DNA of 42,228 nucleotides from a virus (lineage: Duplodnaviria > Heunggongvirae > Uroviricota > Caudoviricetes), in IMG/VR virus record IMGVR_UViG_648861009_000010, one strand, 5' to 3'. The notes beneath the pieces are model-generated. The model ran no database searches, was not told the DNA's origin, and worked only from the letters and a program-made list of their open reading frames with translations. The position numbers and the translations under genes were made by a program. This document shows positions 1 to 42,228 of this stretch, one piece after another. How positions within the stretch are numbered: the first letter of the stretch is position 1; each line of letters opens with the position of its first letter.

Positions 1-516
1 ATGAAATTTAAAAAATGTCTTCTGCCTGTGGCAACGTTAGCGTCATTCACTCTGGCAGGATGCCAGTCAAATGCTGATGATCATGCCGCCGATGTTTATC
101 AAACCGATCAACTGAATACCAAACAAGAAACTAAAACCGTTAATATTATTTCCATTCTTCCCGCAAAAGTTGCCGTAGACAACTCCCAAAATAAACGAAA
201 CGCACAAGCCTTCGGCGCGCTTATTGGTGCAGTCGCTGGCGGTGTTATTGGCCACAACGTCGGGTCTGGCAGCAATTCCGGAACGACGGCAGGTGCAGTT
301 GGCGGCGGAGCTGTTGGCGCGGCAGCGGGTTCTATGGTGAATGATAAAACCTTAGTGGAAGGTGTTTCTTTAACGTATAAGGAAGGCACCAAAGTGTATA
401 CCTCCACCCAGGTGGGTAAAGAGTGCCAGTTTACGACAGGTTTAGCCGTTGTTATTACCACGACGTATAACGAAACGCGTATTCAGCCAAATACGAAATG
501 TCCTGAAAAGAGCTAA
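1..516 (+). CDS. Host outer-membrane lipoprotein with glycine-zipper domain (YcfJ/SlyB-like architecture)
   Basis: 171-aa ORF; N-terminal signal peptide with lipobox LAGC; Gly/Ala-rich zipper segment GALIGAVAGGVIGHNVGSG; lies outside the prophage, before a strong terminator. Confidence 0.7.
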   Translation: MKFKKCLLPVATLASFTLAGCQSNADDHAADVYQTDQLNTKQETKTVNIISILPAKVAVDNSQNKRNAQAFGALIGAVAGGVIGHNVGSGSNSGTTAGAVGGGAVGAAAGSMVNDKTLVEGVSLTYKEGTKVYTSTQVGKECQFTTGLAVVITTTYNETRIQPNTKCPEKS

Positions 517-531
517 TGATCAGGAGGAGTC

Positions 532-1071
532 ATGAAGAAAGTTTTTCTTTGCGCCATCTTAGCCTCCTTAAGCTATCCGGCTATCGCCTCATCATTGCAG
601 GATCAACTCTCTGCTGTCGCAGAAGCGGAACAGCAAGGTAAAAATGAAGAGCAAAGGCAGCATGACGAATGGATCGCGGAGCGCAACAGGGAAATCCAGC
701 AAGAGAAGCAACGTCGCGCAAACGCCCAGGCCGCCGCTAACAAAAGAGCGGCAACGGCAGCGGCAAATAAGAAAGCTCGTCAGGATAAACTGGATGCCGA
801 AGCCACTGCGGACAAAAAACGCGATCAAAGTTATGAAGATGAGCTACGCAGCTTAGAGATTCAGAAACAAAAACTGGCGCTGGCGAAAGAAGAAGCCCGC
901 GTTAAGCGCGAAAACGAATTTATCGATCAGGAACTGAAGCACAAAGCTGCGCAAACCGATGTGGTGCAATCTGAAGCTGACGCAAACAGGAATATGACTG
1001 AGGGCGGTCGCGATCTGATGAAAAGCGTGGGCAAAGCAGAAGAGAACAAATCGGACAGCTGGTTTAACTAA
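532..1071 (+). CDS. Host secreted Lys/Glu/Gln-rich coiled-coil protein, function unknown
   Basis: 179-aa ORF; signal peptide MKKVFLCAILASLSYPAIA; RBS GGAGG 6 nt upstream of ATG; highly charged low-complexity body. Confidence 0.6.
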   Translation: MKKVFLCAILASLSYPAIASSLQDQLSAVAEAEQQGKNEEQRQHDEWIAERNREIQQEKQRRANAQAAANKRAATAAANKKARQDKLDAEATADKKRDQSYEDELRSLEIQKQKLALAKEEARVKRENEFIDQELKHKAAQTDVVQSEADANRNMTEGGRDLMKSVGKAEENKSDSWFN

Positions 1072-1118
1072 GCGATGTCAGTAACTTCAAGCCTATGATT
1101 CGTGAGTATAATAAATAT

Positions 1119-1143
1119 CCTCCGGCATAGCCGGAGGTTTTTC
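1119..1143 (+). terminator. Rho-independent terminator after the host gene pair
   Basis: Hairpin cctccgg-catag-ccggagg followed by TTTTT. Confidence 0.75.
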
Positions 1144-1218
1144 AAATGCGCCTATAAGGCTCTCTTACCAGCCGCGCCCTAACAGGCGCACACGATCTGA
1201 CATTTGCATCCAACTTCG

Positions 1219-2136
1219 TTACTTACGGCCCGTAAACGGGCTGCCCGGATAGGGAATCGATAACTGCTCTCCCATTTTATCCTCTTCAAGCTGGTGCTTT
1301 ATGTAATCCTGTATCTTCGCCGTGTTCTTACCCACTGTATCGACGTAGTACCCTCTGCACCAGAACTCCCTGTTCCTGTATTTGAATTTCAAATCACCAA
1401 ACTGCTCGTAAAGCATCAGACTGCTTTTCCCTTTCAGATATCCCATAAACCCCGGATACGCTCATTTTAGGCGGGATCTCCACAAGCATATGGATATGAT
1501 CTGCACAGCATTCAGCTTCCAGAATCCGTACGCTTTTTCCANNNNNNNNNNNNNNNNNNNNNNNNNNNNNNNNNNNNNNNNNNNNNNNNNNNNNNNNNNN
1601 NNNNNNNNNNNNNNNNNNNNNNNNNNNNNNNNNNNNNNNNNNNNNNNNNNNNNNNNNNNNNNNNNNNNNNNNNNNNNNNNNNNNNNNNNNNNNNNNNNNN
1701 NNNNNNNNNNNNNNNNNNNNNNNNNNNNNNNNNNNNNNNNNNNNNNNNNNNNNNNNNNNNNNNNNNNNNNNNNNNNNNNNNNNNNNNNNNNNNNNNNNNN
1801 NNNNNNNNNNNNNNNNNNNNNNNNNNNNNNNNNNNNNNNNNNNNNNNNNNNNNNNNNNNNNNNNNNNNNNNNNNNNNNNNNNNNNNNNNNNNNNNNNNNN
1901 NNNNNNNNNNNNNNNNNNNNNNNNNNNNNNATCTCCACAAGCTATATGGATATGATCTGCACAGCATTCAGCTTCCAGAATCCGTACGCTTTTTCCACTC
2001 ACACAGCTTTTCTCAAAATACTGCCTATTGCTCTACGCTTCTCTCTGTAGAACACCTGTCTTCGGTATTTTGGCGCAAAAACTATGTGATATTTACAGTT
2101 CCATCGGGTGTGCGCTAAGCTCTTTTCGTTCCCCAT
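1219..2136 (-). CDS. tnpA: IS200 transposase TnpA (HUH Y1 type), reading frame interrupted by the N-run
   Basis: Recognisable IS200 TnpA sequence on both sides of the gap; about 60 bp flanking the N-run is duplicated, so the apparent frame changes are assembly artefacts. Confidence 0.75.
1542..1930. other. Assembly gap (389 N) inside IS200, flanked by a near-identical ~63-bp duplicate
   Basis: atctccacaagc[a/t]atatggatatgatctgcacagcattcagcttccagaatccgtacgctttttcca present on both sides of the N-run. Confidence 0.95.
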
Positions 2137-2459
2137 TGGGACCCCCTTTTGATTTCTTGTTTGACACTTGCAGTTGCCAGACCGCAAGGTGTTTTAACAA
2201 ATCAAAAGGGGTTTTAATAACTGGCTCAAAGCTGAAAGCTTTCCGGAACCCCCAGCCTAGCTGGGGGTTTTCTGTGCACAAAAAAACCCTCTGTAGTAAC
2301 AGAGGGTTTTGTTCATTCATAGTGCAGGGTCAAATCATTCCCACTCAATTATTTACGATAACCATAACCAATTGAGTGATAACATTTTTCCAAATCTCAA
2401 TTTTTATCGTACCGTTTTATATACCGTCACCGGAAATCAGTACCATGAAAAATGCCATG

Positions 2460-2942
2460 CTATCTGGTCAGGGTGTCGTACTGTTTTTCACAGACTCTTC
2501 CGGCTTCGGCTGCCCGGTCAGCATACTCTGCCAGTTGTCTGTTTCTCTCGAGAGATTTACTGAGCACGTCGGCAAGCAAAACTCCGGTGTCTGCGGCTGA
2601 CGTCCCAGCGCCGACAATGGCGTTATACTGCCTGAGCTGCTCACGGATGGCAACGAGCTGTTGCTGCAACCGGCCAGCGCGAGCGGCAGCATCAAGAGCA
2701 TCATTGCGCGCCTGGTCGATCCTCTGCTGCGCTTCACGTTCATTGATCGCTTTCTCCTGTTCGTAGTGCTGACGAATTCTCTCATCTTCGGTTTTGCGGT
2801 CTTCTTTCGCCTGCGCATACCCGGCGTCGTACTGACGACTGCCGTGTACACTCCAGGCAACAACTCCTGATATGACCAGAACAGCAAGCACCGCCATGAT
2901 AATCAACTGTTTCCGGTATGCTTTTACGAATGCCCAGATCAT
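2460..2942 (-). CDS. Rz: Rz-like i-spanin (lysis)
   Basis: 160 aa; N-terminal TM helix, Q/R/E-rich coiled-coil periplasmic domain; last gene of the lysis cassette; start overlaps the endolysin stop (ATGA). Confidence 0.7.
2468..2704 (-). CDS. Rz1: Rz1-like o-spanin lipoprotein embedded in Rz in another frame
   Basis: [13 protein letters not shown] lipobox signal followed by a Pro/Ser-rich 60-aa mature peptide, entirely inside Rz. Confidence 0.6.
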   Translation of the reverse strand: MMLLMLPLALAGCSNSSLPSVSSSGSITPLSALGRQPQTPEFCLPTCSVNLSRETDNWQSMLTGQPKPEESVKNSTTP

Positions 2943-3568
2943 ACCGCCAGCACCTTACTGGCATTGATGTATCGCGCGCGCCGGTCGTCGATGCCGTTCC
3001 GGCCACCATTGATAATCAGAGTTACACGTGCAATATCGCCGGTATACTTCATGCATCCTTTGCTGGCAAAGAACCACGCCGCGCTACGAGCCGCGTATTC
3101 GTCCTGCGCCAGCAGTTCAGGACTCTCCAGCAGGTCAACCTTAAGACCGTTTCCACAGTCACGATAGTTATTCAAACCGGTAACCTGGATAAGCCCGCGC
3201 CCACGGTAGTTCCAGCCATCACCAGGGGCATTGTTCCCCATGCGTTTGCTGTACACCAGATTGGCAATCGCTCTCTGGCGCTCAAGTGGCAATGGTGGTT
3301 CGCCTGCACGTCGCCCCAATGCGTTGGCCTGTCCCTGAGTGAGACGCCCAGCCCGAACAAAGTTAGCCAGTCCGCTGACGCTGTAGTTGAAATTCTCCTG
3401 CAACCGGGTGAAGCCTCCAGACTCATGCCCGACCTGAGCAATAAACATAGCCTGATCTTCTGGTTTGCTGATACCAAACTCTTTCATCGCAGAAGTTATA
3501 TGCGAGAACCAGCGTGCGGCCAGTGCCTCGCTGATACCAGCAGCTCGCTGGAATTGTTTAATCTCCAT
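2939..3568 (-). CDS. Endolysin, glycoside hydrolase family 19 (chitinase-like) type
   Basis: 209 aa; motifs [11 protein letters not shown] and [13 protein letters not shown] recalled from GH19 phage lysins; sits between holin-like genes and Rz. Confidence 0.7.
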
Positions 3569-3866
3569 GTTTAGACCTCGATACTTTGAAAATTTGAACG
3601 ACGTTACCGCGCGTTTTAATAACCGCAGCTAGCATGACAGCGTTGATAATGACCTCAGATAAATCCACAGCCATTGGCGTACGTAACCAGATTGCATAGG
3701 CGACACGAACAGGAATACTGGCCGCAGCAACAATCAGGAAATAAGCAAGCCATCCTCCCCACCTTCGGTGTTGAGAGCCGTTACGCCGGAATGTGACAAC
3801 GCGAATTGCTATGCCAGTGCAAATAACTGCATTGGTGATAAGCAAAAAAAACTCATGCGTTACCAT
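3558..3866 (-). CDS. Small membrane protein, putative holin or antiholin
   Basis: 102 aa, 2-3 predicted TM helices, immediately upstream of the endolysin. Confidence 0.5.
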
Positions 3867-4266
3867 CGTCTTTTCTCCCCGGAATTAACTCGCGTGGATT
3901 ATCGGAACGGTGATAGAGCCATATACCAATACGCACAGCGACAATTGCTGACACGAATGCGCCTGCAGAGAAAACAATCCCTTTTTCAAAAGAGTCCTGC
4001 GTGATGGTAGGGATCAGGCTGGCTATGCCGATAAGAATTGATGCTGCTGGTTTGTAAAAGAGAAGGCCGCAAAGAAAGCTGAGCATCGACAGGAGCACCC
4101 GGCGACGGATGGGGTACTCTACTGCAGAGGTAACAAAAATTACCGCTCCAGCCAAAGCACCCAAAGCAACCTCAGGAGGAACTCCTGCTATCACCGCCGC
4201 CAGAGAACTCATGCTAAGCCACTGATTTAAAGTTTCACTGGTTAGTTGAGCTGACATGTTTTCCAC
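3853..4266 (-). CDS. Putative holin (multi-TM small membrane protein)
   Basis: 137 aa with several hydrophobic helices and a charged C-terminus; position in lysis cassette. Confidence 0.5.
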   Translation of the reverse strand: MENMSAQLTSETLNQWLSMSSLAAVIAGVPPEVALGALAGAVIFVTSAVEYPIRRRVLLSMLSFLCGLLFYKPAASILIGIASLIPTITQDSFEKGIVFSAGAFVSAIVAVRIGIWLYHRSDNPRELIPGRKDDGNA

Positions 4267-4754
4267 CGTTTATATGCATAACAACCTCCTGAACAGTAAA
4301 GCATTACGCATAATAAACCATTTATGGTTTTTGTTACTTTAACATCGTCAATTCCCTGTTTTTCATGCCGAGAATAAAGCTCACCTTTTACATGACTCTG
4401 AAGAAACAAACAGTGAAGAGCAGGTTGAATACCGCACCATTTAATGGCGCGGTAGCAGTCAAATAGAGAAATAAACACAAAAACAAAAACAACAGGAACA
4501 GCAAAATCCAACAGACTTCCCACATCCCACACGCGTGGATCAAAACCTCCCCACCACGGCATGTTGATACGTTTCCCTTTCCCAAACTTTTCTATCCAGC
4601 GATATTCTGCCTGGGTGTGTTCACGCGCAATGAAGAACGTACAACCGGCTATCGCACCGTAAGCCCAGTTTCCGGTAAAAATACCAACCAGTACCTGAGC
4701 CACAAAAGCGCAAAGCGAGTGAAGAAATGGAGTGACATCAATGCTCTTAATCAT
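4242..4754 (-). CDS. Integral membrane protein of unknown function between tailspike and lysis genes
   Basis: 170 aa; two long hydrophobic segments, Cys-rich C-terminus; start overlaps the tailspike stop. Confidence 0.55.
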   Translation of the reverse strand: MIKSIDVTPFLHSLCAFVAQVLVGIFTGNWAYGAIAGCTFFIAREHTQAEYRWIEKFGKGKRINMPWWGGFDPRVWDVGSLLDFAVPVVFVFVFISLFDCYRAIKWCGIQPALHCLFLQSHVKGELYSRHEKQGIDDVKVTKTINGLLCVMLYCSGGCYAYKRWKTCQLN

Positions 4755-7193
4755 GAAACTTCCCCATTGGTTGAAAATATGGCTCCTCCAACGCCAAGTG
4801 TATTTCGTGTTGTGCTCAACCTCAGAGGGCTGGAGTCAGAATTAGAATATCCTGTAGCAGAAATAAAAGATCCTCCACTAATAGTCAACTGCGGAACATC
4901 GGCTATATCTGAATAAGTTCTGTCAGCAACAGTATTATTTATAGCCACATATGATCCAAAAAAACTTCTTATTGTTTGGTTTTTAACTTTACTTCCTTCA
5001 ATGGTTATCCTACTACCACAGTCGGCAATAAATCCTGAATCTGCATCCAGCGTTGCATTCATAAAAGAAGCTTCAGATCTCTCTACATCAATCCATCTAA
5101 TATCTTTTGTGGGATTTGCACCAAATACATGACAAATATTAGAGTTAAACCTTACACCATCTTGGAGGTGCATTAATTTTTTTATATCTGTACCCCATAG
5201 CCTTGGAAAATTAACAGATGCTCCTGCATGGCAATCAAATCCCAGCTCAGCCCCTGAGATATCTACAGCCTTTCCTGAAATAACAGCACCAGTGTCTGCA
5301 TTAACGGCTGTTCCACAATTGCGCATATCATTACCAGCAACATCAACGCAACCCGCACCATCAATACGCACACCAAGTGCACATCCATAAAAACCTTTTT
5401 CAATATTTGGTTCAAGGACTTTACCACTTGTTTCTGCATCACTTTCTTCAACGTCATGTCGTCTTGCATCAACATATGCTGTATGAATGCAGGTTAATCC
5501 ACGATATGAGCAATGTATAGTTTTATGGTCGCGTATATTAACATTTGAACCATCTCTTACATTCCATCCTATATAACAATAGCTTGCACTTGACCCCTGA
5601 AAATCTGNNNNNNNNNNNNNNNNNNNNNNNNNNNNNNNNNNNNNNNNNNNNNNNNNNNNNNNNNNNNNNNNNNNNNNNNNNNNNNNNNNNNNNNNNNNNN
5701 NNNNNNNNNNNNNNNNNNNNNNNNNNNNNNNNNNNNNNNNNNNNNNNNATCCACGATATGAGCAATGTATAGTTTTATGGTCGCGTATATTAACATTTGA
5801 ACCATCTCTTACATTCCATCCTATATAACAATAGCTTGCACTTGACCCCTGAAAATCTGCTTTTAACATTATAAATACAATTAACTGACGCAACCGTACT
5901 CTCTGTGCACCGTTCAAACTTGCTTACAGGCATTGATGCCTTGACATTATTTACCAGTTGCAGGGAAGAGTATCTGCTATAAGAAAAATCACATACGTAA
6001 TACCCTTCTGGCATATATGCAGCAACACTTTCCTCATCAGGAGCACATCCGGTATGATATGCACTAATTTTTGCACCAAAACTACCATGAATTCCAACGT
6101 AGAACTTTCGAGCACCTGAATACGGATAGAAATTAAGTTCAGCTTTTTGAGTTACAATAAATGCACAAACATCGCTATCATCTCTATTTTCTTCGATCTG
6201 AATAGCAAATACAGGACTTTTTGCTGCATCGCAAATGTAAAATAAATACTTGTATTCGTAATACGTTCTAACGATTTTAGTAAACAAACGAGTGTCAGAG
6301 AAAACCACTGAGTCTTCTGATGTTATTTTAATCCAAGACAAATCAACACCTGAACTGAATTCAATTTGATAGTTGATAATATGCCCGGTCTTAATTCTTA
6401 TTTCGCAGAAAGCATTACCACCATCCCACATAGGTCTCATTGACTGGGCTGCAATGATTGCATCTTTGAGTGTAGGGTAATCACCCCATTCGCCAACAGT
6501 AATAACAAAAGTATAATATGAGTTAAAAACAGCGGCATTTTTGCCTTTGGATATCAACTCCTTAATCATAAAAATATTATCTTCGTAATCACAAGGAGAA
6601 ATTATATCCCTCATTTTGCTTTGAAATGTTCGTTGTCTTGCCCCGCTTCCTGACGGTATAAACCAACCAAAACCACCAACAACCCCGGCGATTGCAGCAT
6701 CGACATAATTACGCATTGAGCGATTATTTACAGCGTCCTGCTCAAATGATGGATCTGCAAGGTTAGAAATTTTGTTTTGCTTTGCATCGTAATATTTTGC
6801 AAGCAAAGATGGTTTCATCAATGCACGTCTGAACCACCCAAAACATCGCTGGATCAGCATCGTCAGGTAGTCAAATGCATCTTCATGAACTTCGGGGAAA
6901 AATTTTCCCTGATTGCGAAGATCAGTCTCCTGCACCACATCAAGCACACGCTCTATCGTAATTCGCCAGCCAGCAGCAAGCGGCGACGGGAGAACCACTT
7001 CACCGCCACTATAAGTGCCCGCTCCAGTTACCTTATAACCGGTATCCAGAACCAATTCTGTTACGTTCCCGTTCAGGTCAGACACCTGAACAACCAGGTC
7101 GGTTTTTTTGAAAATACGGAAGGTATACGGAAATGATGTCGTAACGCCGTTACCGGTGTATTCGTTGTGGTCAACTTCGGTTGAGACCGTCAT
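4751..7193 (-). CDS. Tailspike: T7-fibre-type N-terminal adaptor domain plus C-terminal parallel beta-helix domain; reading frame broken by gap and frame change (ORFs 5790-7193 and 4751-5917)
   Basis: N-terminus MTVSTEVDHNEYTGNGVTTSFPYTFRIFKK resembles podovirus tail fibre/tailspike anchor domains; C-terminal part has beta-helix-like repeats (NCGTAVNADTGAVISGKAVDISGAELGFDCHAGAS); SD GGAG 7 nt before ATG at 7193; 111-bp exact duplication flanks the N-run. Confidence 0.6.
5608..5748. other. Assembly gap (141 N) inside the tailspike, flanked by 111-bp exact duplicates (5497-5607 and 5749-5859)
   Basis: Identical sequence atccacgatatgagcaatgtatag...ccctgaaaatctg on both sides of the N-run. Confidence 0.95.
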
Positions 7194-7297
7194 GTTAAAT
7201 CTCCAGATAGTCGCAGCACCCGTTGCGCCGCATATCTGGTTATTCTATTACCTGAAAAACCACATATGGATAGAAAGGCTGTGAATATGAATAGATA

Positions 7298-7312
7298 TTA
7301 CCTTTCAGGTAA
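7298..7312. promoter_or_regulatory. Operator-like palindrome TTACC-TTTCA-GGTAA in the divergent tailspike / SOS-gene intergenic region
   Basis: Perfect 5-bp inverted arms; identical 16-mer ATTACCTTTCAGGTAA also at 26830-26845; half-site TTACC at 7248-7252. Confidence 0.55.
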
Positions 7313-7349
7313 TTTGCAAAACGTGCTGGATAGCAAACAAATTATTTGA

Positions 7350-7369
7350 TACTGTATATTTATACAGTT
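7350..7369. promoter_or_regulatory. LexA (SOS) box
   Basis: taCTGTatatttatACAGtt, a perfect CTGT-N8-ACAG with AT-rich spacer, 20 bp upstream of the ATG at 7389. Confidence 0.75.
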
Positions 7370-7388
7370 ATTGCATGGAGAAGATAAG

Positions 7389-7646
7389 ATGCAGCAGTAT
7401 CACTATCCACTGGAAGACGGATTTACCGAAAGGATTCACACGCCGGGAGGCGTCAGGTCACTGGTGGAGGGATCGCACTTGATGAAATTACTCCGGGATC
7501 TCGATAAGGATGGATTTAATGTCGATGGCCCACTTGCCGAACTGACTGCACTGATTAACTACGTCACCAGCTCACAGATGTCTATGCGGGATCTGCAAAC
7601 ACATCTCGACTATTGTGCCGAACAATTACGAAAACAAACCAGATAA
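7389..7646 (+). CDS. Small SOS-controlled protein, paralog of the C-terminal domain of the downstream BRO-N protein; candidate antirepressor
   Basis: 85 aa from ATG with SD GGAG 8 nt upstream; aligns with the 7947-8672 product C-terminus (LLRDLDKDGFNVDGPLAELT...RDLQTHLDY vs LLNQLQEDGHDVSGAAAELT...RDIQTHAEY). Confidence 0.65.
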   Translation: MQQYHYPLEDGFTERIHTPGGVRSLVEGSHLMKLLRDLDKDGFNVDGPLAELTALINYVTSSQMSMRDLQTHLDYCAEQLRKQTR

Positions 7647-7677
7647 GGTTTGCAATTACCAAATGGAGTGCTTATAT

Positions 7678-7692
7678 TTACCTTTGCGGTAA
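7678..7692. promoter_or_regulatory. Operator-like palindrome TTACC-TTTGC-GGTAA
   Basis: Perfect arms; abuts a TTTACA -35-like hexamer; half-site TTACC at 7655-7659. Confidence 0.5.
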
Positions 7693-7783
7693 ATTTACAT
7701 CGCACTCCTCTTGTGCCATAGTAATCGGGCACTGGCAAAATCCAGTGCCGGGATTGGCGTCCCGGGTTACTAAGTGGCGCATA

Positions 7784-7805
7784 CCACGCCAGACGTGGTT
7801 TTTTT
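7784..7805 (+). terminator. Rho-independent terminator-like hairpin in the 300-bp untranslated spacer
   Basis: ccacg-ccaga-cgtgg followed by 7 T; preceded by two more perfect hairpins (7728-7749, 7748-7765). Confidence 0.5.
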
Positions 7806-7946
7806 ATGCGTTAAGCACAGCTATATCCGAATTATGGTGGGCTGGGCAGGGGTCCGAAAGGACGCCGGTACCACTTAGGCCGGTACGCCAACCTTGTCCA
7901 GTTCACCACCAGTAATTGGCGTTGCGGTGGTGATTAAAATCACTAA

Positions 7947-8672
7947 GTGGAGATAACCACCATGGCTAATGCTCAAACTGCCATCTTCAAATTTGAATCT
8001 GTTAACCCTATCCGTTCCATCATTATCGATGGCCAACCATGGTTTGTAGCCCAAGACGTTTGTAGTGCGCTGCGTATCCAAAACGTCACCCAAGCACTTG
8101 AAAAACTGGATGATGATGAAAGGTCTATGTTCAACATAGGGCATGAACATCGTGCAATTTTTGACAGCCGAGTAAAAGAGATCAACATCATCTCCGAGTC
8201 AGGCCTCTACACACTGATCCTCCGCTGCCGCGACGCAGTGACACCAGGCACTATCCCCTACCGCTTTCGTAAATGGGTTACAGGTGAGGTTCTTCCTCAG
8301 ATCCGCCGCACCGGAAGTTACATTAAAAACTCGCTCCCGCAGGAAGAACGCATAAAGATAGTTGCCGACCAGGTAGCCAACGCCACAGCATCAGCAGTGA
8401 TGCAGGCAATGAAGATAGAGAACAAAACCTACAGTGCCCCACTGAAGCCCGGCTACCGCAGCCTGATTCATTCTCCGTCTGGTGTTCTCGGCCTGACGGA
8501 GAACTCACTGCTGATGAATCTGCTGAACCAGTTACAGGAAGACGGGCACGACGTATCGGGCGCGGCGGCGGAGCTGACCACCATGTTCTGCTACATTGTT
8601 GGTGTGAGCAAATGCCTGCGTGATATCCAGACCCACGCGGAGTACATCAACGACAAGGCTGGGTTCTTCTGA
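7947..8672 (+). CDS. BRO-N domain antirepressor-like protein (Ant-like)
   Basis: N-terminal BRO-N signature (IFKFESVNPIRSIIIDGQPWFVAQDVCSALRI ... SGLYTLILRCRDAVTPGTIPYRFRKWVTGEVLPQIRRTGSY); start may be ATG 7947 or 7962. Confidence 0.7.
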   Translation: MEITTMANAQTAIFKFESVNPIRSIIIDGQPWFVAQDVCSALRIQNVTQALEKLDDDERSMFNIGHEHRAIFDSRVKEINIISESGLYTLILRCRDAVTPGTIPYRFRKWVTGEVLPQIRRTGSYIKNSLPQEERIKIVADQVANATASAVMQAMKIENKTYSAPLKPGYRSLIHSPSGVLGLTENSLLMNLLNQLQEDGHDVSGAAAELTTMFCYIVGVSKCLRDIQTHAEYINDKAGFF

Positions 8673-8744
8673 CGGGCGGCGGCACAGGGATGTGCCTTTA
8701 AATAATTCTGTACAGATTGCAGACTGTGGGTGAATAGCGTACTA

Positions 8745-8759
8745 TTACCTTAAAGGTAA
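8745..8759. promoter_or_regulatory. Operator-like palindrome TTACC-TTAAA-GGTAA overlapping the moron promoter/RBS
   Basis: Perfect arms; directly abuts SD GGAGG of ORF 8772; putative -35 TTGCAG (8717) and -10 TACTAT (8740) upstream. Confidence 0.55.
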
Positions 8760-8771
8760 AGGAGGCGCGAT

Positions 8772-8939
8772 ATGACAGCGTTGAAAAATCGTACTCAGCA
8801 CAATGAACAAGCCAAGCAATGCTGGGATGTCATTGGAAAAGTTATGCTTGGCCGCGCAAGCAAAGAGCGCGACAAGGATATGGTTTACCAGACAGGAACA
8901 TCTTTCAGCGACTTCAAGGCGGCATTTCGCTCCAAATAG
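8772..8939 (+). CDS. Small protein (55 aa), unknown function, first gene of an AT-rich moron
   Basis: ATG with SD AAAGGAGG at 6-nt spacing; not in the ORF track (<60 aa); MTALKNRTQHNEQAKQCWDVIGKVMLGRASKERDKDMVYQTGTSFSDFKAAFRSK. Confidence 0.55.
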   Translation: MTALKNRTQHNEQAKQCWDVIGKVMLGRASKERDKDMVYQTGTSFSDFKAAFRSK

Positions 8940-8959
8940 AAGCACATCAGGAGTTTTCC

Positions 8960-9400
8960 TTGAAGTTTAACATTAGAATATCTAATAGTTTTCTACATGG
9001 GGAAAGCAACACCCCTTTCGCTGTAGACGGACCTTTCCTTACTGATGATGAAATAAAAATCATACAAAGTTTTTTAGAGGATGTTGCCAATGGAAGGGCG
9101 CTTGTTGGAAAAAACAAGCCCTCGTGGGTTGATGATAACCATGATAAAATTCCCGGCTCAGACAATTATGAGCAAGAGAATTATTGGCATTATCATTGTG
9201 GGCCAACATGGTATCCAAACACATTTAAGAATTATACCATTAACTTAAATTTCAACCCTGGCGGAAGGCATTCTAATGAATGCATTCATTATGCAAAAAA
9301 TGATAATGAAATTGTCATTGTTGGATTTTCAAGAGAACACATACCTTTCCTTTCATCAGATGGAAACAACAATCCGCTTTTTAATGATGAAGAAGAATAG
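8960..9400 (+). CDS. Unknown 147-aa protein with His/Cys-containing motifs, second gene of the AT-rich moron
   Basis: Open frame with no internal Met; likely TTG start at 8960 with SD AGGAG 6 nt upstream (the ATG at 8819 overlaps ORF 8772 and lacks an RBS); motifs YWHYHCGP and HSNECIHYAK; all four Arg codons are AGA/AGG; strong terminator follows. Confidence 0.55.
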   Translation: MKFNIRISNSFLHGESNTPFAVDGPFLTDDEIKIIQSFLEDVANGRALVGKNKPSWVDDNHDKIPGSDNYEQENYWHYHCGPTWYPNTFKNYTINLNFNPGGRHSNECIHYAKNDNEIVIVGFSREHIPFLSSDGNNNPLFNDEEE

Positions 9401-9423
9401 CCCGCGCTGCGGGCTTTTTTGTG
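9401..9423 (+). terminator. Rho-independent terminator ending the moron
   Basis: gcccgcg-ctg-cgggc hairpin followed by TTTTTTGTG. Confidence 0.8.
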
Positions 9424-9493
9424 GGCGAAACAAAAGTCAGTGCTACACTCATTGACGCCACATTGAGGTGGCTTATAGATGGAAATTTCACAA

Positions 9494-9654
9494 TGAAAAA
9501 AGCATTTGCTGCACTGTTCGTTTTGTTGTCTCTGGTAGCTTCAACTCAGGCCTTTGCCGGTCGTTGTCAGCACGACAGCGACACTGCTGCTGACGGCTCC
9601 CGCTGCGGTGGGCGTTCTGCGGATTCCCGCCCGGGTGGCGGTGGCATTCGTTAA
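9494..9654 (+). CDS. Possible small secreted peptide (53 aa)
   Basis: Classic signal peptide MKKAFAALFVLLSLVASTQAFA then Gly/Arg/Asp-rich tail; weak RBS; the 3' end overlaps a hairpin that looks like the terminator of the convergent lipoprotein gene. Confidence 0.35.
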
Positions 9655-9677
9655 AAACAAGGCCGCGAAAGCGGCCT

Positions 9678-9689
9678 GTGACATGTCAC
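9678..9689. promoter_or_regulatory. 12-bp perfect palindrome GTGACATGTCAC (copy 1 of 3)
   Basis: Exact 12-mer, also at 27819-27830 and 30084-30095; sits at a convergent gene junction. Confidence 0.45.
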
Positions 9690-9692
9690 GAC

Positions 9693-10106
9693 TTATAAAG
9701 ATGACTGATATTTTACAACTCTGTTCATGGCATCTTTTTTCACCGAGCTGATATCAGTTCTTATTTTGGCTTCGTCATTACTGCTTATCATGCTATTAAT
9801 TTTTTGCACTGACATGCCGTTTCTTTCAGCCATTGCACATACAGCAGCATCGTATGAAGAACTCGCTGCGATGGATATCACCTTGTTACACTCAAACACA
9901 GCACCTTCAGCAATATCAGATGCCGATGAGGCTGGCTTGGTATAAGTCTTGACGTAGTGATCAATACAACTATCCTTCGCCGTCTTGGCAAGAGAAAAAT
10001 CCATTTTAACTTTGTCGCAATATGCCTTATCAACACCGTCATAAACATCATAGGATGTCGAGCAAGCGGATATCAAAAATACCGATAACAGCAATAATTC
10101 CTTCAT
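9693..10106 (-). CDS. AT-rich phage lipoprotein; candidate superinfection-exclusion / lysogenic-conversion moron
   Basis: 137 aa; lipobox LISAC after a hydrophobic signal; SD AGGA 6 nt upstream; terminal gene after the ejection-protein genes; uses AGA for Arg. Confidence 0.6.
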   Translation of the reverse strand: MKELLLLSVFLISACSTSYDVYDGVDKAYCDKVKMDFSLAKTAKDSCIDHYVKTYTKPASSASDIAEGAVFECNKVISIAASSSYDAAVCAMAERNGMSVQKINSMISSNDEAKIRTDISSVKKDAMNRVVKYQSSL

Positions 10107-10115
10107 TGTTGTTCC

Positions 10116-12590
10116 TTATTGCGGAGTGACATCCTGAGGTCGCCACCAGTATGTCTGGTTAAACTCTTTCTTCGAACGTTGCTCCATTTTACGCAAATAG
10201 CCTGGTGAAAAATACTCCTGCATCTGATTAAAGATCATGTGATCGAGAGCCGCCTTCAAGTACCAGAGATTCGCACCAGGCATCAAACCTTTCCCAAGCT
10301 TAACCAGATCACCACCAGTCTGCTCATTCTTCCCTTCCACAGCATTTAACGGTATGCCCTGAGCAATCTTCACTACGTCATCAACCAGACCAGCTACCGG
10401 GCCAAGCATCGACGCTAGTGCGCCGCTCCCGTACCTGGTATGGTCAGAGAAAAGAAAATCACCATACAACCCTGCCCCACCACCTTTTAAAAATGCATTT
10501 ATCCAGAATTTAACCATGTTGTCACCGGTCATTTCTTTTGGATTTCTCCCATTAATAAGATCAGTAATCTGCATGGAAAGAGCACCAAGCATGGTTGTGC
10601 TTGCTAAAAACGTTGCTATATATGCCGCACGCCCACCAGCAGACGGCATCCCCATAGCTCTATGCCAGTGACGCATAACTACCGAGATAGGGAACGATTT
10701 AAACAGGAAAACACTTCTCGTTAATTCACCTTTCCATGTTCCACGCTGAAGACCAGACCCTACGAACATCTGTTCACGTGCGCCCGGTGTAATAACAGCC
10801 ATATCAACTTCTTCAGTTACGGCACCGAGCAGTTTACGCATTGCCTCAAATTTCACGCGTTCAGGCTCACCAAGATGTTTAACTGCTGAATCAGGGATAC
10901 GCATAATGCTTTCCGGTGTCAGCATCGTATTATTACCGTTCCCCCAGTCCTCCTGTTGCGCCAGCTTCCATACGCTCCAGTCTGTGTCAGTAATCCCTTT
11001 GCTTTTCAGGATACGAAAATCAGAGTCATCGAGGCTACGAAGGTCTGGTGTCCGTGACACTACTTCTCCCAGGCTTCCCATCATGGTTACGCCATAGGCG
11101 CGCTTGTGCGCATCTGACCATGCTGTAAGCCCACTGGCACGCATTACCGCCGTTGCCGCCCAACGAGACACAGACGGCCCCATATTATCCATCGCCCAGC
11201 GGTTAACGCTGCCAAGTAGAGATTCCATCGCCAGGCCAGCGCGGCGCGCCCGCGCAAGTTCTGTACGGTTCGTTGGGTCCATAGCTTCAAGCTGGTTGCG
11301 AAATAACTGGTTCATTGGAAGGTTGGTAACCTTCGCAGACAGATACATGGTTCCAAGATCAGAGAACGATGACAGCAACGCGGATCCGAGTCTGCTGGCA
11401 ACCAGCCAGTTGCGGATATTGTCAGACCATCGCGCGATGTGCGGATTCGCTACAGGCTGTGTTTTTCCGGAAATAAAGTTGTACAAGTTCTCTGTTTTGT
11501 TCGCCAGACGCTCGACGCTACCGGTTTTACTCGGGTTAGCTGTTGCCGTTTCTGCCTTAACCTGATCAAGAAGGGAGCGGAAAACATGATCGGGGTTTGG
11601 GCCATATGTTTCCACCAGCGCAATATCTTTACTGATACCTTCCAGGTGACCGACCATGATTTCCCATAGAGAGCGATCGCCATAAAGTTGCTGATATTGC
11701 AGATAGGAATCTGCATCTTTGAAATGTATCTGTCGTGATGCATTACCACGGTTAGCACGTGCTCCGGAAATTCGCATTCCGGTGTCAGTAAGCTTATTCA
11801 GCCCACCAGTAGCGATCGTGTTATAAGCCTCTCCAAGAAATGCAGACAACTCGGCATCGTTCATCAGTTGTCCATCGGCTCGGGTATAATATTTGCGATC
11901 CAGCTTACCTATAACATCGCTAACCCATTTATCTTTTGATACCGCCCCAACCTTTTCCATAGAATGATGTTGAGGGATCCCCCAGTTTTCGAGATAGCCA
12001 ATGTCCCCACCAGCATCATTAAACCGGCGGCGAAGTAGATCTGTCACTTCTCTCCACGCCTTAGCACCTTTTCTTGCTTTAGCATTGCCAGTATTTTGCC
12101 CTCGCATTTCATATACCAGGTCACGCACGCCCGCTTCATCTTCAAACAGGCCAAAAAAGCGAGGATCAACTGCTTCAAATGCCTCCTGCAATTGACTCAA
12201 TGCATAATCACGAGTGGCTTTTGTTCTGGATTCAACAGAGAGGAAATTCGATTTACCGTCTGCATTAAAAGCAATAGTACGGTTAAGAGCGCCAAGTTTC
12301 CCATCAGCCCCTTGATAGTTATTGATAAATTTATCCAATCTCTGACGTGCGGCTATAGTGAGGGCCACACGACGTTTCTTTAATGCCGCTTCTCGCTGTA
12401 ATTCTTCAGATGCCAATTGTGCTGCACGATACAACCGTTCTGATTCGGAAAGTTGTCGCCACGACATCTGGTCATCACGAGCAATGGAGCGCATATTTCG
12501 ATAAATGCGGTCTTCAATGTTCTGTATTTCTCGCGCCGTTAACGTGCGCTGCGCCGCCTGCTGGACCGCTTGTATACATTCCTGTCTCAT
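10116..12590 (-). CDS. Large internal virion / ejection protein (T7 gp16-like position)
   Basis: 824-aa ORF in the structural gene run, tightly packed with neighbours; function by position only. Confidence 0.5.
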   Translation of the reverse strand: MRQECIQAVQQAAQRTLTAREIQNIEDRIYRNMRSIARDDQMSWRQLSESERLYRAAQLASEELQREAALKKRRVALTIAARQRLDKFINNYQGADGKLGALNRTIAFNADGKSNFLSVESRTKATRDYALSQLQEAFEAVDPRFFGLFEDEAGVRDLVYEMRGQNTGNAKARKGAKAWREVTDLLRRRFNDAGGDIGYLENWGIPQHHSMEKVGAVSKDKWVSDVIGKLDRKYYTRADGQLMNDAELSAFLGEAYNTIATGGLNKLTDTGMRISGARANRGNASRQIHFKDADSYLQYQQLYGDRSLWEIMVGHLEGISKDIALVETYGPNPDHVFRSLLDQVKAETATANPSKTGSVERLANKTENLYNFISGKTQPVANPHIARWSDNIRNWLVASRLGSALLSSFSDLGTMYLSAKVTNLPMNQLFRNQLEAMDPTNRTELARARRAGLAMESLLGSVNRWAMDNMGPSVSRWAATAVMRASGLTAWSDAHKRAYGVTMMGSLGEVVSRTPDLRSLDDSDFRILKSKGITDTDWSVWKLAQQEDWGNGNNTMLTPESIMRIPDSAVKHLGEPERVKFEAMRKLLGAVTEEVDMAVITPGAREQMFVGSGLQRGTWKGELTRSVFLFKSFPISVVMRHWHRAMGMPSAGGRAAYIATFLASTTMLGALSMQITDLINGRNPKEMTGDNMVKFWINAFLKGGGAGLYGDFLFSDHTRYGSGALASMLGPVAGLVDDVVKIAQGIPLNAVEGKNEQTGGDLVKLGKGLMPGANLWYLKAALDHMIFNQMQEYFSPGYLRKMEQRSKKEFNQTYWWRPQDVTPQ

Positions 12591-12595
12591 TTAAT

Positions 12596-14398
12596 TTAAC
12601 CTCTCAAGAAACACGCCACAGCGACATCAAACAGGCTGGAATCCTGTATTGCCTGCTCACTTTCCCTGTTCGCTTCATCCAGTACTTCACGCGCGCTGCG
12701 CGATTGTGGATTACCATCATCATCCAGCACGGTGATTATCATGTCAGGTGATTCAAGCAGCGAGTCTTCAGCTATGCGCAGATCAACATCTCCTGCCTGA
12801 TCCGCCATCATTTTTTGTTCTGCCTGTTGCAATATTTTATCAGGCTCAAAAGGAGCTACTTCGTCTGGCGTCCTGACCTCTGCTGTTTTATAGAATGAAA
12901 CAGCCTGAGCATTAAGTTCACTTTCAGCCTGCTGTCTCCGTGTCAGTTCTGCTCGAGCTTCAAAAAACTGACCGCCAGGCTCATGCGGTGCCAACGCGTT
13001 ACGGGAAAATTCCAGGCGTTCTTGTGCCTGCCGGATTCGTTGGTCAATATCGCGAAGTCTGACCTGTTTATCTGATCGAGCACGAGACAAAGATTTACCG
13101 CTACCGGTTGGCTCTTCTGCAAGAATTTGTGCGCGCTGTTCAGTGAGATTTTCAATAATTCGTTGGCTATTAGCGATTTCAGACTGGTAAACCTGTCTAT
13201 CGCCACGCGGCAAAAGCTGCGCGGCCTGTTCTTCAAGCAACCGATTTTCTATAGCGCGCGCCGTTACTCCATCATCTACAGATGACAGAGCCTCATTAAC
13301 TGCCTGAGACAGCAGACTCTTGCGCCCAGGAATTTCACTGAAAGATGCAGACTCAACAATGCTGGCAACGTCTACAGGTCTCCCCTGGCTAACATCAGAC
13401 ATAGCTTTTCGCAGAGCCTGAATGTGAGAATTGCGCGAAAGCACGTTGATCGGCACGCCGGGCGCAATATCAATTTCAGCATGATGAGCGGCATTCGCCG
13501 CCAGTGCAGCATCAACATCAACTGGTGAAAAATTTGGTGCGCTTGTAGACTCGCCGCGAGAGTTAATAAATCTGCCGACACCACCAAACGCCACTCCAAG
13601 AACAGCATCAATAGCAATTGCCTGTCGATCCAACACATCATACTGGTTAGCCATTTCGCTATAGCCACCATCACGAAGCGTTTTTGCAGTAAGCCCACGC
13701 TGTGCCATACCGAACGCAATATTTGTACCTGCGGCATAGGCAATATCTGGCGTTGCACGTACTGCTGTTGCTGCGGCGCGTCGCACTGAACTTTCACCCG
13801 TCCGCGCAAGCTGGGCCGCCACACCTTCCGCCAGCGCACCACCAGCACGTAACCCGAGGCTCATAGGGATCAGTGTTCCGGCACCAGCAGTAATACCCTG
13901 CACTAATCCTGCTTCCTGCGCCGTCCTAAAATCAACACCCTGTGCTGTCAGCCGTTCAAACTCAGAAAAACCCTGTAGCGAAGTTACCGCCGCTGCACCT
14001 CCGACCGGACCACCGAGCGTTGTACCGACAACAGCCTGCCCGCCCATATCGAACAACCCATAAAGAACCTGCCCGGCGGTTCCGGTTGTCGCCGCATCAG
14101 GCGTCAGCCGCTTAACCTGCTGCTCTGCTAGTTTTCTCTGCTCGGCAATGTATGAAACTGAAGTGTCATTGAGCGAGGTGTTTTCGTTAACAAACTGAGC
14201 AATCGGGGATACGATTTTATCCATCCCTGCCCATAGCAACTGATCTGGCTTTGCCACCAGCCCGGAGTACAAACCAGACAATGCCGATCCTACAGCATTG
14301 TCGAAAAAACCAACATCGCTGTTAAAGCCAGCTGGATTTGATGCTGCTTCGTCAAGCTGCTGATTCTGGTTTACTGGATTAAGGCCAAAGTAACTCAT
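12596..14398 (-). CDS. Internal virion / ejection protein, Gly/Ala-rich
   Basis: 600-aa ORF; start overlaps the stop of the upstream gene; function by position only. Confidence 0.5.
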   Translation of the reverse strand: MSYFGLNPVNQNQQLDEAASNPAGFNSDVGFFDNAVGSALSGLYSGLVAKPDQLLWAGMDKIVSPIAQFVNENTSLNDTSVSYIAEQRKLAEQQVKRLTPDAATTGTAGQVLYGLFDMGGQAVVGTTLGGPVGGAAAVTSLQGFSEFERLTAQGVDFRTAQEAGLVQGITAGAGTLIPMSLGLRAGGALAEGVAAQLARTGESSVRRAAATAVRATPDIAYAAGTNIAFGMAQRGLTAKTLRDGGYSEMANQYDVLDRQAIAIDAVLGVAFGGVGRFINSRGESTSAPNFSPVDVDAALAANAAHHAEIDIAPGVPINVLSRNSHIQALRKAMSDVSQGRPVDVASIVESASFSEIPGRKSLLSQAVNEALSSVDDGVTARAIENRLLEEQAAQLLPRGDRQVYQSEIANSQRIIENLTEQRAQILAEEPTGSGKSLSRARSDKQVRLRDIDQRIRQAQERLEFSRNALAPHEPGGQFFEARAELTRRQQAESELNAQAVSFYKTAEVRTPDEVAPFEPDKILQQAEQKMMADQAGDVDLRIAEDSLLESPDMIITVLDDDGNPQSRSAREVLDEANRESEQAIQDSSLFDVAVACFLRG

Positions 14399-16908
14399 TG
14401 CGGAATATCTCCGGAGAATCTCTGACGCTTCTGTGTCAGATTAAGAACAACGGGAGAACCATCATCTTTCAGCAGATAACCAGTACCAAGTTTCACCAGG
14501 TACTGACTATCGCCGTAACTTTGCAAACCATACTGACCAGGCGGTGTTTTTATCCCGGAGCCGACAACTTGTTCATTCCAAGCCTGATTAACCTGCTTAT
14601 CGAATTGCTCTGCAGACATTCCCCACGGCAAAAGGACATTCCCCATTCCGTTATAGTCATGCACGCCACCTGTAGCTACGTTAACAGCCTGTTTCCAGAC
14701 ATCATTGTCAATTTCGCCTGATACCACGCCTTTTTTCGCCATCACACCAGCGTAATAGTCCTTTGCGATCTCGTATGCCATTGATGCCCCCTGAGCATCA
14801 CCAGCAAATGCATCCTTCACCATGTCAGAAAACTCAAGGCGGAGATCAGCATCTTTAGGCATCGGAATACCTTTCGCGTCATCAGTACCTTTACGAGCCG
14901 CCGCGCCAGCAAGAATTGTCTGCGCAGCGGTTTCAGGAGACACGGAAACATCCGGATTAAACCAGTTTTTTTCTGCCAAAATACCACCTGGCTTATCCAT
15001 CAGTATCCCGGCAACGGCAGCAGATGGAGCGTTGGCACTGATCTGCTGTAGTGCTGACATATACACCTGCCCACCACCAGTGCTCTGCCTGATGGTATCG
15101 AGATATGCTGCCTGTTGGGAAACGGGCGCATCACGAAAGAAAACACCGATCTGATTGGCCTCGTCTTTGGAAAAGAACGTCAGTGGAGTGCCATATGACT
15201 TAGCAAGGTCACTGACCTGAGTAGCACGCAAGGCAACGCTCTGTCCAAAGTTATCCTTATTGCTCATGTCGATAGGCTTTGCCTGTCCGGCGGCAAGAGA
15301 GAACTGTACAGGATCAGCCTGTCGCTGCTTTATCACCTGACTTGCAGCCGACACAACGTTGTCATAAAGAGCGGCTCGTGCCGCATAACCCTCCCCTGTC
15401 TCACCAGTATCCGGGCGTAATTGCTCAACATATGCTGTAATGCTGCTTGTCGGCATGTTGCGGAAAGAGCCTATATACTGTCCGGCGATTTGCGTATTTC
15501 TGAACTCGGTATATCGCAGGTTTCCTTCTCTGACTCCATAAGCTGCAATAAAATCAGCCTCACCAGGTGGGTTAGGAAATTCAACGCCACGCATATACGC
15601 AGCTGTCGCATCGCGAACCTGGCTGTCAATCATCGTTTTATATTCAGCCTGCTGCTGCCGACGCAGTTGATCCGCCTGTCGCATAAAACTTGCCTGCGCC
15701 TCAGGAGATGCCGCATCGAATGCTGCATTACCGGTATAGCGTTTGGTGTTGGTTGGAATTGTTGATAAACCAAGTGCTGCACTGACACCAGCAGTTAACT
15801 GCTGATCACTGTATGGCTGGCTACCGTTCTCATGATGGATAATGGCTGCACAAAGCGCCTTCAGGGTATCAGGATTAGATGCATCGAGAGGCTCATCAGC
15901 AGAAACGCCAAGTTGTTCGCACACTGCTTTGATATACGACATAGTGTCATTTTTATCAGTAGGCGGTGCCCAGCGATTAATTATCTCGCTGACGGTATCA
16001 ATACCCTGCCTCTGATACGACATCAGGTTCCGCCCTAATGCACGAATCCCGTGTTCAGGTGTTTCGAATTTAGCAAATCGACCATCATCACCGGTCTGGC
16101 CTACCCACGGATTAGTTTTGCTGTATTCGAGATTTCCTGGGTTATTGTTGCGTATGCCACGGGCACGCTCGGAAGAGTCACTATCTGCTACAGCACGGCG
16201 AGCTCCAGCAGCAGTATCACTTAACTCGCCATTACTTTGGATGAATGCGGTCGCATTGTTTGCCGACCACTGGGACAATGCAGCATCAGCAACCTTCTCT
16301 TTAAACTCGATTTTCTTGGCCTGGATTTGCTCGTCACTCCAGCCATGTGCAATGCCGTAATCCTCAATTTGCTGGAAAGTTTGCTTATTAGCCAATACGT
16401 ATGCGGCGTTGTCGCCATACAATGCTGCGGCATTTTTACCATTGTTCAGCAGCGTAACCTGAAACTGGCCTTCTTCGTAGGCATTTATTTGCCCTATCTC
16501 GTGCCGCCCTGCCTGCGTAGTGAACTGAATGCGCTGCTGCTGCGCCTGCTGCATGAAAGCATTACGAGCCTGTTCATCCGGCAGCGACATAGCCAGTTGT
16601 TCGACCTGAGCATCAAACTGCTGCGTATACTCCTGACCTTTTCCAATAGCATTTTTCCCTTTCAGGTTAAGCAAACCTGTTTCAGGGTTATTCAGCAGAT
16701 CGCTGCCTGTCTGACTGAGTTTAAGGGATGCCTCCTGAACCAAGGCAATATTGGCACGCTGTTTTTCCTGACCAAAAACATCAATAGCCTCTGCCCCTGC
16801 CCGAACAAAAGCATCACCAATACCTGGCTGAGAAAACGTCTGCAAGCCTGCTGACTGAACTCCACGGCTCTGAACCTGACGGCCGGATACTGTTGGTACG
16901 ACTGGCAT
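14395..16908 (-). CDS. Internal virion protein (T7 gp15-like position) with a conserved NNPGN-containing domain
   Basis: ATG at 16908 overlapping the upstream stop (TAATG) with SD GGAGG (the 862-aa track ORF starts further upstream); domain RGIRNNNPGNLEYSKTNPWVGQTGDDGRFAKFETPEHGIRALGRNLMSYQRQGIDTVSEII. Confidence 0.5.
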   Translation of the reverse strand: MPVVPTVSGRQVQSRGVQSAGLQTFSQPGIGDAFVRAGAEAIDVFGQEKQRANIALVQEASLKLSQTGSDLLNNPETGLLNLKGKNAIGKGQEYTQQFDAQVEQLAMSLPDEQARNAFMQQAQQQRIQFTTQAGRHEIGQINAYEEGQFQVTLLNNGKNAAALYGDNAAYVLANKQTFQQIEDYGIAHGWSDEQIQAKKIEFKEKVADAALSQWSANNATAFIQSNGELSDTAAGARRAVADSDSSERARGIRNNNPGNLEYSKTNPWVGQTGDDGRFAKFETPEHGIRALGRNLMSYQRQGIDTVSEIINRWAPPTDKNDTMSYIKAVCEQLGVSADEPLDASNPDTLKALCAAIIHHENGSQPYSDQQLTAGVSAALGLSTIPTNTKRYTGNAAFDAASPEAQASFMRQADQLRRQQQAEYKTMIDSQVRDATAAYMRGVEFPNPPGEADFIAAYGVREGNLRYTEFRNTQIAGQYIGSFRNMPTSSITAYVEQLRPDTGETGEGYAARAALYDNVVSAASQVIKQRQADPVQFSLAAGQAKPIDMSNKDNFGQSVALRATQVSDLAKSYGTPLTFFSKDEANQIGVFFRDAPVSQQAAYLDTIRQSTGGGQVYMSALQQISANAPSAAVAGILMDKPGGILAEKNWFNPDVSVSPETAAQTILAGAAARKGTDDAKGIPMPKDADLRLEFSDMVKDAFAGDAQGASMAYEIAKDYYAGVMAKKGVVSGEIDNDVWKQAVNVATGGVHDYNGMGNVLLPWGMSAEQFDKQVNQAWNEQVVGSGIKTPPGQYGLQSYGDSQYLVKLGTGYLLKDDGSPVVLNLTQKRQRFSGDIPQ

Positions 16909-17453
16909 TATAATCCTCCGGGTAATCTGGTTCCTGCTGCTGCCCCGATTGGCGCAGGGGTGCTTTGAGTAAACGGACTCCACGTCCCACCAAACATCTG
17001 GTACGCACCGTATGCCTTCAGAGGCGCAGTGAGCAATGTTGTTACTGCTCCCACATTCCCCTGTTTACGGGCTGAACTGGCTTCTGCTTTATAGTTGGCA
17101 GCCTGAACCTGATAACCGTAAGCCTCGCGTTGCGCGTTATTCACCGTCGTCAGAGAATCAAGAGCGCCAAACTGGGCAGTGTCGCCAAATATATCCAGCG
17201 CGTTACCTGTAGATAAATCAGCGCCGGTAGCCCCCATTGTCGCCGCCTGTGTACCAAGCCGCTGTCGGGTCTCTCTGCGCCGTTGCTCAGCTTCAGCGTT
17301 ACCTCTGTTTATTGCATCATTTGCCTGAGCTGTGGCTATATCTGCGTTCGCTTCTGCAACCTTCGAGGCATACTTTCCCTGTTGGTACTGGGTGTATGCC
17401 TGAATGCCACTCATGGCGAGCATTGCGCCACCAGCAATAACCGGATCGCACAT
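16908..17453 (-). CDS. Internal virion protein (T7 gp14-like position)
   Basis: 181-aa ORF, Ala/Gln-rich, translationally coupled to neighbours. Confidence 0.45.
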   Translation of the reverse strand: MCDPVIAGGAMLAMSGIQAYTQYQQGKYASKVAEANADIATAQANDAINRGNAEAEQRRRETRQRLGTQAATMGATGADLSTGNALDIFGDTAQFGALDSLTTVNNAQREAYGYQVQAANYKAEASSARKQGNVGAVTTLLTAPLKAYGAYQMFGGTWSPFTQSTPAPIGAAAGTRLPGGL

Positions 17454-17917
17454 TATTTTCTCTCCATGTGAAATCTGTGGAAATTAAGACCAAGAGCACC
17501 ATAAGGCGCGGCTTCTTCAAGCCTGAATCCAAGCCAGTGCAGCCATGCTTTGGCAACATGGTTTCGCTCGTCGACATAGTTTTCCAGGCGCGGATAAACT
17601 GCCAGCATCTGCTGCAATACAGGGCGGCAGTGGCGAAGAAATGTCTTCTGATATTTTTCGATACGGCTGGTTCCGACCAGCCAGGGCGTACCATTGCCAC
17701 CGATCATTGACGCCGGAGATACGCCAAACATGGTTACCAGTTCTCCGTTCGCAAATCCTGACCAGGCCATAGTCGCAGTACGCAGACCAACACGCAGCGC
17801 ATCTTCGGTAGTCATCAGTGATACCGCATACAGTTCGTCAATATCAGCCTGACGAACATCCGGCAAAATCATCTGAAGATGCTCTTCGGTTGCGGGAATA
17901 ATTTGAACATCGATCAT
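17453..17917 (-). CDS. Small virion-assembly protein (T7 gp13-like position)
   Basis: 154-aa ORF between tail tubular B-like and gp14-like genes. Confidence 0.4.
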   Translation of the reverse strand: MIDVQIIPATEEHLQMILPDVRQADIDELYAVSLMTTEDALRVGLRTATMAWSGFANGELVTMFGVSPASMIGGNGTPWLVGTSRIEKYQKTFLRHCRPVLQQMLAVYPRLENYVDERNHVAKAWLHWLGFRLEEAAPYGALGLNFHRFHMERK

Positions 17918-20388
17918 CAGAATCCCCCAACAGTAAGGCGAGGAATAACGGCAAGAACAGACAGCGGCAACGGATCAAGCTGACGGATTTTTACACGTCC
18001 GTTTTTGCCCCAGTTACTGTCCAGTTTCACTTCTACTTTTCCGGTAGCATCATCAACAGGATCATCGTAGAACTCGAATTCACGCTGTGGATATTCGTAC
18101 CATTTACCGCCGGGCGTAGTCGCCCAGATGCCGCGACTGGCATTCACAACCAGAGTAACGGAGGGGATCACCTGTTTTTTGTCCAGCAGCGTTTCCTGTC
18201 CGTTAATGTTGATATCCAGTGTTTCGAATTCAGCAGTTATTGGCAGGCCGATGTGCACTACAGCCCCAGGAGATTCCAGCGTGACGGCACCTCCGGAAAC
18301 CACTTTCTGTGGTTCCACGTTCGCATCAGAGAGAATGTTTACGGTCTGGCCTTCAAGATGAGATAGGCCTCCAAATGTCCGGCGCGCCATCTGCCAGTTC
18401 GTGGTGGCCACATTCCTGAGGGATGGCGGGACGTTCCTGTTAGCACGAACCACTACAGCGGTATTGCTGGTTACAGAAATAATGTCGCAACGTAATTCTT
18501 TTGACACCTCATCGCCAGTATCAGGAACAGTTCCGGTATAAGGGAACTGTAGTTGCGCGCCGACATCACTACTGGTGAAGTACGCACCACCAGAAACACT
18601 GATTGTATATTCCGCACGGTAATCCCATTCACCAGAACCACCAGTGATGGTCATCGTTCTGTCAGACGTATTTCTTCCATCATAGCTAAGGCCAGAATCA
18701 ACAAAGAAAGCATCTTCATCGCTGGTAAATAAACGGCTGGACAGCCGCTCGATGTATCTCACTGTTTGCCCGTTAACGGTTCGGTTAACGACGAAATACA
18801 CCGCATCTTCATTGCCTTCGCTGATACTGCATGTGCTTTCATATTTTCCGGTACTGGATTGTGGTGCCCATGCAAAAACCTGCTGATCACGCAAATAGGT
18901 CATCACCAGTAATTTACCGTCATCACGAATGCAGAAGGCGCTGGAGTAAGGGACAATAGAGAAGCACCAGTCAACAATGCTGTGCTTCTGAAAAAGATGA
19001 TTGGCAAGGATGGTCAGGTCGTTCCCCTGATAGCCGTCAACATCGAATGAGTAGGCCAGATCACGGACAACACTGCCTTTCTCCTGGACGAACAGAGCAA
19101 TATTCGCCACGGCAATTGGTGGGACATTGCTCGAGCCATTTGATCCCTGAGAGCTGAATGCAAATGATGATGGGGTTAATACTTTGTTCTGGTCGCCGGT
19201 GATGACGTACTCACCTCCGGAAGTCAGCGCTACCAGCGAACCAACATCAATCAGGTGGCGGATCTCATTAACCTGACGCCCGGCATAGGTGTAGATAATT
19301 CTGTCGTCATCCTGCGTAGGATTGCTTTTGCCAAAATCCTTATAATCCCCGGTACGGCTGGCCCAGATAGTCTGAGGGAACGCAGTCGATGCGGCGAAGT
19401 AAAGACGTTGTTGATAATAAACAACAGTGCCAGGATAACCATTAACACTGTTCCAGGCATATTTAGCCCATTTATAGCTGGCATTATCCTCGCCAACGAC
19501 CTGCGAAGGGATATAGGAAATCACCTCGGCAGTTGCAGTAGTTCCATTTGCAGCAGTGATACGGGCAATGCCAAAACCACTGTGCAGATATTCCCACTCA
19601 ATACCAGTATCATCATCACCGGATCCGCCCCAGCCATCCCATGATGTGCCTTCTGTATGCGAAGGGCGCAAAGTACCTGTTTTGCCTGCTGTAACGGCGC
19701 GATAGTAGTTACTGTCTGCACGGCGAATATCGCCAATCGACGTACTCTTACTGGTTTCCCATACCGGCACTGAATCCACTGCAGGCTGTTCCAGATAGAA
19801 CAATTTGCCTACCTGCTCCGCGCCAAAAATAGAGGCGCTTGCCGTTAACGTAATTGTCCCGGTGCTGGCGCTGGCATAAACCGTCACTGACTCGTCAATA
19901 TTGATATCTTCAAATGGTCCGTTCTTCGTTACCACATCAACCAGTTGCCAGTTGTCATGCGCATAGCGACGCAACTCTTTCGGCGGGTATGCCGGATGAA
20001 CAAGCGTAAGCACGTCTGCGCTTTGCGTGAATTTAATTCGGAACAGATCGGCTTCAGTATATGGCGTGGCAATTTCATAAATAACATTGCTGCTGTTCAG
20101 CACCAACGCACCATCTTTGATAACGCGCATGTACTGGTGTCCGAACTCCAGAGCATAAGTCTGAACCGTCGAGAACTGGAACGGTATCAGGCGGCATTTC
20201 CGATTTGGGTATTTGGCGGCACCGACAAAACGCGTACCAGGTCGATTCTCAACGCCGCCATACTGCCGCACGATAAAGTTATCGCACTTGCGCAATGCCA
20301 CCTGGTACTTCGCCATGTCGATACGACCGTACAACGACGGTCCAATCTCACCACCGGCAAAGCTGGGCTGGATCCAACTGATAGCCAT
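17917..20388 (-). CDS. Tail tubular protein B-like (podovirus nozzle, T7 gp12-like)
   Basis: 823 aa; N-terminus MAISWIQPSFAGGEIGPSLYGRIDMAKYQ resembles the T7 gp12 family N-terminus; follows the tubular A-like gene. Confidence 0.55.
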   Translation of the reverse strand: MAISWIQPSFAGGEIGPSLYGRIDMAKYQVALRKCDNFIVRQYGGVENRPGTRFVGAAKYPNRKCRLIPFQFSTVQTYALEFGHQYMRVIKDGALVLNSSNVIYEIATPYTEADLFRIKFTQSADVLTLVHPAYPPKELRRYAHDNWQLVDVVTKNGPFEDINIDESVTVYASASTGTITLTASASIFGAEQVGKLFYLEQPAVDSVPVWETSKSTSIGDIRRADSNYYRAVTAGKTGTLRPSHTEGTSWDGWGGSGDDDTGIEWEYLHSGFGIARITAANGTTATAEVISYIPSQVVGEDNASYKWAKYAWNSVNGYPGTVVYYQQRLYFAASTAFPQTIWASRTGDYKDFGKSNPTQDDDRIIYTYAGRQVNEIRHLIDVGSLVALTSGGEYVITGDQNKVLTPSSFAFSSQGSNGSSNVPPIAVANIALFVQEKGSVVRDLAYSFDVDGYQGNDLTILANHLFQKHSIVDWCFSIVPYSSAFCIRDDGKLLVMTYLRDQQVFAWAPQSSTGKYESTCSISEGNEDAVYFVVNRTVNGQTVRYIERLSSRLFTSDEDAFFVDSGLSYDGRNTSDRTMTITGGSGEWDYRAEYTISVSGGAYFTSSDVGAQLQFPYTGTVPDTGDEVSKELRCDIISVTSNTAVVVRANRNVPPSLRNVATTNWQMARRTFGGLSHLEGQTVNILSDANVEPQKVVSGGAVTLESPGAVVHIGLPITAEFETLDININGQETLLDKKQVIPSVTLVVNASRGIWATTPGGKWYEYPQREFEFYDDPVDDATGKVEVKLDSNWGKNGRVKIRQLDPLPLSVLAVIPRLTVGGF

Positions 20389-20996
20389 CAGGACAACCTC
20401 GCAATGGTAAACTCGTCAACCGGTGGCTGTGGTTCCTGTGATTCATTCTGGCTATGCGAACCAGCACTAAGAATCACGCGATTGTACATATTGAGAGCAA
20501 ATGTACCGAGATCCGCATTCCCAGTCAGCGCCATGTTAATGGCTGCCGCAAGACGCCAGGCCAGCGCCTCCATAAAAATGGCATCAAACATGTTCACATC
20601 TGAAACGCGAGAGACATACTTGAGCCATGCCTGCGGCTGGTCTGTGTAGATCAACTTTCCTGTTCCGTCGGTGTCTGCACCAACTTCGTACTGAACGCGC
20701 ATTGCTGCTGTTGGATTGCGAACACCGGGAAGCATGATTTCAGTGATGCGCAGGCAATCAGACGGGTACTGATACGCATACGCCCAGTCAGGCGGTGGAT
20801 TGCTCGTATCTGCAAGCGCCACGCGTTTGGTAGCAAAGTTCCAGTCAAAATCAGAAAGCACAGCATCACGACAGGCATCGAAATGCAGGGAACACTCCCC
20901 CGCCTCTTTGCTGGCCTCAGTCAGGCTATTGATGCTGCGACTGTTGCCGATATTCGACAGCGCGCGGTTGCAGATCTCGACAACAGAAGCCATCAC
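20388..20996 (-). CDS. Tail tubular protein A-like (gatekeeper/adaptor, T7 gp11-like)
   Basis: 202 aa; N-terminal pattern ICNRALSNIGNSRSINSL similar to gp11-type adaptors; SD GGGGGTGA upstream; upstream region lost in the gap. Confidence 0.5.
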   Translation of the reverse strand: MMASVVEICNRALSNIGNSRSINSLTEASKEAGECSLHFDACRDAVLSDFDWNFATKRVALADTSNPPPDWAYAYQYPSDCLRITEIMLPGVRNPTAAMRVQYEVGADTDGTGKLIYTDQPQAWLKYVSRVSDVNMFDAIFMEALAWRLAAAINMALTGNADLGTFALNMYNRVILSAGSHSQNESQEPQPPVDEFTIARLS

Positions 20997-21018
20997 TCAC
21001 CCCCGTTACCGTAAAGGG

Positions 21019-21476
21019 NNNNNNNNNNNNNNNNNNNNNNNNNNNNNNNNNNNNNNNNNNNNNNNNNNNNNNNNNNNNNNNNNNNNNNNNNNNNNNNNNN
21101 NNNNNNNNNNNNNNNNNNNNNNNNNNNNNNNNNNNNNNNNNNNNNNNNNNNNNNNNNNNNNNNNNNNNNNNNNNNNNNNNNNNNNNNNNNNNNNNNNNNN
21201 NNNNNNNNNNNNNNNNNNNNNNNNNNNNNNNNNNNNNNNNNNNNNNNNNNNNNNNNNNNNNNNNNNNNNNNNNNNNNNNNNNNNNNNNNNNNNNNNNNNN
21301 NNNNNNNNNNNNNNNNNNNNNNNNNNNNNNNNNNNNNNNNNNNNNNNNNNNNNNNNNNNNNNNNNNNNNNNNNNNNNNNNNNNNNNNNNNNNNNNNNNNN
21401 NNNNNNNNNNNNNNNNNNNNNNNNNNNNNNNNNNNNNNNNNNNNNNNNNNNNNNNNNNNNNNNNNNNNNNNNNNNN
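21019..21476. other. Assembly gap (458 N) within the head-tail joining genes
   Basis: N-run; the upstream minus-strand gene runs into it. Confidence 0.95.
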
Positions 21477-21611
21477 CATGATTGCCTGACTGTCGGCGTT
21501 CCAATCAACATGGATAAAACCAAATCCCCATGCGCACATCATGCTGACCACGAGGCTGTCGGACCTGCTGGGTTCGGCGGAAAGGTCAGGGACTGGAACG
21601 ACCGGACACAT
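21477..21611 (-). CDS. 5' fragment of a structural gene truncated by the assembly gap
   Basis: ORF begins at 21611 and runs into the N-run; 45 aa visible. Confidence 0.35.
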
Positions 21612-21629
21612 GCCGAGACGTGGCGTGCA

Positions 21630-21968
21630 TCATGGGCTGACCATGCAAACAGAGCACTGGCGAACTTCAGCAGCGGATTTATCCGGCTCGCCGGTTGCAG
21701 GTGCGATCGCCATGTCGGTGATCTGCAGGTCTGCGCTACGGTTAACGCCGTCATCAGTTTCGCGGGCAGACAGTCCGCGAATTACCGCCTTAGCAGTAAT
21801 CATCACTTCGGTTCCTACACCCTGCGGTTGCGCCTTGAGCTTATTCAGCGTGTCATTGTTCAACGTGATGCAAAGCCCCCATGGATATTCGTCGCGGTTT
21901 TTGGTTTCTCCGCTCTCGTCCTGGTAGCTGTCGGTGCCGGTTTTGAGGTTGACCAGTTCCATATACAC
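21630..21968 (-). CDS. Hypothetical head-associated protein
   Basis: 112-aa ORF in the head gene run. Confidence 0.5.
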   Translation of the reverse strand: MYMELVNLKTGTDSYQDESGETKNRDEYPWGLCITLNNDTLNKLKAQPQGVGTEVMITAKAVIRGLSARETDDGVNRSADLQITDMAIAPATGEPDKSAAEVRQCSVCMVSP

Positions 21969-22012
21969 TCCTGCAATAAAGGGGCCGAAGCCCCTTGTCT
22001 GATACGCGAGGC

Positions 22013-22348
22013 TTACACGCCCAGTTCTTTGCGCTTATCTGCGATTTTCTCGCGAAGCGTTTCGGCTTTGGCGTTATGGTGCGGCTTCTCGTTAAAGAGC
22101 AGTTCATACTCTTCGCGGATCTTATCCAGATCGCCATCTTCGGCTGCATCGTTGATGGGTTTGGCACTGGTTACGGTTTCTGCTGCTTTACCTGTAACCT
22201 TTGCTTTCGCCGCCTTCGCTGCATCGTTGATGGGCTCCAGTGCACTACCTGGCTCGCCGTCGTATTCAATTTCAGAGCCCTCCTGCCACAGGTTATTGTG
22301 GATATGAGAGAGGCGCAGAACGCGGTACTTCGGTTTCTCACCTGACAT
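22013..22348 (-). CDS. Small head protein, possible capsid decoration protein
   Basis: 111-aa ORF, Ala/Lys-rich with repeated PINDAA motif; downstream of the capsid gene. Confidence 0.5.
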   Translation of the reverse strand: MSGEKPKYRVLRLSHIHNNLWQEGSEIEYDGEPGSALEPINDAAKAAKAKVTGKAAETVTSAKPINDAAEDGDLDKIREEYELLFNEKPHHNAKAETLREKIADKRKELGV

Positions 22349-22358
22349 CGATATCCCC

Positions 22359-22796
22359 TTAGCCGGTTACTTTGGAGCGGATCGGATACGGCGTATTTGC
22401 ATCAACATCCAGGTTAATGCCGGAAGTGAATTTGCCGGCCGTTAGTGGGCCAGTTGCGACGGAGTAGTTAACACGCAGATATCGCTGAACACCGGCAGGC
22501 ACCTTTGCAGAAACAACTCGTTTACCTGCTGTCAGGGTAGCCTTTGCCAGTGCTCCACTATCATAAATAGTGGACCATGAGCTGTTATTCTCACTCGTCT
22601 GCAACTGGATGTTTACAGTTGCCTCACCACTTGCCGTGGCGGCTTCGTTAACCAGCGCCCAAAACTCAAGCGGGTAACCCACGCCGATATCGCGACGATT
22701 TCCATCAATTGGACCTAGATCGATTACGTCAGTAGAAGCCGCGGTATCAGTTACCGCCTGTGCTTCGGAGAACATCAACAGTTTGTCGGTGATCAT
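22359..22796 (-). CDS. Hypothetical head protein
   Basis: 145-aa ORF immediately downstream of the major capsid gene. Confidence 0.5.
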   Translation of the reverse strand: MITDKLLMFSEAQAVTDTAASTDVIDLGPIDGNRRDIGVGYPLEFWALVNEAATASGEATVNIQLQTSENNSSWSTIYDSGALAKATLTAGKRVVSAKVPAGVQRYLRVNYSVATGPLTAGKFTSGINLDVDANTPYPIRSKVTG

Positions 22797-22847
22797 CTTC
22801 TTTCTCCATTAGTGGGTCTGTTACGACCCACTGGTTAATAACAGGCG

Positions 22848-23840
22848 TTACACCACACGGGCTTCTGTTTCCAGAAGCGCATCAGTTTCACGGATTGGTA
22901 CACCACGGAATGAAGTCCACCACTCGCCTTCTGTCTCTTTTACGCTGATCGCCAGAGATGTTTTCTCCAGAGATTGCAGATCAAGAGCCTGGCCTACAGT
23001 GCGGTTCATGTAGAACACCGGGCGACCCATTCCACGGTTTGGAATGCGATGCAGTGCTTTAACCATCAACTTCGCAATATTTGCGGCAGAGGAAGGTTCT
23101 GAAAGATTGCTGACATCGATGTTTGCAATGCGAACAACATAACGCCAGTCACGCAGAGCAAGTCCGTTGTCCCATTTGTAATGGGTGCGATAGCCTTCGT
23201 ACTTGCCGCCATTAGCATCTTCCAGTGTCACCTGGCCTTTATCTTCCATCTGGATGCCAGCCTTCTGCCCTTTCGGGAAGATGCCATGCACGGTGTTTTC
23301 GCCCCACACCACTAACCAGATTGAGGTGTTATCTGTACCCGTGCCACCAGCATCAATGATGTTCTGAGCATTACCCGCAGACAGGCTGGAATAGCGGGAG
23401 GACAGTCCCATAAACTGCTGAGGGTTAACGCTGGAATCACCATAAAACAGTGTCTGCGCCATCTGCTGATTCATCGCTTCAATAAATGCGCGGTCTTCAG
23501 ACAGGCGGAATTCGGCGGTATTACCGTTCAGATCAGCCAGTGACTTATCGACTTCAGCATAGGTTTCCAGCATGCCAACGTAATCGGTGACCTGCACTGT
23601 GGTTGATTTGCTTGGCTGTACACCATAGTTCAGCAAACGCCAGGTAGCTGAAGGTAAACCAGAACGAATGGTGGTTCGGTGTCCGGTAGGAAGGTTCCCT
23701 TCGACAAAAGGCATATCCTGAAGGATCGGGTTAGTTTGACCGAGAAGCTCGATAATCTTATCGACTTTCCCGTTTGGATCGACGCGCTTACCCCAGTCAG
23801 CCAGCGTTAGCGCAGTTAAGCCTTTAACAGCCATTGTCAT
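22848..23840 (-). CDS. Major capsid protein
   Basis: 330-aa ORF directly after the scaffold gene in portal-scaffold-capsid order. Confidence 0.7.
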   Translation of the reverse strand: MTMAVKGLTALTLADWGKRVDPNGKVDKIIELLGQTNPILQDMPFVEGNLPTGHRTTIRSGLPSATWRLLNYGVQPSKSTTVQVTDYVGMLETYAEVDKSLADLNGNTAEFRLSEDRAFIEAMNQQMAQTLFYGDSSVNPQQFMGLSSRYSSLSAGNAQNIIDAGGTGTDNTSIWLVVWGENTVHGIFPKGQKAGIQMEDKGQVTLEDANGGKYEGYRTHYKWDNGLALRDWRYVVRIANIDVSNLSEPSSAANIAKLMVKALHRIPNRGMGRPVFYMNRTVGQALDLQSLEKTSLAISVKETEGEWWTSFRGVPIRETDALLETEARVV

Positions 23841-23848
23841 TTCCTCTC

Positions 23849-24550
23849 TTATTTGCCATAGAGCACTTCGGCCGCACTACGCTGGCCTTCATTACCACCG
23901 GTGACCATGCCATCTTCAGACATCGCCTTTCCGATTTTCACGAACGTTTTGACCAGATCAGGGTGATTACCCAGCCCGGTGGTGTTCAGATATTCTTTGA
24001 GTTCAGGTGTCCCGAACTGGTCAAGCGCACGCTGTGCGGCGCTAAGGTTAGAAATCAACTTGTCGCCACCGATTTCTTTGTCAGCTTTTACATCCGCAGC
24101 CCACTGCTCGGTTGTTTTCTGCCAGGCTTCTACCTGGCGCTGCTGAACACCTGCCAGAATCTTCGGATAAGCATCAACCAGCTTTTGCGCTTGCTCGTTG
24201 GTCAGGTTTAGTTCTCGCGCCACCGGCTCGAATTCCTTCAACGCTTCTGTATCCAGCTCTACGCCTTCGGCAGCCTGAAACTCGTACTTCTCAGGCGCAC
24301 CCTCTGGTTTATCGCCGTCCTTTTTTTCATCCTGCTTATCGTTTTCAGGATTTTTGTCATCAGCAGGTTTATCGCCATCAGCAACAGGTTGTGACTTATC
24401 ACCTTCCGGTTGTGATGGATCACCAACTGGAGCATGGTTATCACCTGCAGGCGCTGACGGTTCTGACGCAGCCGGAGCTGCTCCACCATCGACTGGTTGC
24501 TCATTGCAAAGACGGCGATACAGCAAACGCTCAAATAAATTCATGATCAC
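23849..24550 (-). CDS. Scaffolding protein
   Basis: 233 aa, very acidic low-complexity N-terminal region (PEGDKSQPVADGDKPADDKNPENDKQDEKKDGDKPEG) then helical region; between portal and capsid. Confidence 0.65.
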   Translation of the reverse strand: MIMNLFERLLYRRLCNEQPVDGGAAPAASEPSAPAGDNHAPVGDPSQPEGDKSQPVADGDKPADDKNPENDKQDEKKDGDKPEGAPEKYEFQAAEGVELDTEALKEFEPVARELNLTNEQAQKLVDAYPKILAGVQQRQVEAWQKTTEQWAADVKADKEIGGDKLISNLSAAQRALDQFGTPELKEYLNTTGLGNHPDLVKTFVKIGKAMSEDGMVTGGNEGQRSAAEVLYGK

Positions 24551-24843
24551 TCCTGTTCACTGGCCTCTTTGGCCATCTTCAAATACTGTTCAGGGCAATG
24601 CGCCATAACGCGCTGAAACAGTTCCAGCGCCAGATTGCGTTGCCCCTCATTAAATGCCATTGCCATAGCGTCCATCGGTGAGATAGCGGAAAACACACGG
24701 CCTTTCTCCAGCACCGACCAGACAACGCGACGCCCCTGTTCACTGCTCATGACAAAGCGAATGTCATCAATTTCACGCTGCGCCATGTCACGTTGCTTAC
24801 GGGCGTTTTCTTCTTTCAGTTGATCGTCTTCGTAATCTGTCAT
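24547..24843 (-). CDS. Small head-assembly protein, unknown function
   Basis: 98-aa ORF translationally coupled between portal and scaffold. Confidence 0.5.
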   Translation of the reverse strand: MTDYEDDQLKEENARKQRDMAQREIDDIRFVMSSEQGRRVVWSVLEKGRVFSAISPMDAMAMAFNEGQRNLALELFQRVMAHCPEQYLKMAKEASEQE

Positions 24844-26519
24844 TGTGATTGCCCACCCTGACCACTAACTGCATTCGCCATAGCTGACAACACACTCGGA
24901 TCCGAAGTTTTAGCTTCGCTTAGCGTCTTGGCCCCCTGTGCCGCCGCCATCCCCATCGCCATCATTTGTTGCTGCTGTTGTTGCTGTGCCCGTTGCTGGC
25001 GAGCCTGCTCAACCTGTTCCTGCGGAACAATGACGGTTGGAGACACTCCGGACATATCAGCGAATGCATCGATCGCCTGATCAACGTTGAGTTTGTCGAG
25101 AGCTTCTGGTTTCGCTTGCGCAAGTTGACCAATGAAGTTAACCGTGGACGCCAGACTGGACAGGCCGATAGACTTCTGCGCCTGAGCCATGACGGAAATG
25201 TATTCGACCTTCAGGGGCATGCCTTCCATCGCGTCAGGCGGTGGCGGCAGCATGTTTTTGCGCACCATCATCGAGAAAGCGCGGTCAATGAGAGGATTAA
25301 GACATTCGTCGTTCAGACGCTCCAGAACCGGCCCCAACATCAGAAGTTTTTCTTCTTTCATTTCGATCACCGCTTCAACAGGCATCGAGCGGGTATTGAT
25401 GTTCTGCAACATCATGAACAGATCGACAAAGTAGGCGCTGTTAATGATTTGACGAGTGTCCTGAATGTCTGCCACCAAATCTGCTGTACTGGGGTTAACC
25501 AGATAAGCAGGCCTGAAGCCATCCTGACCAGTAATCTGATCGATATACGTGATGTCGCCAGGAAGAAGGGAGGCGCGCTGATTCTTGAGGGAAGTCGGAG
25601 CAACCATCGGCGGATTGGTGGCTTTATCAATCAACTGCGACTTGCGCTTCTGGAGAAGCTGCAATGCCTTAACAGGTCCAAGCGCCAGCATACCCGGGCA
25701 TGATGATCCATAAACATCTTCGCCGTTAACTTCCCAGCGCGGAGCCATAATTGGAAACTCATCGAATCCGGACTCACGCAACAACTTGTCGTTATCGCCA
25801 CCAACCTCGTAATAAACCGATTTGAATGGCTTGTTCTTGCTATCCAGCTTCGATGTATCGCGGTCAATGTTCGGGTAAACCGAATGCATCACTTCAATCC
25901 ACTTCTCGTAGGTGCCGCTTTCCCACATGCTTTTTACGGATTCGCTGACGTTATTTAGCCCGAACTCCTGAACAAGCTGACGAACAGTCATAGAGAACTT
26001 GCGAAAACAGGTGTCCACACTGCCACGAGGTGAGTTAGCTAGGTAGTAACTGCCTATCGGGAATGGCATTGTGCGAATGATGTCCTCGTCATCCTCCAGC
26101 ACTGCCATTGCACCAGTGCTGTATGTGCCGAGGCTTCCGTATAACTGCGGCAGAGACTGATAGAGATTCGAGTTATTGAACATATCGTTCATGCGGTTCT
26201 GCACCGCCTCAAGCCACAACTTAACAGGGCCATAATCCATCATTTCAGGATCTGGCGTAGCCAGGCGAAACCACGGACGCGCGGGGCTTGTGATGCCTGA
26301 CATCATGCCGCTGGCGAGAGTGCGCGCCGCCATAGTCCCGGTCGAATCAATAATGCGTGTATTGCGTCGATCGTTACGGTTGACCTCAGAAGTCAGAAAG
26401 CGGGAACCACGTGGGTTGATGTAATCACTCAACTCGCGCCAGTGCGGCTCGAACGACTGACGCTCGCTTTCAAGTTGTGCGAACTGTTTGTTCAATCGCT
26501 CTTTAGTTGTTTCCGCCAT
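24840..26519 (-). CDS. Portal (head-to-tail connector) protein
   Basis: 559 aa; position after terminase and before scaffold; sequence style of T7 gp8-type connectors. Confidence 0.75.
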   Translation of the reverse strand: MAETTKERLNKQFAQLESERQSFEPHWRELSDYINPRGSRFLTSEVNRNDRRNTRIIDSTGTMAARTLASGMMSGITSPARPWFRLATPDPEMMDYGPVKLWLEAVQNRMNDMFNNSNLYQSLPQLYGSLGTYSTGAMAVLEDDEDIIRTMPFPIGSYYLANSPRGSVDTCFRKFSMTVRQLVQEFGLNNVSESVKSMWESGTYEKWIEVMHSVYPNIDRDTSKLDSKNKPFKSVYYEVGGDNDKLLRESGFDEFPIMAPRWEVNGEDVYGSSCPGMLALGPVKALQLLQKRKSQLIDKATNPPMVAPTSLKNQRASLLPGDITYIDQITGQDGFRPAYLVNPSTADLVADIQDTRQIINSAYFVDLFMMLQNINTRSMPVEAVIEMKEEKLLMLGPVLERLNDECLNPLIDRAFSMMVRKNMLPPPPDAMEGMPLKVEYISVMAQAQKSIGLSSLASTVNFIGQLAQAKPEALDKLNVDQAIDAFADMSGVSPTVIVPQEQVEQARQQRAQQQQQQQMMAMGMAAAQGAKTLSEAKTSDPSVLSAMANAVSGQGGQSQ

Positions 26520-26533
26520 TTCAATGACTCCGG

Positions 26534-26740
26534 TTACTGACCAAGCAGCGTTTTACCGCTGGTCTTAGCGGTTGATGTGTCGCCCTGAGAACCGGTAAGC
26601 AGCGTAGAACTACGACCAGCAGCAGCGCGACGGCGACGAGTTTCTTCGTCGCGGGCATCAACAACGGCGGCATCCTGCTCCTGTGGTGCTGCCTGAACTT
26701 CTGGTGTTGCAGGCACTGATGGTGAGCTACCCATGCACAT
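26534..26740 (-). CDS. Small low-complexity protein upstream of portal
   Basis: 68 aa, SD GGAG 8 nt upstream, coupled to portal; preferred over the overlapping 79-aa frame. Confidence 0.4.
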   Translation of the reverse strand: MCMGSSPSVPATPEVQAAPQEQDAAVVDARDEETRRRRAAAGRSSTLLTGSQGDTSTAKTSGKTLLGQ

Positions 26741-26830
26741 ATCAATGACTCCGTACGCAATTAAATTATTACCAATTTAACCATATATGATTTATTTATC
26801 GTAGATAGTTGACATTTAACGCGCGAATTA

Positions 26831-26845
26831 TTACCTTTCAGGTAA
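26831..26845. promoter_or_regulatory. Operator-like palindrome TTACC-TTTCA-GGTAA
   Basis: Perfect arms; identical to the 7298 site; between the head operon start and the tRNA region; TTGACA hexamer 18 bp upstream on the + strand. Confidence 0.55.
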
Positions 26846-27167
26846 CTAAAGAGTTCATTCCGGTTACTAACCTGACTGGCCTGTCGTTAAATTGAACAGG
26901 TGGAGTGAGCTTTTATTTTGAGCAGTACGGCGTATGGCACATGCGACGATAGCGGTCTGGATACGTTTAAGTGGCACCCTCCCTTGCTCGGGCAAACGAA
27001 CCAGGTAGCCGGAATGTGCAAGTCGAGCGGTTTTATTCCGCGCACGGGGATTCACCATCCCGGCGATTCGGTGTGACGCCTCGGAAGAGACGAGGGTACA
27101 ACGATGAGAGCATTTATGGAGCCGCGACAAAGTGTGGCGCCTTAACAGGCTAAGTGCTCTCAGCGTT

Positions 27168-27244
27168 GTGGCATTAGCTCAGTTGGACAGAGCAACCGCC
27201 TTCTAAGCGGTTGGTCGCAGGTTCGAATCCTGCATGCCACGCCA
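27168..27244 (+). tRNA. tRNA-Arg (anticodon UCU), phage-encoded
   Basis: Cloverleaf folded by hand: acceptor GTGGCAT/ATGCCAC, D-stem GCTC/GAGC, anticodon stem ACCGC/GCGGT with loop CTTCTAA, T-arm GCAGG-TTCGAAT-CCTGC, discriminator G, encoded CCA. Confidence 0.85.
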
Positions 27245-27287
27245 GAATCACGCCTAAGGACCGTGATACCAGAAGTTCCAGGTGCTT

Positions 27288-27330
27288 GGCGGTGATGGTT
27301 TCCCTTGAAGGACTATCACCGCCCTTTTTA
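27288..27330 (+). terminator. Terminator-like hairpin downstream of the tRNA
   Basis: 9-bp stem ggcggtgat/atcaccgcc followed by CTTTTTA. Confidence 0.5.
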
Positions 27331-27407
27331 CAGCAGGACGCCATTGCGATGACTTCATGCTGTAAACCCGTACAGCCACGGAAGGCATAACTCATTGCTT
27401 CCAGTTC

Positions 27408-27431
27408 GCCCGGTTCGCCGGGCATTTTTTT
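27408..27431 (+). terminator. Rho-independent terminator
   Basis: gcccgg-ttcg-ccgggc hairpin followed by ATTTTTTT. Confidence 0.75.
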
Positions 27432-27442
27432 AAGGTGAGATT

Positions 27443-27814
27443 ATGAACGACCAGCAAATCGAAAAAGAAATCGTTGAGAAAGGCAAAACGGCACCGCGCG
27501 TTACGCCAGACCATATCGAAGGCATTATTGCTCAGGAGGCATATTTCACAGCAGAAGATGGTGCCTTTGGCAAAGCCATAAAAGCGAAACATACTGGCGG
27601 AGAGGTAAACTACCAGCCGCACGAATCACTTTCTCTGCTGACGTTCTGCGTCCTGGTGCTGCGCAACGGCTTCACCGTCACCGGAGAGAGCGCCTGTGCA
27701 AGCCAGGAAAACTTTGATGCAGAAATTGGTCGGAAGATTGCCCGGCAGAATGCTGTAAACAAAATCTGGATGCTCGAAGGTTACTTGCTGAAGCAGAAGC
27801 TAAGCGAGCAATAA
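27443..27814 (+). CDS. Hypothetical phage protein (possibly N4 Gp49 / Sf6 gp66-like family)
   Basis: 123-aa ORF with SD AAGGTGAG; the only plus-strand gene in the packaging/head region; family assignment is recollection only. Confidence 0.5.
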   Translation: MNDQQIEKEIVEKGKTAPRVTPDHIEGIIAQEAYFTAEDGAFGKAIKAKHTGGEVNYQPHESLSLLTFCVLVLRNGFTVTGESACASQENFDAEIGRKIARQNAVNKIWMLEGYLLKQKLSEQ

Positions 27815-27818
27815 CACC

Positions 27819-27830
27819 GTGACATGTCAC
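27819..27830. promoter_or_regulatory. 12-bp perfect palindrome GTGACATGTCAC (copy 2 of 3)
   Basis: Exact 12-mer right after the stop of ORF 27443-27814. Confidence 0.45.
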
Positions 27831-27833
27831 AAA

Positions 27834-27861
27834 CAGCCAGCCGATGAGCTGGCTTTGTTTT
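27834..27861. terminator. Bidirectional terminator hairpin between convergent ORF 27443-27814 and TerL
   Basis: agccagc-cgatga-gctggct stem-loop followed by TTGTTTT. Confidence 0.6.
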
Positions 27862-27904
27862 ATCCTCATCAGAGGATATCAACGACATTATCCCCACCAG
27901 CGGA

Positions 27905-29380
27905 TTAAGCATATGGATCGTAATCTGTGATGGCCTTGCCTTGCTGGTTCTGCTGCCCGGGAATTCGCAGACGCTTCGACACAGGGAACGCAAACGTCAG
28001 CAGTAGCGCATCGCCTTTACCAGGAGAACGCCCAAGCCGCTCCTTGATATCTTCCTTCGGTTCGATAACGATTTTACCGTCCACTCGAACTTTGTACTCT
28101 GCCGCAGACAGGTCGTCCGCTGTTTCCTGGTCATCCAGCATGCCGCCCAGCCTCAGCCATGTCTTACATGAGTTGAACATCTCCCCACGCTTGTTAAGCA
28201 TCTGCGGGTCAGTGGACGCACCGCCGAACGGAACAAGTTGCCATGTACGTCCCCAGCCATCACCGATTGACTTCAAACCGGTTCCGTAACCGAAGTCGAT
28301 GAACACCGCGTCAGCCTGATACTGGTCTTCAAAGTCAGCGATACGCTTCGCCATAATCAGATCGTCGGTTGTCTTGTTGCCAGTCCATAGCACCTTACTG
28401 TGCAACCCCTGCCGCAGGTATATCACAGCGTCATCAACGCCTGAGTATGCCGGGTCAACACCGATTATCACCGGAGCATGCGCCACCTGCGCAGCGGTTA
28501 CCACCCGTTTCATTGCCTCATCAGTAAGACCGGTAGGGATAAACTGCAATTCAGATGCATCAGGGAATATGCCGCGCACACGGATTTTAACGAAGTCGCT
28601 GTCTTCCCCGTAGTCATCAACCCATTTCTGCAACTGCTGTTTGTTAGTGCCTTCCACCGTCCGGCTGTCAATCTGCGCAGTTTTCCAGCGGTGTTTATAT
28701 TTGCGGAAACATTCGCGGAAACGCCCGGTGTTACGTGTAGGGTTTCCGAATGCCACCCAGATAATCTCAGTGTCTTCGTCCGTCAGCGCACCCTCTGCTA
28801 CCTCCCACACCAGATCGGCAATGTTGGATGCTTCGTCGAATACCACGATGATGCGTTTGCGCTCGTTGTGTAGTCCGGCGAATGCCTCAGTGTTGTGCTC
28901 AGACCAGGGGATTGCGTCAGCTCGCCACCGCTTGTCGTGCCCAGGGTCATTGCTGTACATCGCGGTAGCGGTACAGGTAAACCAGTCTTTCGTGATAGCA
29001 AGGTTCGACCACTTGATAATTTCCGGCCAGGTCTTCGTTCGTAGCTGGTTGTCGGTGTTGGCGGTCACCACGACCTTACAATCCTCGCAAGTGGACATGC
29101 CCCAGTTGATCAGCATTGAGATGAATGCGGATTTACCAATACCGTGACCCGAAGCGCGTGCCAGCATAAGCGGCTGATAGCGCGTCTCTGGATTCTGCAG
29201 GTGATCACGTATCTCTCGGAACGCATCAGCCTGCCACTGACGTGGGCCGGTAGCATGTGCCAGTTCAGTCCCCTCTTCCCCCCACGGGAACGCATAGAGG
29301 GCATAGCCAAGCGGATCGTGAGTGAACCCTGCAATATCCTCGATCAACTGCTCTTCAGGAGATAACGCTGTATCTGTCAC
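27905..29380 (-). CDS. terL: Terminase large subunit
   Basis: 491 aa; P-loop-like ASGHGIGKS; acidic nuclease-domain motifs; overlaps TerS by 4 nt. Confidence 0.85.
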   Translation of the reverse strand: MTDTALSPEEQLIEDIAGFTHDPLGYALYAFPWGEEGTELAHATGPRQWQADAFREIRDHLQNPETRYQPLMLARASGHGIGKSAFISMLINWGMSTCEDCKVVVTANTDNQLRTKTWPEIIKWSNLAITKDWFTCTATAMYSNDPGHDKRWRADAIPWSEHNTEAFAGLHNERKRIIVVFDEASNIADLVWEVAEGALTDEDTEIIWVAFGNPTRNTGRFRECFRKYKHRWKTAQIDSRTVEGTNKQQLQKWVDDYGEDSDFVKIRVRGIFPDASELQFIPTGLTDEAMKRVVTAAQVAHAPVIIGVDPAYSGVDDAVIYLRQGLHSKVLWTGNKTTDDLIMAKRIADFEDQYQADAVFIDFGYGTGLKSIGDGWGRTWQLVPFGGASTDPQMLNKRGEMFNSCKTWLRLGGMLDDQETADDLSAAEYKVRVDGKIVIEPKEDIKERLGRSPGKGDALLLTFAFPVSKRLRIPGQQNQQGKAITDYDPYA

Positions 29381-29973
29381 TGATTACCATCCTGACGTTC
29401 TTTGAGTCGCTTCCTGGCTGCCGCTATGCGATCAGCAATTGTCACATTCACATTAACATCCAGGCGTTCTTTGAATGCGTTGACGTCGACGTGCTTACCA
29501 ATCAGTTCGAGGTTCTTCACCTTGTCAGGCCATTTAATTTTTTTGAGGATTGTCTCTATCGAATCCTCGTTCATGTTCATGATGGTCGATGACAGATCAA
29601 AGCCACTAAGCGTAGTGCGCCAGATTTTCGGCCACTCGCGGATTGGCTTAAGGCTCCCATCGTCGTTGAGGATATCAATCACGTCCATCTGGTCGATCTC
29701 CACCAGGCGCATGAGAACGTAATCGGCACTGACGCGCATTCGTTTGTTGCGCTCCTCCATCAACTCGGCAATCCGTTTTTGAATGCGTTCATCGCGCATC
29801 ATGACACTGGCTTTAACTGCCGCTGTATTTGGGGAGAATCCTGCGTTAATCGCTGCCTGAGTCTGGTTTTCAGGCGTTTTGATGTATGACTGGCAATAAG
29901 CCTCCTGCATTGCGGTTAGTGGCTTAAATTGCGTTGATTTGCGTTTATAGGTTTTAGGTTCAGCAGGCATCAT
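29377..29973 (-). CDS. terS: Terminase small subunit
   Basis: Start taken at the internal ATG at 29973 (MMPAEPKTYKRK...) with SD AGGGTGG; the track ORF extends to a TTG at 30051; coupled to TerL. Confidence 0.65.
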   Translation of the reverse strand: MMPAEPKTYKRKSTQFKPLTAMQEAYCQSYIKTPENQTQAAINAGFSPNTAAVKASVMMRDERIQKRIAELMEERNKRMRVSADYVLMRLVEIDQMDVIDILNDDGSLKPIREWPKIWRTTLSGFDLSSTIMNMNEDSIETILKKIKWPDKVKNLELIGKHVDVNAFKERLDVNVNVTIADRIAAARKRLKERQDGNQ

Positions 29974-29990
29974 AACCACCCTGGTAATTG

Positions 29991-30005
29991 TTACCGTTGT
30001 GGTAA
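29991..30005. promoter_or_regulatory. Operator-like palindrome TTACC-GTTGT-GGTAA just upstream of terS
   Basis: Perfect arms, 18 bp upstream of the ATG at 29973; an everted GGTAA-TTG-TTACC overlaps at 29983-29995. Confidence 0.5.
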
Positions 30006-30083
30006 TAGTACCATGCAAAATAAAGCCGCCATAGTTGGCGGCAGTATTCAAAACCCATCAAATTCATCATGCATAATCTACTC

Positions 30084-30095
30084 GTGACATGTCAC
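30084..30095. promoter_or_regulatory. 12-bp perfect palindrome GTGACATGTCAC (copy 3 of 3)
   Basis: Exact 12-mer about 110 bp upstream of the terS start, overlapping the stop of the preceding gene. Confidence 0.45.
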
Positions 30096-30433
30096 ACTAT
30101 TAATTTAGTTTCATGCCAGCCTTTAGTCACCCAGCATTGCGAGTCACCATTACACGGGCATGAATTAACTGGAACTCTCTCGCCGCACTTACCGCAACGT
30201 TTTCTGCTGATCGATTTTATACGCCCGTGCACGCGTGCATCATCCTGGCGGATCAGTAACGCTATATACTCACCAAATTCGTAAGGCGCACGCCCGGGGC
30301 GACGCGTAGCACAGTTACGCTCCAGCATTTCAATTTCCTGAGCATCAAGCACAATTTCCAGCTTACGCACACCAGATGCAGCTTGTCTGGCTCTCTGAGC
30401 GGCTTTGCGCTCTGCTGCTGATTTAGCCATCAA
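30092..30433 (-). CDS. Small basic protein with C-terminal Cys4 zinc-ribbon-like motif
   Basis: 113 aa; CGKCGERVPVNSCPCNGDSQC; last gene before the packaging operon. Confidence 0.5.
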   Translation of the reverse strand: MMAKSAAERKAAQRARQAASGVRKLEIVLDAQEIEMLERNCATRRPGRAPYEFGEYIALLIRQDDARVHGRIKSISRKRCGKCGERVPVNSCPCNGDSQCWVTKGWHETKLIV

Positions 30434-30704
30434 TATTTACCTTTATCGCGTATACCTTTACCGGTTTATCACCGAAGTGTGGATGTGTGATTGTTTTTAT
30501 TTCATATCCGTTATACGGGACGTCAATTCTGCGACTGAAGTCGTCGCGCTTCGGATATCCCTTTGTGATAATCAGGCGGTCATACTCCCGGAACATAATT
30601 CGCTTATTCCAGTAGTCATTACACAGGCGATATTCTTCTGTTTTCTCCCCGCGAATCATGGCATCGAAGTATTCACCTTTGACGGCAAGTTGCAGGTTAG
30701 CCAC
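30423..30704 (-). CDS. ASCH-domain (PUA-like) protein
   Basis: GTG start at 30704 with SD GGAGG at 6-nt spacing; LQLAVKGEYFDAMIRGEKTEEYRL typical of ASCH domains. Confidence 0.55.
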   Translation of the reverse strand: MANLQLAVKGEYFDAMIRGEKTEEYRLCNDYWNKRIMFREYDRLIITKGYPKRDDFSRRIDVPYNGYEIKTITHPHFGDKPVKVYAIKVNIDG

Positions 30705-31269
30705 GGTTAACCTCCTGCGGCGGTTCCGGTAGCGGCATCCAGTGAGTTGCCTGCTCAATACCATTACCCGGCTTAATCGTTGCATCTCCGCGCCGAAAGG
30801 TGCTTCCGGTATAGCGTGCGGAGCATATTAGCGGTTCAACCAGAGAGCTATCGAAATTCACCGAAATAAGCACGTTCTGGCCCTTTTCAGGCATTTGGTC
30901 ACTACAGCTTATCCAACTATCCGGAGTTCCCGGAGAGTTGCCATTTACATCGAAGTTTGGCTCTGCGTCCTGAACCAGGAGGATGTAACCATTCTTGGCT
31001 GTATCAAGTTCTAACGCCTCGGTGACGGTGCCGAAATAGCGATTACCTAAATCAGCATCACAAGTGCTTACATCAATGGAAACTTCCATGCCTTCGATTA
31101 ATTCTGGCAAGTTGTAAGTTTGGTTTACAGGCTCTGCTTCCAGCGATGCCAGAGCAATTCGTGCCAGTTCTTCCGCTTCTTCTGCTGGCAGTACAACGTT
31201 GCTACCAGGTCCGTATGTTTCGCGCCACTGCTTGATTGTCAGCAGTCGCTCTTTGGTAATAGTGGTCAT
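30697..31269 (-). CDS. Hypothetical phage protein (possible DUF551-type C-terminal domain)
   Basis: 190-aa ORF in the nin-like region; family call from recollection. Confidence 0.45.
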   Translation of the reverse strand: MTTITKERLLTIKQWRETYGPGSNVVLPAEEAEELARIALASLEAEPVNQTYNLPELIEGMEVSIDVSTCDADLGNRYFGTVTEALELDTAKNGYILLVQDAEPNFDVNGNSPGTPDSWISCSDQMPEKGQNVLISVNFDSSLVEPLICSARYTGSTFRRGDATIKPGNGIEQATHWMPLPEPPQEVNRG

Positions 31270-31272
31270 GTG

Positions 31273-31422
31273 TTAGTCCTCTGTAGCAGGTGATACGCCG
31301 TAGTTGCATTCTTCATAGAATATGTCTCTGCCTATTTCTTCGGCATCCTCTGGCGTGTCTGCTTCAAACTCAACAACCTTGCAATCATTAAATCCTTCGA
31401 TAGTCACGATGTACTTAGCCAT
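31273..31422 (-). CDS. Small acidic protein (49 aa)
   Basis: ATG with strong SD AAGGAG; MAKYIVTIEGFNDCKVVEFEADTPEDAEEIGRDIFYEECNYGVSPATED; the longer 91-aa track ORF has no RBS. Confidence 0.5.
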   Translation of the reverse strand: MAKYIVTIEGFNDCKVVEFEADTPEDAEEIGRDIFYEECNYGVSPATED

Positions 31423-31774
31423 ATCACTCTCCTTTAGTGCGAAAGTGGTTTTTCCAGCGGTTTTGTGCTGCGCTTCTGTTTCGCCAGACACCGTAAAAAC
31501 GAATAGAGGAACACCCCCTAAAACCCAGATATCTATAGTAAATAACAAGCCGATTTGAGATACGGATACGCTGCCCGGGCTTTGCTATCAGCATCTTTGC
31601 CTTACGGTTTTTCATCGCACTGCGTACCCCTTCTCTCGTCTGTTCCGCGACGCGGTGGGTTTATAGTTAAATGCGAATACCACCCTACCAAACATGCCGA
31701 TCACCGCCCGTTTGTGATTGCTGATTGGTAGCCTCTCGTACCCCGTCGAACGCGATAAAAGAAGTAATTTTGCT

Positions 31775-32344
31775 TTACGGTTTTTCATCGTTTTGTTCTC
31801 CTGCGTCTCCTTTGATGCGAATGTCAGCGACGCGTAATGCGTGTTCTAGGTCAATCAGGTAAAGCCAACTGCCATTTTCTTTAGGTATCATGACTTGTCG
31901 CTCATCTGCATTTATCGGGTGTCCATATCGAAGGTCGTAGCGAGTCGGTAATTGAACTTCCCGCGCTTCCAGTTCAGCAATACGCTTGCACCCATCAGAG
32001 ATAACTCCCTCGTAATACTCGCGCTGCTCGTTGAGTTTTGATTTTGCTGCTTCAAGCTCAACGCGCAGCCTCCCAACCGTAAGCGCAATTTCCTCGTTCT
32101 CCTGGTCGCGGCGTTTGATGTATTGCTGGTTCCTTTCCCGTTCATCCAGTAGTGCCAGCACGGTTTCTGGTCCGGTCAGAAATTTGAAGGCGTTGAGCGC
32201 ATCAATATCCACACCGTAATCTTTAAGTTCCTGTTCACTTAACAAATCATCATCAACTGGCAACATTAACAGGCGTTCCATTGCTGGAATTGCACGTTCT
32301 GCTGCCTCACGCAGTGCCTGATAGTCAATTGTCATTCTCGCCAT
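31775..32344 (-). CDS. Ead/Ea22-like protein
   Basis: 189 aa with coiled-coil segment; pattern recalled from lambdoid ea22-like genes. Confidence 0.45.
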   Translation of the reverse strand: MARMTIDYQALREAAERAIPAMERLLMLPVDDDLLSEQELKDYGVDIDALNAFKFLTGPETVLALLDERERNQQYIKRRDQENEEIALTVGRLRVELEAAKSKLNEQREYYEGVISDGCKRIAELEAREVQLPTRYDLRYGHPINADERQVMIPKENGSWLYLIDLEHALRVADIRIKGDAGEQNDEKP

Positions 32345-32976
32345 CCTTCACAGTTGTAATCACTACAGCCTTCAAAATCATATGGGCTGTACTGCCAGGT
32401 GATTTTTCCGCAATGCGGACAATTCCAACGCACCTTCCCGCTTCGCGACTTCTTTCTTCTGTTCTGCTTTTTCAACCAGTCAGGCATGACCAAACCTGCG
32501 CCCTGAACCATTGTTCTGCGGTTAAAGTTATTGATATTGAACGTCCGGCGCTTTACTGCATCAGCAATGGAAAATGGCAACCAAACTATTCCTGGTTCGT
32601 TTTTGTTGGCGACGCAAAAGATGGTCGCTTTACTGAAGTCATCGGTTGGCAATCCACCGTGTTGAAGCCAGTAAACATCGTTGCCGTTCCAGCTACCTTT
32701 TTTGTAGGCCACATACGCAGTGCAATCTGACTCAATCAGGCTTTCTGTAGGGATGTACTGGCAATCAACGTGCCACACAGCCATTGCATCCACGCTATCA
32801 GCGCAAACAGGCTGATCGATATCTCGTCCACAATTCCAGGCTTTTTGGGCTTCTTCCAGCGTGTAAACATGAGCGCGATCGATATCAGAACTGTAACCAT
32901 TGCCGTTATGGCAATGGAATGAGGCGTTATTACCCACAGTTTCACGCAAGCACATCATGTAAAAGCGGTTATTCAC
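32332..32976 (-). CDS. Hypothetical Cys-rich early protein
   Basis: 214-aa ORF, coupled to neighbours. Confidence 0.45.
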   Translation of the reverse strand: MNNRFYMMCLRETVGNNASFHCHNGNGYSSDIDRAHVYTLEEAQKAWNCGRDIDQPVCADSVDAMAVWHVDCQYIPTESLIESDCTAYVAYKKGSWNGNDVYWLQHGGLPTDDFSKATIFCVANKNEPGIVWLPFSIADAVKRRTFNINNFNRRTMVQGAGLVMPDWLKKQNRRKKSRSGKVRWNCPHCGKITWQYSPYDFEGCSDYNCEGWRE

Positions 32977-33229
32977 TGGTTGCCTCCGCTTCCCACGTTT
33001 TCAGACTTTCACCACAGAACGGGCAAAATGAAACTCGAATAGGCGATTTAGAAAATTCACCAGACCGCAGCATGATCAGGTCTTGTGAATGAATTAATTC
33101 ATGGTTATAGATTTTGTATTTCAGCAGACCTTTCCGCGTCGTGTATTCAGCGTCATGCTCCAGGGATTGCGTCAACGCCGCGCACGGTTCTATCTTGTTG
33201 CCATTAATTTGGCATTTTGACTCACTCAC
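32969..33229 (-). CDS. Hypothetical small protein with CxxC pairs
   Basis: 86-aa ORF, start overlaps the upstream stop. Confidence 0.45.
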   Translation of the reverse strand: MSESKCQINGNKIEPCAALTQSLEHDAEYTTRKGLLKYKIYNHELIHSQDLIMLRSGEFSKSPIRVSFCPFCGESLKTWEAEATSE

Positions 33230-33660
33230 TGGTTGCCTCCTTTGCGAAGCTGGGCAGCAAAGTCACGGATAGTGTCATCAAGGTCTGGGCACAACAGATG
33301 GTCAGCAAACATCTCTACCCCCTGCGCCCGGACTTCATCCAGGAAAGTGTCGGTGGCTGTGGTTTCGATATCGTTAATTTCAGGAAGAATCTCTTCCCAT
33401 GTAGCGATATCGCCATTCAAATGCCATCCGGCAATTCCACTGGAGTTATCCGCAACACTGCGAACGGCTTCAATAGTTTCGAGCATTACCGCATTCTCCG
33501 CCGCAAGCGCATTAGCACGCACCAGTTGCACTTCCAGTTGCGTTGCCAAATCGCTGATCAGCTTTGCCACACTGCGCATATCAACGGCACCACATTCAGC
33601 TTTCAGTTCCGAAGCCATCTCATGCCCGGCGGCAACTAACCCTTTGATATTACTTTCCAT
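33226..33660 (-). CDS. Hypothetical acidic early protein
   Basis: 144-aa ORF. Confidence 0.45.
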   Translation of the reverse strand: MESNIKGLVAAGHEMASELKAECGAVDMRSVAKLISDLATQLEVQLVRANALAAENAVMLETIEAVRSVADNSSGIAGWHLNGDIATWEEILPEINDIETTATDTFLDEVRAQGVEMFADHLLCPDLDDTIRDFAAQLRKGGNQ

Positions 33661-33721
33661 CTTTACCCTCGTTTATCCACATAACTTATTGATTACATTG
33701 ATAACTAAAAAGATCGTCGAT

Positions 33722-34066
33722 TCAGAACTCTTCGATGTTCCAGCCACCACCTGCTTTCTTTGGCTTAACCGTTACCCCGATGATTCGGAACGGATACTGA
33801 TCTGCGGCGACTTTGGTTTTCACCCTGGCGTCGTCGGTCCAGAAACCTTTCACTTCGTGCAGTTCCATCTCGCCGGTGGCGAGCATCACAGCAAAATCTG
33901 GCGTATAGAACGTGTTGTCAGCTAACCGCAGCTTGATACCCTCGAATCGATACCATGCGATTTCCCCTGCACGTTTACGCAGCTCAAGGTGCTGGCAATA
34001 CGCAGATTCTGTTTTGTTCATCTGGCCTGTTTTGAGCCGACCAAGAGCCTGTATCTGTTTTCTCAT
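33722..34066 (-). CDS. Small conserved phage protein, possibly DUF1064-type putative nuclease
   Basis: 114 aa; pattern AGEI...YTPDF...HEVKGF recalled from DUF1064 proteins; an operator palindrome overlaps its RBS. Confidence 0.4.
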   Translation of the reverse strand: MRKQIQALGRLKTGQMNKTESAYCQHLELRKRAGEIAWYRFEGIKLRLADNTFYTPDFAVMLATGEMELHEVKGFWTDDARVKTKVAADQYPFRIIGVTVKPKKAGGGWNIEEF

Positions 34067-34069
34067 GAT

Positions 34070-34084
34070 TTACCCCTTAGGTAA
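34070..34084. promoter_or_regulatory. Operator-like palindrome TTACC-CCTTA-GGTAA
   Basis: Perfect arms, 4 bp upstream of the ATG at 34066; the spacer contains the SD. Confidence 0.5.
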
Positions 34085-34131
34085 TTAAAAACCACATAAG
34101 ACATTAAATCAATAGACGTTAGAACATTTTA

Positions 34132-34146
34132 TTACCCACTAGGTAA
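34132..34146. promoter_or_regulatory. Operator-like palindrome TTACC-CACTA-GGTAA
   Basis: Perfect arms; 48 bp from the 34070 site. Confidence 0.5.
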
Positions 34147-34183
34147 TTACGTGGGCGTAAAAAAATGCGCTATCGCGCTGGTA

Positions 34184-34984
34184 TTACTTGATAAATCCTG
34201 CCGCCTTTCCCCGCCTGTATTCCTCCATCAGCCACTGCGCCGGTGTTATTCCCCCCAGGGTGGCGGCGTTAGGCATACACCCGAGACTTCGCCCTGGTGG
34301 ATGGTAAACGTCTCTCCCTGTGTCCGGAGGCGTACTCATGGGTTCTGGCTTTGCCTGTATGCTGATCACCGGATCGGGTATCTGCTGTCCGGAAGCCACC
34401 TTTTTCGCCCAATCATCGAGCAGCCTGCGCGCGTGTTTCTCAACCTCAATCTCGCTAAGCTGGCGCTGATACATTGCGCGGCGGGTATCACATACGACCC
34501 AGTACATAACCGGATGTCGCCACGGGAATCTTTCGGGACCACCAGGATATAAACTTTTTTCCTTGCTGTACCGGTGAAACTCCGCCATCACATCGTCAAT
34601 GGTGACGCCAAGAACCATCTTGCTGTCTTTGCACCACTTGATGAATTGCCCAGGCGACGGCCAGAACGGAGATTCACTGGCTCGGGCGTGGCGCATACCA
34701 GCAGAAACCTGTTCACGGGTTCGGATCCCCCCTTCGGCAAACGCAGCAATCCACTGCTGTTTTGCAGCAACTTCCTGCTCTGGCGTCTTCAGGTTGGTTA
34801 CCACTGCCGCCGGAAACAGTTGTTTCAGCTGTTTGAAAAGGGCATCAACAAGCCTCTCTGCTGACATGTTCACCACGTTGTCATTGTTGGTGTACTGATG
34901 CTCATAACCTGACATGCGAGAAAGGGCTTCTCCGTCACGGTTTTGTATCGCGGTAAAAACGTTGTTCACAAGAAATCCTCCCAT
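34184..34984 (-). CDS. Replication protein P-like (lambda P-type DnaB helicase loader)
   Basis: QQWIAAFAEGGIRTREQVSAGMRHARASESPFWPSPGQFIKWCKD closely matches the lambda P segment RQWVLAFRENGITTMEQVNAGMRVARRQNRPFLPSPGQFVAWCRE. Confidence 0.75.
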   Translation of the reverse strand: MGGFLVNNVFTAIQNRDGEALSRMSGYEHQYTNNDNVVNMSAERLVDALFKQLKQLFPAAVVTNLKTPEQEVAAKQQWIAAFAEGGIRTREQVSAGMRHARASESPFWPSPGQFIKWCKDSKMVLGVTIDDVMAEFHRYSKEKSLYPGGPERFPWRHPVMYWVVCDTRRAMYQRQLSEIEVEKHARRLLDDWAKKVASGQQIPDPVISIQAKPEPMSTPPDTGRDVYHPPGRSLGCMPNAATLGGITPAQWLMEEYRRGKAAGFIK

Positions 34985-35781
34985 GCTTCAGGGCTGTTCC
35001 AGTGCGGAACGTTGTTATCAGGTAATGTTGATTGCTTCTGTCTGCTAATCTGCAGTCGCCTTGCCAGCTTCTGCTCCCACTGTGCCTGATGGTATGCCTT
35101 ACCCTCAGCCATCCAGTAAATTCTGAACTCTGCAAGTTCCTGTGCCGTTGGCAGACTGTCCAGGTAGATCCCCTGCAATGAGCTTTTCCGAAGAAAGTCA
35201 TCTGATGGTTGCCATTGTTCATGCATGACAAATTTGCCTAATTGCCCTGGCCCACCAGGAGGAACAAAGTTATTCATCACGGCGTTGTTTGCGCCGGGGT
35301 CATGAGGCACAGAATCCCCGGTTTTTGTCCTGCTCTCCCTCTCTTGGTTAAATGACTGGTTATATGACTGGTTCTGGATCCCGTTTTTGGGATCATTCAA
35401 CATCCCGTTTTTGGGATCATTCAACATCCCGTTTTTGGGTATATTCCCGTTTTCGGTAACATTACCGTTTTCGGGTTCATTACCCCCTTCCCGGTTGCCT
35501 TTAATGTTCCCGTTTTTGGTTATATTAAGAGAGAAAACCCGCACTCTTTTCGTCGCTCCCTTTCTCTCTCCGGTATCTGAAATAAGCCCCATTTTCATGA
35601 GCGATATAAGTCCGGCCTGCACGGTTTTTTTATTCAGGCAAGTGTCTTTAACGAGGCGTTCTATGCTGGGGTAGCAGAGGTTATATTCATCGGCTCTGTC
35701 AGCCATCGAGAGCAGTATGAGCTTTAATGACGAGCTACCTGGATCTGTCTCCCAGGCCCAATCTGTTGCATGTCTGCTCAT
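34966..35781 (-). CDS. Replication initiator (O-like), HTH N-terminus, origin iterons inside the gene
   Basis: 271 aa; internal peptide repeats NGNIPKNGMLNDPKNGMLNDPKNGIQ encoded by DNA iterons; directly upstream of the P-like gene. Confidence 0.6.
   Translation of the reverse strand: MSRHATDWAWETDPGSSSLKLILLSMADRADEYNLCYPSIERLVKDTCLNKKTVQAGLISLMKMGLISDTGERKGATKRVRVFSLNITKNGNIKGNREGGNEPENGNVTENGNIPKNGMLNDPKNGMLNDPKNGIQNQSYNQSFNQERESRTKTGDSVPHDPGANNAVMNNFVPPGGPGQLGKFVMHEQWQPSDDFLRKSSLQGIYLDSLPTAQELAEFRIYWMAEGKAYHQAQWEQKLARRLQISRQKQSTLPDNNVPHWNSPEAWEDFL
35378..35520. repeat. Origin-like iteron array (about 6 copies of cccgttttYgg at 18-24 bp spacing) inside the O-like gene
   Basis: Two perfect 24-bp tandem units atcccgtttttgggatcattcaac, then degenerate copies; adjacent direct repeat atgactggtt x2. 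Confidence 0.7.
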
Positions 35782-35796
35782 GATTAATCTCCGCTA

Positions 35797-35997
35797 TCAG
35801 CTTGAATGCTGTGGGGAGGAATTAATCATGATCTGCTTAATCTCTGCCCTGATACGACGGTTTGATTCCATGGTGCACTCAACACAGTGTCCGTTGTAAA
35901 CCCAGCGTTCACTGTCATGTCCGTGCTTACATGTTTTTCCGGTGTAGTAGCGTTTAAGTCCGCGCTTTGCGGCATCAATACGTGTAATGATTTCCAT
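35797..35997 (-). CDS. Small zinc-finger protein (CII-position regulator candidate)
   Basis: MEIITRIDAAKRGLKRYYTGKTCKHGHDSERWVYNGHCVECT; start uncertain, the track ORF extends upstream through the hexamer repeat. Confidence 0.45.
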   Translation of the reverse strand: MEIITRIDAAKRGLKRYYTGKTCKHGHDSERWVYNGHCVECTMESNRRIRAEIKQIMINSSPQHSS

Positions 35998-36008
35998 GGT
36001 AAGCCCTG

Positions 36009-36035
36009 TTATTGGTATTGGTATTGGTATTGGTA
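36009..36035. repeat. Hexanucleotide microsatellite (TATTGG)x4 plus partial copy
   Basis: tattggtattggtattggtattggtat, 12-40 bp upstream of the zinc-finger gene ATG; on the coding strand CCAATA, in-frame Ile-Pro repeats if the upstream start is used. Confidence 0.8.
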
Positions 36036-36159
36036 TTACGGTCATTTTGTGCTGACACAAAAAAAAGATCAACCACATTTGGTTTTTTATTACCTTTGAG
36101 GTACGAATAGATATGAAAAGACCGCCGGGTGGCGGTCTACAGAGGGTTGTAGCTGGATA

Positions 36160-36390
36160 TCATGAGTAGAAGAAGTATGCCAGTTCTGCTTTTGAGCGCA
36201 ACCATTGTCTTGTTTTACAGGCTTTAAAAAGCCCATTCATCAATACTTTACCTGGCATTTTGCGCTTACCTGTTAAGTGAGTCTGGATATAATGACTCGT
36301 CGTTCCGGCTTCCTGTGCGAAGGCTTCACGCTCATCCGGAGTAAGTGCAAGCCAGTGCTTTTTGAAATCGAAATGTCCGTTATCGCTCAT
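36160..36390 (-). CDS. Cro-like HTH regulator
   Basis: 76 aa; HTH-like segment EAFAQEAGTTSHYIQTHLTGKRK; divergent from the repressor gene across an operator-rich region. Confidence 0.5.
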   Translation of the reverse strand: MSDNGHFDFKKHWLALTPDEREAFAQEAGTTSHYIQTHLTGKRKMPGKVLMNGLFKACKTRQWLRSKAELAYFFYS

Positions 36391-36426
36391 AGCTATTGCC
36401 TGATATTTATTTCAGATAATAAATAT

Positions 36427-36489
36427 TCACCCATAAGGTAACAAAAATCAAGGATAGTTACCTATGGGGTGCATTTACCTGTTGGGTAA
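36427..36489. promoter_or_regulatory. Immunity-region operator cluster (three TTACC-N5-GGTAA-type sites)
   Basis: TCACC-CATAA-GGTAA (36427-36441), TTACC-TATGG-GGTGC (36458-36472), perfect TTACC-TGTTG-GGTAA (36475-36489); an imperfect site TTACC-TTTGA-GGTAC lies at 36090-36104. Confidence 0.6.
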
Positions 36490-36544
36490 TATTGCTTTAA
36501 ATTGAATCATCTACTGATTCATATATGAGGCGATTTTCCAGAAA

Positions 36545-37129
36545 ATGAAAAGTATCCAGGACGTCCGCAGGCAAAATCTCAACGACTTGATCGACCGTGA
36601 ATTCAATGGTGTTCAGACGCGGATGGCTGAAAAACTTGGAACTCAGGCAAATCTGGTAAACCGCTGGGCTCTTGGCAAGAAGGTTATCGGCGACCAGGTT
36701 GCGCGAAAAATTGAAGCTGCCGCCAATAAACCCCGTAACTGGCTTGATATCGATCGCTCGCTTTCTCAGGAAGGTTTTCAGCCTGTCGGCCCTAGCGACA
36801 TTGGTCAGCTGGCGGCTCACAACCTGGAACGCTGGATGAGCGAAAGCCGCGACCTTTCAACGCAGGGAAAACTACACCGCGCATCCGGCGTCGCCCAGGT
36901 GACAATCAGCCGCCTGTTAAACAATGAGGTCAGCGTTTCCATTTCCACCCTGGAGAATGTTGCATCCGCATTCGGGCGTCACGGCTATGAATTACTGATT
37001 CACCCGCACGACCCTGCGACCATCAACTATGATCGCTCGCGCTACGCATTGTTACCCGAAACCGAGAAAGCAAAGATCGAAAGTTACATTGAATTTGTCA
37101 TCAACCAGAACGAAAAAAACAAACAATAA
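36545..37129 (+). CDS. Prophage repressor candidate: two XRE-type HTH-like segments, no LexA-like (S24) cleavage domain
   Basis: 194 aa; HTH-like TRMAEKLGTQANLVNRWALGKKVIGDQVARKIEAA and RASGVAQVTISRLLNNEVSVSISTLENVASAFG; no Ala-Gly / Ser-Lys peptidase motifs; own terminator. Confidence 0.55.
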   Translation: MKSIQDVRRQNLNDLIDREFNGVQTRMAEKLGTQANLVNRWALGKKVIGDQVARKIEAAANKPRNWLDIDRSLSQEGFQPVGPSDIGQLAAHNLERWMSESRDLSTQGKLHRASGVAQVTISRLLNNEVSVSISTLENVASAFGRHGYELLIHPHDPATINYDRSRYALLPETEKAKIESYIEFVINQNEKNKQ

Positions 37130-37150
37130 AATCATACTTTTCAGTAAGTA

Positions 37151-37176
37151 AGCCGCCTTCTGGCGGCTTTTTTATT
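37151..37176 (+). terminator. Rho-independent terminator after the repressor gene
   Basis: agccgcc-ttct-ggcggct hairpin followed by TTTTTATT. Confidence 0.8.
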
Positions 37177-37186
37177 GCCTATACTA

Positions 37187-37201
37187 TTACCTAATGGGTA
37201 A
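37187..37201. promoter_or_regulatory. Operator-like palindrome TTACC-TAATG-GGTAA (pL-like region)
   Basis: Perfect arms, upstream of TTGACA at 37221. Confidence 0.55.
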
Positions 37202-37248
37202 TTTTTTTAACTCATATCTATTGACATCAAACCAAATACGCATAATTA

Positions 37249-37263
37249 TTACCTCAACGGTAA
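37249..37263. promoter_or_regulatory. Operator-like palindrome TTACC-TCAAC-GGTAA overlapping the -10/+1 of the early-left promoter
   Basis: Perfect arms; TTGACA 37221-37226, -10-like ATAATT about 15 bp downstream, ORF start at 37283. Confidence 0.55.
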
Positions 37264-37282
37264 CAGACCGAGGTAACAAGTT

Positions 37283-37435
37283 ATGCAGTGGAAAATCATC
37301 AACGGTTGGTACTGCGTTACTGCATGCGGATTCATGAGCTGGAAGTTCCGCACCTTACAGGAAGGCATTAAGTGGGCTTTCGTCAGCAAAGAAGCTCGCG
37401 ATGTGGCCAACGATAACGAGATATGGGAGGGCTGA
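37283..37435 (+). CDS. Small protein (50 aa), first gene of the early-left operon
   Basis: ATG with SD GAGGT at 8 nt; MQWKIINGWYCVTACGFMSWKFRTLQEGIKWAFVSKEARDVANDNEIWEG. Confidence 0.45.
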   Translation: MQWKIINGWYCVTACGFMSWKFRTLQEGIKWAFVSKEARDVANDNEIWEG

Positions 37436-37437
37436 TA

Positions 37438-37737
37438 ATGAACGTTAATCAGCAGAAAAATCTTCAAAAAATCATGCTGGCATTCGACAAGGACTACAGC
37501 CTGTCAGAACAGCTATATGACCGACAAGTTGAACTGATTGAGAGTATCCGGCTTCATCAACTGGCATCAACTTTCGACGTTGTAACAGTTAAAGGCGTTC
37601 GCCAGGAAGTACTGGAGGCCGCTAAAGACAGCCCTGAGTTCGAAGAACTAATGGATGCCTACCGGCGCGAGGCAATGGCAATTATCGCCCGCTGGGATCT
37701 GGCTGATCAGATTGATGGGCAGAGGGACGCGGCATGA
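37438..37737 (+). CDS. Hypothetical early protein (99 aa)
   Basis: ATG with SD GGGAGGG; coupled to the upstream and downstream genes. Confidence 0.55.
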   Translation: MNVNQQKNLQKIMLAFDKDYSLSEQLYDRQVELIESIRLHQLASTFDVVTVKGVRQEVLEAAKDSPEFEELMDAYRREAMAIIARWDLADQIDGQRDAA

Positions 37738-38555
37738 ATCCGGGAATTTATTTCGATATCAGCAACGAGGACTACCACGCCGGTGACGGCGTGAGTAAGT
37801 CGCAGCTAGATATGGTGGCTAAGAACCCTGCCCTTCTGAAATGGGTGAAGGCTGCTCCGGAAGACGAAGAGAAGAAGTCTGCACTGGACATGGGTACTGC
37901 TCTGCACTGTCTGCTTCTGGAACCTGGAGAGTTTGACAAACGCTTCATCGTTTCACCGAAATTCGATCGTCGGACAAAACAAGGTAAAGCTGACGAAGAG
38001 GCATTTCTTCGTGATGTAGCGGATATGGGGATTACGGTACTTGATGCCGAGCAGTGGCGGAAACTGGAGCTGATGCGTGATAGCGCAATGGCTCACCCGG
38101 CGGCACGCTGGATGCTGGAAGCACCTGGTTACTGCGAAGCATCAATGTACTGGAACGATGAAGAGACTGGTGAGTTGTGCCGCATTCGTCCAGACAAATG
38201 GCTGAACGAGCACAACGTGATCGTCGACGTGAAAAAGGTTGCAGATATGGACCGTTTTGCACGCCACATCGAGGAATTCCGCTACCACGTGCAGGACGCA
38301 ATGTACCGCGAAGGCGCAATGAGGGTTACTGGTCAGCCGCATGGTTTTTTCTTTCTTGCCGTGAGCGAAAGCATTGATTGTGGTCGGTATCCGGTACGCG
38401 TGTTCGAGCTGGATGCGCCGGATGTCGATGCCGGTCACGATCTGTTCCGCCGGGATCTGAATACCTATCACGAATGCCGCATCAACGATGAGTGGGGCGG
38501 AGTGGAAATTATTAAACGCCCTGACTGGGCACGTAAACAGGATATGTACGTATGA
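37734..38555 (+). CDS. PD-(D/E)XK family exonuclease (RecE C-terminal-domain-like)
   Basis: 273 aa; IVDVKK motif in a D...(D/E)xK context; directly upstream of the annealase gene. Confidence 0.65.
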   Translation: MNPGIYFDISNEDYHAGDGVSKSQLDMVAKNPALLKWVKAAPEDEEKKSALDMGTALHCLLLEPGEFDKRFIVSPKFDRRTKQGKADEEAFLRDVADMGITVLDAEQWRKLELMRDSAMAHPAARWMLEAPGYCEASMYWNDEETGELCRIRPDKWLNEHNVIVDVKKVADMDRFARHIEEFRYHVQDAMYREGAMRVTGQPHGFFFLAVSESIDCGRYPVRVFELDAPDVDAGHDLFRRDLNTYHECRINDEWGGVEIIKRPDWARKQDMYV

Positions 38556-39433
38556 GCAATGATATCGCAATCACATCACAACCAGGCGCAACTGTAGGTA
38601 CTGCTGCGGCAATCTTCAGCCCGGAGGGCATGAATCAACTGGTGCGTTTCGCGGAGTTGATGTCACAAAGCAAAGAGACTGTACCGGAACATCTTGAAGG
38701 CAAACCTGCCGATTGTCTGGCGGTGACCATGCAGGCGGCACAGTGGGGAATGAACCCTTTCGCCGTGGCGCAGAAAACGCATGTGGTAAACGGAAAGTTA
38801 GGCTACGAAGCACAGTTGGTAAACGCGGTCGTATCCTCTTCCAGCCTGCTAGCGACACGCCTGAATTATCGCTGGAGCGGTGACTGGTCGAATGTTAACG
38901 GCAAAACAGATAAATCACCGAATCTGACGGTAACTGTGTCAGCAGTTCTTAAAGGAGAAGCAGAACCCCGTGAGCTTACCATCAGTATGGCGCAAGCCGG
39001 AGTGCGTAACTCTCCATTGTGGGAACAGGATCCGCGCCAGCAGCTTGCCTATCTTTGCACGAAACGATGGGCTCGCCTGCACGCTCCTGATGTGCTTCTC
39101 GGTGTTTATACCCCTGACGAATTACAGGAAACGGCACCGCGCGTTGAGCGAGACATTACTCCGCAAACAACTACTGCTGCGGGAATGAACAGTCTGATCA
39201 ACGCTAAACCAGTGAAAAAGCCTGATGAGCAAACTCGTAAAGCGGATAGCCGTGATCCAGAAGAAATGCTGATGGCCTTTACCAGCGCAGCGATGAATTA
39301 CAGCACTGTCTCCGAACTGGATAAGGCTTACAAATACATTGCACAAAAACTTTCAGATGATGACGAACTGCTGGCAAAAGCCACCGACGTTTACAGCGTT
39401 CGTCGGGAAGAATTAAACGAAACATCTATGTAA
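38552..39433 (+). CDS. Single-strand annealing protein, Red-beta/RecT family
   Basis: 293 aa; GMNPFA and ERDITPQ segments resemble lambda Bet (GLNPWT, ERDITPV). Confidence 0.7.
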   Translation: MSNDIAITSQPGATVGTAAAIFSPEGMNQLVRFAELMSQSKETVPEHLEGKPADCLAVTMQAAQWGMNPFAVAQKTHVVNGKLGYEAQLVNAVVSSSSLLATRLNYRWSGDWSNVNGKTDKSPNLTVTVSAVLKGEAEPRELTISMAQAGVRNSPLWEQDPRQQLAYLCTKRWARLHAPDVLLGVYTPDELQETAPRVERDITPQTTTAAGMNSLINAKPVKKPDEQTRKADSRDPEEMLMAFTSAAMNYSTVSELDKAYKYIAQKLSDDDELLAKATDVYSVRREELNETSM

Positions 39434-39482
39434 CCACCACCGCGGCGCCACGCGCGCCGCACTGCAACCAAGAGAGGTATTT

Positions 39483-39731
39483 ATGAAAGGTGCATTAGGT
39501 AAGAAGGAACTCCTGGCGGTGGTGCCACTGTCATGGAGCACTATCGACCGTATGGAGCGCGCAGGGGAATTTCCTAAACGCTGGTATATCACCGACAAAC
39601 GCTGCGCATGGAACCGTGACGAAGTTGAGCGTTGGCTTGATGAACGTCAGGCAGCAAGCCCGGCAGAGTTCCAGGGTAAAAAACCTCCTGTTCAGCAACG
39701 TGTATATCGTCCTGTGAGCAACGCTGCATGA
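39483..39731 (+). CDS. AlpA-family HTH regulator / excisionase candidate
   Basis: 82 aa; LSWSTIDRMERAGEFPKRWYITDKRCAWNRDEVERWL matches the AlpA/Xis-type pattern. Confidence 0.7.
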   Translation: MKGALGKKELLAVVPLSWSTIDRMERAGEFPKRWYITDKRCAWNRDEVERWLDERQAASPAEFQGKKPPVQQRVYRPVSNAA

Positions 39732-39840
39732 GTGTGCTGCTAAGACACTGGAGCAAATGGTCAGGATGGTACTTATTCCTGGCCTCTGTTTCAGCATGGC
39801 TTTATCTGCTGGCATTAATTTTCAGAGAGGGTTGGATTAA

Positions 39841-40140
39841 GTGAGAAAGTTAAGCCGACTTGAAAAATATCACATGAATAAGGTTTCAATGCGCAGTCCG
39901 TCAAAGATTGTCGCCGTTACTCCTGCGGCGATAGAGATCGAAAAACGCGCGATTGAAAGAGAGAAAAAAGGGCAATTCCGAATTGCCGCCTACCTTTGGC
40001 TTCAGTGTATGGATGTTGCTTCTGGTGATGTTGAGCGTGCAAGGATCGCGGTTCGCAGGGACCAATGTATCACAAAAGGTAACGGCCTTCGCCGTGGCGA
40101 CTATAGCGGCATAGGATGTTGTGGGGTGGTTTATGACTAA
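39841..40140 (+). CDS. Hypothetical protein
   Basis: 99-aa ORF (GTG at 39841 or ATG at 39874). Confidence 0.4.
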   Translation: MRKLSRLEKYHMNKVSMRSPSKIVAVTPAAIEIEKRAIEREKKGQFRIAAYLWLQCMDVASGDVERARIAVRRDQCITKGNGLRRGDYSGIGCCGVVYD

Positions 40141-40783
40141 GAAATACACACTAATCTATGCAGATCCACCCTGGGTATACCGGGACAAAGCCGCAGATGG
40201 TAATCGCGGTGCCGGTTTTAAATATCCGGTTATGAGTGTGCTGGATATCTGCCGCCTTCCTGTGTGGGATTTGGCCGATGAAAACTGTCTGTTGGCCATG
40301 TGGTGGGTGCCAACACAACCACTCGAAGCACTAAAAGTTGTTGAAGCCTGGGGATTCCGTCTGATGACGATGAAGGGCTTCACGTGGATAAAATGTGGTA
40401 GTCGACAACCAGATAAACTTGTTATGGGTATGGGACACATGACTCGCGCCAATAGTGAAGATTGCCTGTTTGCGGTAAAGGGAAAACTACCTACGCGCAT
40501 TAATGCAGGGATCGTTCAGTCATTTACCGCACCGCGGCTTGAGCATTCAAGAAAGCCAGATATCGTTCGTGAAAAACTTGTGCAATTATTAGGCGATGTT
40601 TCTCGCATTGAACTGTTCGCCCGCCAGACGTCTCATGGCTTCGATGTTTGGGGTAATCAGTGCGAAGACCCGGCAGTGCAACTACACCCTGGATACGCGT
40701 TGGATATTGGCGGATTAACAAATGCATTCAGCAATGCTCCGCTGTCACCAACAGACAACCAGGGACGGGAGCGTGCTGCATGA
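40133..40783 (+). CDS. MT-A70 family DNA N6-adenine methyltransferase, orphan
   Basis: ATG 40133 with SD GGGGTGG; catalytic DPPW motif in MTKKYTLIYADPPWVY; no adjacent restriction endonuclease gene. Confidence 0.75.
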   Translation: MTKKYTLIYADPPWVYRDKAADGNRGAGFKYPVMSVLDICRLPVWDLADENCLLAMWWVPTQPLEALKVVEAWGFRLMTMKGFTWIKCGSRQPDKLVMGMGHMTRANSEDCLFAVKGKLPTRINAGIVQSFTAPRLEHSRKPDIVREKLVQLLGDVSRIELFARQTSHGFDVWGNQCEDPAVQLHPGYALDIGGLTNAFSNAPLSPTDNQGRERAA

Positions 40784-40974
40784 ACAGGGCATCACCAGCA
40801 GATTTAAGAAAATGCCTTGAAACTGCAAACATGCTTGCACACAGCGGGATCAGGTTTGTTCCAATTCCCGCTGTCACTGATGCTGAATTTGCAACACTGT
40901 CAGCAATATTCGAAAACAAAATTGAATCACTGGCAGCAGAAGCAGAGATGGAAGAAAATCAGCAGAACTATTAA
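40780..40974 (+). CDS. Small hypothetical protein, translationally coupled to the methyltransferase
   Basis: ATG overlaps the methyltransferase stop (ATGA); 64 aa. Confidence 0.45.
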   Translation: MNRASPADLRKCLETANMLAHSGIRFVPIPAVTDAEFATLSAIFENKIESLAAEAEMEENQQNY

Positions 40975-40977
40975 ACG

Positions 40978-42228
40978 TTATTCCCCCGCCATCCACTTCT
41001 CAAACTTCGACGGGGAGAACGGAATCAGATCCGTATGCTCCCCGTCAATCCATGAATCAATCATATCGGCCCACTGCTGCAACATGTAGGCGCGCTGTCT
41101 GGCGTATTCCGCTTTGTTATATACGGCGCGCACACCTTTCTGCTCATGTGCCAGAGCCTTTTCAATCCAGTCTGAAGGATAACCAGCCTCATGCAACAAC
41201 GTACTGGCTGTACGGCGCATATCATGTACAGTGAAGTCCTGAATATGCTCACCATCTTCATTTATTATTTTCACCGTTCTGTCGATCAGAGAGTTCAGCG
41301 CGGCATTAGATAATGGCTTCCGGAAATTGTAACGACCAGGAACCAGATATTCACTTCCACCAGCGCACATCTGCAACCCGACCAATATATCCTGTGCCTG
41401 TTTAGGCAGGTAAATAACGTGCGCCCGGCTTCCCTTCATGCGGTCTGGAGGAATTGTCCATGTCCATTTTTTAAAATCTATTTCGTCCCACGTTGCATTG
41501 GTGAATTCGCCTTTACGAACCATAGTGATAAGCACCAGCTTTAAAGCCATTTTCATAGTGCCCATAGCACCAATGGCATCCAGCGTGCGGAAGAACAGAC
41601 CAATTTCTTCTGGTGTCAGTGTTCGCTCTCGTGGTTTAAATATGGCGATAGACGAAGGTTTAATGTCAGCCGCAGGATTAAACAAACCATGACCACGGTC
41701 ATTGGCGTGACGGTATACGCTGCTAATGATCTCCCTGGCCTGTACTGCTGTTGCCCGACCACCGCGTTCGACAATCCGGTCACACAAATCACGAACCATC
41801 GATGTGGTAATTTCAGTCATCATTTTGTTGCCAAGAACAGGAAGTATGTCACGGTCGATCACTGCCTGCTTCATTGCGCGGGTACTTTCAGCCAGGATGA
41901 CGTGTTTCATATAACTGTCGGTATGTACCGCAAACGTCTCGGCACCACGAATCTTTTTGATACCGTCACGTTTAGCCGCAGCCGGCGACTGGCCTGCTTT
42001 AAGCAGCTTCTTTGCAGCAATCAGTTCTTCTCGCGCTTCTGCCAGGCTGATACCGTCACGCCCATACTGCCCGATTACCAGTGTTTCGCGGCGACCGTTG
42101 ATACGGTAGTCATAGCGAAACGAGACCGTACCTGACGTAAGCACAGCTACATACAGCCCGTCACGATCGGAAACTTTGTACAGTTTGTCCTGTGGCTTGA
42201 GGTTCTTTAATTTTGTATCGGTAAGCAC
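40978..42228 (-). CDS. int: Tyrosine integrase, P4-like (N-terminus at the window edge, start codon possibly just outside)
   Basis: N-terminal LTDTKLKNLKP domain, catalytic-region motifs HDMRRTASTLL and VRAVYNKAEY; convergent with the early-left operon. Confidence 0.85.
   Translation of the reverse strand: MLTDTKLKNLKPQDKLYKVSDRDGLYVAVLTSGTVSFRYDYRINGRRETLVIGQYGRDGISLAEAREELIAAKKLLKAGQSPAAAKRDGIKKIRGAETFAVHTDSYMKHVILAESTRAMKQAVIDRDILPVLGNKMMTEITTSMVRDLCDRIVERGGRATAVQAREIISSVYRHANDRGHGLFNPAADIKPSSIAIFKPRERTLTPEEIGLFFRTLDAIGAMGTMKMALKLVLITMVRKGEFTNATWDEIDFKKWTWTIPPDRMKGSRAHVIYLPKQAQDILVGLQMCAGGSEYLVPGRYNFRKPLSNAALNSLIDRTVKIINEDGEHIQDFTVHDMRRTASTLLHEAGYPSDWIEKALAHEQKGVRAVYNKAEYARQRAYMLQQWADMIDSWIDGEHTDLIPFSPSKFEKWMAGE

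Follow-up and report, generated by a model that had tools for sequence, protein, structure and literature searches.

A tailspike gene split in a draft Escherichia coli prophage scaffold is very probably one intact gene encoding a beta-helix protein

Closest described tailspikes and the catalogued gene

Tailspikes of the epsilon15 type and the Carin-1/Dpo31 tail fibre begin with an N-terminal anchor homologous to that of the protein described here, whereas the C-terminal modules that they carry are unrelated to it in sequence. The N-terminal domain of T7 gp17 likewise serves to attach a trimeric fibre or spike to the tail of a podovirus; it resembles this anchor weakly in fold, without membership at the sequence level. 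For the receptor-binding part, the described counterpart is the tail spike of JEP4 (QOC67869.1, 716 aa), a plaque-forming P22-like Lederbergvirus (MT740315) that encodes its spike in a single CDS and shares the same module at 98% nucleotide identity from gene nucleotide 826 to the end. The spikes of JEP4 and of P22-like prophages (for example WP_338799719.1 of E. coli MS 198-1) start with the P22 head-binding domain PF09008 and not with an epsilon15-type anchor, a difference in front of one and the same module that, from the sequences compared, is a modular swap. The publication on JEP4 reports the host range of the phage and nothing on its tailspike or receptor. More distant beta-helix tailspikes and depolymerases, including Andhra gp15, CBA120 TSP1-4, HK620, phi29 gp12 and the Klebsiella K1 lyase, share 7–16% sequence identity.

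The gene itself is an ordinary one and is already catalogued. It encodes WP_000218903.1, a protein labelled 'hypothetical protein' or 'phage tail protein' in prophages of the same type and gene order as the one in the window, the 42,228-nt stretch of viral DNA analysed here. Once a duplicate, a run of N's and one A are removed from the window, the gene is nucleotide-identical over 2190 nt to that of MS 198-1, and the draft's extra A and scaffold filler are the only differences from it; ten other complete E. coli genomes with WP_000218903.1 are 98.8–99.9% identical to the corrected gene, and phage HEMP4 (OR424387) is 99.6% identical. We conclude that the locus very probably holds a single, intact tailspike gene belonging to an epsilon15-like prophage beside guaA, distorted by two defects of the draft assembly.

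The split locus and its counterparts in finished genomes

The initial annotation described two open reading frames in different frames, a run of N's and exact 111-bp duplicated flanks, and each of these elements was found, with the gene on the minus strand (Table 1). The two frames overlap by 128 nt. The 111-bp direct duplication around the N-run is exact and far above chance expectation for a 42-kb window, and no further copy of the 111-mer was found elsewhere in the window. The frame change, first assigned to unique sequence near 5860–5917, could be placed at a single homopolymer run that indeed lies in unique sequence, 2–5 nt beyond the right copy of the duplication. The run sits 113–116 nt inside the right contig, and the left contig stops one base short of it. 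Past codon K444 the shifted frame reads 23 codons to its stop, and the 467-aa frame is made up of 444 true residues followed by 23 out-of-frame residues; the 388-aa frame begins with 18 out-of-frame residues, continues through 84 codons of duplicate and N filler, and ends with true residues 444–729. Collapsing the duplicate and the N's leaves the frame unaffected because together they amount to 252 nt, or 84 codons (0 mod 3). A gene made continuous by collapse of the duplication, which the initial annotation named as a sign of an artefact, is therefore not exactly what results: the frames remain apart after collapse, which we rejected as a sufficient cure for the split, and a single 729-aa open reading frame appears when one A is removed as well.

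Table 1. Coordinates of the tailspike locus, of neighbouring features and of the other draft gaps discussed, in window numbering.
Feature	Position	Strand	Remark
Tailspike gene, draft form	4751..7193	(-)	Minus 252 nt of duplicate and N's and minus one A, a single 2190-nt ORF of 729 aa
Upstream tailspike frame, 467 aa	5790..7193	(-)	From the ORF list
Downstream tailspike frame, 388 aa	4751..5917	(-)	From the ORF list
N-terminal virion-anchor module, ~aa 1-178	6658..7193	(-)	Common to very many enterobacterial prophage tailspikes with differing C-termini
Receptor-binding module, right-handed parallel beta-helix, ~aa 185-729	4754..6641	(-)	Interrupted in the draft by the extra base and filler
Left copy of 111-bp duplication, end of left contig	5497..5607		Exactly identical to 5749-5859
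Run of 141 N's	5608..5748		Scaffold filler
Right copy of 111-bp duplication, start of right contig	5749..5859		Exactly identical to 5497-5607
Premature stop of shifted frame	5790..5792	(-)	23 codons past K444, inside right duplication copy; ORF list and translation
Homopolymer with one extra base, true frame-change site	5861..5864	(-)	AAAA on coding strand (TTTT on + strand), codon K444
170-aa ORF	4242..4754	(-)	Directly downstream of tailspike gene
Homopolymer single-base indels against MS 198-1	1453, 1538, 1994, 2011, 2286, 4333, 4490, 5864
Gap 1, N-run	1542..1930		Flanks 1476-1541 and 1931-1997 overlap, 66 against 67 nt, with one indel
Gap 3, N-run	21019..21476		Followed by 189-nt plasmid fragment at 21477-21665
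tRNA-Arg gene, anticodon TCT	27168..27244	(+)	In prophage, upstream of portal gene block

Finished genomes carry the same region as one gene. In finished E. coli MS 198-1 a single CDS covers it (WP_000218903.1; NZ_CP146687.1, 1501187–1503376), 2190 nt long and coding for 729 aa. Aligned globally with this CDS, the collapsed window gene of 2191 nt shows a single difference, an extra A that turns AAA into AAAA, with zero substitutions. In gene numbering the affected codons read GTT for V443, AAA for K444 and GCA for A445. A megablast search of complete E. coli genomes with positions 4751–7193 returned full-query matches on 11 chromosomes, each spanning 2190 nt, and the match in phage HEMP4 likewise spans 2190 nt. 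By alignment the 111-mer is single-copy in MS 198-1 and HEMP4, and the 2190-nt spans of the 12 finished records imply the same for all of them. The initial annotation had taken the duplicated flanks for a contig-end overlap, and they are single-copy and contiguous in the finished genomes, as is characteristic of a scaffold-gap artefact; judged from these comparisons, the true gap is negative, an overlap of 111 bp, and hence no sequence appears to be missing.

The extra base is private to the draft. When a 151-nt query over the A-run was compared with complete genomes, all 16 matches spanned 150 nt and none reached 100% identity. Alignment of the codons themselves gave GTT-AAA-GCA in both module copies of MS 198-1, in phage JEP4 and in HEMP4, and AAAA solely in the right contig of the window. 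An exact-sequence look-up of the truncated 467-aa product returned one record, EFI20656.1, 'predicted protein [Escherichia coli FVEC1302]', from scaffold GG774912.1 of assembly GCA_000163215.1. The cluster to which this product belongs has 190 members, among which the full-length ones have 729 aa and one is found on 262 contigs. The window hence corresponds to this draft scaffold, and in the deposited FVEC1302 record the tailspike appears as a 467-aa "predicted protein" plus smaller pieces.

These observations suggest how the draft came to its present form. Two contigs overlapping by 111 bp would have been left unmerged and scaffolded with 141 filler N's, doubling the 111 bp, and the consensus of the right contig would overcall one base in a short homopolymer, AAA becoming AAAA at codon K444. 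Disagreement over the length of the A-run probably blocked merging of the contigs, after which the scaffolder would have put in an N-run of estimated size. We also considered the second copy of the receptor-binding module as the reason for the contig break points and set it aside; the two MS 198-1 copies are identical for several hundred nucleotides around the junction. The practical lesson concerns annotation and host-range prediction. The corrected 729-aa protein is nucleotide-identical to the gene of a finished genome, and the prophage tailspike should therefore be scored as intact.

Error signature of the draft

A genuine one-nucleotide insertion in the A-run of FVEC1302 would have produced a fresh tailspike pseudogene that has lost most of its beta-helix, with the gap still an artefact. 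The deposited consensus does contain the extra base, which lies in unique, not duplicated, sequence, and decay of prophage tail genes does occur; nevertheless we consider a true insertion improbable. Across positions 4250–7193 the window differs from MS 198-1 by three single-base homopolymer indels and zero substitutions, and such a ratio of private indels to substitutions in 2.9 kb is typical of sequencing error and not of evolution. Further against a true insertion, the A-run adjoins a contig end, the allele sits on one record among the hundreds of contigs in the cluster, and assembly defects are found at all three gaps of the window. Were the extra A true, the frameshift would be very recent, unaccompanied by any other change in 2.19 kb, and would leave an anchor-only stub, and the prophage would have lost adsorption unless some full-length protein still arose by rare slippage at the A-run. 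A base-calling error, one of the options named by the initial annotation, is strongly favoured instead: the change is a single-base alteration of a run, private to one draft scaffold and beside a contig end, and nearby indels exceed substitutions, the pattern of a homopolymer error. That the extra base is such an error rather than a mutation, and that it kept the contigs from merging, we infer from this pattern.

The same signature extends over the neighbouring sequence. Between the window at 1–7193 and MS 198-1 we counted nine single-base indels, eight of which fall within runs of 3–7 identical bases. Isolated homopolymer indels cluster in window positions 1–5900, and none was seen in the remaining 34 kb of the prophage; this uneven rate may be attributed to contigs that are small, gap-bounded, at contig ends or affected by repeats. 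The FVEC1302 draft is probably the product of 454 pyrosequencing. Titles and abstracts in the literature did not yield a sequencing method for this strain.

The open reading frame of 170 aa directly downstream of the tailspike gene contains two one-base deletions, T6 to T5 and A6 to A5. Both deletions are private to the draft, all 11 close finished genomes spanning 503 nt for a 501-nt query, and at this position the finished relatives have a CDS of 94 aa and, after it, a holin gene. The 170-aa frame is probably an artefactual fusion through the frame-shifting homopolymer deletions at 4333 and 4490.

Two further gaps were inspected. The overlap at gap 1 lies inside an IS200C transposase gene, where five single-base indels relative to MS 198-1 cluster. 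At gap 3, the N-run is followed by about 189 nt with 96% identity to the MobQ/MobA-MobL relaxase gene of ~4-kb mobilisable plasmids of E. coli and Salmonella, with the capsid staple gene gp10 on one side and the following prophage gene on the other. In finished genomes with 100%-identical flanks of gap 3 the flanks are joined directly, which suggests that the plasmid fragment is the end of a chimeric contig rather than an insertion.

One beta-helix module behind several anchors

The joined protein matches a tail fibre family over its entire length, with residues 1–729 aligned to positions 1–729 of the 729-position PHROG profile phrog_5662 'tail fiber protein' (E = 0, 1636 bits). NCBIfam gave no match to the joined protein, and Pfam gave none at E ≤ 0.1 to the two window frames or to the 170-aa neighbour. 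An AlphaFold2 monomer model, built from the cluster representative, which carries S450A relative to this protein, has a mean pLDDT of 87.9 and values above 95 for residues 180–729, the junction included. The downstream part, in which the initial annotation had recognised beta-helix-like repeats, is a right-handed parallel beta-helix of approximately residues 185–729, the receptor-binding fold of beta-helix tailspikes, and the structure prediction of the joined product that it had called for gave a continuous helix, the junction at K444 falling within a strand of a single, unbroken beta-rich domain. An alignment of 18 module proteins is likewise unbroken over K444|A445, a position within the conserved block CIYNxxANFQGSSAS.CYIGWN.RDG.

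Judged by homology and fold, residues 1–130 or so would form an N-terminal domain that docks the trimer onto the podovirus tail, followed by a helical neck (approximately residues 100–175) that is predicted with low model confidence, while the beta-helix would bind, and probably cleave or modify, a host surface polysaccharide. The product may thus be a trimeric tailspike with an enzymatic role on surface polysaccharide.

Unbroken alignment and fold of the module, the lack of a Shine-Dalgarno sequence and the full-length PHROG 5662 match are the reasons for which we reject two readings that would keep the frames as deposited. The first supposes separate receptor-binding proteins, an anchor protein of 467 aa and a C-terminal beta-helix protein translated on its own, and draws on the presence of long open reading frames in different frames with a 128-nt overlap. 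It is exceedingly unlikely: the second frame has no Shine-Dalgarno-like sequence ahead of its candidate starts (5917, 5893 and 5869), contrary to the separate ribosome-binding site that such a gene should have; the split falls inside the conserved block and a beta-strand of one beta-helix; the module is one open reading frame in every relative, the isolated phage JEP4 included; and the downstream piece would be left without a virion anchor and the upstream piece with about half a beta-helix. Programmed recoding, in which the ribosome shifts by +1 or transcription slips at the A-run so as to connect the frames, can draw on the position of the frame change at a homopolymer (AAAA G), yet it is scarcely credible, with a single frame and AAA in 16 of 16 finished genomes and two phages, so that neither a two-frame layout nor a slippery site is conserved and recoding is not needed; a four-base run is also far shorter than known slippage tracts.

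The intact single gene carries an anchor of a widespread kind. Nucleotides 1–536 of the gene find matches of 94–99.6% identity in hundreds of E. coli genomes, with unrelated C-termini downstream, and nucleotides 1–346 share ~75% nucleotide identity with the tailspike of Salmonella VB_ST_E15. Residues 1–202 match the Carin-1/Dpo31 tail fibre in the PDB (8ck1, 28lx) at E 2e-31, and the anchor also matches many tail-spike PHROGs. By sequence, the ~200 N-terminal residues are of epsilon15/Carin-1 type. The initial annotation had named a T7-fibre-type anchor, a label that is appropriate at most for a distant resemblance of fold and role. Foldseek returned weak matches to N-terminal chains of T7 gp17 (7boz, 7ey9, 7ey7 and 9jz0; E 5e-3 to 4e-2, TM(target) 0.44–0.57) for a model of low confidence at residues 87–174. 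Membership in Pfam Phage_T7_tail (PF03906) was not supported, with 11.1 bits against a cut-off of 25.2 (E 0.32) over residues 135–161 only, and hhalign of the N-terminal profile, which is shallow (Neff 1.6), with the N-terminus of a PF03906-positive member (E 8.6e-19) gave a probability of 0.1%.

The receptor-binding module recurs at ~40–90% identity behind other N-terminal anchors, which, besides the epsilon15-type anchor found here, are PF09008 (P22 head-binding), PF18668 (TSP1/Gp66-N), PF12571 (tail-collar) and PF03906 (T7 tail). Its occurrence behind at least five virion anchors is textbook modular exchange, not a new phenomenon, and a mildly useful biological point. Proteins from Aeromonas and Salmonella are included among these combinations, and some copies of the module carry extra C-terminal GDSL esterase domains (PF13472/PF00657).

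MS 198-1, and also EC332, contains the module twice, on the epsilon15-like prophage at guaA and on a P22-like prophage. The second copy of MS 198-1 (NZ_CP146687.1, 1687847–1689904) follows a head-binding domain and lies beside intS/tRNA-Arg/yfdC. Two prophages resident in MS 198-1 carry the module and would therefore share one receptor specificity.

The prophage in the window lies beside guaA and has annotated genes for the gp10 capsid staple protein and a core protein of the T7 gp14 family, a context that agrees with the epsilon15-like type. Positions 8195–42228 align to the MS 198-1 prophage at 95–97% identity with several unalignable patches, and the tailspike-lysis end is essentially identical; on these alignments the prophages are mosaics. 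The window prophage also contains a tRNA-Arg gene, which is annotated in the MS 198-1 prophage too.

Follow-up and report, generated by a model that had tools for sequence, protein, structure and literature searches.

A palindrome dispersed along an epsilon15-group prophage of E. coli is probably the operator of its repressor, Rep

Introduction

The 15-bp palindrome TTACC-N5-GGTAA recurs along a prophage of E. coli that belongs to the epsilon15/phiV10 group (genus Uetakevirus, insertion site adjoining yfgI), which raises the question of which protein, if any, reads it and what is controlled from so many separate places. The prophage occupies the whole window, that is, the entire 42,228-nucleotide stretch of DNA analysed here (IMG/VR record IMGVR_UViG_648861009_000010). 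A sequence-only reading had proposed that one dimeric regulator contacts nearly every transcription unit, late and accessory genes included, and had contrasted this with lambda CI, which acts only at OL and OR. Differing from lambda CI in this respect does not make the system novel, since P1 and L5-like mycobacteriophages are known to have repressors with genome-wide operators.

Results

An exact search found ten perfect copies of the palindrome in the window, at 7298, 7678, 8745, 26831, 29991, 34070, 34132, 36475, 37187 and 37249, in agreement with the list made from the sequence alone, while dinucleotide-preserving shuffles gave an expected number of 0.01 (mean; maximum 1). When one mismatch was allowed, 13 copies were present versus 0.47 expected, the additions being 36090 (GGTAC), 36427 (TCACC) and 29973 (TAACC). 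Two of the near-copies listed earlier, 36090 and 36427, therefore differ from the pattern at a single position; the third, at 36458 (TTACCTATGGGGTGC), has two mismatches. The copy at 29973 was absent from that list, and the half-sites reported at 7248 and 7655 are both there. The extended consensus is A-TTACC-nnWnn-GGTAA-T. The ~60 kb of host DNA flanking a close relative of this prophage in E. coli MS 198-1 contained no perfect copy and six one-mismatch copies.

Every copy lies outside genes, as had been stated, with a caveat for 29973 and 29991, which fall inside the longest open reading frame, 29377-30051 (TTG start, the phiV10 terS annotation). Both are upstream of the ATG at 29970, which by alignment corresponds to the annotated terS start in epsilon15, SPC32H and Tyrion, and they are downstream of a terminator hairpin at 30042-30025. 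Sites were present at OR, early-left, terS, head, tail fibre, the Bro-N module, the accessory operon and nin (Table 1), which bears out the view that nearly every transcription unit carries one.

Table 1. Predicted features of the window and their annotated counterparts in epsilon15; operators and promoters are candidates.
Feature	Position	Strand	Details
Lone tail-fibre operator	7298-7312		Between tail fibre gene (start 7193, minus) and small antirepressor gene
LexA box	7352-7367		CTGTATATTTATACAG; in front of small antirepressor gene
Small antirepressor, Ant	7389-7646	+	87% identical over 83 aa to SPC32H Ant, E 5e-56
Second immunity module promoter and operator	7650-7692	+	TTGCAA-17-TATATT (7650-7678); operator 7678-7692
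isrK-like RNA	7729-7805	+	Rfam isrK, 67.7 bits, above gathering score; predicted to be driven by 7650 promoter
C4 antisense RNA	7830-7913	+	Rfam C4, 66 bits, above gathering score; same module, 7650 promoter
Bro-N antirepressor gene	7983-8672	+	Pfam Bro-N, E 9e-20; same module, 7650 promoter
Accessory operon promoter and operator	8717-8759	+	Weak TTGCAG-17-TACTAT; operator 8745-8759
Accessory operon genes	8772-8939, ~8960-9400	+	AGGAGG then ATG 8772; phrog_8607, phrog_5954, both of unknown function
Lone head operator	26831-26845		Upstream of gp3-like/portal operon, ~79 bp before inferred start
terS promoter region	29973-30013	-	Extended -10 TGgTACTAT (30013-30005)
terS operator 1	30005-29991	-	Begins on last T of -10
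terS operator 2	29987-29973	-	1 mismatch; covers Shine-Dalgarno before ATG at 29970
nin-type internal promoter, early-right operon	34070-34146	-	Two operators 62 bp apart
Imperfect operator	36090-36104		TTACCtttgaGGTAC; between cro terminator and gp42-like gene (35797-35997)
Cro-like small regulator	36160-36390	-	Divergent from rep; phrog_35 'transcriptional repressor', E 5.6e-13
OR operator 1	36427-36441		TCACCcataaGGTAA, 1 mismatch; overlaps -35 and spacer of leftward cro promoter
OR operator 2	36458-36472		TTACCtatggGGTGC, 2 mismatches
OR operator 3	36475-36489		Perfect; 17 bp from operator 2
Rep, prophage repressor	36545-37129	+	Proposed palindrome binder
Early-left upstream operator	37187-37201		Centred ~-62; after rep terminator (37150-37169)
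Early-left promoter and core operator	37221-37263	+	TTGACA-17-AATTAT (37221-37249); operator 37249-37263
epsilon15 annotated orthologues (NC_004775.2)	12-27; 2931-2947; 19895-19911		terS; head; tail fibre

The same eight orthologous positions carried perfect copies in the six genomes compared, which came from E. coli, Salmonella, Enterobacter and Klebsiella. Between the window and its orthologues at these sites, only 1 of 390 arm positions had changed, against 70 of 195 spacer positions (36%) and 274 of 780 positions in the 10-bp flanks (35%); the contrast between arms and spacers, which had been noticed within the window, is somewhat inflated because the orthologous sites were partly located via the pattern itself. 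The same operator layout was seen in prophages of Superficieibacter, Erwinia, Citrobacter and Scandinavium. The spacing of the paired operators was 61-63 bp in 12 genomes at early-left; at nin, 11 of the 12 had 62 bp and the remaining one 61 bp.

These data leave hardly any credence for an origin without a protein, whether by chance or composition, as a short RNA hairpin or as the remnant of duplicated promoter cassettes. The arms can pair as a 5-7 bp hairpin, and the early-left and nin cassettes have other conserved bases in common. However, ten copies stand against 0.01 expected, and the arms are invariant where spacers and flanks have diverged by ~35% between genomes. The hairpins are weak (-3.5 to -5.8 kcal/mol) and have no T tract, the mismatches of imperfect copies are without compensating changes, and some sites are upstream of promoters and would not be transcribed. 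The earlier preference for a protein operator over an RNA hairpin is thus upheld.

Rep is the foremost candidate for the protein. Its sequence equals that of phiV10 gp40 (100% identity), and the match to SPC32H Rep (PDB 5D50; E 4e-42) is full-length. The protein has three parts: an N-terminal Cro/YdaS-like helix-turn-helix (HTH) domain for DNA binding, an HTH_3-like dimerisation domain in the middle and a C-terminal portion for tetramerisation and Ant binding. A Pfam search matched HTH_3 at residues 106-147 and, weakly, YdaS at 21-61, and did not find an S24 self-cleavage domain. Five Rep proteins, with 43-78% identity elsewhere, all had the same recognition helix, NLVNRW (N36-W41), and its invariance across proteins sharing only ~43% identity agrees with the invariant arms. 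SPC32H Rep, which has been crystallised, is a tetramer that binds palindromic sites and is dismantled by Ant. By analogy, the regulator of the window is probably also a tetramer, a dimer of dimers; the earlier proposal is borne out as to a DNA-binding protein and probably not as to a simple dimer.

Cro proteins commonly share the operators of their repressor. It is therefore conceivable that the Cro-like protein is the main binder, as a lytic repressor or modulator, with Rep acting only at OR and early-left. Covariation cannot tell the two apart, because the Cro-like HTH segment AGTTSHYIQ.HLT was invariant in five genomes and fits the invariant arms of the genus equally well, and the Cro-like protein does belong to a 'transcriptional repressor' PHROG. 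An independent link between Rep's domain and the half-site came from the Pseudomonas siphophage PseuP_224, whose cI has an N-terminal domain homologous to that of Rep (39% identity): four TTACC-N4-GGTAA sites were found versus 0.14 expected, all flanking cI, and beside cI there was no Cro homologue in common with the window. For more distant homologues of the domain, with different recognition helices, no such motif was found nearby. Moreover, a distance of 62 bp between paired operators is more easily reconciled with a tetramer, which has two DNA-binding pairs, than with a protein of 76 aa, and overexpression of the identical Rep alone in phage ZX5 abolished lysis-gene transcription, endolysin and holin transcripts falling by more than 99.9% (PMC9782041). 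We thus regard the Cro-like protein as unlikely to be the main binder, although it possibly shares the OR operators with Rep, and the two proteins may share the dispersed sites as well. We put the probability at about 85% that the palindrome is the operator of Rep, placed at nearly every promoter.

All promoters described here are candidates, recognised by agreement with the consensus or by eye, and in a promoter scan promoter-like sites were no more frequent than in shuffled sequence. The early-left promoter scored 10 of 12; that at 8717 was read by eye and fell below the scan threshold. At five promoters (early-left, 7650, the 8772 operon, terS and nin), the operator begins on the last T of the -10. 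The early-left core operator is 62 bp from the upstream one, an architecture kept in six genomes. On the minus strand, the nin order is terminator, operator 34132-34146, TTGATT (-35-like), TTTAAT (-10-like) and operator 34070-34084, the latter carrying the Shine-Dalgarno of a DUF1064 gene (start 34066).

At OR, a leftward cro promoter-like sequence, TTGTTA-17-TATTAT, was read at 36444-36416 (minus strand), and operator 3 directly precedes a -35-like hexamer, TTGCTT, that faces rep. Counted from the rep start, orthologues of operator 1 were at ~-118 in 12 genomes, those of operator 2 at -85 to -87 as perfect or one-mismatch copies in relatives, and those of operator 3 at -68 to -70, perfect in 12/12 genomes. 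The mismatch at 36090 was kept in phiV10, Tyrion and MS 198-1.

The head and tail-fibre operators differ in position. The promoters downstream of them, at a distance of ~70-80 bp, have in common a second conserved box, CATATGTGGTT, at -33 to -20. Relative to the inferred tail fibre promoter, the 7298 operator is at ~-69; it also adjoins TTGCAA (7314-7319), the -35-like hexamer of the ant promoter. A GGTAA half-site overlapping a -10-like TGgTAATAA is in 62-bp register with the 26831 operator. A position of -70 to -80 is unusual for simple repression by a lone operator. An operator at ~-44, directly against the -35 as at the ant and rep promoters, could point to activation in place of repression.

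A phage activator of middle or late transcription would account for the sites before the head, tail, terS and accessory operons, some activators use positions such as -70 to -80, and at least two further regulators are encoded by the phage. Candidates are a zinc-ribbon regulator (30092-30433) and a PerC-like protein (39841-40140). Yet we consider an activator target very unlikely, since the site spans -7 to +8 at five promoters, a repressing position, the same motif forms the rep/cro three-site cluster and the early-left bracket, and at the late promoters an activator would more plausibly use CATATGTGGTT.

It has also to be weighed whether the sites are mainly roadblocks to elongating RNA polymerase, which would back up terminators without repressing initiation. 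Such a role would keep read-through of one operon out of the next in the lysogen. Sites do lie just past the terminators at 37150-37169, 36138-36119 and 30042-30025 and one before 34146, and dispersed repressor sites that act so are known in L5-like mycobacteriophages (see also PMC1934351). But the palindromes go with conserved -35/-10-like hexamers and keep a fixed register, beginning on the last T of the -10, which a roadblock would not need, and no sites were found within operons or genes. Roadblocking as the main function thus appears quite unlikely; it could be an extra effect of the same binding.

Two antirepressor genes lie beside the sites. In front of the small ant gene, a CTGT-N8-ACA(G/T) box was kept in six genomes, and Kim and Ryu (2013) reportedly placed ant of SPC32H under LexA control; by analogy, Ant is the probable inducer that dismantles Rep tetramers. 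The 7678 site was seen only in the relatives that carry the second immunity module, phiV10, Tyrion and BUCT711. The accessory operon has the same arrangement in E. coli MS 198-1. Its genes, from 8772 onwards, had been taken for a moron; their PHROG matches carry no functional annotation. Under repressor control, the 8772 gene is more likely a lytic-phase accessory gene than one for lysogenic conversion.

Discussion

From the motif, its conservation, homology and promoter-like hexamers, we infer how Rep would bind, repress at each site, loop DNA and be induced. Each pair of N-terminal HTH domains would read two TTACC arms, and in the lysogen Rep, probably a tetramer with two such pairs, would sit on the core of sigma-70-type promoters. 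At five promoters, an operator running from the last -10 base to ~+8 would block RNA polymerase directly. At early-left and nin, where the upstream operator at 62 bp brackets the -35/-10, one tetramer can probably hold both operators, bending or looping the promoter, while the three operators at OR would govern the divergent cro and rep promoters. At head and tail fibre (and lysis in relatives), the lone operator at -70 to -80, above a weak and seemingly activator-dependent promoter, may be an added direct lock on late genes. As Rep has no S24 domain, induction would not proceed by self-cleavage; inactivation of LexA would release small Ant, which would take the Rep tetramers apart and derepress all units together.

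A looping model has a parallel in Rco of the Bacillus plasmid pLS20, a TetDloop tetramer that loops DNA. Rco likewise combines an N-terminal DNA-binding domain with a C-terminal tetramerisation domain, structurally similar to that of SPC32H Rep though without sequence homology to that of Rep, and is relieved by an antirepressor. The paired operators of the window fit bridging or looping of this kind.

The closest precedent is Salmonella phage epsilon15, whose RefSeq record (NC_004775.2) labels seven ATTACC-N5-GGTAAT sites as repressor-binding, an annotation that is itself a prediction. Three of these are at early-left, and terS, head, tail fibre and nin have one each. Eleven perfect copies exist there versus the seven annotated, the extras including two at OR and a second nin site. 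The two phages share arms, spacing, dispersed positions (terS, head, tail fibre/ant, early-left, nin), genus and gene order. They differ in Rep (only 42-43% identical to epsilon15 gp38), in spacer A+T (0.70 in the window versus 0.85) and in the extra copies of the window at the isrK/C4/Bro-N module and the accessory operon. In the window the tail fibre and lysis genes adjoin each other, so that there is no lysis-promoter copy. The dispersed operator set was thus already known, at least as a prediction. In the published records and literature searched, the last-T register, the 62-bp pairs and the CATATGTGGTT box with upstream operators were not described.

With the Rep-Ant switch of Salmonella phage SPC32H (PDB 5D50 and 5D4Z) the window shares the full-length Rep homologue, Ant and the LexA box before ant; the Rep immunity type differs (42% identity), and the repression mechanism in SPC32H 'has not been extensively characterized' according to a later paper. 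With lambda CI/Cro it shares the divergent repressor and cro genes, a three-site cluster, a second set at early-left and palindromes read by HTH proteins. Unlike lambda, it has operators beyond OL/OR, at the terS, head, tail fibre, nin and accessory promoters, and its Rep lacks an S24 self-cleavage domain and is presumably induced by an antirepressor. P1 C1 has dispersed operators over separate operons, including the antirepressor operon immI (c4-icd-ant) with its C4 RNA. One repressor with spread operators and a C4 RNA are thus common to both phages, but the operators of P1 are asymmetric 17-mers, and its C1, which binds them as a monomer, is unrelated to Rep, whereas the sites of the window are palindromes, read by an XRE/Cro-type HTH. 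L5/L1-like mycobacteriophages, according to PMC1934351, carry many repressor sites genome-wide, unlike lambdoid phages. Their stoperators are asymmetric, orientation-dependent, often in transcribed regions and act on elongation, whereas the sites of the window are symmetric and promoter-associated. With the same sites already annotated in epsilon15, the palindrome set belongs to a familiar type of phage control and is not new in kind.

Motif occurrence and conservation

The window contained 10 perfect copies of TTACC-N5-GGTAA in 42,228 bp, compared to a mean of 0.01 expected from dinucleotide-preserving shuffles, and 13 copies against 0.47 expected when one mismatch was allowed. The exact search returned the same ten coordinates that the sequence-only reading had listed, and the one-mismatch search recovered its near-copies at 36090 and 36427 together with a further copy at 29973 that it had overlooked. 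Its other near-copy, at 36458, was present but carried two mismatches and so fell outside the one-mismatch set, while the half-sites it had noted at 7248 and 7655 were both found. Every copy was non-coding, with none located within a gene when the terS start was taken as ATG 29970, in agreement with the intergenic placement that the sequence-only reading gave for the copies it had found. The density in host DNA was also checked, and no perfect copy turned up in roughly 60 kb of E. coli chromosomal DNA next to a closely related prophage. With no host transcription-factor site known to match the motif either, that reading was rejected.

All 10 window copies fit ATTACC-N5-GGTAAT with an A/T centre, which places them in the operator set by sequence. 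In a symmetrised profile of 57 perfect sites from six genomes, the arm-flanking base was A in 67% and the central base A/T in 96%, and the epsilon15 record annotates sites of this same consensus. When eight orthologous operators were compared across six genomes, substitutions fell at 1/390 arm, 70/195 spacer and 274/780 flank positions, a contrast between arms and spacers that carries some ascertainment bias, since orthologous sites were located partly via the pattern. Orthologous positions were kept at OR (the cluster between rep and the Cro-like gene), early-left, nin, terS, head and tail fibre/ant in the six aligned genomes and in six further prophages.

A role of the motif in RNA was weighed against binding by a protein. 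The sites folded weakly (-3.5 to -5.8 kcal/mol) without a T tract, and an RNA hairpin or intrinsic terminator was rejected; a structured RNA was likewise rejected, with no Rfam match on the sites and arm mismatches left uncompensated, and no motif site coincided with a terminator-like match. The proposal of a protein operator rather than an RNA hairpin thus agreed with the weak folds and the arm/spacer contrast. Enrichment over shuffles, weak folding and an arm conservation not matched in the spacers all contradict chance, an RNA hairpin or cassette duplication as the origin of the motif.

In the six genomes, operator spacers differed in A+T content according to the type of Rep, the predicted prophage repressor, at 0.60-0.70 with the phiV10-type Rep (window, phiV10, Tyrion) and 0.85-0.96 with the epsilon15/BUCT711-type Rep. 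Because the arms are identical while spacer A+T tracks the Rep type, the spacer may contribute to immunity specificity. Separately, an imperfect copy, TTACC-N5-GGTAT, lies just outside the window; in phiV10 and E. coli MS 198-1 the integrase start is 57 bp downstream of it. It occurs with the identical mismatch in epsilon15, SPC32H, Tyrion, BUCT711 and four of the further prophages, overlaps an epsilon15 site annotated as integrase-binding, and may be either a weak operator of the int promoter or an Int arm site.

Positions of the predicted operators and neighbouring features (window coordinates unless another record is named)
Feature	Position	Strand	Remark
Perfect operators	7298, 7678, 8745, 26831, 29991, 34070, 34132, 36475, 37187, 37249		TTACC-N5-GGTAA
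Class A core, early-left	37249		AATTAT; operator starts on last T of this -10-like hexamer
Class A core, isrK-C4-Bro module	7678		TATATT; same register
Class A core, 8772 (accessory) operon	8745		TACTAT; same register
Class A core, terS	30005	minus	TGgTACTAT; same register
Class A core, nin	34084	minus	TTTAAT; same register
Class B auxiliary	37187 (early-left), 34132 (nin)		second perfect operator, 62 bp upstream
Class C lone upstream	26831 (head), 7298 (tail fibre)		~79 and 69 bp upstream of inferred starts
OR cluster	36427, 36458, 36475		three operators; first overlaps -35 of leftward cro promoter
C(A/C)WWATRTGGTT	7258-7268, 26779-26789, 34090-34100, 36071-36081	minus	phiV10 (L001) 24736-24749
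TTACC-N5-GGTAT	just beyond 42228		L009 10069-10083; phiV10 (L001) 26870
PseuP_224 (L006) sites	19922-19974, 20797-20836		TTACC-N4-GGTAA
rep	36545-37129		predicted repressor
Cro-like gene	36160-36390		
ant	7389-7646		small antirepressor
LexA-box consensus	7352-7367		CTGTATATTTATACAG (CTGT-N8-ACAG); precedes ant
Second antirepressor module	7650-7692		promoter/operator, then isrK-like RNA, C4 RNA and Bro-N gene in order
isrK-like RNA	7729-7805	plus	Rfam, 67.7 bits; between 7650-7692 promoter and Bro-N gene
C4 antisense RNA	7830-7913	plus	Rfam, 66 bits; between 7650-7692 promoter and Bro-N gene
Candidate late regulator	30092-30433	minus	113 aa; last gene before terS
Longest terS ORF	29377-30051	minus	TTG start 30051 in phiV10 annotation
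12-bp palindrome	30084-30095		GTGACATGTCAC
Iteron-like repeats	35345-35530		within DnaT-like replication gene 34966-35781 (minus)
GGTATT, four in tandem	36017-36040		
gp42-like gene	35797-35997		
tRNA gene	27168-27241	plus	intergenic, upstream of head operon
STnc490 / IS200 5' element	2146-2269	minus	between prophage end and yfgI
IS200-type transposase ORF	1512-1967		between prophage end and yfgI
yfgH/yfgI	1-1071		one end of window
Integrase gene	40978-42228		other end of window

The protein that probably reads the motif

The window Rep is 100% identical to phiV10 gp40 and 42% identical to the epsilon15 and SPC32H repressors, and its residues 1-190 aligned with PDB 5D50 (SPC32H Rep) at E 4e-42. 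Crystal structures of SPC32H Rep exist (PDB 5D50, 5D4Z); later papers state that it binds palindromic sites as a tetramer and that a small antirepressor dismantles it, and one of them says that its repression mechanism "has not been extensively characterized". Overexpression of the ZX5 repressor, which is identical to the window Rep, cut endolysin and holin transcripts by >99.9% (PMC9782041). Residues N36-W41 (NLVNRW) of the N-terminal HTH did not vary among five Rep proteins sharing 43-78% identity with the window copy, and at the level of sequence this helix parallels the invariant operator arms. The HTH of the Cro-like protein was equally invariant, and because both recognition helices are invariant, Rep and Cro are not separable by covariation within the genus.

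A more distant comparison came from PseuP_224, an unrelated Pseudomonas siphophage whose cI (245 aa, longer than Rep) is 39% identical to Rep in the N-terminal domain and differs outside it. This phage carries four TTACC-N4-GGTAA sites against 0.14 expected, all directly flanking cI and with a spacer one base shorter than the N5 of the Uetakeviruses, and no Cro homologue common to PseuP_224 and the window was found. By this comparison, the TTACC half-site therefore goes together with the Rep-type N-terminal domain. The layout differs, PseuP_224 having the classical two clusters of sites, whereas in Uetakeviruses the sites are spread over the genome. The motif was absent near distant homologues of the domain with different recognition helices in Paraburkholderia, Hydrogenovibrio and Thiomicrospira; no clear alternative palindrome was found in these three, where only the absence of the motif is informative.

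Promoter architecture

The class A operators, set in the core promoter, spanned about -7 to +8 of the predicted promoters, and at nin, terS and 8745 a Shine-Dalgarno sequence lay within the operator or its neighbour. Together with the core operators, the auxiliary (class B) operators bracketed a conserved TTGAC/TTGAT -35 and the -10, just past a terminator, and the core-to-auxiliary spacing was 61-63 bp at early-left and nin in 12/12 genomes and prophages. A reading in which operator pairs flank terminators was rejected, as the pair encloses the -35/-10, with the terminator ahead of the first operator. Straight B-DNA of 62 bp measures about 210 Å, compared with a separation of about 100 Å between the two domain pairs of SPC32H Rep; to bridge a core operator and its auxiliary operator, a single tetramer would thus have to bend the promoter.

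The class C promoters, with a lone upstream operator, were without a good -35, and at both window promoters a GGTAA half-site overlapped the -10, in a register of 62 bp at head and 50 bp at tail fibre. The lysis promoter of relatives showed the class C layout too, with its operator at about -70. Operators 36475 and 7298 adjoined a TTGC(T/A)(T/A) -35-like hexamer facing rep and ant, respectively, and were centred at about -44, a position that, speculatively, is compatible with activation as well as repression.

In three rival readings, the Cro-like protein is the chief binder, a late activator binds the motif, or the sites act as a pure roadblock. What makes each of them less likely is the evidence from PseuP_224, the register of the operators in the core promoter and the lack of sites inside genes.

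A second promoter element, C(A/C)WWATRTGGTT, occurred in 4 window copies against 0.21 expected, with the pattern defined after the copies had been seen. It lies 7 nt upstream of a -10-like hexamer, replacing the -35, at the head, tail-fibre and (in relatives) lysis promoters, with further copies in the spacer of the nin promoter and beyond the cro terminator. The element corresponds to one half of a 14-bp palindrome, AACCATATATGGTT, seen in perfect form at the phiV10 and Tyrion lysis promoters; the element was kept in 6/6 genomes, is without annotation in the epsilon15 record, and is probably the site for a middle or late regulator.

The putative zinc-ribbon regulator encoded just before terS has a Cys-rich tail (CGKCG...CPCNGDSQC), an N-terminus that looked like a ribbon-helix-helix, and a PHROGs match to phrog_536, "transcriptional regulator"; searches of Pfam, NCBIfam and PDB sequences gave no match. 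It is a candidate late regulator.

Antirepressor modules

No S24 (LexA-like) self-cleavage domain was found in Rep, for which the Pfam search gave HTH families only. Ant is 87% identical to SPC32H Ant. The operator of the isrK/C4/Bro-N module, whose Bro-N antirepressor gene lies at 7983-8672, occurred with the module only in those relatives that carry it, and the arrangement resembles the repressor-controlled immI region of P1. By this analogy, the module is a P1 immI-like second immunity module, additional to the predicted LexA-controlled Ant.

The prophage and its annotation

The window is an epsilon15/phiV10-group prophage (genus Uetakevirus) that runs in the opposite orientation to phiV10, and a near-identical prophage in E. 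coli MS 198-1 sits between guaA and yfgI. Operators 29973 and 29991 fall within the longest terS ORF, downstream of a terminator hairpin and upstream of ATG 29970, which aligns with the annotated terS start of epsilon15, SPC32H and Tyrion. Because the longer ORF would cross the hairpin and both operators, the predicted terS start is probably ATG 29970 (or 29973), not the TTG of the phiV10 annotation.

The terminator and the terS promoter follow shortly after the perfect palindrome GTGACATGTCAC, which overlaps the stop codon of the candidate late regulator gene. phiV10, epsilon15 and SPC32H carry this palindrome as well, and in the Tyrion record it starts at the cut end; it may be a regulator site or a packaging site. 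In the iteron-like direct repeats, a unit of 18-24 bp, ATCCCGTTTTTGGGATCATTCAAC, occurs six times, with two of the copies identical, alongside two 12-mers; the repeats are probably the replication origin. The tandem GGTATT hexamers, placed between the imperfect operator 36090 and the annotated gp42-like start, form a leader or a possible N-terminal extension of that gene. Relatives annotate tRNA-Arg at the position of the tRNA gene, and the transposase ORF accompanies the STnc490 / IS200 element.

Discussion

The epsilon15 RefSeq record contains seven protein_bind features labelled "repressor / lysogeny" with sequences ATTACC-N5-GGTAAT. One each precedes terS, the gp3 head operon and a nin-type gene, one separates the tail fibre gene from gp19 (the ant homologue), and the other three follow the repressor gene, at early-left. 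These are the same places as those of the window sites in the sequence-only reading, whose observation is confirmed and whose interpretation was essentially right. For this phage group, then, both motif and dispersed placement had already been recorded, as a prediction; the window system is therefore of a known kind, an instance of the operator system annotated in epsilon15 and structurally studied in SPC32H. It shares with the Uetakevirus Rep operator set the sequence, the orthologous positions, a cognate Rep with the conserved helix and an Ant preceded by a LexA box. In the literature and phage records searched, no description was found of operators that start on the last T of the -10, of the constant 62-bp bracket, of operators placed far upstream of promoters with the -30 box, or of the N4-spaced Pseudomonas phage relatives, and a full-text search for the motif or Uetakevirus operators gave nothing specific. 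These details leave the category unchanged.

Genome-wide repressor operators are known in P1 and L5-type phages. P1 C1 is a monomeric C1-family reader of an asymmetric operator, whereas the window has a perfect palindrome and a Rep with an XRE/Cro-type HTH; the likeness to P1 is one of function, in that a single repressor serves many operons, a C4-ant module among them. Mycobacteriophage stoperators are asymmetric, transcription-oriented and inside transcribed regions, whereas the window sites are symmetric and all in intergenic promoter regions. Lambda CI operators are confined to two clusters flanking the repressor gene, and CI has a C-terminal S24 domain that the window Rep lacks by Pfam; the extension of sites beyond a lambda-style OL/OR, as first proposed, held, since those at 7298, 7678, 8745, 26831, 29973/29991 and 34070/34132 lie 2-29 kb from rep.

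We give a probability of only about 0.3 to the reading that the fixed geometry is a design rule of the Rep family, forming a flat single-repressor circuit with repressing and activating positions rather than a lambda-style cascade. A Rep tetramer would clamp the promoter between the core operator (-7 to +8) and an auxiliary one lying exactly 62 bp further upstream. The lone operator of late promoters at -70 to -80 might cooperate with the half-site at -10, or might instead block an activator bound at the conserved -30 box, CATATGTGGTT. In the single-repressor circuit, Rep would activate its own gene from the operator that abuts the -35 of the rep promoter at about -44, and the operator at about -44 of the ant promoter would keep the LexA-locked antirepressor promoter primed.

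As the motif and its placement were already annotated in epsilon15, the value of the analysis lies in confirmation and finer anatomy, not discovery. For annotation, the 15-mer flags promoters and corrects the terS start; if Rep does occupy the sites, the system would also be of use in phiV10-type reporter phage engineering, immunity-group prediction and prophage annotation. The group concerned comprises phiV10 (E. coli O157), epsilon15 and SPC32H (Salmonella) and relatives in Klebsiella, Enterobacter and Citrobacter, which are widespread enterobacterial prophages. If Rep occupies all sites, the early, replication, packaging, head, tail and accessory genes would be under one directly acting repressor, which an SOS-controlled antirepressor would switch off, in a circuit simpler than the lambda cascade.

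Follow-up and report, generated by a model that had tools for sequence, protein, structure and literature searches.

A 42,228-nucleotide stretch of phage DNA (here called the window) contains an 85-aa gene with a match to the LexA operator on its 5′ side and a longer gene for a Bro-N protein on its 3′ side. Do these elements form a circuit in which the SOS response induces a prophage through an antirepressor, and what part does the longer gene play? The original prediction was of such a circuit, in which the small LexA-controlled protein shares a repressor-binding domain with the Bro-N protein and acts in trans on a non-cleavable repressor. All of the sequence features that it described lie where it placed them. 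The source is an epsilon15/phiV10-like (Uetakevirus) phage of Escherichia coli. We conclude, with a probability of about 0.85, that the region contains two antirepressor units with one repressor-binding domain common to both. The features are collected in Table 1.

Table 1. Features of the antirepressor region and of the rep region, with positions in the window.
Feature	Position	Strand	Basis or remark
Tail fiber or tailspike N-terminus (epsilon15/phiV10 correspondence)	5790-7193	-	neighbor of ant
Palindrome TTACCTTTCAGGTAA, putative Rep operator	7298-7312	.	tailspike-ant divergent intergenic region, abuts TTGCAA hexamer
LexA (SOS) box TACTGTATATTTATACAGTT	7350-7369	+	18/20 consensus positions, single match in window
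ant, stand-alone 85-aa antirepressor, SPC32H Ant ortholog	7389-7646	+	5D50 chain E, phrog_450, synteny
Palindrome TTACCTTTGCGGTAA, putative Rep operator	7678-7692	.	directly 5′ of isrK promoter-like -35
Predicted sigma-70-like promoter TTTACA-17-CATAGT, upstream TG	7694-7722	+	consensus scan
isrK-like small RNA, intrinsic terminator	7729-7805	+	Rfam RF01394
C4-type antisense RNA	7830-7913	+	Rfam RF01695, 66 bits against gathering threshold 45
Second C4 target pair	7916-7950	+	TTGGCGT 7916-7922, CTAAGTGG 7943-7950; exact complementarity to C4 loops
Composite antirepressor, Bro-N plus C-terminal Ant-like domain (about 8418-8663)	7962-8672	+	Pfam, 5D50, PHROG
Palindrome cluster, putative operators	36427-36489	.	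between rep and divergent cro-like gene
rep, prophage repressor, SPC32H Rep ortholog	36545-37129	+	5D50 chain A, HTH only
Two palindromes, putative operators of rightward early operon	37187-37263	.	62 bp apart, flank TTGACA promoter downstream of rep

The 85-aa gene begins at ATG 7389 and has its stop codon at 7644-7646, with GGAG about 8 nt 5′ of the ATG. Residues 2-84 of the product (Ant) match PDB 5D50 chain E, named 'Anti-repressor protein', with E = 1.4e-46 (phmmer). The gene of Salmonella phage SPC32H for this protein is labeled 'ant: anti-repressor protein' in GenBank, and its product was crystallised with Rep. Ant has 86.7% identity to the annotated SPC32H ant (tblastn), and the homology to this stand-alone protein of about 86 aa is full-length. 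The two genes occupy equivalent places, flanked by the tailspike gene and the virion genes, and the tailspike gene that was predicted to adjoin the module is indeed its neighbor. The strong PHROG matches are to phrog_450 (7e-48) and phrog_15539, both unannotated, with one weak match to an antirepressor family. Pfam and NCBIfam yielded no family for the Ant domain, and no Tum-annotated or other antirepressor family; a sub-threshold match to DUF724 was dismissed as chance. By sequence, the gene that follows the LexA box is the E. coli-phage version of SPC32H ant. The main use of this assignment is to correct the annotation of genes labeled 'hypothetical protein' in phiV10 and TL-2011b and in many prophages of E. 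coli.

The LexA box predicted upstream of this gene is present and close to consensus, with 18 of the 20 positions in agreement with the E. coli LexA sequence TACTGTATATATATACAGTA and a gap of 19 nt to the ATG of ant. A search with the full 20-mer, allowing up to three mismatches, gave this one match in the window, and none of 100 shuffles contained any. The loose pattern CTGT-N8-ACAG occurs twice in the window against 0.58 expected, a number that 13 of the 100 shuffles reach. Its second occurrence, at 27360-27375, was ruled out as an SOS box on account of the GC-rich spacer and the chance-compatible count. The box is kept at the same place in phiV10, TL-2011b, SPC32H, Tyrion and L009. The Klebsiella phage keeps the ant ORF and has a variant box (left half ATGT, not CTGT). 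SPC32N differs from SPC32H by a one-base C-to-A change in the right half-site of the box (ACAG to AAAG); in 2013 Kim and Ryu reportedly described SPC32N as a lytic variant with constitutive synthesis of Ant. A consensus promoter scan found no promoter for ant, where the hexamers are weak. Inspection by eye gives two candidates, TAGCAA-18-TATATT inside the LexA box and TTGCAA-17-ACAAAT.

The predicted target of the circuit is a repressor that lacks a LexA-like autocleavage domain. The protein encoded by rep matches PDB 5D50 chain A, 'Repressor', over residues 1-190 including the C-terminal domain, with E = 4e-42. In Pfam (E ≤ 0.1) it matches HTH families only, HTH_3 and a weak YdaS-like HTH, with no Peptidase_S24, in agreement with the prediction. 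Its sequence has the organization of an SPC32H-type cognate Rep, that is an HTH followed by a C-terminal tetramerisation/Ant-binding domain, and in the SPC32H annotation ant and rep are syntenic with the genes here. In secondary accounts of SPC32H, LexA-controlled Ant inhibits the repressor through protein-protein contact, an Ant tetramer binding the C-terminal domain of Rep and splitting the Rep tetramer into two dimers. The suggestion that the domain shared by Ant and the Bro-N protein is the repressor-binding module fits these accounts well. Disassembly of the Rep tetramer by LexA-repressed Ant was reportedly described by Kim and Ryu in 2013 and by Kim and coworkers in 2016.

The first unit (7298-7646) would be the SOS switch of Uetakevirus. 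In a lysogen, LexA of the host would occupy its box and keep ant off. DNA damage would remove LexA, leading to synthesis of the 85-aa Ant, which would then bind the C-terminal domain of the presumably non-cleavable Rep. The DNA-binding tetramer would be broken into dimers, and the lytic promoters derepressed. These steps have been shown for the SPC32H orthologs and are transferred here by orthology; for LexA binding, the Ant-Rep contact and SOS induction the extrapolation is from an Ant with 87% identity and from a Rep in which only about half of the residues are identical. E. coli prophages of the phiV10 species undergo 21- to 47-fold induction under a DNA-damaging microcin. Every element of the proposed circuit has its match in the characterised Ant/Rep system of SPC32H, and we regard the circuit as real. 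Its novelty does not stand, because the inactivation of a non-cleavable repressor by SPC32H Ant upon DNA damage is already in print; the combination of LexA, a small antirepressor and a non-cleavable repressor has been textbook-level for Uetakevirus since 2013-2016. There is a modest addition, namely that a second antirepressor, controlled by RNA, adjoins ant and carries the same domain.

This second protein is the product of the Bro-N gene. Residues 22-117 of the 241-aa ORF match Pfam Bro-N (PF02498) with E = 1e-19 and 71.3 bits against a gathering threshold of 25.6; the true start is likely ATG 7962 (giving 236 aa), not GTG 7947. The C-terminal part, residues 155-231, matches 5D50 chain E with E = 1.2e-13, and in PHROG the protein matches phrog_450 (4e-36) and phrog_130, 'anti-repressor Ant' (1e-55). 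The claim that Ant is a paralog of this C-terminus holds. Pairwise BLASTP aligns Ant 2-75 with residues 160-233 of the 241-aa ORF, ungapped, with 32 of 74 residues identical (43%) and E = 2e-16, and both proteins fall in phrog_450. Between the Ant orthologs and the Bro-N C-terminus 23 positions are invariant. We therefore denote the composite protein Bro-N::Ant-C.

The Ant domain is rare, with 63 clusters found in an exhaustive profile search. A word-indexed homolog search with Ant returned close stand-alone orthologs only, and it was the profile search that revealed the fused architectures. The domain occurs either alone or at the C-terminus behind Bro-N, AntA, pRha or ORF6N, and always in this slot; in every context examined the genome was Uetakevirus-like and the domain lay next to the small ant. 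The crystallised 86-aa Ant thus corresponds to the C-terminal part of a few modular antirepressors, so that a repressor-binding role for this domain is likely.

The DNA between ant and the Bro-N gene has matches to two RNA families. Transcription from the promoter-like site is predicted to start about 6 nt past the -10 hexamer, near 7729, where the isrK match begins with position 1 of the Rfam model. This match scores 67.7 bits against a gathering threshold of 50, has its terminator at 7783-7799 with a run of T after it, and lies upstream of an antirepressor-like gene, as does isrK in Gifsy-1. A match to c4-a1b1 (RF03163) at 7716-7768 scored 44.1 bits, under the gathering threshold of 46.7. 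In the C4-type RNA that follows, the pairing elements are a hairpin loop CCACTTAG (7871-7878) and the unpaired ACGCCAA (7885-7891), and in the MFE fold precisely these two segments are single-stranded. The first target pair lies inside isrK (TTGGCGT at 7754-7760 and CTAAGTGG at 7770-7777), and in the second the CTAAGTGG element overlaps the Bro-N Shine-Dalgarno sequence. This is a C4 arrangement, with two exposed elements, duplicated targets, and the downstream pair on the ribosome-binding site of the antirepressor. The C4 match is also found in seven relatives (phiV10, TL-2011b, the Klebsiella phage, Tyrion, L009, L010 and L011). In four of these (phiV10, TL-2011b, the Klebsiella phage and Tyrion) the loops and targets covary, with compensatory changes and the same layout. 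The loop sequence differs between phages, being CCACTTAG in the window and CCTTTTAG in phiV10. The isrK-C4 cassette is present wherever there is a composite X::Ant-C gene, and is absent from SPC32H, which has no such gene.

With its own promoter-like site, the isrK terminator upstream and predicted C4 control, the Bro-N gene is outside the LexA unit and is not driven by LexA. The second unit (7678-8672) would be a cassette of the P1-immI / Gifsy-1-isrK type. Transcription from the promoter directly beside a Rep-type palindrome would give the isrK-like RNA, and then by read-through of the terminator C4 followed by Bro-N::Ant-C. The C4 loops would pair with both target sets, in isrK and at the Bro-N ribosome-binding site; since the latter target covers the ribosome-binding site, translation of the composite antirepressor should be shut off in the lysogen. 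The evidence here for C4 pairing and covariation is in silico, and the RNA mechanism has been shown for P1/P7 c4 and Gifsy-1 IsrK.

The palindrome in front of this promoter belongs to a larger set. The pattern TTACC-N5-GGTAA occurs 13 times in the window against 0.47 expected; with a 6-nt spacer nothing relevant was found in the window, and 5 nt is the correct spacing. It is probably the operator of Rep, and marks promoter regions across the genome. The half-sites of the palindrome between tailspike and ant are conserved in six aligned relatives, and the site has the same position in SPC32H and phiV10. The arrangement palindrome-N1-TTTACA found at isrK also occurs in L009, L010 and L011. Between rep and the cro-like gene there are sites at 36427 and 36475, with a degenerate one near 36459 seen by eye, and the mirrored position of SPC32H has three (34390, 34407 and 34437). 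The 62-bp pair downstream of rep is repeated at 34070/34132, and is also present in SPC32H and phiV10. The conserved palindrome provides a testable genome-wide operator map for Rep.

Other explanations of these DNA sites were considered. If the LexA box were a chance palindrome, the small ORF might be a non-functional duplicate of the 3′ end of the Bro-N gene. The numbers for the loose CTGT-N8-ACAG pattern would allow this, but the full 20-mer was unmatched in any shuffle, and box and ORF are conserved together among Escherichia, Salmonella and Enterobacter phages. Furthermore, the ortholog was crystallised as an antirepressor, and SPC32H, in which there is no Bro-N gene, still carries the small one. 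The conservation and the SPC32H data refute this explanation, which we consider extremely improbable. The TTACC-N5-GGTAA palindromes could be sites of some other phage regulator, either the 76-aa Cro-like protein (36160-36390) or a late-promoter activator, in which case neither the ant nor the isrK promoter would be under the control of Rep. In SPC32H and phiV10 they also precede late operons (terminase, portal, tailspike and lysis), and at ant and isrK the palindrome abuts a -35 hexamer; by eye its center at isrK is near -44, a geometry typical of activators. Yet the densest clusters flank rep itself, and their arrangement in pairs or triplets agrees with binding by a tetramer that occupies two palindromes. 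Moreover, operators are usually common to Cro-type and CI-type proteins, so the two assignments are not exclusive. We regard sites for a different regulator as less likely, and binding by Rep as the probable function of the palindromes.

It is similarly pertinent to ask what Bro-N::Ant-C binds. We infer that it acts on the same Rep via the Ant-like domain, and it would then be an anti-immunity or lock-in factor. It might instead target the repressors of heteroimmune Uetakevirus prophages, or the domain might only oligomerise a DNA-binding function of Bro-N. Identity between the C-terminal domain and Ant is only about 40% (41-43%), so that a different partner is possible, while Ant orthologs across genera have 60-87% identity. 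The swapping of N-terminal domains (Bro-N, AntA, pRha and ORF6N) suggests that these have a function of their own. In phiV10 the Bro-N gene is split in two pieces, which is evidently tolerated, and the gene must therefore be dispensable at least in that phage. But there are the 23 positions invariant between the Ant orthologs and the Bro-N C-terminus, composites are confined to genomes with the small ant, both among the examined contexts and within the phage collection, and antisense control by C4 is classic for true antirepressors. We therefore think a different target or a purely oligomerising role rather unlikely.

Taking Bro-N::Ant-C to act on Rep, a more speculative proposal can be made, that the Ant fold is a portable Rep-binding module deployed twice by Uetakevirus-like phages in a two-tier relay. 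We advance this tentatively. In the first tier the free module, controlled by LexA, would sense DNA damage and release Rep. In the second it would be fused to interchangeable KilA-N-type heads (Bro-N, AntA, pRha or ORF6N) and controlled by the isrK/C4 RNA and by a promoter with an adjacent putative Rep operator, so that release of Rep would change the output of isrK, C4 and Bro-N::Ant-C. If true, this would provide a positive-feedback lock of the switch, or an anti-immunity exported to co-resident or superinfected relatives, and the variants of the C4 loop would define immI-like specificity classes.

The closest known system is Ant/Rep of SPC32H (Kim & Ryu 2013, J Virol 87:11775; Kim et al. 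2016, PNAS 113:E2480; PDB 5D50 and 5D4Z), also a Uetakevirus, with the same tailspike ← → ant gene order, the LexA box in the same place and a Rep without S24. The host is Salmonella there and E. coli here, and SPC32H lacks the isrK-C4-Bro-N::Ant-C cassette, which lies 3′ of ant here and in phiV10, TL-2011b, Tyrion and Klebsiella relatives. Tum of coliphage 186 and GfoA/GftA of Gifsy are likewise small LexA-repressed antirepressors that inactivate a non-cleavable repressor by protein contact. Ant matches no Tum-annotated antirepressor family in Pfam or NCBIfam, the comparison being made via family searches. The original authors of the SPC32H work reportedly consider Ant structurally distinct from the Tum/Gifsy-type antirepressors.

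The position of the module had suggested an analogy with immI of P22 (mnt-arc-ant, with sar RNA). The analogy holds for the location beside the tailspike and for an antisense RNA in the control of ant, but the RNA here is C4-type, not sar. P22 has a C2 repressor that undergoes RecA-dependent cleavage, and its SOS induction does not require ant. Searches in Pfam and NCBIfam gave no match for the 55-aa ORF at 8772-8939 and hence no relative of Mnt or Arc, and the ORF list has no other small regulator gene in 7194-8770. Control of the P22 Mnt/Arc type was accordingly rejected, and the module is nearer to P1/P7 immI (c4-ant) and Gifsy-1 isrK-anrP. In Gifsy-1 isrK-orf45(STnc1160)-anrP the isrK-family RNA has a leaky terminator, after which come a processed RNA and a gene that resembles those of antirepressors; the prophage is induced when AnrP is expressed (Hershko-Shalev et al. 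2016, PMC4825925). The present phage has no AntQ link, and no homology between AnrP and Ant-C was found at the sensitivity of the phage-collection search.

In P1/P7 immI (c4-icd-ant), as here, an RNA of the C4 family lies 5′ of the antirepressor gene on the same strand, with two loops and duplicated target pairs that flank the RNA, the downstream pair falling on a ribosome-binding site, and loop/target specificity varies among related phages. Here the target is the antirepressor's own Shine-Dalgarno sequence, with only 48 nt from the C4 match to the ATG and no icd-like leader ORF between C4 and Bro-N, and the upstream targets are within a terminated RNA of the isrK type. The antirepressor is Bro-N::Ant-C, not a homolog of P1 Ant, and it coexists with a separate antirepressor controlled by LexA. 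These phages thus pair two classical antirepressor controls side by side, the LexA protein repressor and the C4 antisense RNA.

The locus region is 92–97% identical to the E. coli phages HEMP4, TL-2011b and phiV10, which are members of, or similar to, the genus Uetakevirus (epsilon15 group). The sequence at 7350-7369, TACTGTATATTTATACAGTT, agrees with the E. coli SOS-box consensus at 18 of 20 positions. No other site in the 42-kb window comes within three mismatches of this consensus, and no match appeared in 100 dinucleotide shuffles. The looser pattern CTGT-N8-ACAG, for which 0.58 occurrences are expected, is present twice; in the second copy (27360) the spacer is GC-rich. Nineteen nucleotides past the box, and behind a GGAG, the ATG of an 85-codon ORF (ant) lies at 7389; the ORF ends at 7646. 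Its product is 86.7% identical to that of the annotated ant of Salmonella phage SPC32H, which lies in the same position, divergent from the tailspike gene, and it matches PDB 5D50 chain E ('Anti-repressor protein') with E=1.4e-46. The full length of the protein encoded at 36545-37129 aligns with 5D50 chain A ('Repressor'; E=4e-42), and rep of SPC32H is annotated at the syntenic position. Pfam found only helix-turn-helix domains in this protein, and no S24 peptidase domain. BLASTP pairs Ant residues 2-75 with positions 160-233 of the 241-aa product of the ORF at 7947-8672, without gaps and at 43% identity (E=2e-16). The box, ORF, alignment and domain checks therefore confirm each feature listed in the original prediction: a LexA box upstream of an 85-aa gene, a product paralogous to the C-terminus of the Bro-N protein, and a repressor candidate that has no LexA-like autocleavage domain.

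The prediction went on to link these features in a circuit by which SOS induction of the antirepressor relieves repression. The box is kept in phiV10, TL-2011b, Tyrion, SPC32H and prophage L009, and ATGT-N8-ACAG replaces it in more distant relatives (a Klebsiella phage and prophages L010 and L011). This variant, found repeatedly in three lineages, could be a LexA site that is weaker by design. Direct sequence comparison gives a right half-site of ACAG in SPC32H and AAAG in SPC32N. These two phages reportedly differ, in a 2013 study of SPC32H, by two nucleotides, one of which lies in the LexA box and renders Ant constitutive. As described in secondary sources on SPC32H, Rep is a tetramer on DNA that is broken when an Ant tetramer binds two Rep dimers, both tetramerization and Ant binding being via the Rep C-terminal domain. 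In a 2026 preprint, a DNA-damaging microcin induced E. coli prophages of the phiV10 species 21- to 47-fold. The orthology with SPC32H, the published descriptions, the conservation of the box and the prophage induction thus support the interpretation; the mechanism is already described in a congeneric phage, crystal structure included.

The window contains 13 copies of a palindrome, TTACC-N5-GGTAA, where 0.47 would be expected; 10 are perfect, and nearly all lie in promoter regions or between genes. There are 18 copies in SPC32H and 14 in phiV10, at homologous intergenic positions. Clusters lie on either side of rep, pairs with 62-bp spacing recur, and the arrangement palindrome-N1-TTTACA before isrK is kept even in distant relatives. 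Rep is the obvious candidate to bind these sites, since the published account of Rep is consistent with a tetramer that reads two palindromes, and they are probably the Rep operator set. Their geometry is compatible with either repression or activation and does not say which. If they are Rep operators, Rep would be a genome-wide regulator, late operons included.

Two plus-strand ORFs follow the Bro-N gene (8772-8939 and 8819/8963-9400; phrog_8607 and phrog_5954), for which Pfam and NCBIfam gave no match. Three masked runs of N (1542-1930, 5608-5748 and 21019-21476) total 988 bases. The second breaks the reading frame of the tailspike gene, which therefore probably extends over ~4751-7193.

Features of the window and of related genomes
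Feature	Position	Strand	Description
STnc490 Hfq-binding RNA	2146-2269	-	Rfam, 146 bits
Palindrome	7298-7312		tailspike-ant intergenic region
Palindrome	7678-7692		abuts -35 of isrK promoter-like site
Promoter-like site	7694-7722		TTTACA-17-CATAGT; predicted transcription start ~7729
C4 a1/b1 target model	7716-7768		Rfam, near-threshold match
isrK-family RNA	7729-7805		Rfam, 67.7 bits (threshold 50)
Intrinsic terminator	7783-7805		end of isrK
C4 antisense RNA	7830-7913		Rfam, 66 bits (threshold 45)
Palindrome	8745-8759		overlaps ribosome-binding site of 55-aa ORF at 8772
Palindromes	26831, 29973/29991, 34070/34132, 36090		
tRNA gene	27168-27241	+	
Palindromes	36427/36475		one side of rep, with a degenerate site
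Palindromes	37187/37249		other side of rep, around TTGACA promoter
C4 loop, target: phiV10/TL-2011b			CCTTTTAG, CTAAAAGG
C4 loop, target: Klebsiella phage			CCGTTTAG, CTAAACGG
C4 loop, target: Tyrion			CCTTTGTAG, CTACAAAGG
Second element: Tyrion			C4 AGACCAA, target TTGGTCT
Variant SOS box, Klebsiella phage L004	~2950-2975		TATATGT-N8-ACAGTA; ATGT for CTGT, left half
Variant SOS box, L010	9555-9578		as L004
Variant SOS box, L011	2810-2835	-	as L004
Composite beside ant, L009	10001-10651		Ant-like C-terminal domain
Composite beside ant, L010	~10240-10960		Ant-like C-terminal domain
Composite beside ant, L011	1699-2466		Ant-like C-terminal domain

The ~300 bp separating ant from the Bro-N gene hold RNA elements that the original prediction overlooked. 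isrK would be transcribed from the promoter-like site preceding it. The minimum-energy fold of the C4 RNA leaves CCACTTAG (7871-7878) and ACGCCAA (7885-7891) unpaired, and these are exactly complementary to TTGGCGT and CTAAGTGG within isrK (7754-7760 and 7770-7777). The same pair recurs at 7916-7922 and 7943-7950, where CTAAGTGG overlaps the Shine-Dalgarno sequence of the Bro-N gene. Loop and both targets covary across relatives. The loop sequences differ among otherwise close phages.

The N-terminal part of the 241-aa ORF is a Bro-N domain (Pfam, 1e-19), and translation probably starts at ATG 7962, giving 236 aa. The C-terminal part has matches to 5D50 chain E (E=1.2e-13) and phrog_450 (4e-36), and shares 23 invariant positions with diverse Ant orthologs. 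A profile search with the Ant domain across 1.84 billion representative proteins returned only 63 clusters, in which the domain is either stand-alone (~85-95 aa) or C-terminal behind Bro-N, AntA, Phage_pRha or ORF6N. Full-length Bro-N::Ant-C was found in 18 phage records, and small Ant co-occurs in every one listed (E. coli, Enterobacter and Klebsiella phages); the remaining Bro-N proteins are similar in the N-domain only. All three composites placed in genomes (L009, L010 and L011) lie in Uetakevirus-like prophages, follow isrK and C4, and have small ant and the tailspike gene as neighbours. SPC32H has neither the isrK/C4 cassette nor the composite gene. By inference, the Ant fold would serve as the module that binds Rep, and the composite would be a second antirepressor acting on the same repressor type.

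The slot itself is variable. AntA, Phage_pRha or ORF6N takes the place of Bro-N in the three prophage composites, and L011 has its cassette in inverted orientation with respect to ant. In phiV10 (3760-4439, p23/p22) Bro-N::Ant-C is split into ORFs of 194 and 29 aa, which looks like a frameshift, and TL-2011b (3780-4868) carries ~1.1 kb inserted between ant and isrK. A 319-aa database gene call in L010 (10001-10960) spans the isrK and C4 RNA genes (10003-10189); the true start of this pRha::Ant-C ORF is most likely near 10239.

What remains of interest is the use of one repressor-binding domain in tandem under two different classical controls, LexA and C4 RNA. Also of interest are the palindrome that recurs across the genome and the modular heads at the N-terminus; we judge none of the three very surprising. 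The isrK and C4 elements, the pairing of loop and target and the immI-like architecture argue that the Bro-N gene would be a separately controlled, RNA-silenced antirepressor gene outside the LexA unit. In immI of P1 and P7, heteroimmunity is set by c4 RNA, which blocks the region of the antirepressor mRNA where ribosomes bind. By sequence, the differing loops and targets of close phages imply distinct immI-like specificity classes, as for P1 versus P7. The C4/Bro-N cassette has the same architecture as immI, but P1 has the icd leader ORF and the cassette has no icd-like counterpart. It also shares its architecture with the isrK-orf45-anrP locus of Gifsy-1.

Follow-up and report, generated by a model that had tools for sequence, protein, structure and literature searches.

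We consider it likely that the 300-bp spacer at positions 7647-7946 is the RNA control module of an antirepressor operon of the P1 immI type and governs the adjacent gene for a BRO-N antirepressor. The window, that is the whole stretch of 42,228 nucleotides analyzed, belongs to a phiV10/epsilon15-like (Uetakevirus) prophage of E. coli. Judged by covariance-model matches, the spacer contains IsrK, a small RNA, together with the C4 antisense RNA known from phage P1; both are regulatory RNAs of phages that had been described previously. The module is a real element of an already known kind and not a new kind of system. Its features and those of the flanking genes are as follows (+, plus strand):

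7350-7369, +, LexA box TACTGTATATTTATACAGTT (CTGT-N8-ACAG, read in the sequence), preceding the small upstream gene
7389-7646, +, gene of an 85-aa protein that is paralogous to the C-terminal domain of the downstream Ant and stands alone
7650-7678, +, weak upstream promoter-like site (TTGCAA, 17 nt, TATATT; 9 of 12 matches in a consensus scan)
7678-7692, no strand assigned, operator-like palindrome TTACCTTTGCGGTAA, abutting TTTACA at 7694-7699
7694-7722, +, predicted isrK promoter (-35 TTTACA at 7694-7699, 17-nt spacer, -10 CATAGT at 7717-7722 preceded by TG)
7729-7805, +, IsrK-family small RNA, the a1-b1 leader of the C4 system (Rfam RF01394, 67.7 bits)
7729-7748, +, hairpin 1 in the IsrK fold, with compensatory changes in 6 of 7 pairs
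7749-7764, +, hairpin 2 in the IsrK fold, with a1 in its loop
7754-7760, +, a1 (UUGGCGU), loop of IsrK hairpin 2
7770-7777, +, b1 (CUAAGUGG), ending 5 nt 5' of the terminator stem
7776-7812, +, clamp helix GGCGCAU/AUGCGUU around the terminator hairpin and its U-tract
7783-7805, +, intrinsic terminator (ACCACG-CCAGA-CGTGGT at 7783-7799, run of seven T at 7799-7805; also found in the terminator scan)
7830-7913, +, C4 antisense RNA gene, 84 nt (Rfam RF01695, 66.0 bits)
7871-7878, +, b' (CCACUUAG), loop of C4 hairpin 2
7885-7891, +, a' (ACGCCAA), single-stranded in C4
7903-7933, +, hairpin TCACCACC/GGTGGTGA (7-bp core CACCACC 7904-7910/GGTGGTG 7926-7932), with a2 in its loop
7916-7922, +, a2 (UUGGCGU), 7-nt exact complement of a'
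7943-7950, +, b2 (CUAAGUGG), 8-nt exact complement of b'
7962-8672, +, ant, the regulated target, gene of the 236-aa BRO-N antirepressor (Pfam Bro-N 1e-19; PHROG anti-repressor Ant families)

Membership in an RNA family was accepted when the covariance-model score was equal to or higher than the curated gathering threshold of Rfam. The isrK match clearly exceeded its threshold of 50 bits and covered model positions 1-77 of 77. An earlier note on this DNA had proposed a small RNA, about 80 nt long, that has a promoter and an intrinsic terminator of its own, both predicted, and the full 77-nt match agrees with this proposal. The operator palindrome, the TTTACA hexamer, the hairpins and the terminator that it described were all read in the sequence where it had placed them. 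However, it counted a single candidate RNA, which holds for IsrK, but the spacer carries C4 as well. The model for c4-a1b1 (RF03163) matched positions 7716-7768, overlapping the isrK match, with 44.1 bits (E=1.1e-9), which is below its threshold of 46.7; in loci L013-L015 and in P1 the overlap of c4-a1b1 and isrK was found above threshold.

The 5' end of IsrK lies 7 nt past the predicted -10 hexamer. The promoter-like and terminator-like sites of IsrK are predicted sites, located at the expected places and kept in relatives. As read in the sequence, hairpin 1 (GGCACTGG/CCAGTGCC, 7728-7749, 8 bp) and hairpin 2 (CCGGGA/TCCCGG, 7748-7765, 6 bp) cannot both form at full length, because positions 7748-7749 are common to both. 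The clamp helix is possible only in read-through RNA; among 46 modules it showed changes on both sides in 6 of its 7 pairs.

The C4 model was matched at positions 1-87 of 87 (threshold 45 bits). The RNA folds with a minimum free energy of -43.1 kcal/mol into a long stem that closes around two hairpins and a single-stranded segment of 7 nt, and the fold reached z = -4.64 on the plus strand compared to -0.26 on the minus strand. Among 46 relatives the long stem was 99.7% paired with compensatory changes. Since the ends of c4 in the P1 record map to 7836 and 7910, a mature C4 of 75 nt is predicted by homology. C4 is probably the main repressor RNA of the module. The RNA and both sets of its target sites had been missed in the earlier note. 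The further 7-bp hairpin that the note placed before the ant start is present, but it is merely the edge of the C4 gene. Its 5' arm also serves as the 3' side of the stem that closes C4, and the two arms hardly vary (98.4% pairing over 46 modules).

Region 7720-7965 as a whole folded better than its own shuffles (z = -4.44). A permissive Rfam scan of positions 7200-8200 revealed nothing beyond isrK, C4 and c4-a1b1. A tRNA-like element in the spacer was considered and rejected, as ARAGORN reported only a tRNA-Arg at 27168-27244.

The segments b' and a' of C4 are exactly complementary to b1 and a1 in IsrK and likewise to b2 and a2 5' of ant. The motif TTGGCGT-N-CTAAGTGG occurred only three times in the window, as a1-b1 and a2-b2 on the plus strand and as the reverse complement within C4, with a chance expectation of none. 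The complementarity of C4 to the sites in IsrK and in front of ant agrees with the link to antirepressor control that had been suggested before. Position b2 covers the first two bases of the ant Shine-Dalgarno GGAG (7949-7952), with the ATG at 7962. Against a block of the ribosome binding site (RBS) we count that the overlap with GGAG comprises just two bases and that the duplex has 8 bp. For the isolated segments the predicted duplex energies were -12.6 kcal/mol (b) and -10.3 kcal/mol (a). RNAcofold, a method that cannot open loops into kissing contacts, predicted no intermolecular pairs between C4 and its targets.

Of 15 phage loci retrieved, which were of diverse types, 14 had the tandem of isrK and C4 upstream of an antirepressor gene; in the 15th locus, SW-37, C4 alone was above threshold. 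A set of 73 non-identical related modules contained 38 different b' loops and about 15 variants of a'. Within the same module the target match was 95% for a1, 99% for a2, 59% for b1 and 84% for b2, compared to 5-6% between modules of different specificity (alignment-free comparison, a match being 7 nt or more). The C4 segments and both copies of their targets hence co-vary in a three-way manner across the relatives. The sites are found at fixed positions in most modules: relative to the ATGG of C4, a1 is near -80 and b1 near -64, and a2 is at +5 to +9 past C4. In most of the related modules listed, a b2-like match ended 7-12 nt before the ATG of the downstream gene.

Column counts confirmed the a helices, with 99.4% pairing and double changes in 6 of 7 pairs for a1:a' and 90-98% pairing with double changes for a':a2. 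The b helices appeared poorly paired on the MAFFT alignment (b1:b' 64%, b':b2 37-43%) because the length of the b' loop differs between modules and the columns get out of register, and for this reason the alignment-free comparison was used for them. The loci L069 and L131 from the pattern scan were chance matches and were left out of the alignment. At the megablast level the spacer had matches in 457 of 5,426 complete E. coli genomes, and the module was matched whole or in part in 256 phage records.

The palindrome upstream of IsrK is genuine and belongs to a repeated set of operator-like sites. It is one of 10 perfect copies of TTACC-N5-GGTAA in the window, and since only 0.01 would be expected it is not a chance occurrence. 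Three related sites are located at 36427-36489 between divergent genes, next to the gene of an HTH_3 protein. This protein (194 aa, 36545-37129) may bind at the operator-like site in the spacer and would be the candidate repressor; it is without a self-cleavage domain. In related phages the half-sites are kept and the centre is variable. In the predicted isrK promoter, GTGCCATAGT is kept equally far from the start of the RNA among related Uetakevirus loci. The centre of the operator-like site lies near -44 relative to the isrK promoter, a position which alone does not predict repression. Both the identity of the binding protein and its effect are putative. The predicted start of the weak upstream promoter-like site falls inside the operator. 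By analogy, this site might be the counterpart of the repressor-controlled promoter P2c4 (P51a) of P1.

The 85-aa protein encoded upstream shared 43% identity over 74 aa with Ant residues 155-228. It matched phrog_450 as well as phrog_1760 ('anti-repressor', E=6.6e-07), and Pfam gave nothing useful; its placement is due to the PHROGs matches and the paralogy to Ant only. Between 7159 and 7783, i.e. from the 85-aa gene to IsrK, no terminator-like site was predicted on the plus strand.

From these data we propose the following mechanism for this phage. Transcription is predicted to start at about 7729 from the extended -10 promoter, with the operator-like site just 5' of it. Most transcripts are predicted to end at the intrinsic terminator and would yield the 77-nt IsrK RNA. 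Read-through transcripts would bear C4 (about 7836-7910) and, 3' of it, a2, b2 and the coding sequence of ant. C4 with its tRNA-like long stem and two hairpins would be cut from the transcript, as suggested by the homology with P1. Its single-stranded a' would pair with a2 and its loop b' with b2, which would directly mask the ant Shine-Dalgarno, block translation of the BRO-N antirepressor and keep the prophage repressed. IsrK, as a second copy of both targets, may bind the same C4 surfaces and lift the block, either in trans, when released as the short RNA, or in cis from within the long transcript. A simple decoy meets a problem of stoichiometry: with one promoter and mostly terminated transcripts IsrK would always be in excess. 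Extra assumptions are therefore needed, for instance that C4 is more stable, that it acts in cis, or that a1 and b1 are shielded.

The correct equivalents of the spacer are the c4 system in immI of P1/P7 and the isrK locus of Gifsy-1. In P1/P7 the order and spacing are alike, with repressor operator and promoter(s) (both putative in our module), a1, b1, about 60 nt with a hairpin and U-run, C4, a2 and b2. The P1 record annotates Oc4, P2c4, P1c4, a1, b1, c4, a2, b2 and icd in matching order and spacing, and the P1 leader gave an isrK model match of 35 bits together with a terminator-like hairpin with U-run. As here, a2 is found a few nt past C4 and b2 about 10 nt before the next start codon. 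Furthermore, the C4 fold is equal and the operon ends in an antirepressor. The heteroimmunity of P1 and P7 is based on the short a and b segments, and in our module specificity resides in them as well. In P1, RNase P releases the mature C4 of about 77 nt from a longer transcript. There are also differences. In P1 b2 covers the RBS of icd, a small gene before ant1/ant2, whereas icd is absent here, b2 lies on the RBS of the antirepressor itself and there is no ORF between C4 and ant in this phage. The antirepressor here is a BRO-N protein, and the operator sequence and presumed repressor are unrelated to P1 C1. Our element is an integrated podovirus-like prophage and P1 a plasmid prophage. Unlike in P1/P7, the gene directly upstream is SOS-controlled and encodes a paralogue of the C-terminal domain of Ant.

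In the Gifsy-1 locus isrK-orf45(STnc1160)-anrP (RF01394), IsrK is equally long, is likewise built of three hairpins and is followed by a C4-type RNA and then the antirepressor gene, as in our prophage. We verified orf45 on the actual Gifsy-1 sequence; numbered from IsrK +1, the published pairs G28:C162 and G31:C159 fall exactly in a1:a'. The a1:a' pairs of Gifsy-1 were proven by compensatory mutation (Hershko-Shalev et al. 2016, PMC4825925). According to the published model the cis pairing of a1:a' gives the translationally inactive form and control is exerted via orf45 translation; IsrK in trans increased anrP translation 114- to 171-fold (PMC4825925). Hfq binding and trans-activation of antirepressor translation are known only for the IsrK of Gifsy-1. 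While anrP needs orf45 translation, orf45 is absent here and the corresponding ORF of 14 aa does not adjoin ant. The neighbours differ as well, with the Q antiterminator and isrJ in Gifsy-1 compared to a tailspike gene and the LexA-controlled gene in this phage.

The CI RNA of P4 is likewise a processed stable RNA which pairs with up- and downstream complements on the same transcript, and IsrK has been described as a structural homologue of the P4 SeqA RNA. CI causes premature transcription termination by pairing with seqA and seqC. However, it acts in this way on replication genes and not on the RBS of an antirepressor. It is rather unlikely that the module works mainly by attenuation or termination of this type, with transcription as the main regulated step. 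C4 would then act on nascent a1/b1 or on a2/b2 to alter passage of the IsrK terminator or to cause Rho-dependent polarity before ant, and IsrK would mostly be an attenuation by-product. The position of b1 abutting the terminator hairpin and the conserved, co-varying clamp helix around the terminator and U-tract would fit such a mode. So does the drop of ant transcription in P1 when icd translation is blocked. Moreover, STnc1160, the stable RNA 3' of IsrK, has been compared with P4 CI RNA in the literature, and a transcriptional fusion in Gifsy-1 was also increased 8-fold with IsrK in trans. However, the translational effect in Gifsy-1 (139-fold) is far above the transcriptional one, and b2 lies on the Shine-Dalgarno in most of the related modules listed, as a translational block predicts. 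Attenuation and a translational block are not mutually exclusive, and the attenuator suggested in the note may act as a secondary layer.

A switch as in Gifsy-1 is very unlikely here, even though the RNA families and their order are equal. The long transcript would change between inactive and active folds, and IsrK in trans would open the RBS of an orf45-like ORF which starts in C4 and is coupled to ant. The orf45 ATG (AUG107) corresponds to the conserved ATG of the C4 5' stem, located here at 7834, but the ORF starting there comprises 14 codons with a stop at 7878. As this is 83 nt before the ant ATG, stop-start coupling to ant is impossible. Across 71 modules the ORF from the C4 ATG ranged from 3 to 416 aa in length, and only in 29 of them did its end lie past the downstream start or at most 20 nt before it. 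The note had pointed instead to Sar of P22, a small RNA limiting antirepressor synthesis. The gene of Sar runs across the ant RBS on the opposite strand and the RNA is fully complementary to it, whereas the regulator here is on the same strand, upstream, and pairs via two short segments. The position beside an ant gene is comparable and a weak terminator-like hairpin exists on the minus strand at 7961-7946. Nevertheless, this analogy was not upheld and a Sar-like antisense RNA against ant is extremely unlikely. No promoter-like site was found on the minus strand in 7100-8100, no sequence or structure match to Sar was obtained in this promoter scan or in the Rfam scan of 7200-8200, which gave isrK, C4 and c4-a1b1 only, and both RNAs are sense-strand and upstream of ant. 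In folding, the C4 reverse strand did not surpass its shuffles, and the U-tract terminator and G-U-rich stems are functional on the plus strand only. Finally, that the spacer encodes a small protein is hardly conceivable. An 'Ash family protein' or 'hypothetical protein' is given in some phage records, and in phages ZX5 and yong2 an Ash family CDS is annotated over the C4 region. The note had seen no ORF in the spacer; mechanical ORFs do exist at 7613-7915 (100 aa, TTG start) and 7774-7878 (34 aa), but their frames are unconserved among relatives and there is thus no credible gene. The substitutions keep the RNA pairing instead, and the RefSeq annotation shows the spacer as empty.

The RNA control module, which we regard as the likely identity of the spacer, corrects the annotation of a stretch that was left empty in RefSeq E. 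coli genomes, marked just as 'terminator' and similar to a Shigella hypothetical protein in the phiV10 record, and called 'Ash family protein' in other phage records. The Rfam families isrK and c4-a1b1 and the 'orf45'/STnc1160 of Gifsy-1 prove to be parts of a single module. Rfam still places isrK outside the C4 clan, and a review of 2025 entered IsrK and c4 as unrelated.

The module might constitute a gate of prophage induction, in which an SOS-controlled mini-antirepressor stands beside a second antirepressor apparently locked by an RNA pair. Tentatively, we go one step further with a joint reading that is possible, though we would not count on it: IsrK may be a dedicated C4 sponge throughout the family including P1, the decoy may be wired to the SOS response in this phage lineage, and the a and b segments may form a combinatorial immunity code. 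If true, the sponge would account for the unexplained a1/b1 sites of P1, and 'orf45' of Gifsy-1 would be reinterpreted as a C4 RNA. Because the LexA-controlled gene at 7389-7646 is without a terminator before IsrK, DNA damage would produce extra a1-b1 RNA ending at the IsrK terminator. With C4 titrated by this RNA, the larger, second antirepressor would be released for translation. A code of at least 48 a/b combinations would allow co-resident prophages to keep their antirepressors separately locked.

Within the spacer at 7647-7946, which folds more stably than shuffled versions (z = -4.44), the hairpins, the terminator and the palindrome with its adjoining TTTACA described in an earlier note were all found again, by reading the sequence and by promoter and terminator scans. 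They are listed here with the RNA families and pairing segments, where a' and b' denote exposed segments of C4 and a1/b1 and a2/b2 their complements in IsrK and before the antirepressor gene ant, respectively.

7350-7369, + strand: LexA box TACTGTATATTTATACAGTT, preceding the 85-codon gene
7389-7646, + strand: 85-codon gene, upstream flank of the spacer
7678-7692: palindrome TTACCTTTGCGGTAA, adjoining TTTACA (7694-7699)
7694-7722, + strand: promoter-like site from the consensus scan, TTTACA, 17-nt spacer and CATAGT, with TG before CATAGT
7728-7749, + strand: hairpin of 8 bp, read from the sequence
7729-7805, + strand: isrK (RF01394), complete model, 67.7 bits against a threshold of 50
7748-7765, + strand: hairpin of 6 bp, read from the sequence
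7754-7760, + strand: a1, UUGGCGU, loop of IsrK hairpin 2
7770-7777, + strand: b1, CUAAGUGG, within IsrK
7783-7799, + strand: terminator hairpin with seven T up to 7805, read from the sequence and recovered by the terminator scan
7830-7913, + strand: C4 antisense RNA (RF01695), complete model, 66 bits against a threshold of 45
7871-7878, + strand: b', CCACUUAG, loop of the second C4 hairpin
7885-7891, + strand: a', ACGCCAA, single-stranded in C4
7904-7910 with 7926-7932, + strand: hairpin of 7 bp (CACCACC with GGTGGTG), read from the sequence
7916-7922, + strand: a2, UUGGCGU, before ant, loop of the hairpin 7903-7933
7943-7950, + strand: b2, CUAAGUGG, before ant
7962-8672, + strand: BRO-N antirepressor gene (ant) from its ATG, Pfam Bro-N, 1e-19

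The window was scanned against Rfam at curated thresholds, and a separate permissive scan of 7200-8200 was added. The latter gave c4-a1b1 (RF03163, 'a1, b1 targets of C4 antisense RNA') at 7716-7768 with 44.1 bits, below its threshold of 46.7 and overlapping isrK, and here no family beyond isrK, C4 and c4-a1b1. Given the isrK and C4 matches, the three hairpins plus terminator are IsrK, and the 'further hairpin' of the earlier note is the 3' edge of a second RNA gene, C4. Its proposal of a small RNA was right as to an RNA of about 77 nt tied to the control of ant and incomplete in overlooking C4 and the target sites; the analogy to Sar of P22 was mistaken, the module being IsrK and C4 in the scheme of P1/P7 and Gifsy-1. 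The predicted 5' end of IsrK (7729) is located 7 nt past the -10 hexamer. The C4 core of 75 nt (7836-7910, ends set by homology to the annotated P1 c4 ends) folded into two hairpins inside one long stem (-43.1 kcal/mol, z = -4.64), and the opposite strand gave no fold signal (z = -0.26). The isrK and c4-a1b1 models match overlapping coordinates of one element in P1 and in three further loci (L013-L015) as well; of this pair only c4-a1b1 belongs to the Rfam clan C4 (CL00128), isrK being clanless.

Both a1 and a2 are exact complements of a', as are b1 and b2 of b', with predicted duplex energies of -10.3 kcal/mol (a) and -12.6 kcal/mol (b). The combined a and b pattern was present in three copies in 42 kb, including the reverse complement within C4, where none is expected by chance. 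Furthermore, b2 runs into the GGAG Shine-Dalgarno sequence (7949-7952) serving the ATG at 7962. The minimum-energy fold of 7720-7965 also allows the C4 5' strand AUGGUGGG (7834-7841) to pair with ACCACCAU (7956-7963, ant start codon), a complementarity not conserved in the other loci inspected.

Comparing pieces of related loci side by side revealed that the three a/b copies vary together. In this window b1, b' and b2 read CUAAGUGG, CCACUUAG and CUAAGUGG; the b sites were CUAAAAGG in phiV10, CUACAAAGG in Kp4865-1 and GAAAAAGG in P27, and yong2 carried UCGUAAGAG as b1 and UCGCAAGAG as b2. The a-site variants UUGGCGU, UUGGUCU and UUGAGAC were each paired with a matching a'. A pattern scan of IMG/VR yielded 120 further loci, and the comparison set comprised 73 non-identical bona fide modules with 38 b' loops, about 15 a' variants and 48 combinations. 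In an alignment-free test we determined the share of cases with a longest perfect complement of at least 7 nt. Within the own module this share was 95% for a1, 99% for a2, 59% for b1 and 84% for b2, versus 5-6% for each against modules of different specificity. Positions were likewise constant in most modules, a1 lying at about -80 and b1 at about -64 relative to the C4 ATGG, a2 at +5 to +9 past C4, and the end of b2 7-12 nt ahead of the downstream ATG. In an alignment of 46 sequences the a1:a' helix was 99.4% paired with two-sided changes in 6 of 7 pairs, the long C4 stem 99.7% paired, and the a':a2 pairs 90-98% paired with double changes present. The b helices scored poorly in column counts because their loop length varies and MAFFT slips, and were judged by the alignment-free test instead.

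The P1 record shows the order C1 operator Oc4, P2c4, P1c4, a1, b1, 77-nt c4 RNA, a2, b2 and icd, the leader gene before the antirepressor, which starts 11 nt past b2; the spacing of the elements in P1 immI equals that in this window. The P1 leader matched c4-a1b1 with 51 bits and isrK with 35 bits (below threshold); between its b1 and c4 lies a hairpin with a U-run after it. These features identify IsrK as the a1-b1 leader of the C4 system. When the sequence of the Salmonella prophage Gifsy-1 was numbered from IsrK +1, the published positions were reproduced. AUG107 of 'orf45' is the conserved AUG in the C4 5' stem. G28 and G31 lie within a1 and C159 and C162 within a', so that the pairs G28:C162 and G31:C159, for which Hershko-Shalev et al. 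(PMC4825925) reported compensatory changes, belong to a1:a'. The same study reported a 114- to 171-fold increase in anrP translation with IsrK in trans, and STnc1160 as a stable RNA 3' of IsrK that depends on the isrK promoter.

The three systems differ in the masked ribosome-binding site, which is that of icd in P1 but would be ant's own in this window. In Gifsy-1 control runs via orf45, whose stop overlaps the anrP start, whereas here the ORF that begins at the homologous ATG (7834) has 14 codons and stops 83 nt ahead of ant; among 71 modules this ORF ranged from 3 to 416 aa. As this locus has no leader ORF, b2 would have to target the ribosome-binding site of the antirepressor gene itself, a minor departure from the known scheme.

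According to the scheme we propose, the promoter at 7694-7722 would fire, with most RNAs stopping at 7805 as IsrK and some reading through, as in Gifsy-1. By analogy, the read-through RNA would release C4; in P1 the release of c4 from the transcript is done by RNase P. Placement and co-variation suggest that C4 would block ribosome access at ant by pairing with a2 and b2. IsrK, or the a1-b1 portion of the long RNA, would occupy the same C4 surfaces and counter the block. The a1:a' pairing itself was shown in Gifsy-1 (Hershko-Shalev et al., PMC4825925); the role as decoy is our inference. A simple decoy model is weakest in its stoichiometry, because IsrK should outnumber C4, and the published Gifsy-1 model differs from it in details. 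Two further conserved structures suit a switch within the long RNA. A clamp helix GGCGCAU/AUGCGUU (7776-7782 with 7806-7812) surrounds the IsrK terminator and U-tract, is formable only in the read-through RNA and co-varies in 46 modules (GCGCAU/AUGCG, GCGACA/UUGUCG, GGCGAUA/AUCGUCC). The hairpin 7903-7933 is invariant and displays a2; since its 5' arm also serves as the 3' side of the stem that closes C4, the two folds are mutually exclusive before processing.

The palindrome belongs to a set of ten perfect copies of TTACC-N5-GGTAA in the window (0.01 expected), mostly intergenic:

7298-7312: before the LexA-controlled gene
7678-7692: centred near -44 of the isrK promoter
8745-8759: after ant
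26831-26845
29991-30005
34070-34084
34132-34146
36475-36489: with two imperfect copies in a cluster (36427-36489) between divergent genes
37187-37201 and 37249-37263: flanking a strong promoter-like site (37187-37263)

These sites are probably scattered putative operators of the prophage repressor, as the C1 operators of P1 are likewise scattered. The cluster adjoins the gene of a 194-aa HTH_3 protein without peptidase domain (36545-37129). In addition, the start predicted for a weak upstream promoter (7650-7678) falls within the site 7678-7692, an arrangement that resembles the operator-controlled P2c4 ahead of P1c4 in P1. This site is nested in a longer imperfect inverted repeat, 7665-7708 (GGAGTGC ... 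GCACTCC); in phiV10 the arms match perfectly over 17 nt (GAGTGCTTATATTTACC / GGTAAATATAAGCACTC).

The 85-aa product of the LexA-controlled gene is a stand-alone paralogue of the C-terminal domain of Ant, encoded two features downstream (43% identity with Ant residues 155-228), and also matched an antirepressor PHROG. It may thus be a mini-antirepressor controlled by the SOS response, followed in tandem by a second antirepressor under RNA control; the phage seems to have both, the first unlocked by SOS and the second by RNA. No terminator was predicted between the 85-aa gene and IsrK, so SOS transcription might, speculatively, also supply a1-b1 RNA. A second LexA-like box (CTGT-N8-ACAG) is present at 27360, and a tRNA-Arg gene (anticodon TCT) at 27168-27244 (+) inside the phage region. 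Several kb away from the module, 2146-2269 (-) matches the Rfam model of the Hfq-binding sRNA STnc490 over its full length (146 bits, threshold 56). Runs of N, masked or unassembled, occupy 1542-1930, 5608-5748 and 21019-21476, the second breaking the tailspike-region ORFs just 5' of the module.

The window is a phiV10/epsilon15-like (Uetakevirus) prophage, 98.5% identical to phage HEMP4 over 7200-8700. The spacer was matched at megablast level in 457 of 5,426 complete E. coli genomes, whose RefSeq annotation leaves it empty, and wholly or partly in 256 phage records. The phiV10 record marks only a 'terminator' and similarity to a Shigella hypothetical protein, and those of ZX5 and yong2 lay an 'Ash family protein' CDS across the C4 RNA. 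Protein genes annotated across IsrK/C4, as 'Ash family protein' or over-long 'putative antirepressor', are located at 2144-2257 in ZX5 (locus L002), 988-1671 in yong2 (L009) and 831-1973 in Salmonella phage 118970_sal3 (L011). Such calls are likely mis-annotations due to the conserved ATG in the C4 stem. Fifteen diverse loci were retrieved from phiV10-like coliphages, three Klebsiella phages, Enterobacter phage Tyrion, Hafnia phage yong2, a Yersinia phage, two Salmonella phages and Stx phages. All but one had isrK followed by C4 at a distance of about 24 nt, before an antirepressor-type gene; in the fifteenth, SW-37, only C4 was above threshold. The IMG/VR locus L059 (IMGVR_UViG_2671181028_000005, minus strand) has three tandem modules at 9712, 10368 and 11024, spaced 656 nt. 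Each consists of IsrK, C4 and a 120-aa gene, with nearly identical proteins and a different a/b specificity per copy; it appears that one and the same gene has been put under three distinct RNA locks.

The families to which the element belongs are known and curated, and the way it works has already been described for P1/P7 and Gifsy-1. Our analysis adds the correct annotation, shows three-way co-variation over a broad set of modules, and recognizes isrK, c4-a1b1 and 'orf45'/STnc1160 as pieces of one module.

Follow-up and report, generated by a model that had tools for sequence, protein, structure and literature searches.

What a small, exchangeable pair of genes might do beside the antirepressor gene of an Escherichia coli prophage is the question raised by this locus, which a first-pass annotation described as an AT-rich, operator-controlled moron of unknown function in the position where P22 carries sieA. 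The window (the whole 42,228-nt stretch of DNA analysed) is a complete Uetakevirus (epsilon15/phiV10-like) prophage of E. coli, to which phage phiv142-3 is nearly identical. The cassette does lie between ant and the genes for virion internal proteins, but the phage is epsilon15-like rather than P22-like, so the ‘sieA position’ holds only as an analogy, and no similarity of the cassette to P22 SieA was found. Matches to the isrK and C4 antisense RNAs precede ant, forming an immI-like unit just upstream of the cassette. As in P22 (sieA, mnt-arc-ant) and P1/P7 (c4-icd-ant), an accessory cassette with its own signals sits beside an antirepressor unit; unlike the morons of those phages, this one belongs to a Uetakevirus and appears to be wired to the operator of the main repressor. 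Its proteins are indeed unnamed, but its function is not entirely uncharted: a 2020 paper, working from a different and probably wrong gene model, described the phenotype of a deletion in its middle part. We consider it likely that the locus (Table 1), an exchangeable moron of an epsilon15-like prophage, encodes a two-gene cassette resembling type II toxin–antitoxin systems that couples a RelE-fold toxin to control by a repressor operator.

Table 1. Features of the cassette and the prophage repressor gene, with positions in the window.
Feature	Position	Strand	Remarks
Weak sigma-70-like promoter (predicted)	8717..8745	+	-35 TTGCAG 8717-8722, 17-nt spacer, -10 TACTAT 8740-8745
Operator palindrome (candidate site)	8745..8759	.	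TTACCTTAAAGGTAA; exact TTACC-N5-GGTAA match, abuts -10
ORF1, putative antitoxin/partner	8772..8939	+	phrog_8607; ATG start, 55 aa, basic (pI 9.8)
ORF2, putative RelE/ParE-fold mRNA-interferase toxin	8960..9400	+	phrog_5954; TTG start, 146 aa, pI 4.9
Published ‘orf10’ (QGF19616.1)	9090..9248	+	52 aa; out-of-frame ORF nested in ORF2
Intrinsic terminator	9399..9421	+	AGCCCGCGCTGCGGGCT + TTTTTTG; abuts ORF2 stop codon
Prophage repressor, HTH_3	36545..37129	+	194 aa; Pfam HTH_3 at 1.2e-09

The slot is carried by 482 of 5,426 complete E. coli genomes (about 9%), and the sibling prophages of these 482 genomes hold at least six alternative cassettes between identical flanks. Epsilon15 itself lacks the slot; this absence, together with the unrelated cassettes of the siblings, marks the slot as dispensable. 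The earlier description of a self-contained moron is borne out by a 15-bp operator-type palindrome to the left of ORF1, a strong terminator to the right of ORF2, and variation among sibling prophages at what is evidently a swap slot; of the features expected of a moron, we found the terminator, a deviating GC content (in ORF2) and presence or absence among relatives, along with a weakly supported promoter. The terminator hairpin (7-bp stem with six G-C pairs, 3-nt loop, then TTTTTTG) is conserved in all six cassette types, where it closes the cassette on the right immediately downstream of the stop codon, and constitutes the right recombination boundary of the slot. The marked AT-richness attributed to the whole unit is a property of ORF2 (35.6% GC) but not of ORF1 (47.0%, versus 47.8% for the window; ant has 51.1%). 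Neither ORF1, ORF2 nor any other slot cassette matched a defence model in PADLOC-DB 2.0, so the suggestion of an anti-phage function is left unsupported.

ORF1 is preceded by a consensus Shine-Dalgarno sequence (AGGAGG) that lies 6 nt upstream of the ATG and adjoins the palindrome, as the first-pass annotation had noted, and ORF2 by AGGAG 6 nt upstream of its TTG. A non-ATG start recurs in the homologues of ORF2 from Pectobacterium (TTG) and Erwinia (GTG). NCBI PGAP calls the same ORF2 (WP_000671198.1), which is one residue shorter than the 147 first reported; a 193-aa reading from an upstream ATG at 8819 was rejected, as the homologues without exception start where the TTG lies.

Sequence searches give these proteins no name. 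PHROGs contains only unnamed families for them, each matched end to end, and the source names in the protein clusters are all ‘hypothetical protein’. ORF1 had no match in Pfam (E up to 1), NCBIfam or PADLOC, and its alignment found no relevant match in a profile search against PDB sequences. ORF2 likewise matched nothing in Pfam, NCBIfam or PADLOC; sequence models of toxin families (RelE/ParE, HigB, YafQ, YoeB, BrnT, YafO) failed to match ORF2, 25 close members of its family or a set of 100 relatives, a profile search with the 100-member ORF2 alignment against PDB sequences returned no toxin and no relevant match, and Foldseek against the viral structure library BFVD returned nothing significant. 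ORF2 nevertheless belongs to a sizeable family, with 121 relatives among the representatives of 50% identity clusters. Over 100 relatives, with identity down to about 20%, three residues (H77, H79 and H127) never vary, and K53 and Y111 hardly do. The motifs YWHYHCGP (aa 75-82) and HSNECIHYAK (aa 104-113), to which the first-pass annotation had drawn attention, are present, but they do not form a metal-binding Cys/His cluster: no cysteine is conserved among the 100 relatives and only the three histidines are invariant, and a zinc- or metal-binding site was rejected on these grounds. The AF2 model of ORF2 (pLDDT 91.6, pTM 0.86) predicts a compact alpha/beta protein with an N-terminal strand, two helices and an antiparallel sheet, the fold of the RelE/ParE superfamily.

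In phage TL-2011b and many E. coli Uetakevirus prophages (TL-2011b-type), exactly this slot, with its promoter/operator on one side and its terminator on the other, holds a cassette for a 59-aa basic protein and a YafO-family toxin (gp45/gp44), the latter passing the Pfam model YafO_toxin (PF13957) with 26.3 bits against a cutoff of 25. The polarity is common to both cassettes (the small TL-2011b protein has a pI of 10.0 and the larger one a pI of 5.8), whereas the TL-2011b genes overlap by 26 nt and ORF1 and ORF2 lie 20 nt apart, and the TL-2011b toxin, at 181 aa, has an extra C-terminal helix relative to ORF2. BLASTP found no similarity of ORF1 or ORF2 to the TL-2011b cassette proteins. In a qualitative comparison, made from the DSSP strings of two AF2 models together with the invariant columns, the TL-2011b toxin and ORF2 agree in fold and in how their elements succeed one another, and the invariant G-K, H-x-H, Y and H fall at corresponding places in the two; the TL-2011b prediction is the less robust (one confident model of five).

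The arrangement predicted for ORF2 follows the layout of YafO, namely a strand, two helices, a G-(K/R) before strand 2, a short helix and an H-x-H on strand 3; beyond an insertion come strand 4 with an aromatic Y, strand 5, which is hydrophobic, and a His 3-5 residues later, so that G-K/R, H-x-H, Y and the C-terminal H fall on equivalent elements. Alignment of profiles with hhalign placed the motifs colinearly (WHYH with RHTH, and TS..IHY with TSD.LVY), and was not significant for either the YafO-family cassette (probability 1.4%, E 0.037) or E. coli YafO (probability 0.4%, E 0.14). PF13957 found no match among the 25 close ORF2 members with an E cutoff of 10, nor among the 100 with a cutoff of 0.01. 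As the profile comparisons are insignificant, ORF2 is not filed under YafO; membership of PF13957 was rejected, with scores below the gathering threshold. The YafN–YafO module of E. coli K-12 also has the small gene first and the toxin second, with a RelE-superfamily fold inferred for both toxins. YafO has been shown experimentally to be a translation-dependent mRNA interferase of the RelE family that cuts only translated mRNA (PMC2814082). Unlike YafN, which is of the Phd/YefM type, ORF1 is a partner with no known domain, and the control differs as well: yafNO has a single promoter of its own, immediately upstream of yafN and autoregulated by YafN (PMC2814082), where the present cassette has a phage repressor operator.

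The two-gene operon is a feature that the cassette shares with RelBE, HigBA, YefM–YoeB and DinJ–YafQ. ORF2 exceeds RelBE-type toxins in length by about 55 residues and carries both an N-terminal addition and, between strands 3 and 4, a 28-residue insertion. It is also strongly acidic (net charge -11), unlike those toxins, in a wider family with a median pI of 6.9; an acidic ORF2 and a basic ORF1 are the reverse of the classical RelBE arrangement, and odd for a protein that binds ribosomes or RNA. RelBE-type toxins have their catalytic residues on strands 2 and 3 and at the C-terminus; conserved basic and His residues of ORF2 at those places would be the counterparts, a correspondence drawn by mapping rather than by residue-by-residue superposition.

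ORF1 has no detectable HTH, RHH, AbrB or Phd domain, and so lacks the DNA-binding RHH, Phd or HTH domain of RelB, YefM, DinJ and HigA; the autoregulating DNA-binding domain expected of a type II antitoxin is missing from it, and the palindrome in front of it belongs to the phage repressor family. The absence of a recognisable antitoxin or DNA-binding domain counts against a toxin–antitoxin reading. The conserved part of ORF1 is its C-terminal domain of about 45 aa, and this domain is encoded directly upstream of an ORF2 homologue in seven of seven contexts examined: the E. coli and Pectobacterium Uetakevirus slots, a Klebsiella lambdoid nin region, an Erwinia islet, a Proteus element, a Pasteurellaceae phage and a metagenome contig. 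Over these contexts the genes are separated by 1-31 nt (20 nt here) or overlap. In Erwinia the two genes form an islet of their own between accA and an IF-2B-family gene, and on the metagenome contig the pair adjoins priC; neither an operator nor nearby phage genes were found at these two sites. Small, adjacent, co-oriented genes kept together in unrelated contexts are what is expected of type II toxin–antitoxin pairs, and the first-pass suggestion of such a module fits both the RelE/ParE fold modelled for ORF2 and its always-adjacent small partner. Two findings that would have spoken against a functional pair, that the genes were remnants of known ones or that they did not travel together, were not obtained; the pair is conserved across genera.

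The cassette is probably an unnamed RelE-superfamily (YafO-like) toxin–antitoxin pair. ORF2 would represent a sequence family within the RelE/ParE superfamily that has no name as yet, with YafO nearest in layout, and would most likely block translation by cutting ribosome-bound mRNA. Its active site would likely comprise the Gly-Lys-Asn-Lys loop (strand 2), His77-x-His79 (strand 3), Tyr111 (strand 4) and His127 just past the last strand. ORF1 would most likely bind and neutralise ORF2 through its conserved C-terminal ~45 residues, and is probably made in excess, because it starts with ATG and ORF2 with TTG. Because the partner has no DNA-binding domain, we propose that the cassette is not autoregulated. 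Biologically, the pair may serve in exclusion or abortive infection, help to retain the prophage, or play a part during induction.

The control signals point instead to the phage. The promoter hexamers reported earlier are weak by consensus, with TTGCAG-17-TACTAT agreeing at 7 of 12 positions and falling below the threshold of the promoter scanner, which did not call them, but they have indirect support from conservation of the segment, which is kept upstream of at least three unrelated cassettes, and from published RNA-seq, in which the cassette is induced far more strongly than ant upstream of it. The -10 and the operator have one T in common, the last of the -10; site 7678 shows the same overlap, and there the scanner calls a promoter. 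The palindrome was rightly picked out, and is far beyond chance, but it is a member of a phage-wide repressor operator family rather than a cassette-specific element. The window holds 13 TTACC-N5-GGTAA sites (10 exact, three with one mismatch) against 0.47 expected, a number reached in none of 100 shuffles, and pairs of operators lie on either side of the repressor gene, at 36427/36475 and 37187/37249. In the epsilon15 RefSeq record (NC_004775) this motif carries protein_bind features labelled ‘repressor’, which appear to be predictions themselves, and it also occurs upstream of other slot cassettes as well as of the homologous pair in Pectobacterium and the homologous module in Klebsiella; a search of the available literature for a description of the epsilon15/phiV10 operator found none. 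Readings of the palindrome as an MqsA-type ACCT-N3-AGGT site or as a cassette-specific antitoxin operator were rejected, because the 13 sites conserve TTACC/GGTAA but vary at the sixth base, and because the motif precedes unrelated cassettes and equals the annotated epsilon15 repressor site.

Judging from these sites, the cassette is probably under prophage-repressor control, and we infer that the 194-aa repressor is the trans-acting ligand of site 8745. ORF43 of phiv142-3, which we equate with the repressor gene by position rather than by sequence comparison, is reported to be identical in sequence to the repressor of ZX5, and overexpression of the ZX5 repressor shut off lytic genes (PMC9782041). 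Transcription would start at the weak promoter, with one copy of the prophage-repressor operator covering the start site, and would end at the terminator adjoining the ORF2 stop codon. As the operator lies over the start site, we propose that lysogens express the cassette at a low level and that derepression raises it together with the immediate-early genes. Published RNA-seq data show such co-induction, with log2 values of 4.12 for the cassette, 4.56 for the PR-proximal orf41, 3.68 for orf40 and 1.31 for ant (PMC7724020). The published list of up-regulated genes includes orf10 but not orf9, which corresponds to ORF1 (PMC7724020); its absence counts against a two-gene toxin–antitoxin reading, as does a repressor-controlled promoter, which would be unusual for a module acting in the lysogen.

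The pair could alternatively be an effector of the lytic programme, in which ORF2 would be a RelE-fold RNase fired with the early genes, remodelling or shutting off host translation or fighting co-infecting phages, and ORF1 a timer, chaperone or inhibitor, with no addiction or abortive logic in the lysogen. The operator of the prophage repressor over the start site, a transcript that co-varies with the immediate-early genes, and an ORF1 that has no DNA-binding domain, and hence gives no hint of the conditional autoregulation that toxin–antitoxin operons typically show, are all in keeping with it. The Erwinia islet and the priC-adjoining metagenome pair, with neither operator nor phage genes, are however typical of selfish toxin–antitoxin modules, and an effector of this kind would sit in a dispensable slot, which epsilon15 lacks and siblings fill with unrelated cassettes. 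We regard it as unlikely, and keep to a toxin–antitoxin-like cassette.

For phiv142-3, GenBank MN187550 annotates ‘orf10’, and the only paper matched by a literature search with accession numbers (PMC7724020) describes its deletion. The arms of the deletion primers map to 9030-9089 and 9249-9308, so that codons 44-97 of ORF2 were removed. The Δorf10 strain showed lower growth and survival in chicken serum, lower colonisation and reduced kps transcripts (PMC7724020); the effects were small, with survival of about 60% and kps capsule genes down about 2-fold (PMC7724020), and complementation by ‘orf10’ with its putative promoter, on a fragment of unstated extent, reportedly restored colonisation (PMC7724020). 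Deletion of the core of ORF2 with ORF1 retained is viable, as expected for deletion of a toxin. One could instead suppose that ORF2 is a catalytically harmless RelE-fold protein that regulates host genes with ORF1 as an accessory factor, for which the serum, colonisation and kps phenotypes and the reported complementation would speak. Against this stand the three invariant histidines with a Lys and a Tyr, which resemble an active site, the modest size of the effects, the wrong gene model and the undefined complementing fragment, and the fact that a low-level mRNA interferase could cause such pleiotropic effects indirectly; we find this decidedly improbable.

That orf10 is the real gene and ORF2 spurious is very hard to sustain, even with the annotation in MN187550 and the reported complementation (PMC7724020) in its favour, since in the homologues from Pectobacterium and Klebsiella several stop codons interrupt the orf10 frame and none the ORF2 frame, and since ORF2 has its many relatives, invariant motifs, a confidently modelled fold and a PGAP call of its own; ‘orf10’ is probably a misannotation. 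The notion that ORF1 and ORF2 arose by decay of known genes, structural or regulatory, for which no supporting evidence was found, is already contradicted by their full-length, end-to-end membership of conserved families, the persistence of the pair across genera and the confident, compact fold of ORF2, and can be given almost no credence.

Within the preferred toxin–antitoxin-like reading, a more specific possibility, offered tentatively, is that in Uetakevirus prophages the repressor operator on the left and the fixed terminator on the right form a plug-in socket, in which recombination swaps toxin–antitoxin-like pairs that have no DNA-binding antitoxin domain of their own. Such a pair would therefore be subject to the lysis–lysogeny switch of the prophage and not to its own control, would fire with the immediate-early genes, and might serve as an induction-coupled brake on translation or as a weapon against competitors; the socket might also be transplantable into unrelated phages, as the Klebsiella lambdoid nin region suggests. 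If this were true, ORF2 and ORF1 would found new toxin and antitoxin families.

A toxin–antitoxin-like cassette at this locus would enlarge the RelE-type mRNA-interferase toxins by a sequence family without a name, comprising about 121 clusters at 50% identity, and the antitoxins by a new minimal domain, both being absent from Pfam, NCBIfam and PADLOC. With its fixed operator and fixed terminator, the slot is a convenient place to seek further accessory or defence genes. As the serum-resistance and colonisation phenotype ascribed to ‘orf10’ in avian-pathogenic E. coli came from deletion of the ORF2 core (PMC7724020), it probably needs to be reread as the effect of a toxin-like RNase.

The two-ORF unit described in the first-pass annotation between ant, the BRO-N antirepressor gene, and a terminator is well supported overall, and PGAP calls the identical two ORFs, both as 'hypothetical protein'. 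The strong terminator claimed there was borne out; ORF2 computes to 146 aa from its coordinates rather than the 147 aa claimed. The cassette had also been described as AT-rich, which holds for ORF2 (35.6% GC) but not for ORF1 (47.0%, vs. 47.8% for the whole window and 51.1% for ant), so that the AT-richness is that of ORF2 alone. Promoter-like hexamers are present as noted (TTGCAG-17-TACTAT), but match only 7/12 consensus positions, and a promoter scanner made no call. Directly after the ant stop codon, a hairpin (GGCACAGGGATGTGCC then TTTAAATAATT) that is kept in all slot variants may weakly terminate transcription and so insulate the cassette from ant; its folding energy is no better than that of shuffled sequence (z = -0.07).

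Features of the cassette, its island and related sites in the window
Feature	Position	Strand	Details
STnc490 match	2146-2269	-	full length, 146 bits
TTACC-N5-GGTAA sites	7298, 7678, 8745		one before each of three plus-strand island units
isrK Rfam match	7729-7805	+	67.7 bits, above gathering score
C4 antisense RNA Rfam match	7830-7913	+	66 bits, above gathering score
ant	7947/7986-8672	+	BRO-N antirepressor
Slot, left boundary	8672-8760		slot also at loci L002, L011-L014
Hairpin after ant	8690-8712
ORF1	8772-8939	+	55 aa; ATG, AGGAGG 6 nt upstream
ORF2	8960-9400	+	TTG start, AGGAG 6 nt upstream
Published Orf10	9090-9248	+	52 aa; other reading frame within ORF2
λ-Red primer arms	9030-9089, 9249-9308
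Terminator (slot, right boundary)	9399-9421	+	7-bp stem, six G-C pairs, then TTTTTTG
53-aa protein	9493-9654	+	N-terminal signal peptide, Gly/Arg-rich tail; phrog_14503 'membrane associated protein'; 57% GC
137-aa predicted lipoprotein	9693-10106	-	phrog_8691; 39.4% GC
TTACC-N5-GGTAA site	26831
tRNA gene	27168-27241	+
TTACC-N5-GGTAA sites	29973/29991		before small terminase gene
TTACC-N5-GGTAA sites	34070/34132, 36090		within early-right operon
TTACC-N5-GGTAA sites	36427/36475, 37187/37249		either side of 194-aa HTH repressor gene

Neither protein matched any Pfam, NCBIfam or PADLOC model, and the corresponding PHROGs (phrog_8607 for ORF1, phrog_5954 for ORF2) are unnamed families. Relatives of ORF2 numbered 34 by word-indexed search, nearly all from Enterobacterales, and 121 by exhaustive profile search among 1.84 billion cluster representatives; all retrievable source names read 'hypothetical protein'. 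In a set of 100 family members with identities as low as about 20%, H77, H79 and H127 are invariant and G50, N52, K53, S55, Y78 and Y111 nearly so. The two cysteines of the His/Cys motifs to which the first-pass annotation drew attention are unconserved in this set, making a Cys/His metal site unlikely on alignment grounds. A RelE/ParE fold is well supported by the structural model, which places K53 in strand 2, H77 and H79 in strand 3, Y111 in strand 4, and H127 three residues past the last strand. The catalytic residues of RelE, YoeB, YafQ and HigB sit at such places, a likeness drawn at the level of secondary-structure elements; conservation of the His/Lys/Tyr set is well supported, and the set is probably catalytic.

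The closest architectural comparison is with the 181-aa YafO-family protein carried by an alternative cassette at the same site, in which the order of elements is identical and the invariant residues occupy equivalent places: G56 and K57 (G50 and K53 in ORF2) at strand 2, H74 and H76 (H77 and H79) in strand 3, Y121 (Y111) in strand 4, and H140 (H127) after strand 5. Alignment of the two families with hhalign paired precisely these motifs, but was non-significant (probability 1.4% for the ORF2 family vs. the YafO-family slot proteins, 0.4% vs. E. coli YafO), and none of 100 ORF2 relatives matched PF13957. We consequently describe the modelled ORF2 as 'YafO-like' in architecture, belonging by predicted fold to the RelE superfamily and lying outside the YafO family. 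YafO itself, assigned to the RelE family on secondary-structure grounds, cleaves translated mRNA only (PMC2814082).

Close homologues of ORF1 are few, and ORF1-type partners were sought upstream of diverged ORF2 homologues. Every such homologue examined is preceded by a gene whose C-terminal ∼45 residues can be aligned to ORF1, with the shared pattern E..A..(C/Y)W(D/K)....V.L.R, then (Y/F)..G.S..D(F/I)..A. The partner is a small protein in a Pectobacterium Uetakevirus-like prophage (56 aa; same slot, after a BRO-N gene), in Erwinia persicina (58 aa; a two-gene islet between accA and an IF-2B-family gene) and in Proteus (62 aa; adjoining a DnaD-like replication gene), and forms the C-terminus of a longer protein in the nin region of Klebsiella lambdoid prophages (102 aa), in a Pasteurellaceae phage (159 aa) and in a metagenome contig adjoining priC (184 aa). 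The two genes overlap or are separated by 1-31 nt, and translation of the putative toxin begins at TTG in E. coli and Pectobacterium and at GTG in Erwinia. That ORF1 is an obligatory small partner of ORF2 is well supported, and a conserved small partner fixed 5' of a RelE-fold protein, together with mobility of the two genes between phages and chromosomes, is the signature of type II toxin–antitoxin systems. In contrast to typical members of that class, ORF1 has no detectable DNA-binding domain, and the charge polarity is reversed (pI 9.8 for ORF1, 4.9 for ORF2).

The window is a complete prophage, bounded in the host by yfgH/yfgI (window 1-1071) and guaA; over the stretch that was queried, it shares 99.9% identity with Escherichia phage phiv142-3 (genus Uetakevirus, epsilon15/phiV10 group). 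The cassette belongs to a short plus-strand island, which opens with an 85-aa gene, continues through the isrK and C4 antisense RNA matches and ant to ORF1-ORF2, and closes with the gene for the 53-aa signal-peptide protein. Minus-strand genes flank the island, that of the tail spike to one side and those of large virion proteins to the other. The isrK and C4 matches, located between the operator at 7678 and ant, form with ant a P1/P7 immI-like antisense control unit. The gene for a 137-aa predicted lipoprotein (MKELLLLSVFLISAC...), AT-rich and variable among sibling prophages, is a candidate superinfection-exclusion gene; the sole Pfam match of its product, T4 Spackle, was non-significant (E = 0.82). 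Elsewhere, a match to the Hfq-binding sRNA STnc490 lies near the lysis-gene end of the prophage, and a tRNA gene, annotated as tRNA-Arg in an identical RefSeq prophage, lies between portal-side and terminase genes.

Flanks of the cassette were found in 482 of 5,426 complete E. coli genomes, just 60-77 of which carry the ORF1-ORF2 pair. Between a common left flank (promoter and palindrome) and a common terminator hairpin, which abuts the stop codon in every cassette type, lie at least five alternative cassettes (at least six including ORF1-ORF2): three are pairs (59 aa with a 181-aa 'YafO family toxin', 108 aa with a DUF2335 protein, and 62 aa with 110 aa), and the others encode a 210-aa protein and a DUF4760 protein. 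A cassette-exchange slot is thus well supported; the 53-aa protein gene is kept 3' of every variant, and is therefore a constant part of the island. PADLOC defence models matched none of the alternative cassettes.

The palindrome preceding ORF1, read in the first-pass annotation as the unit's own operator, belongs to a wider set: the window carries 13 copies of TTACC-N5-GGTAA (0.47 expected by chance), several of them adjoining a -10-like hexamer. We found no experimental description of the motif in the searchable literature. The form (A)TTACC-N5-GGTAA(T) is annotated as 'repressor' binding sites in the epsilon15 RefSeq record, a match that makes membership of the palindrome at 8745 in an already annotated main-repressor operator family well supported at the sequence level. 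An antitoxin operator specific to the cassette is ruled out by this phage-wide distribution and annotation. The motif also lies 5' of unrelated slot cassettes and of the Pectobacterium pair, and is absent from the Erwinia, Proteus, Pasteurellaceae and metagenome copies. The Klebsiella nin-region module (loci L003-L006, about 3391-4486), encoding 95 aa, 102 aa with the ORF1-like C-terminus and the ORF2 homologue, is preceded by the sole such site in 8.5 kb, identical to the Pectobacterium site including its central ATTAA, which suggests that the cassette was transplanted together with an orphan Uetakevirus operator.

Published data on phiv142-3 bear directly on ORF2. In the homologues from Pectobacterium and Klebsiella, stop codons break the frame of 'Orf10' (GenBank MN187550, QGF19616.1), whereas that of ORF2 is intact. 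The positions of the λ-Red primer arms indicate that 'Δorf10' lacks codons 44-97 of ORF2, GKNKPSW and YWHYH among them. The serum-resistance and colonisation phenotypes reported in PMC7724020 are thus those of ORF2 loss: the mutant grew more slowly in chicken serum, survival in 50% serum was about 60%, kps transcripts fell about 2-fold, and loads in blood and heart were lower. How much sequence the complementing fragment covered is unstated in that paper. In its serum RNA-seq data (Table S1), the cassette (orf10, log2 4.12) ranks alongside orf41 (4.56) and orf40 (3.68), the two early genes nearest PR, and far above ant (1.31), which fits a separate repressor-controlled promoter derepressed in serum. 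The published orf9 (ORF1) is absent from that table although co-transcription with orf10 is expected, possibly because the gene is short, because mRNA stability differs along the transcript or because transcription starts internally.

We infer that ORF2 would be a ribosome-dependent mRNA endonuclease that arrests growth and is neutralised by ORF1, in a cassette controlled by the prophage repressor; taken as a whole, we regard the toxin–antitoxin reading as moderately probable. The pair matched no known PADLOC defence model, and its candidate roles lie in exclusion or abortive infection, in retaining the prophage, or in the course of induction. ORF2 and its relatives constitute a new sequence family, and the cassette is a system of a well-known kind that is wired unusually; the most immediately useful outcome is correction of the published orf10 gene model.

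Follow-up and report, generated by a model that had tools for sequence, protein, structure and literature searches.

Few envelope-level exclusion proteins are understood in Gram-negative bacteria. One of them, SieA of phage P22, is encoded between the ejection gene 16 and the tailspike gene 9 and blocks DNA injection via the ejection proteins gp16 and gp20 (PMC10883804). This protein, which the prophage expresses, spans the inner membrane several times, has a FxRYPxEAxxFNK motif on the cytoplasmic side and acts on the DNA delivery by related phages (PMC10883804). Llp of phage T5 and Cor of the phi80/N15/HK022-type phages are small phage lipoproteins which are predicted to reside in the outer membrane facing the periplasm and which are encoded at the end of the late or structural region. 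Spackle of phage T4, a small protein secreted to the periplasm, inhibits the tail lysozyme of incoming phages and is proposed to hit the cell-wall-penetration step of superinfecting phages.

The window, that is, the whole stretch of 42,228 nucleotides that was analyzed (IMG/VR virus record IMGVR_UViG_648861009_000010), belongs to an E. coli Uetakevirus (epsilon15/phiV10-like) prophage. The final gene of its minus-strand structural (late) operon encodes a small envelope protein, and its position is equivalent to that of P22 sieA. Only 9 nt separate it from the last internal virion gene, and beyond it lie a Bro-N antirepressor region and the tailspike, just as sieA follows the ejection genes and precedes the immI-like/antirepressor region and the tailspike. 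As in P22, the locus is variable among relatives. The two envelope proteins themselves are different, however: in place of a polytopic membrane protein the gene encodes a predicted soluble helical domain with neither transmembrane helices nor the FxRYPxEAxxFNK motif, and there is no homology to SieA.

The terminal gene of the late operon

The gene (phrog_8691; 9693..10106, minus strand) encodes a protein of 137 aa that begins with a signal peptide (MKELLLLSVFLISAC). Its lipobox I-S-A-C matches the pattern [LVI][ASTVI][GAS]C, with the cysteine at position 15 and a serine at +2, and by this motif, from which the SPase II assignment was made, the protein is a predicted bacterial lipoprotein. The gene upstream encodes an 824-aa internal virion/ejection protein (phrog_684; 10116..12590, minus strand) and is the last conserved gene of an operon which also includes genes for a T7_gp14-family protein and for internal virion proteins of 862 and 600 aa. 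Its TAA stop codon (10118-10116) overlaps the Shine–Dalgarno sequence AAGGA of the lipoprotein gene (10117-10113; both together 10113..10118, minus strand), which lies 6 nt 5′ of the ATG, and the intergenic gap of 9 nt is the same in all 26 IMG/VR loci.

The GC content of the lipoprotein gene is 39.4%, compared with 47.8% in the entire window and values of 48.6-51.2% in the three ejection genes. Arginine is encoded by AGA in all three cases, and ATA codons occur four times. The preliminary description of this DNA had named an AT-rich lipoprotein gene with a lipobox, a good ribosome binding site and AGA usage as the gene that closes the cluster behind the ejection proteins, and every one of these features is borne out. 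With a dN/dS of ~0.05-0.07 for the lipoprotein, and with a dN of 0.04-0.1 at saturated dS for the core of a mature peptide encoded convergently next to it (see below), both reading frames are confirmed as genuine genes that are subject to purifying selection.

The 9-nt gap leaves no space for a promoter of the lipoprotein gene's own. When the coding strand was scanned over 700 bp upstream of the gene, no match to the sigma-70 consensus was found, nor did the final 900 nt of the 824-aa gene, when analyzed for conservation at synonymous sites, give a clear embedded signal. From the missing sigma-70 match and the narrow gap we conclude that the lipoprotein may be expressed late in the lytic cycle only. 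Downstream the operon is closed by an intrinsic terminator (9652..9677, minus strand), consisting of the stem–loop AGGCCGC-TTTC-GCGGCCT (9677-9660) followed by TGTTTTTA (9659-9652). This hairpin had been taken as the terminator of the lipoprotein gene. It does end the operon of this gene, but the hairpin (9660-9677) is conserved across the phage group and is an element of the late operon, not one specific to the lipoprotein cassette.

A hypervariable slot behind the ejection genes

The homology to other prophages is lost where the 824-aa gene stops and again at a perfect 12-bp palindrome, GTGACATGTCAC (9678..9689). These two sites delimit a variable slot, with the 824-aa gene as the left boundary and the palindrome together with the late terminator as the right one. 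The palindrome is kept at the same place in epsilon15, phiV10, SPN1S, Tyrion, BUCT711 and Cronobacter prophages.

At least seven unrelated genes for small envelope proteins occur in the slot, the lipoprotein gene among them. In phiV10 (p21) and SPN1S (SPN1S_0020) the slot encodes a protein of 46 aa with two transmembrane segments, in epsilon15 the 64-aa gp18, the gene of which overlaps gp17, and in Tyrion the 103-aa gp19. A 98-aa protein with four transmembrane segments is present in phiv142-3, BUCT711, Cronobacter and most E. coli prophages, a further allele encodes a 66-aa transmembrane protein, and Klebsiella prophages carry a Rap1a-family protein together with a 134-aa soluble homologue of the lipoprotein. 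In Cronobacter L021 the slot is empty. Every allele examined encodes a small membrane or periplasmic protein, and the alleles other than the lipoprotein are mostly transmembrane proteins of the inner-membrane type. The contents of the slot are swapped or absent while the flanking genes remain 87-100% identical.

Among 319 complete E. coli genomes with the 824-aa gene, 22 carry the lipoprotein allele (22 of 5,426 of all genomes); these strains are pathogenic as well as commensal and come from pigs, poultry and humans. In the natural lysogen E. coli UMNK88 (NC_017641) the gene is UMNK88_RS15525. The lipoprotein gene is an accessory gene (moron) and a minority allele of a hypervariable Uetakevirus slot, not a core gene.

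The lipoprotein family and its predicted fold

The profile of phrog_8691 covers the lipoprotein over its full length (residues 1-137 of 137, E = 1.6e-91) and also matches the soluble Klebsiella homologue (E = 2.9e-5). As phrog_8691 is a PHROG of unknown function, this membership names the family without explaining the protein. All clades retain a lipobox (LSGC, IVGC, LFGC, ISAC) except the Klebsiella clade, in which a signal of the SPase I type replaces it. The cysteines 30, 47, 73 and 90, with a spacing of 17/26/17, are invariant down to 19-27% identity. The mature domain comprises ~122 aa and has no hydrophobic transmembrane segment, and AF2 predicts an all-helical structure (pLDDT 87.6).

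No family in Pfam, NCBIfam or PADLOC matched the lipoprotein above threshold, the noise below it being linker histone, Spackle and CC_3452; in PADLOC-DB 2.0 no family reached E <= 1 for the lipoprotein, the 53-aa peptide or their neighbours. A fold comparison of the model returned no informative structural relative, and a sequence-profile search of the PDB gave only designed helical proteins and signal-peptide matches. There was no tblastn match in 50,697 phage records, and a profile search with the close alignment against contigs of one genome per species found nothing. When 1.84 billion representatives were searched exhaustively with an HMM, seven proteins were retrieved at E <= 0.001; six are relatives and the seventh is a weak local match within a 3,870-aa protein. 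With a widened profile, a word-indexed search yielded in addition the Klebsiella clade and a homologue carried on a plasmid, but no relative with a name. In the literature we found no paper on the family or on the palindrome and no experiment with any family member.

An identity as o-spanin (Rz1-like), a short outer-membrane lipoprotein whose gene lies inside or beside that of the i-spanin in the lysis cassette, was considered as well. It was rejected since an Rz/Rz1 pair of the phage is encoded elsewhere, namely an Rz of the DUF2514 family (2460-2942) with an embedded Rz1-like lipoprotein frame (LALAGC). The o-spanin profile phrog_6073 aligns only to residues 1-18 of the lipoprotein (E = 0.13).

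The homologues occur in several kinds of surroundings. In Cedecea the homologue (55% identity) has the same position behind the ejection genes with a gap of 2 nt, and a homologue with 26% identity in a metagenomic phage also follows the ejection genes. The Klebsiella homologue lies in the same slot, beside the Rap1a-family protein (PF18602, 48 bits versus a cutoff of 27.7). The Providencia homologue P0077 is part of a 2.3-kb block found in three different island contexts, and its neighbours are Gabija-like (OLD/UvrD), type I and type III restriction–modification, SIR2 and DEAD/MZB helicase genes; this association of the family with defence genes concerns one distant clade with 27% identity. 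Another homologue resides on small plasmid-like contigs.

Possible functions of the lipoprotein

The equivalent position of P22 sieA leads us to favour superinfection exclusion at the level of the envelope, and we tentatively regard the exclusion of incoming phages after adsorption as the most likely job of the lipoprotein. The hypervariable slot of small envelope proteins, the P22 precedent and the defence-adjacent homologue together make exclusion the leading candidate. From the serine at +2 and the sorting rule we infer that the lipoprotein would have its anchor in the outer membrane, in the inner leaflet, with a compact helical bundle facing the periplasm that is probably held by two disulfides (30-90 and 47-73). 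Such a periplasmic lipoprotein could interfere with genome delivery after adsorption. A possible target is the assembly or the functioning of the trans-envelope conduit made by the ejection proteins of the incoming phage; alternatively an outer-membrane component required by this conduit might be affected. In both cases the lipoprotein would correspond in function to P22 SieA, the gene of which occupies the equivalent slot. Homology or fold similarity of the lipoprotein to known exclusion proteins was not found, and expression restricted to the late lytic phase may be a poorer fit to a prophage-expressed defence.

If the lipoprotein excludes phages, it would represent a structurally new family beside Llp, Cor, SieA, Imm and Spackle, and the epsilon15/phiV10-type phages would keep a dedicated and rapidly exchanged exclusion slot where P22 keeps sieA. 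This would bear on host-range prediction for the O-antigen-specific phages that are employed to detect E. coli O157 and Salmonella and in their biocontrol, and it would aid annotation in prophages, where small envelope proteins are listed as "hypothetical" by the thousands. If, on the other hand, the lipoprotein is only a late-expressed accessory without phenotype, it would be an ordinary moron. A wider proposal, which we consider rather doubtful, is that phrog_8691 and its soluble Klebsiella, Providencia-island and plasmid relatives form a new class of envelope anti-phage proteins that reside in the periplasm and stop genome delivery by hitting directly the ejection conduit, or the cell-wall-penetrating step, of incoming short-tailed phages. 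The lipoprotein would then be an outer-membrane-anchored functional counterpart of SieA and Spackle which prophages, defence islands and plasmids have in common, and the palindrome-bounded slot a dedicated exchange site for exclusion cassettes.

The Rap1a-family protein in the Klebsiella slot, a T6SS-type immunity protein, points to a different kind of protection. The lipoprotein might be an orphan periplasmic immunity protein which benefits the host by counteracting T6SS peptidoglycan-hydrolase effectors, bacteriocins or a cell-wall hydrolase of its own or an incoming phage. Like Rap1a, it would be small periplasmic accessory cargo, and the pairing of the soluble homologue with a Rap1a-family member would suit such a role, as would the spread of the family over prophages, islands and plasmids and the SLT domain in an ejection protein of related phages. 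A small, helical and disulfide-bonded periplasmic build, as predicted for the lipoprotein, is typical of such immunity proteins. Yet the lipoprotein has no Pfam hit, the hhalign comparison with the Klebsiella Rap1a-family neighbour gives a probability of 0.1% (E = 0.62), and no immunity family in Pfam or NCBIfam shows similarity. No effector gene is seen near the lipoprotein gene, and we know of no cognate effector. Pfam detects no SLT domain in the 862-aa protein of the window. The match to T4 Spackle, which resembles the lipoprotein as a small secreted periplasmic protein and in the mechanism considered here but is not lipidated, is far below threshold and includes the signal-peptide region (PF25676, E = 0.82, 10.7 bits versus a cutoff of 27). 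We therefore think that immunity of this kind is unlikely.

The tight coupling to the late operon, seen in the overlap of the Shine–Dalgarno sequence with the stop codon in 26 of 26 loci, in the short gap in Cedecea and in the overlapping genes of epsilon15, would agree with an accessory role in the lytic cycle, as would the result of the sigma-70 scan. The lipoprotein would then be made late only, along with the virion proteins, and would act in lysis timing, in protecting the envelope of the producer or in handling the ejection proteins, with no role in the lysogen. The replacement of the slot contents by unrelated genes and the empty slot of Cronobacter L021, both with intact flanks, argue against this; we conclude from them that no single slot protein is essential for the lytic cycle. 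Moreover, homologues occur outside phages, and holins, an endolysin and the Rz/Rz1 spanins are encoded elsewhere in the phage. A purely lytic role thus also appears improbable to us.

The preliminary description had likewise proposed superinfection exclusion, by receptor blocking in the manner of T5 Llp and the Cor-type proteins. The lipoprotein would in this case lock an outer-membrane protein from the periplasmic side, exclude phages and spare the progeny from inactivation on cell debris. The lipoprotein shares with Llp and Cor the predicted outer-membrane sorting and the place where the late operon ends, and late-lytic expression would suit the role of Llp (10.64898/2026.03.26.714494). In sequence and fold there is no relation: of T5 Llp only the signal peptide aligns (PDB 8a60_B, E = 2), and Cor gave no match in Pfam, NCBIfam, PHROGs or PADLOC at E <= 1. 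The lipoprotein gene abuts an internal virion gene and not, as in T5, a receptor-binding protein gene; the tailspike-like ORFs (4751-7193) are ~2.5 kb away, across five plus-strand genes. The tailspike binds the O-antigen (phiV10 literature), and most other slot alleles encode transmembrane proteins of the inner-membrane type; both observations speak against receptor masking. To our knowledge no protein receptor, FhuA-type or other, has been described for Uetakevirus phages. Hence, of the earlier proposal, exclusion itself persists as the leading candidate, now by virtue of the slot, P22 sieA and the defence neighbours, but the kinship with Llp and Cor has to be given up, and we infer that receptor masking is quite unlikely.

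Very unlikely is a lysogenic-conversion factor that promotes host fitness or virulence (serum resistance like lambda Bor, adhesion or stress tolerance) outside phage–phage conflict: an AT-rich moron for a predicted outer-membrane lipoprotein in pathogenic and commensal strains from several hosts would fit, but the gene is rare in E. coli, neither Bor/Iss nor any other lipoprotein family linked to virulence gave a match, and the surroundings of the distant homologues are rich in defence and not in virulence genes.

The secreted peptide and its transcription signals

Convergent with the lipoprotein gene lies a gene for a 53-aa secreted peptide (9493..9654, plus strand), which belongs to phrog_14503 and is annotated by NCBI as "transmembrane anchored protein", a name for which no paper was found either. 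The coordinate 9421, with which the preliminary description began the region, marks a GTG from which the same frame can be read as an extended ORF of 77 aa. The signal sequence is composed of MKK / AFAALFVLLSLVA / STQAFA|G and is of the SPase I type with a predicted cleavage at AFA|G, in agreement with the signal peptide reported before for this ORF. The mature peptide has ~31 aa with the invariant core C-x12-C-GGRSxDSRPGG. The ORF had been doubted since its 3′ end seemed to overlap the terminator hairpin. In fact 5 nt separate the stop codon (9652-9654) from the stem, and its only overlap is with the sequence complementary to the U-tract of the minus strand; the conservation of the gene and its coding-type substitutions remove the doubt.

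The peptide occurs in 422 of 5,426 E. coli genomes. A two-gene module of lipoprotein and peptide was rejected because the peptide adjoins only ~14 of 26 lipoprotein loci, accompanies five other slot alleles and is present also in other phage types. The peptide gene is a widespread, independently mobile secreted-peptide cassette that is separate from the lipoprotein. A small RNA in place of the peptide was dismissed as well, the Rfam signal being a sub-threshold Trp-leader at the upstream terminator only and the substitutions being protein-coding. The motif DxDxxxDG..C of the peptide was considered as an Excalibur-like or EF-hand-like calcium loop, but it has no Pfam match, and AF2 models the mature part with low confidence, so that this assignment was abandoned.

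The left edge of the peptide cassette is formed by the intrinsic terminator AGCCCGC-GCT-GCGGGCT followed by TTTTTT (9399..9415, plus strand), which ends the upstream plus-strand unit. Between this terminator and the peptide gene a weak promoter-like sequence, TTGACG-N16-TATAGA (9452..9479, plus strand), was recognized by inspection and scores below the scanner threshold. A small hairpin in its spacer (GCCAC..GTGGC) is found again in diverged homologues.

The lipoprotein gene at the end of the late operon

Positions 9380-10130 of the window and the neighbouring sequence match Uetakevirus Escherichia phages (phiv142-3, HEMP4, phiV10 and others), and complete E. coli chromosomes such as UMNK88 carry prophages which are 100% identical to this region and its neighbours. 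In the late operon a T7_gp14-family protein (16908-17453, minus strand) precedes three internal virion proteins of 862, 600 and 824 aa (minus strand; phrog_992, phrog_1145 and phrog_684), the first large protein of this operon having an SLT domain in related prophages. The term ejection-gene cluster used in the preliminary description is therefore a fair one.

The lipoprotein gene (9693..10106, minus strand, 137 aa) is separated by an intergenic gap of 9 nt from the 824-aa gene, and its Shine–Dalgarno sequence AAGGA, 6 nt ahead of the ATG, overlaps the TAA stop codon of that gene. In the N-terminus MKELLLLSVFLISAC there is a canonical lipobox, with Cys15 followed by a serine at +2. In E. coli a serine at this position directs lipoproteins to the outer membrane, and the +2 rule thus predicts outer-membrane sorting. 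The GC content of the gene is 39.4%, whereas the window as a whole has 47.8% and the ejection genes have 48.6-51.2%. With pairs of 95-96% amino-acid identity dN was 0.016-0.025 and dS 0.25-0.49. Since dN is far below dS here and since the core of the 53-aa peptide discussed below is nearly invariant despite saturated synonymous sites, both open reading frames are genes. Apart from small corrections, the preliminary description of a terminal, AT-rich lipoprotein gene with a good ribosome binding site and a preference for AGA codons was borne out.

A consensus scan of the coding strand over 700 bp upstream of the lipoprotein gene found no sigma-70-like promoter, the 9-nt gap leaves no room for one, and the last part of the 824-aa gene has no unusual conservation at synonymous sites. 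From the sequence, the lipoprotein gene would be the last cistron of the late operon. The question of its expression from the prophage is the main weakness of any model of lysogen defence.

A variable slot between the 824-aa gene and a conserved palindrome

The lipoprotein gene starts exactly 9 nt past the 824-aa gene in all 26 lipoprotein-bearing IMG/VR contigs; among 5,426 complete E. coli genomes the 824-aa gene is present in 319 and the lipoprotein gene in only 22. Homology with other prophages ends on the left within a few bases of the 824-aa stop codon and on the right at the 12-bp palindrome GTGACATGTCAC (9678-9689), which adjoins the late terminator. In relatives this slot is filled by non-homologous genes: a 46-aa two-TM protein in phiV10 and SPN1S, gp18 (64 aa) in epsilon15, a 103-aa protein in Tyrion, a 98-aa four-TM protein in phiv142-3, BUCT711, Cronobacter prophages and E. 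coli prophages (L055/L056, representatives of a 252-record group at ~88% identity) and a 66-aa TM protein in one Cronobacter prophage, while in a second Cronobacter prophage it is empty. In Klebsiella prophages the slot (6238-7094 in L023, 7550-8405 in L054) encodes a Rap1a-family protein (PF18602, 48 bits), by its sequence probably a periplasmic protein of the immunity type, followed by a 134-aa protein. All slot products examined are small membrane or periplasmic proteins, and their genes are mostly AT-rich.

The palindrome GTGACATGTCAC occurs in three exact copies in the window (9678-9689, 27819-27830 and 30084-30095), about 0.003 being expected by chance according to our own estimate. One copy closes the late operon, another follows a plus-strand 123-aa ORF, and the third follows a 113-aa Cys-rich ORF located upstream of the terminase genes; all three lie just past a stop codon and, in the direction of transcription, 0-40 nt ahead of an intrinsic-terminator hairpin. 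An exact copy is likewise conserved where the slot gene ends in epsilon15, phiV10, SPN1S, Tyrion, BUCT711, Cronobacter prophages and TL-2011b. A literature search returned no paper on this palindrome. It could serve as a site for a regulator, as a component of a composite terminator or as a boundary for recombination.

On the minus strand the hairpin 9660-9677 followed by TGTTTTTA forms an intrinsic terminator. phiV10 and its relatives keep the same terminator, with an annotation that places it after the last late gene; it therefore belongs to the phage backbone and not to the lipoprotein cassette. The convergent 53-aa ORF had been said to overlap this hairpin with its 3′ end, which is slightly overstated, because its stop codon lies 5 nt clear of the stem and the overlap is confined to the complement of the U-tract.

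The convergent peptide gene

This ORF (9493..9654, plus strand; phrog_14503, called "transmembrane anchored protein" at NCBI) is indeed the secreted-peptide gene that had been suspected; the earlier start at 9421 corresponds to a GTG-extended 77-aa reading in the same frame. The mature core CQHDSDTAADGSRCGGRSADSRPGG hardly varies between E. coli, Klebsiella, Cronobacter and Pectobacterium with synonymous sites saturated, and the signal sequence varies freely with its hydrophobicity kept. Cleavage between AFA and G would release a predicted peptide of about 31 aa containing a single Cys-x12-Cys loop; the AlphaFold model is confident for the signal helix only. The gene is found in 422 of the 5,426 complete E. 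coli genomes and also in Klebsiella, Cronobacter, Salmonella, Pectobacterium and Dickeya.

The peptide gene moves as a compact cassette, in which the ORF is preceded by a terminator and by a weak promoter-like region where a small hairpin recurs, and is followed by the backbone terminator. The hairpin (9455-9475, with equivalents in the related loci L018, L019, L020 and L023) is located 20-35 nt 5′ of the ATG and recurs in diverged homologues despite sequence change (GCCAC..GTGGC, CCGC..GCGG, CACCAC..GUGGU). Its folding z-scores are modest (-1.5 to -1.9), and Rfam has no RNA family at the peptide region.

The peptide gene adjoins the lipoprotein gene in only about 14 of 26 loci. We therefore consider it an independent moron and reject the peptide as a partner of the lipoprotein. 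Five other slot alleles also have it as a neighbour, and it occurs in the phage TL-2011b, which is not a Uetakevirus, and within the tail-gene region of a Pectobacterium prophage. Two more lipoprotein loci keep a 5′-truncated remnant: in L047 and L048 (about 6456-6540) the codons from DSDTAADG onward remain, joined to unrelated sequence, a junction that shows recent recombination within the cassette.

Another AT-rich ORF (phrog_5954, 8819-9400, plus strand, 38.7% GC; 146 aa in the shorter RefSeq call) separates the Bro-N antirepressor gene from the peptide gene; other prophages have a YafO-family toxin gene in its place.

A small family carried by different mobile elements

The lipoprotein, publicly annotated as hypothetical, belongs to phrog_8691, a PHROG without assigned function, and has no match in Pfam, NCBIfam or PADLOC. 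When 1.84 billion representatives were searched exhaustively with an HMM, seven proteins were obtained at E <= 0.001, six being relatives and the seventh a weak local alignment to a 3,870-aa protein; 17 and 27 proteins came from word-indexed searches, and tblastn against 50,697 phage records gave none. The family is very small. Its hosts are E. coli, Enterobacter, Citrobacter, Cedecea and Providencia/Morganellaceae, and Klebsiella has a soluble clade.

Down to clades at 19-27% identity, only Cys30, Cys47, Cys73, Cys90 and Ser99 are invariant besides Met1. The AlphaFold2 model is confident (pLDDT 87.6) and all-helical with long helices 24-55 and 74-96. Because 30+90 = 47+73, the two pairs of cysteines line up so that they could clamp an antiparallel helical hairpin, and we infer that they do so. 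The lipobox cysteine is retained in every clade except Klebsiella; there the 134-aa slot protein is a homologue (hhalign probability 97.4%, E = 1e-11, same four-Cys spacing) with an SPase I signal, which by its sequence is non-lipidated and periplasmic.

In Cedecea a homologue (55% identity) starts 2 nt past the last ejection gene, and a metagenomic one (26%) lies downstream of the same ejection cluster with one secreted 191-aa protein intervening. The Providencia clade (27%) is found outside phages. Its member P0077 (29.8% GC) is part of a 2.3-kb block (7095-9363) conserved in three otherwise differing islands of the integrase/AlpA/DUF3987 type (L008, L009, L010), in each of which it directly adjoins different defence genes (OLD-TOPRIM plus UvrD, Gabija-like; type I R-M; type III-like R-M; SIR2; DEAD/MZB helicase). 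The 142-aa homologue P0104 is on short contigs (L050-L053) in which units of about 3.7 and 6.2 kb are repeated in tandem, a pattern suggestive of small plasmids; a pentapeptide-repeat protein is also encoded on one type and a GNVR-domain protein on the other. Three kinds of mobile element thus carry the family, as is typical for self-contained protective traits of the carrier cell.

The gene as hypothetical and the family as a PHROG cluster were already known; new are the slot with its boundaries, the soluble homologue that accompanies a Rap1a-family protein in Klebsiella, and the finding of homologues both in defence islands and on plasmid-like contigs.

Possible function of the lipoprotein

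The best-supported reading is protection at phage entry, and we tentatively propose that the lipoprotein is an accessory envelope protein which guards the infected or lysogenic cell by SieA-like interference with the conduit. The T7_gp14-like and larger internal proteins would build this conduit across the envelope, and a periplasmic helical domain anchored in the outer membrane would be well placed to interfere with it. By position and logic the closest precedent is P22 SieA, whose gene, variable among relatives, lies between ejection gene 16 and tailspike gene 9 and which blocks DNA injection, escape mutations mapping to the ejection proteins gp16 and gp20 (PMC10883804).

The Rap1a-family neighbour in the Klebsiella slot prompts the idea that the lipoprotein gives immunity, in the periplasm, to toxins or hydrolases that attack the cell wall, but no homology was found and we consider this unlikely. 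Similarly improbable is an accessory role late in the lytic cycle: the operon coupling fits, yet homologues exist outside phages and the slot content is freely replaced. Receptor masking as in Llp or Cor had been proposed originally; of this proposal the lipoprotein itself and the plausible envelope protection stand, but for lack of homology the protein cannot be placed in the Llp or Cor families, the gene is not adjacent to the tailspike gene and no protein receptor is known, so that masking is doubtful. A Bor-like host-fitness factor is very unlikely, and an o-spanin role is ruled out because the lysis cassette has its own separate Rz/Rz1. With protection at phage entry as the preferred reading, the lipoprotein is a reasonable lead to a new family in a known kind of system.

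Other features of the window

The tailspike region (4751-7193, minus strand) consists of two overlapping ORFs (5790-7193, 467 aa; 4751-5917, 388 aa, TTG start), neither with a Pfam match, at the position of a single 675-aa gene in UMNK88. The difference may reflect a distinct tailspike module or a frameshift. A phage-borne tRNA-Arg (27168-27244, plus strand, anticodon TCT) reading AGA is located between the genes for the large terminase and the portal, with the 123-aa ORF (27443-27814, plus strand) and its own terminator downstream. The rare AGA codon is used by the AT-rich morons of the window including the lipoprotein gene (3/3 Arg codons).
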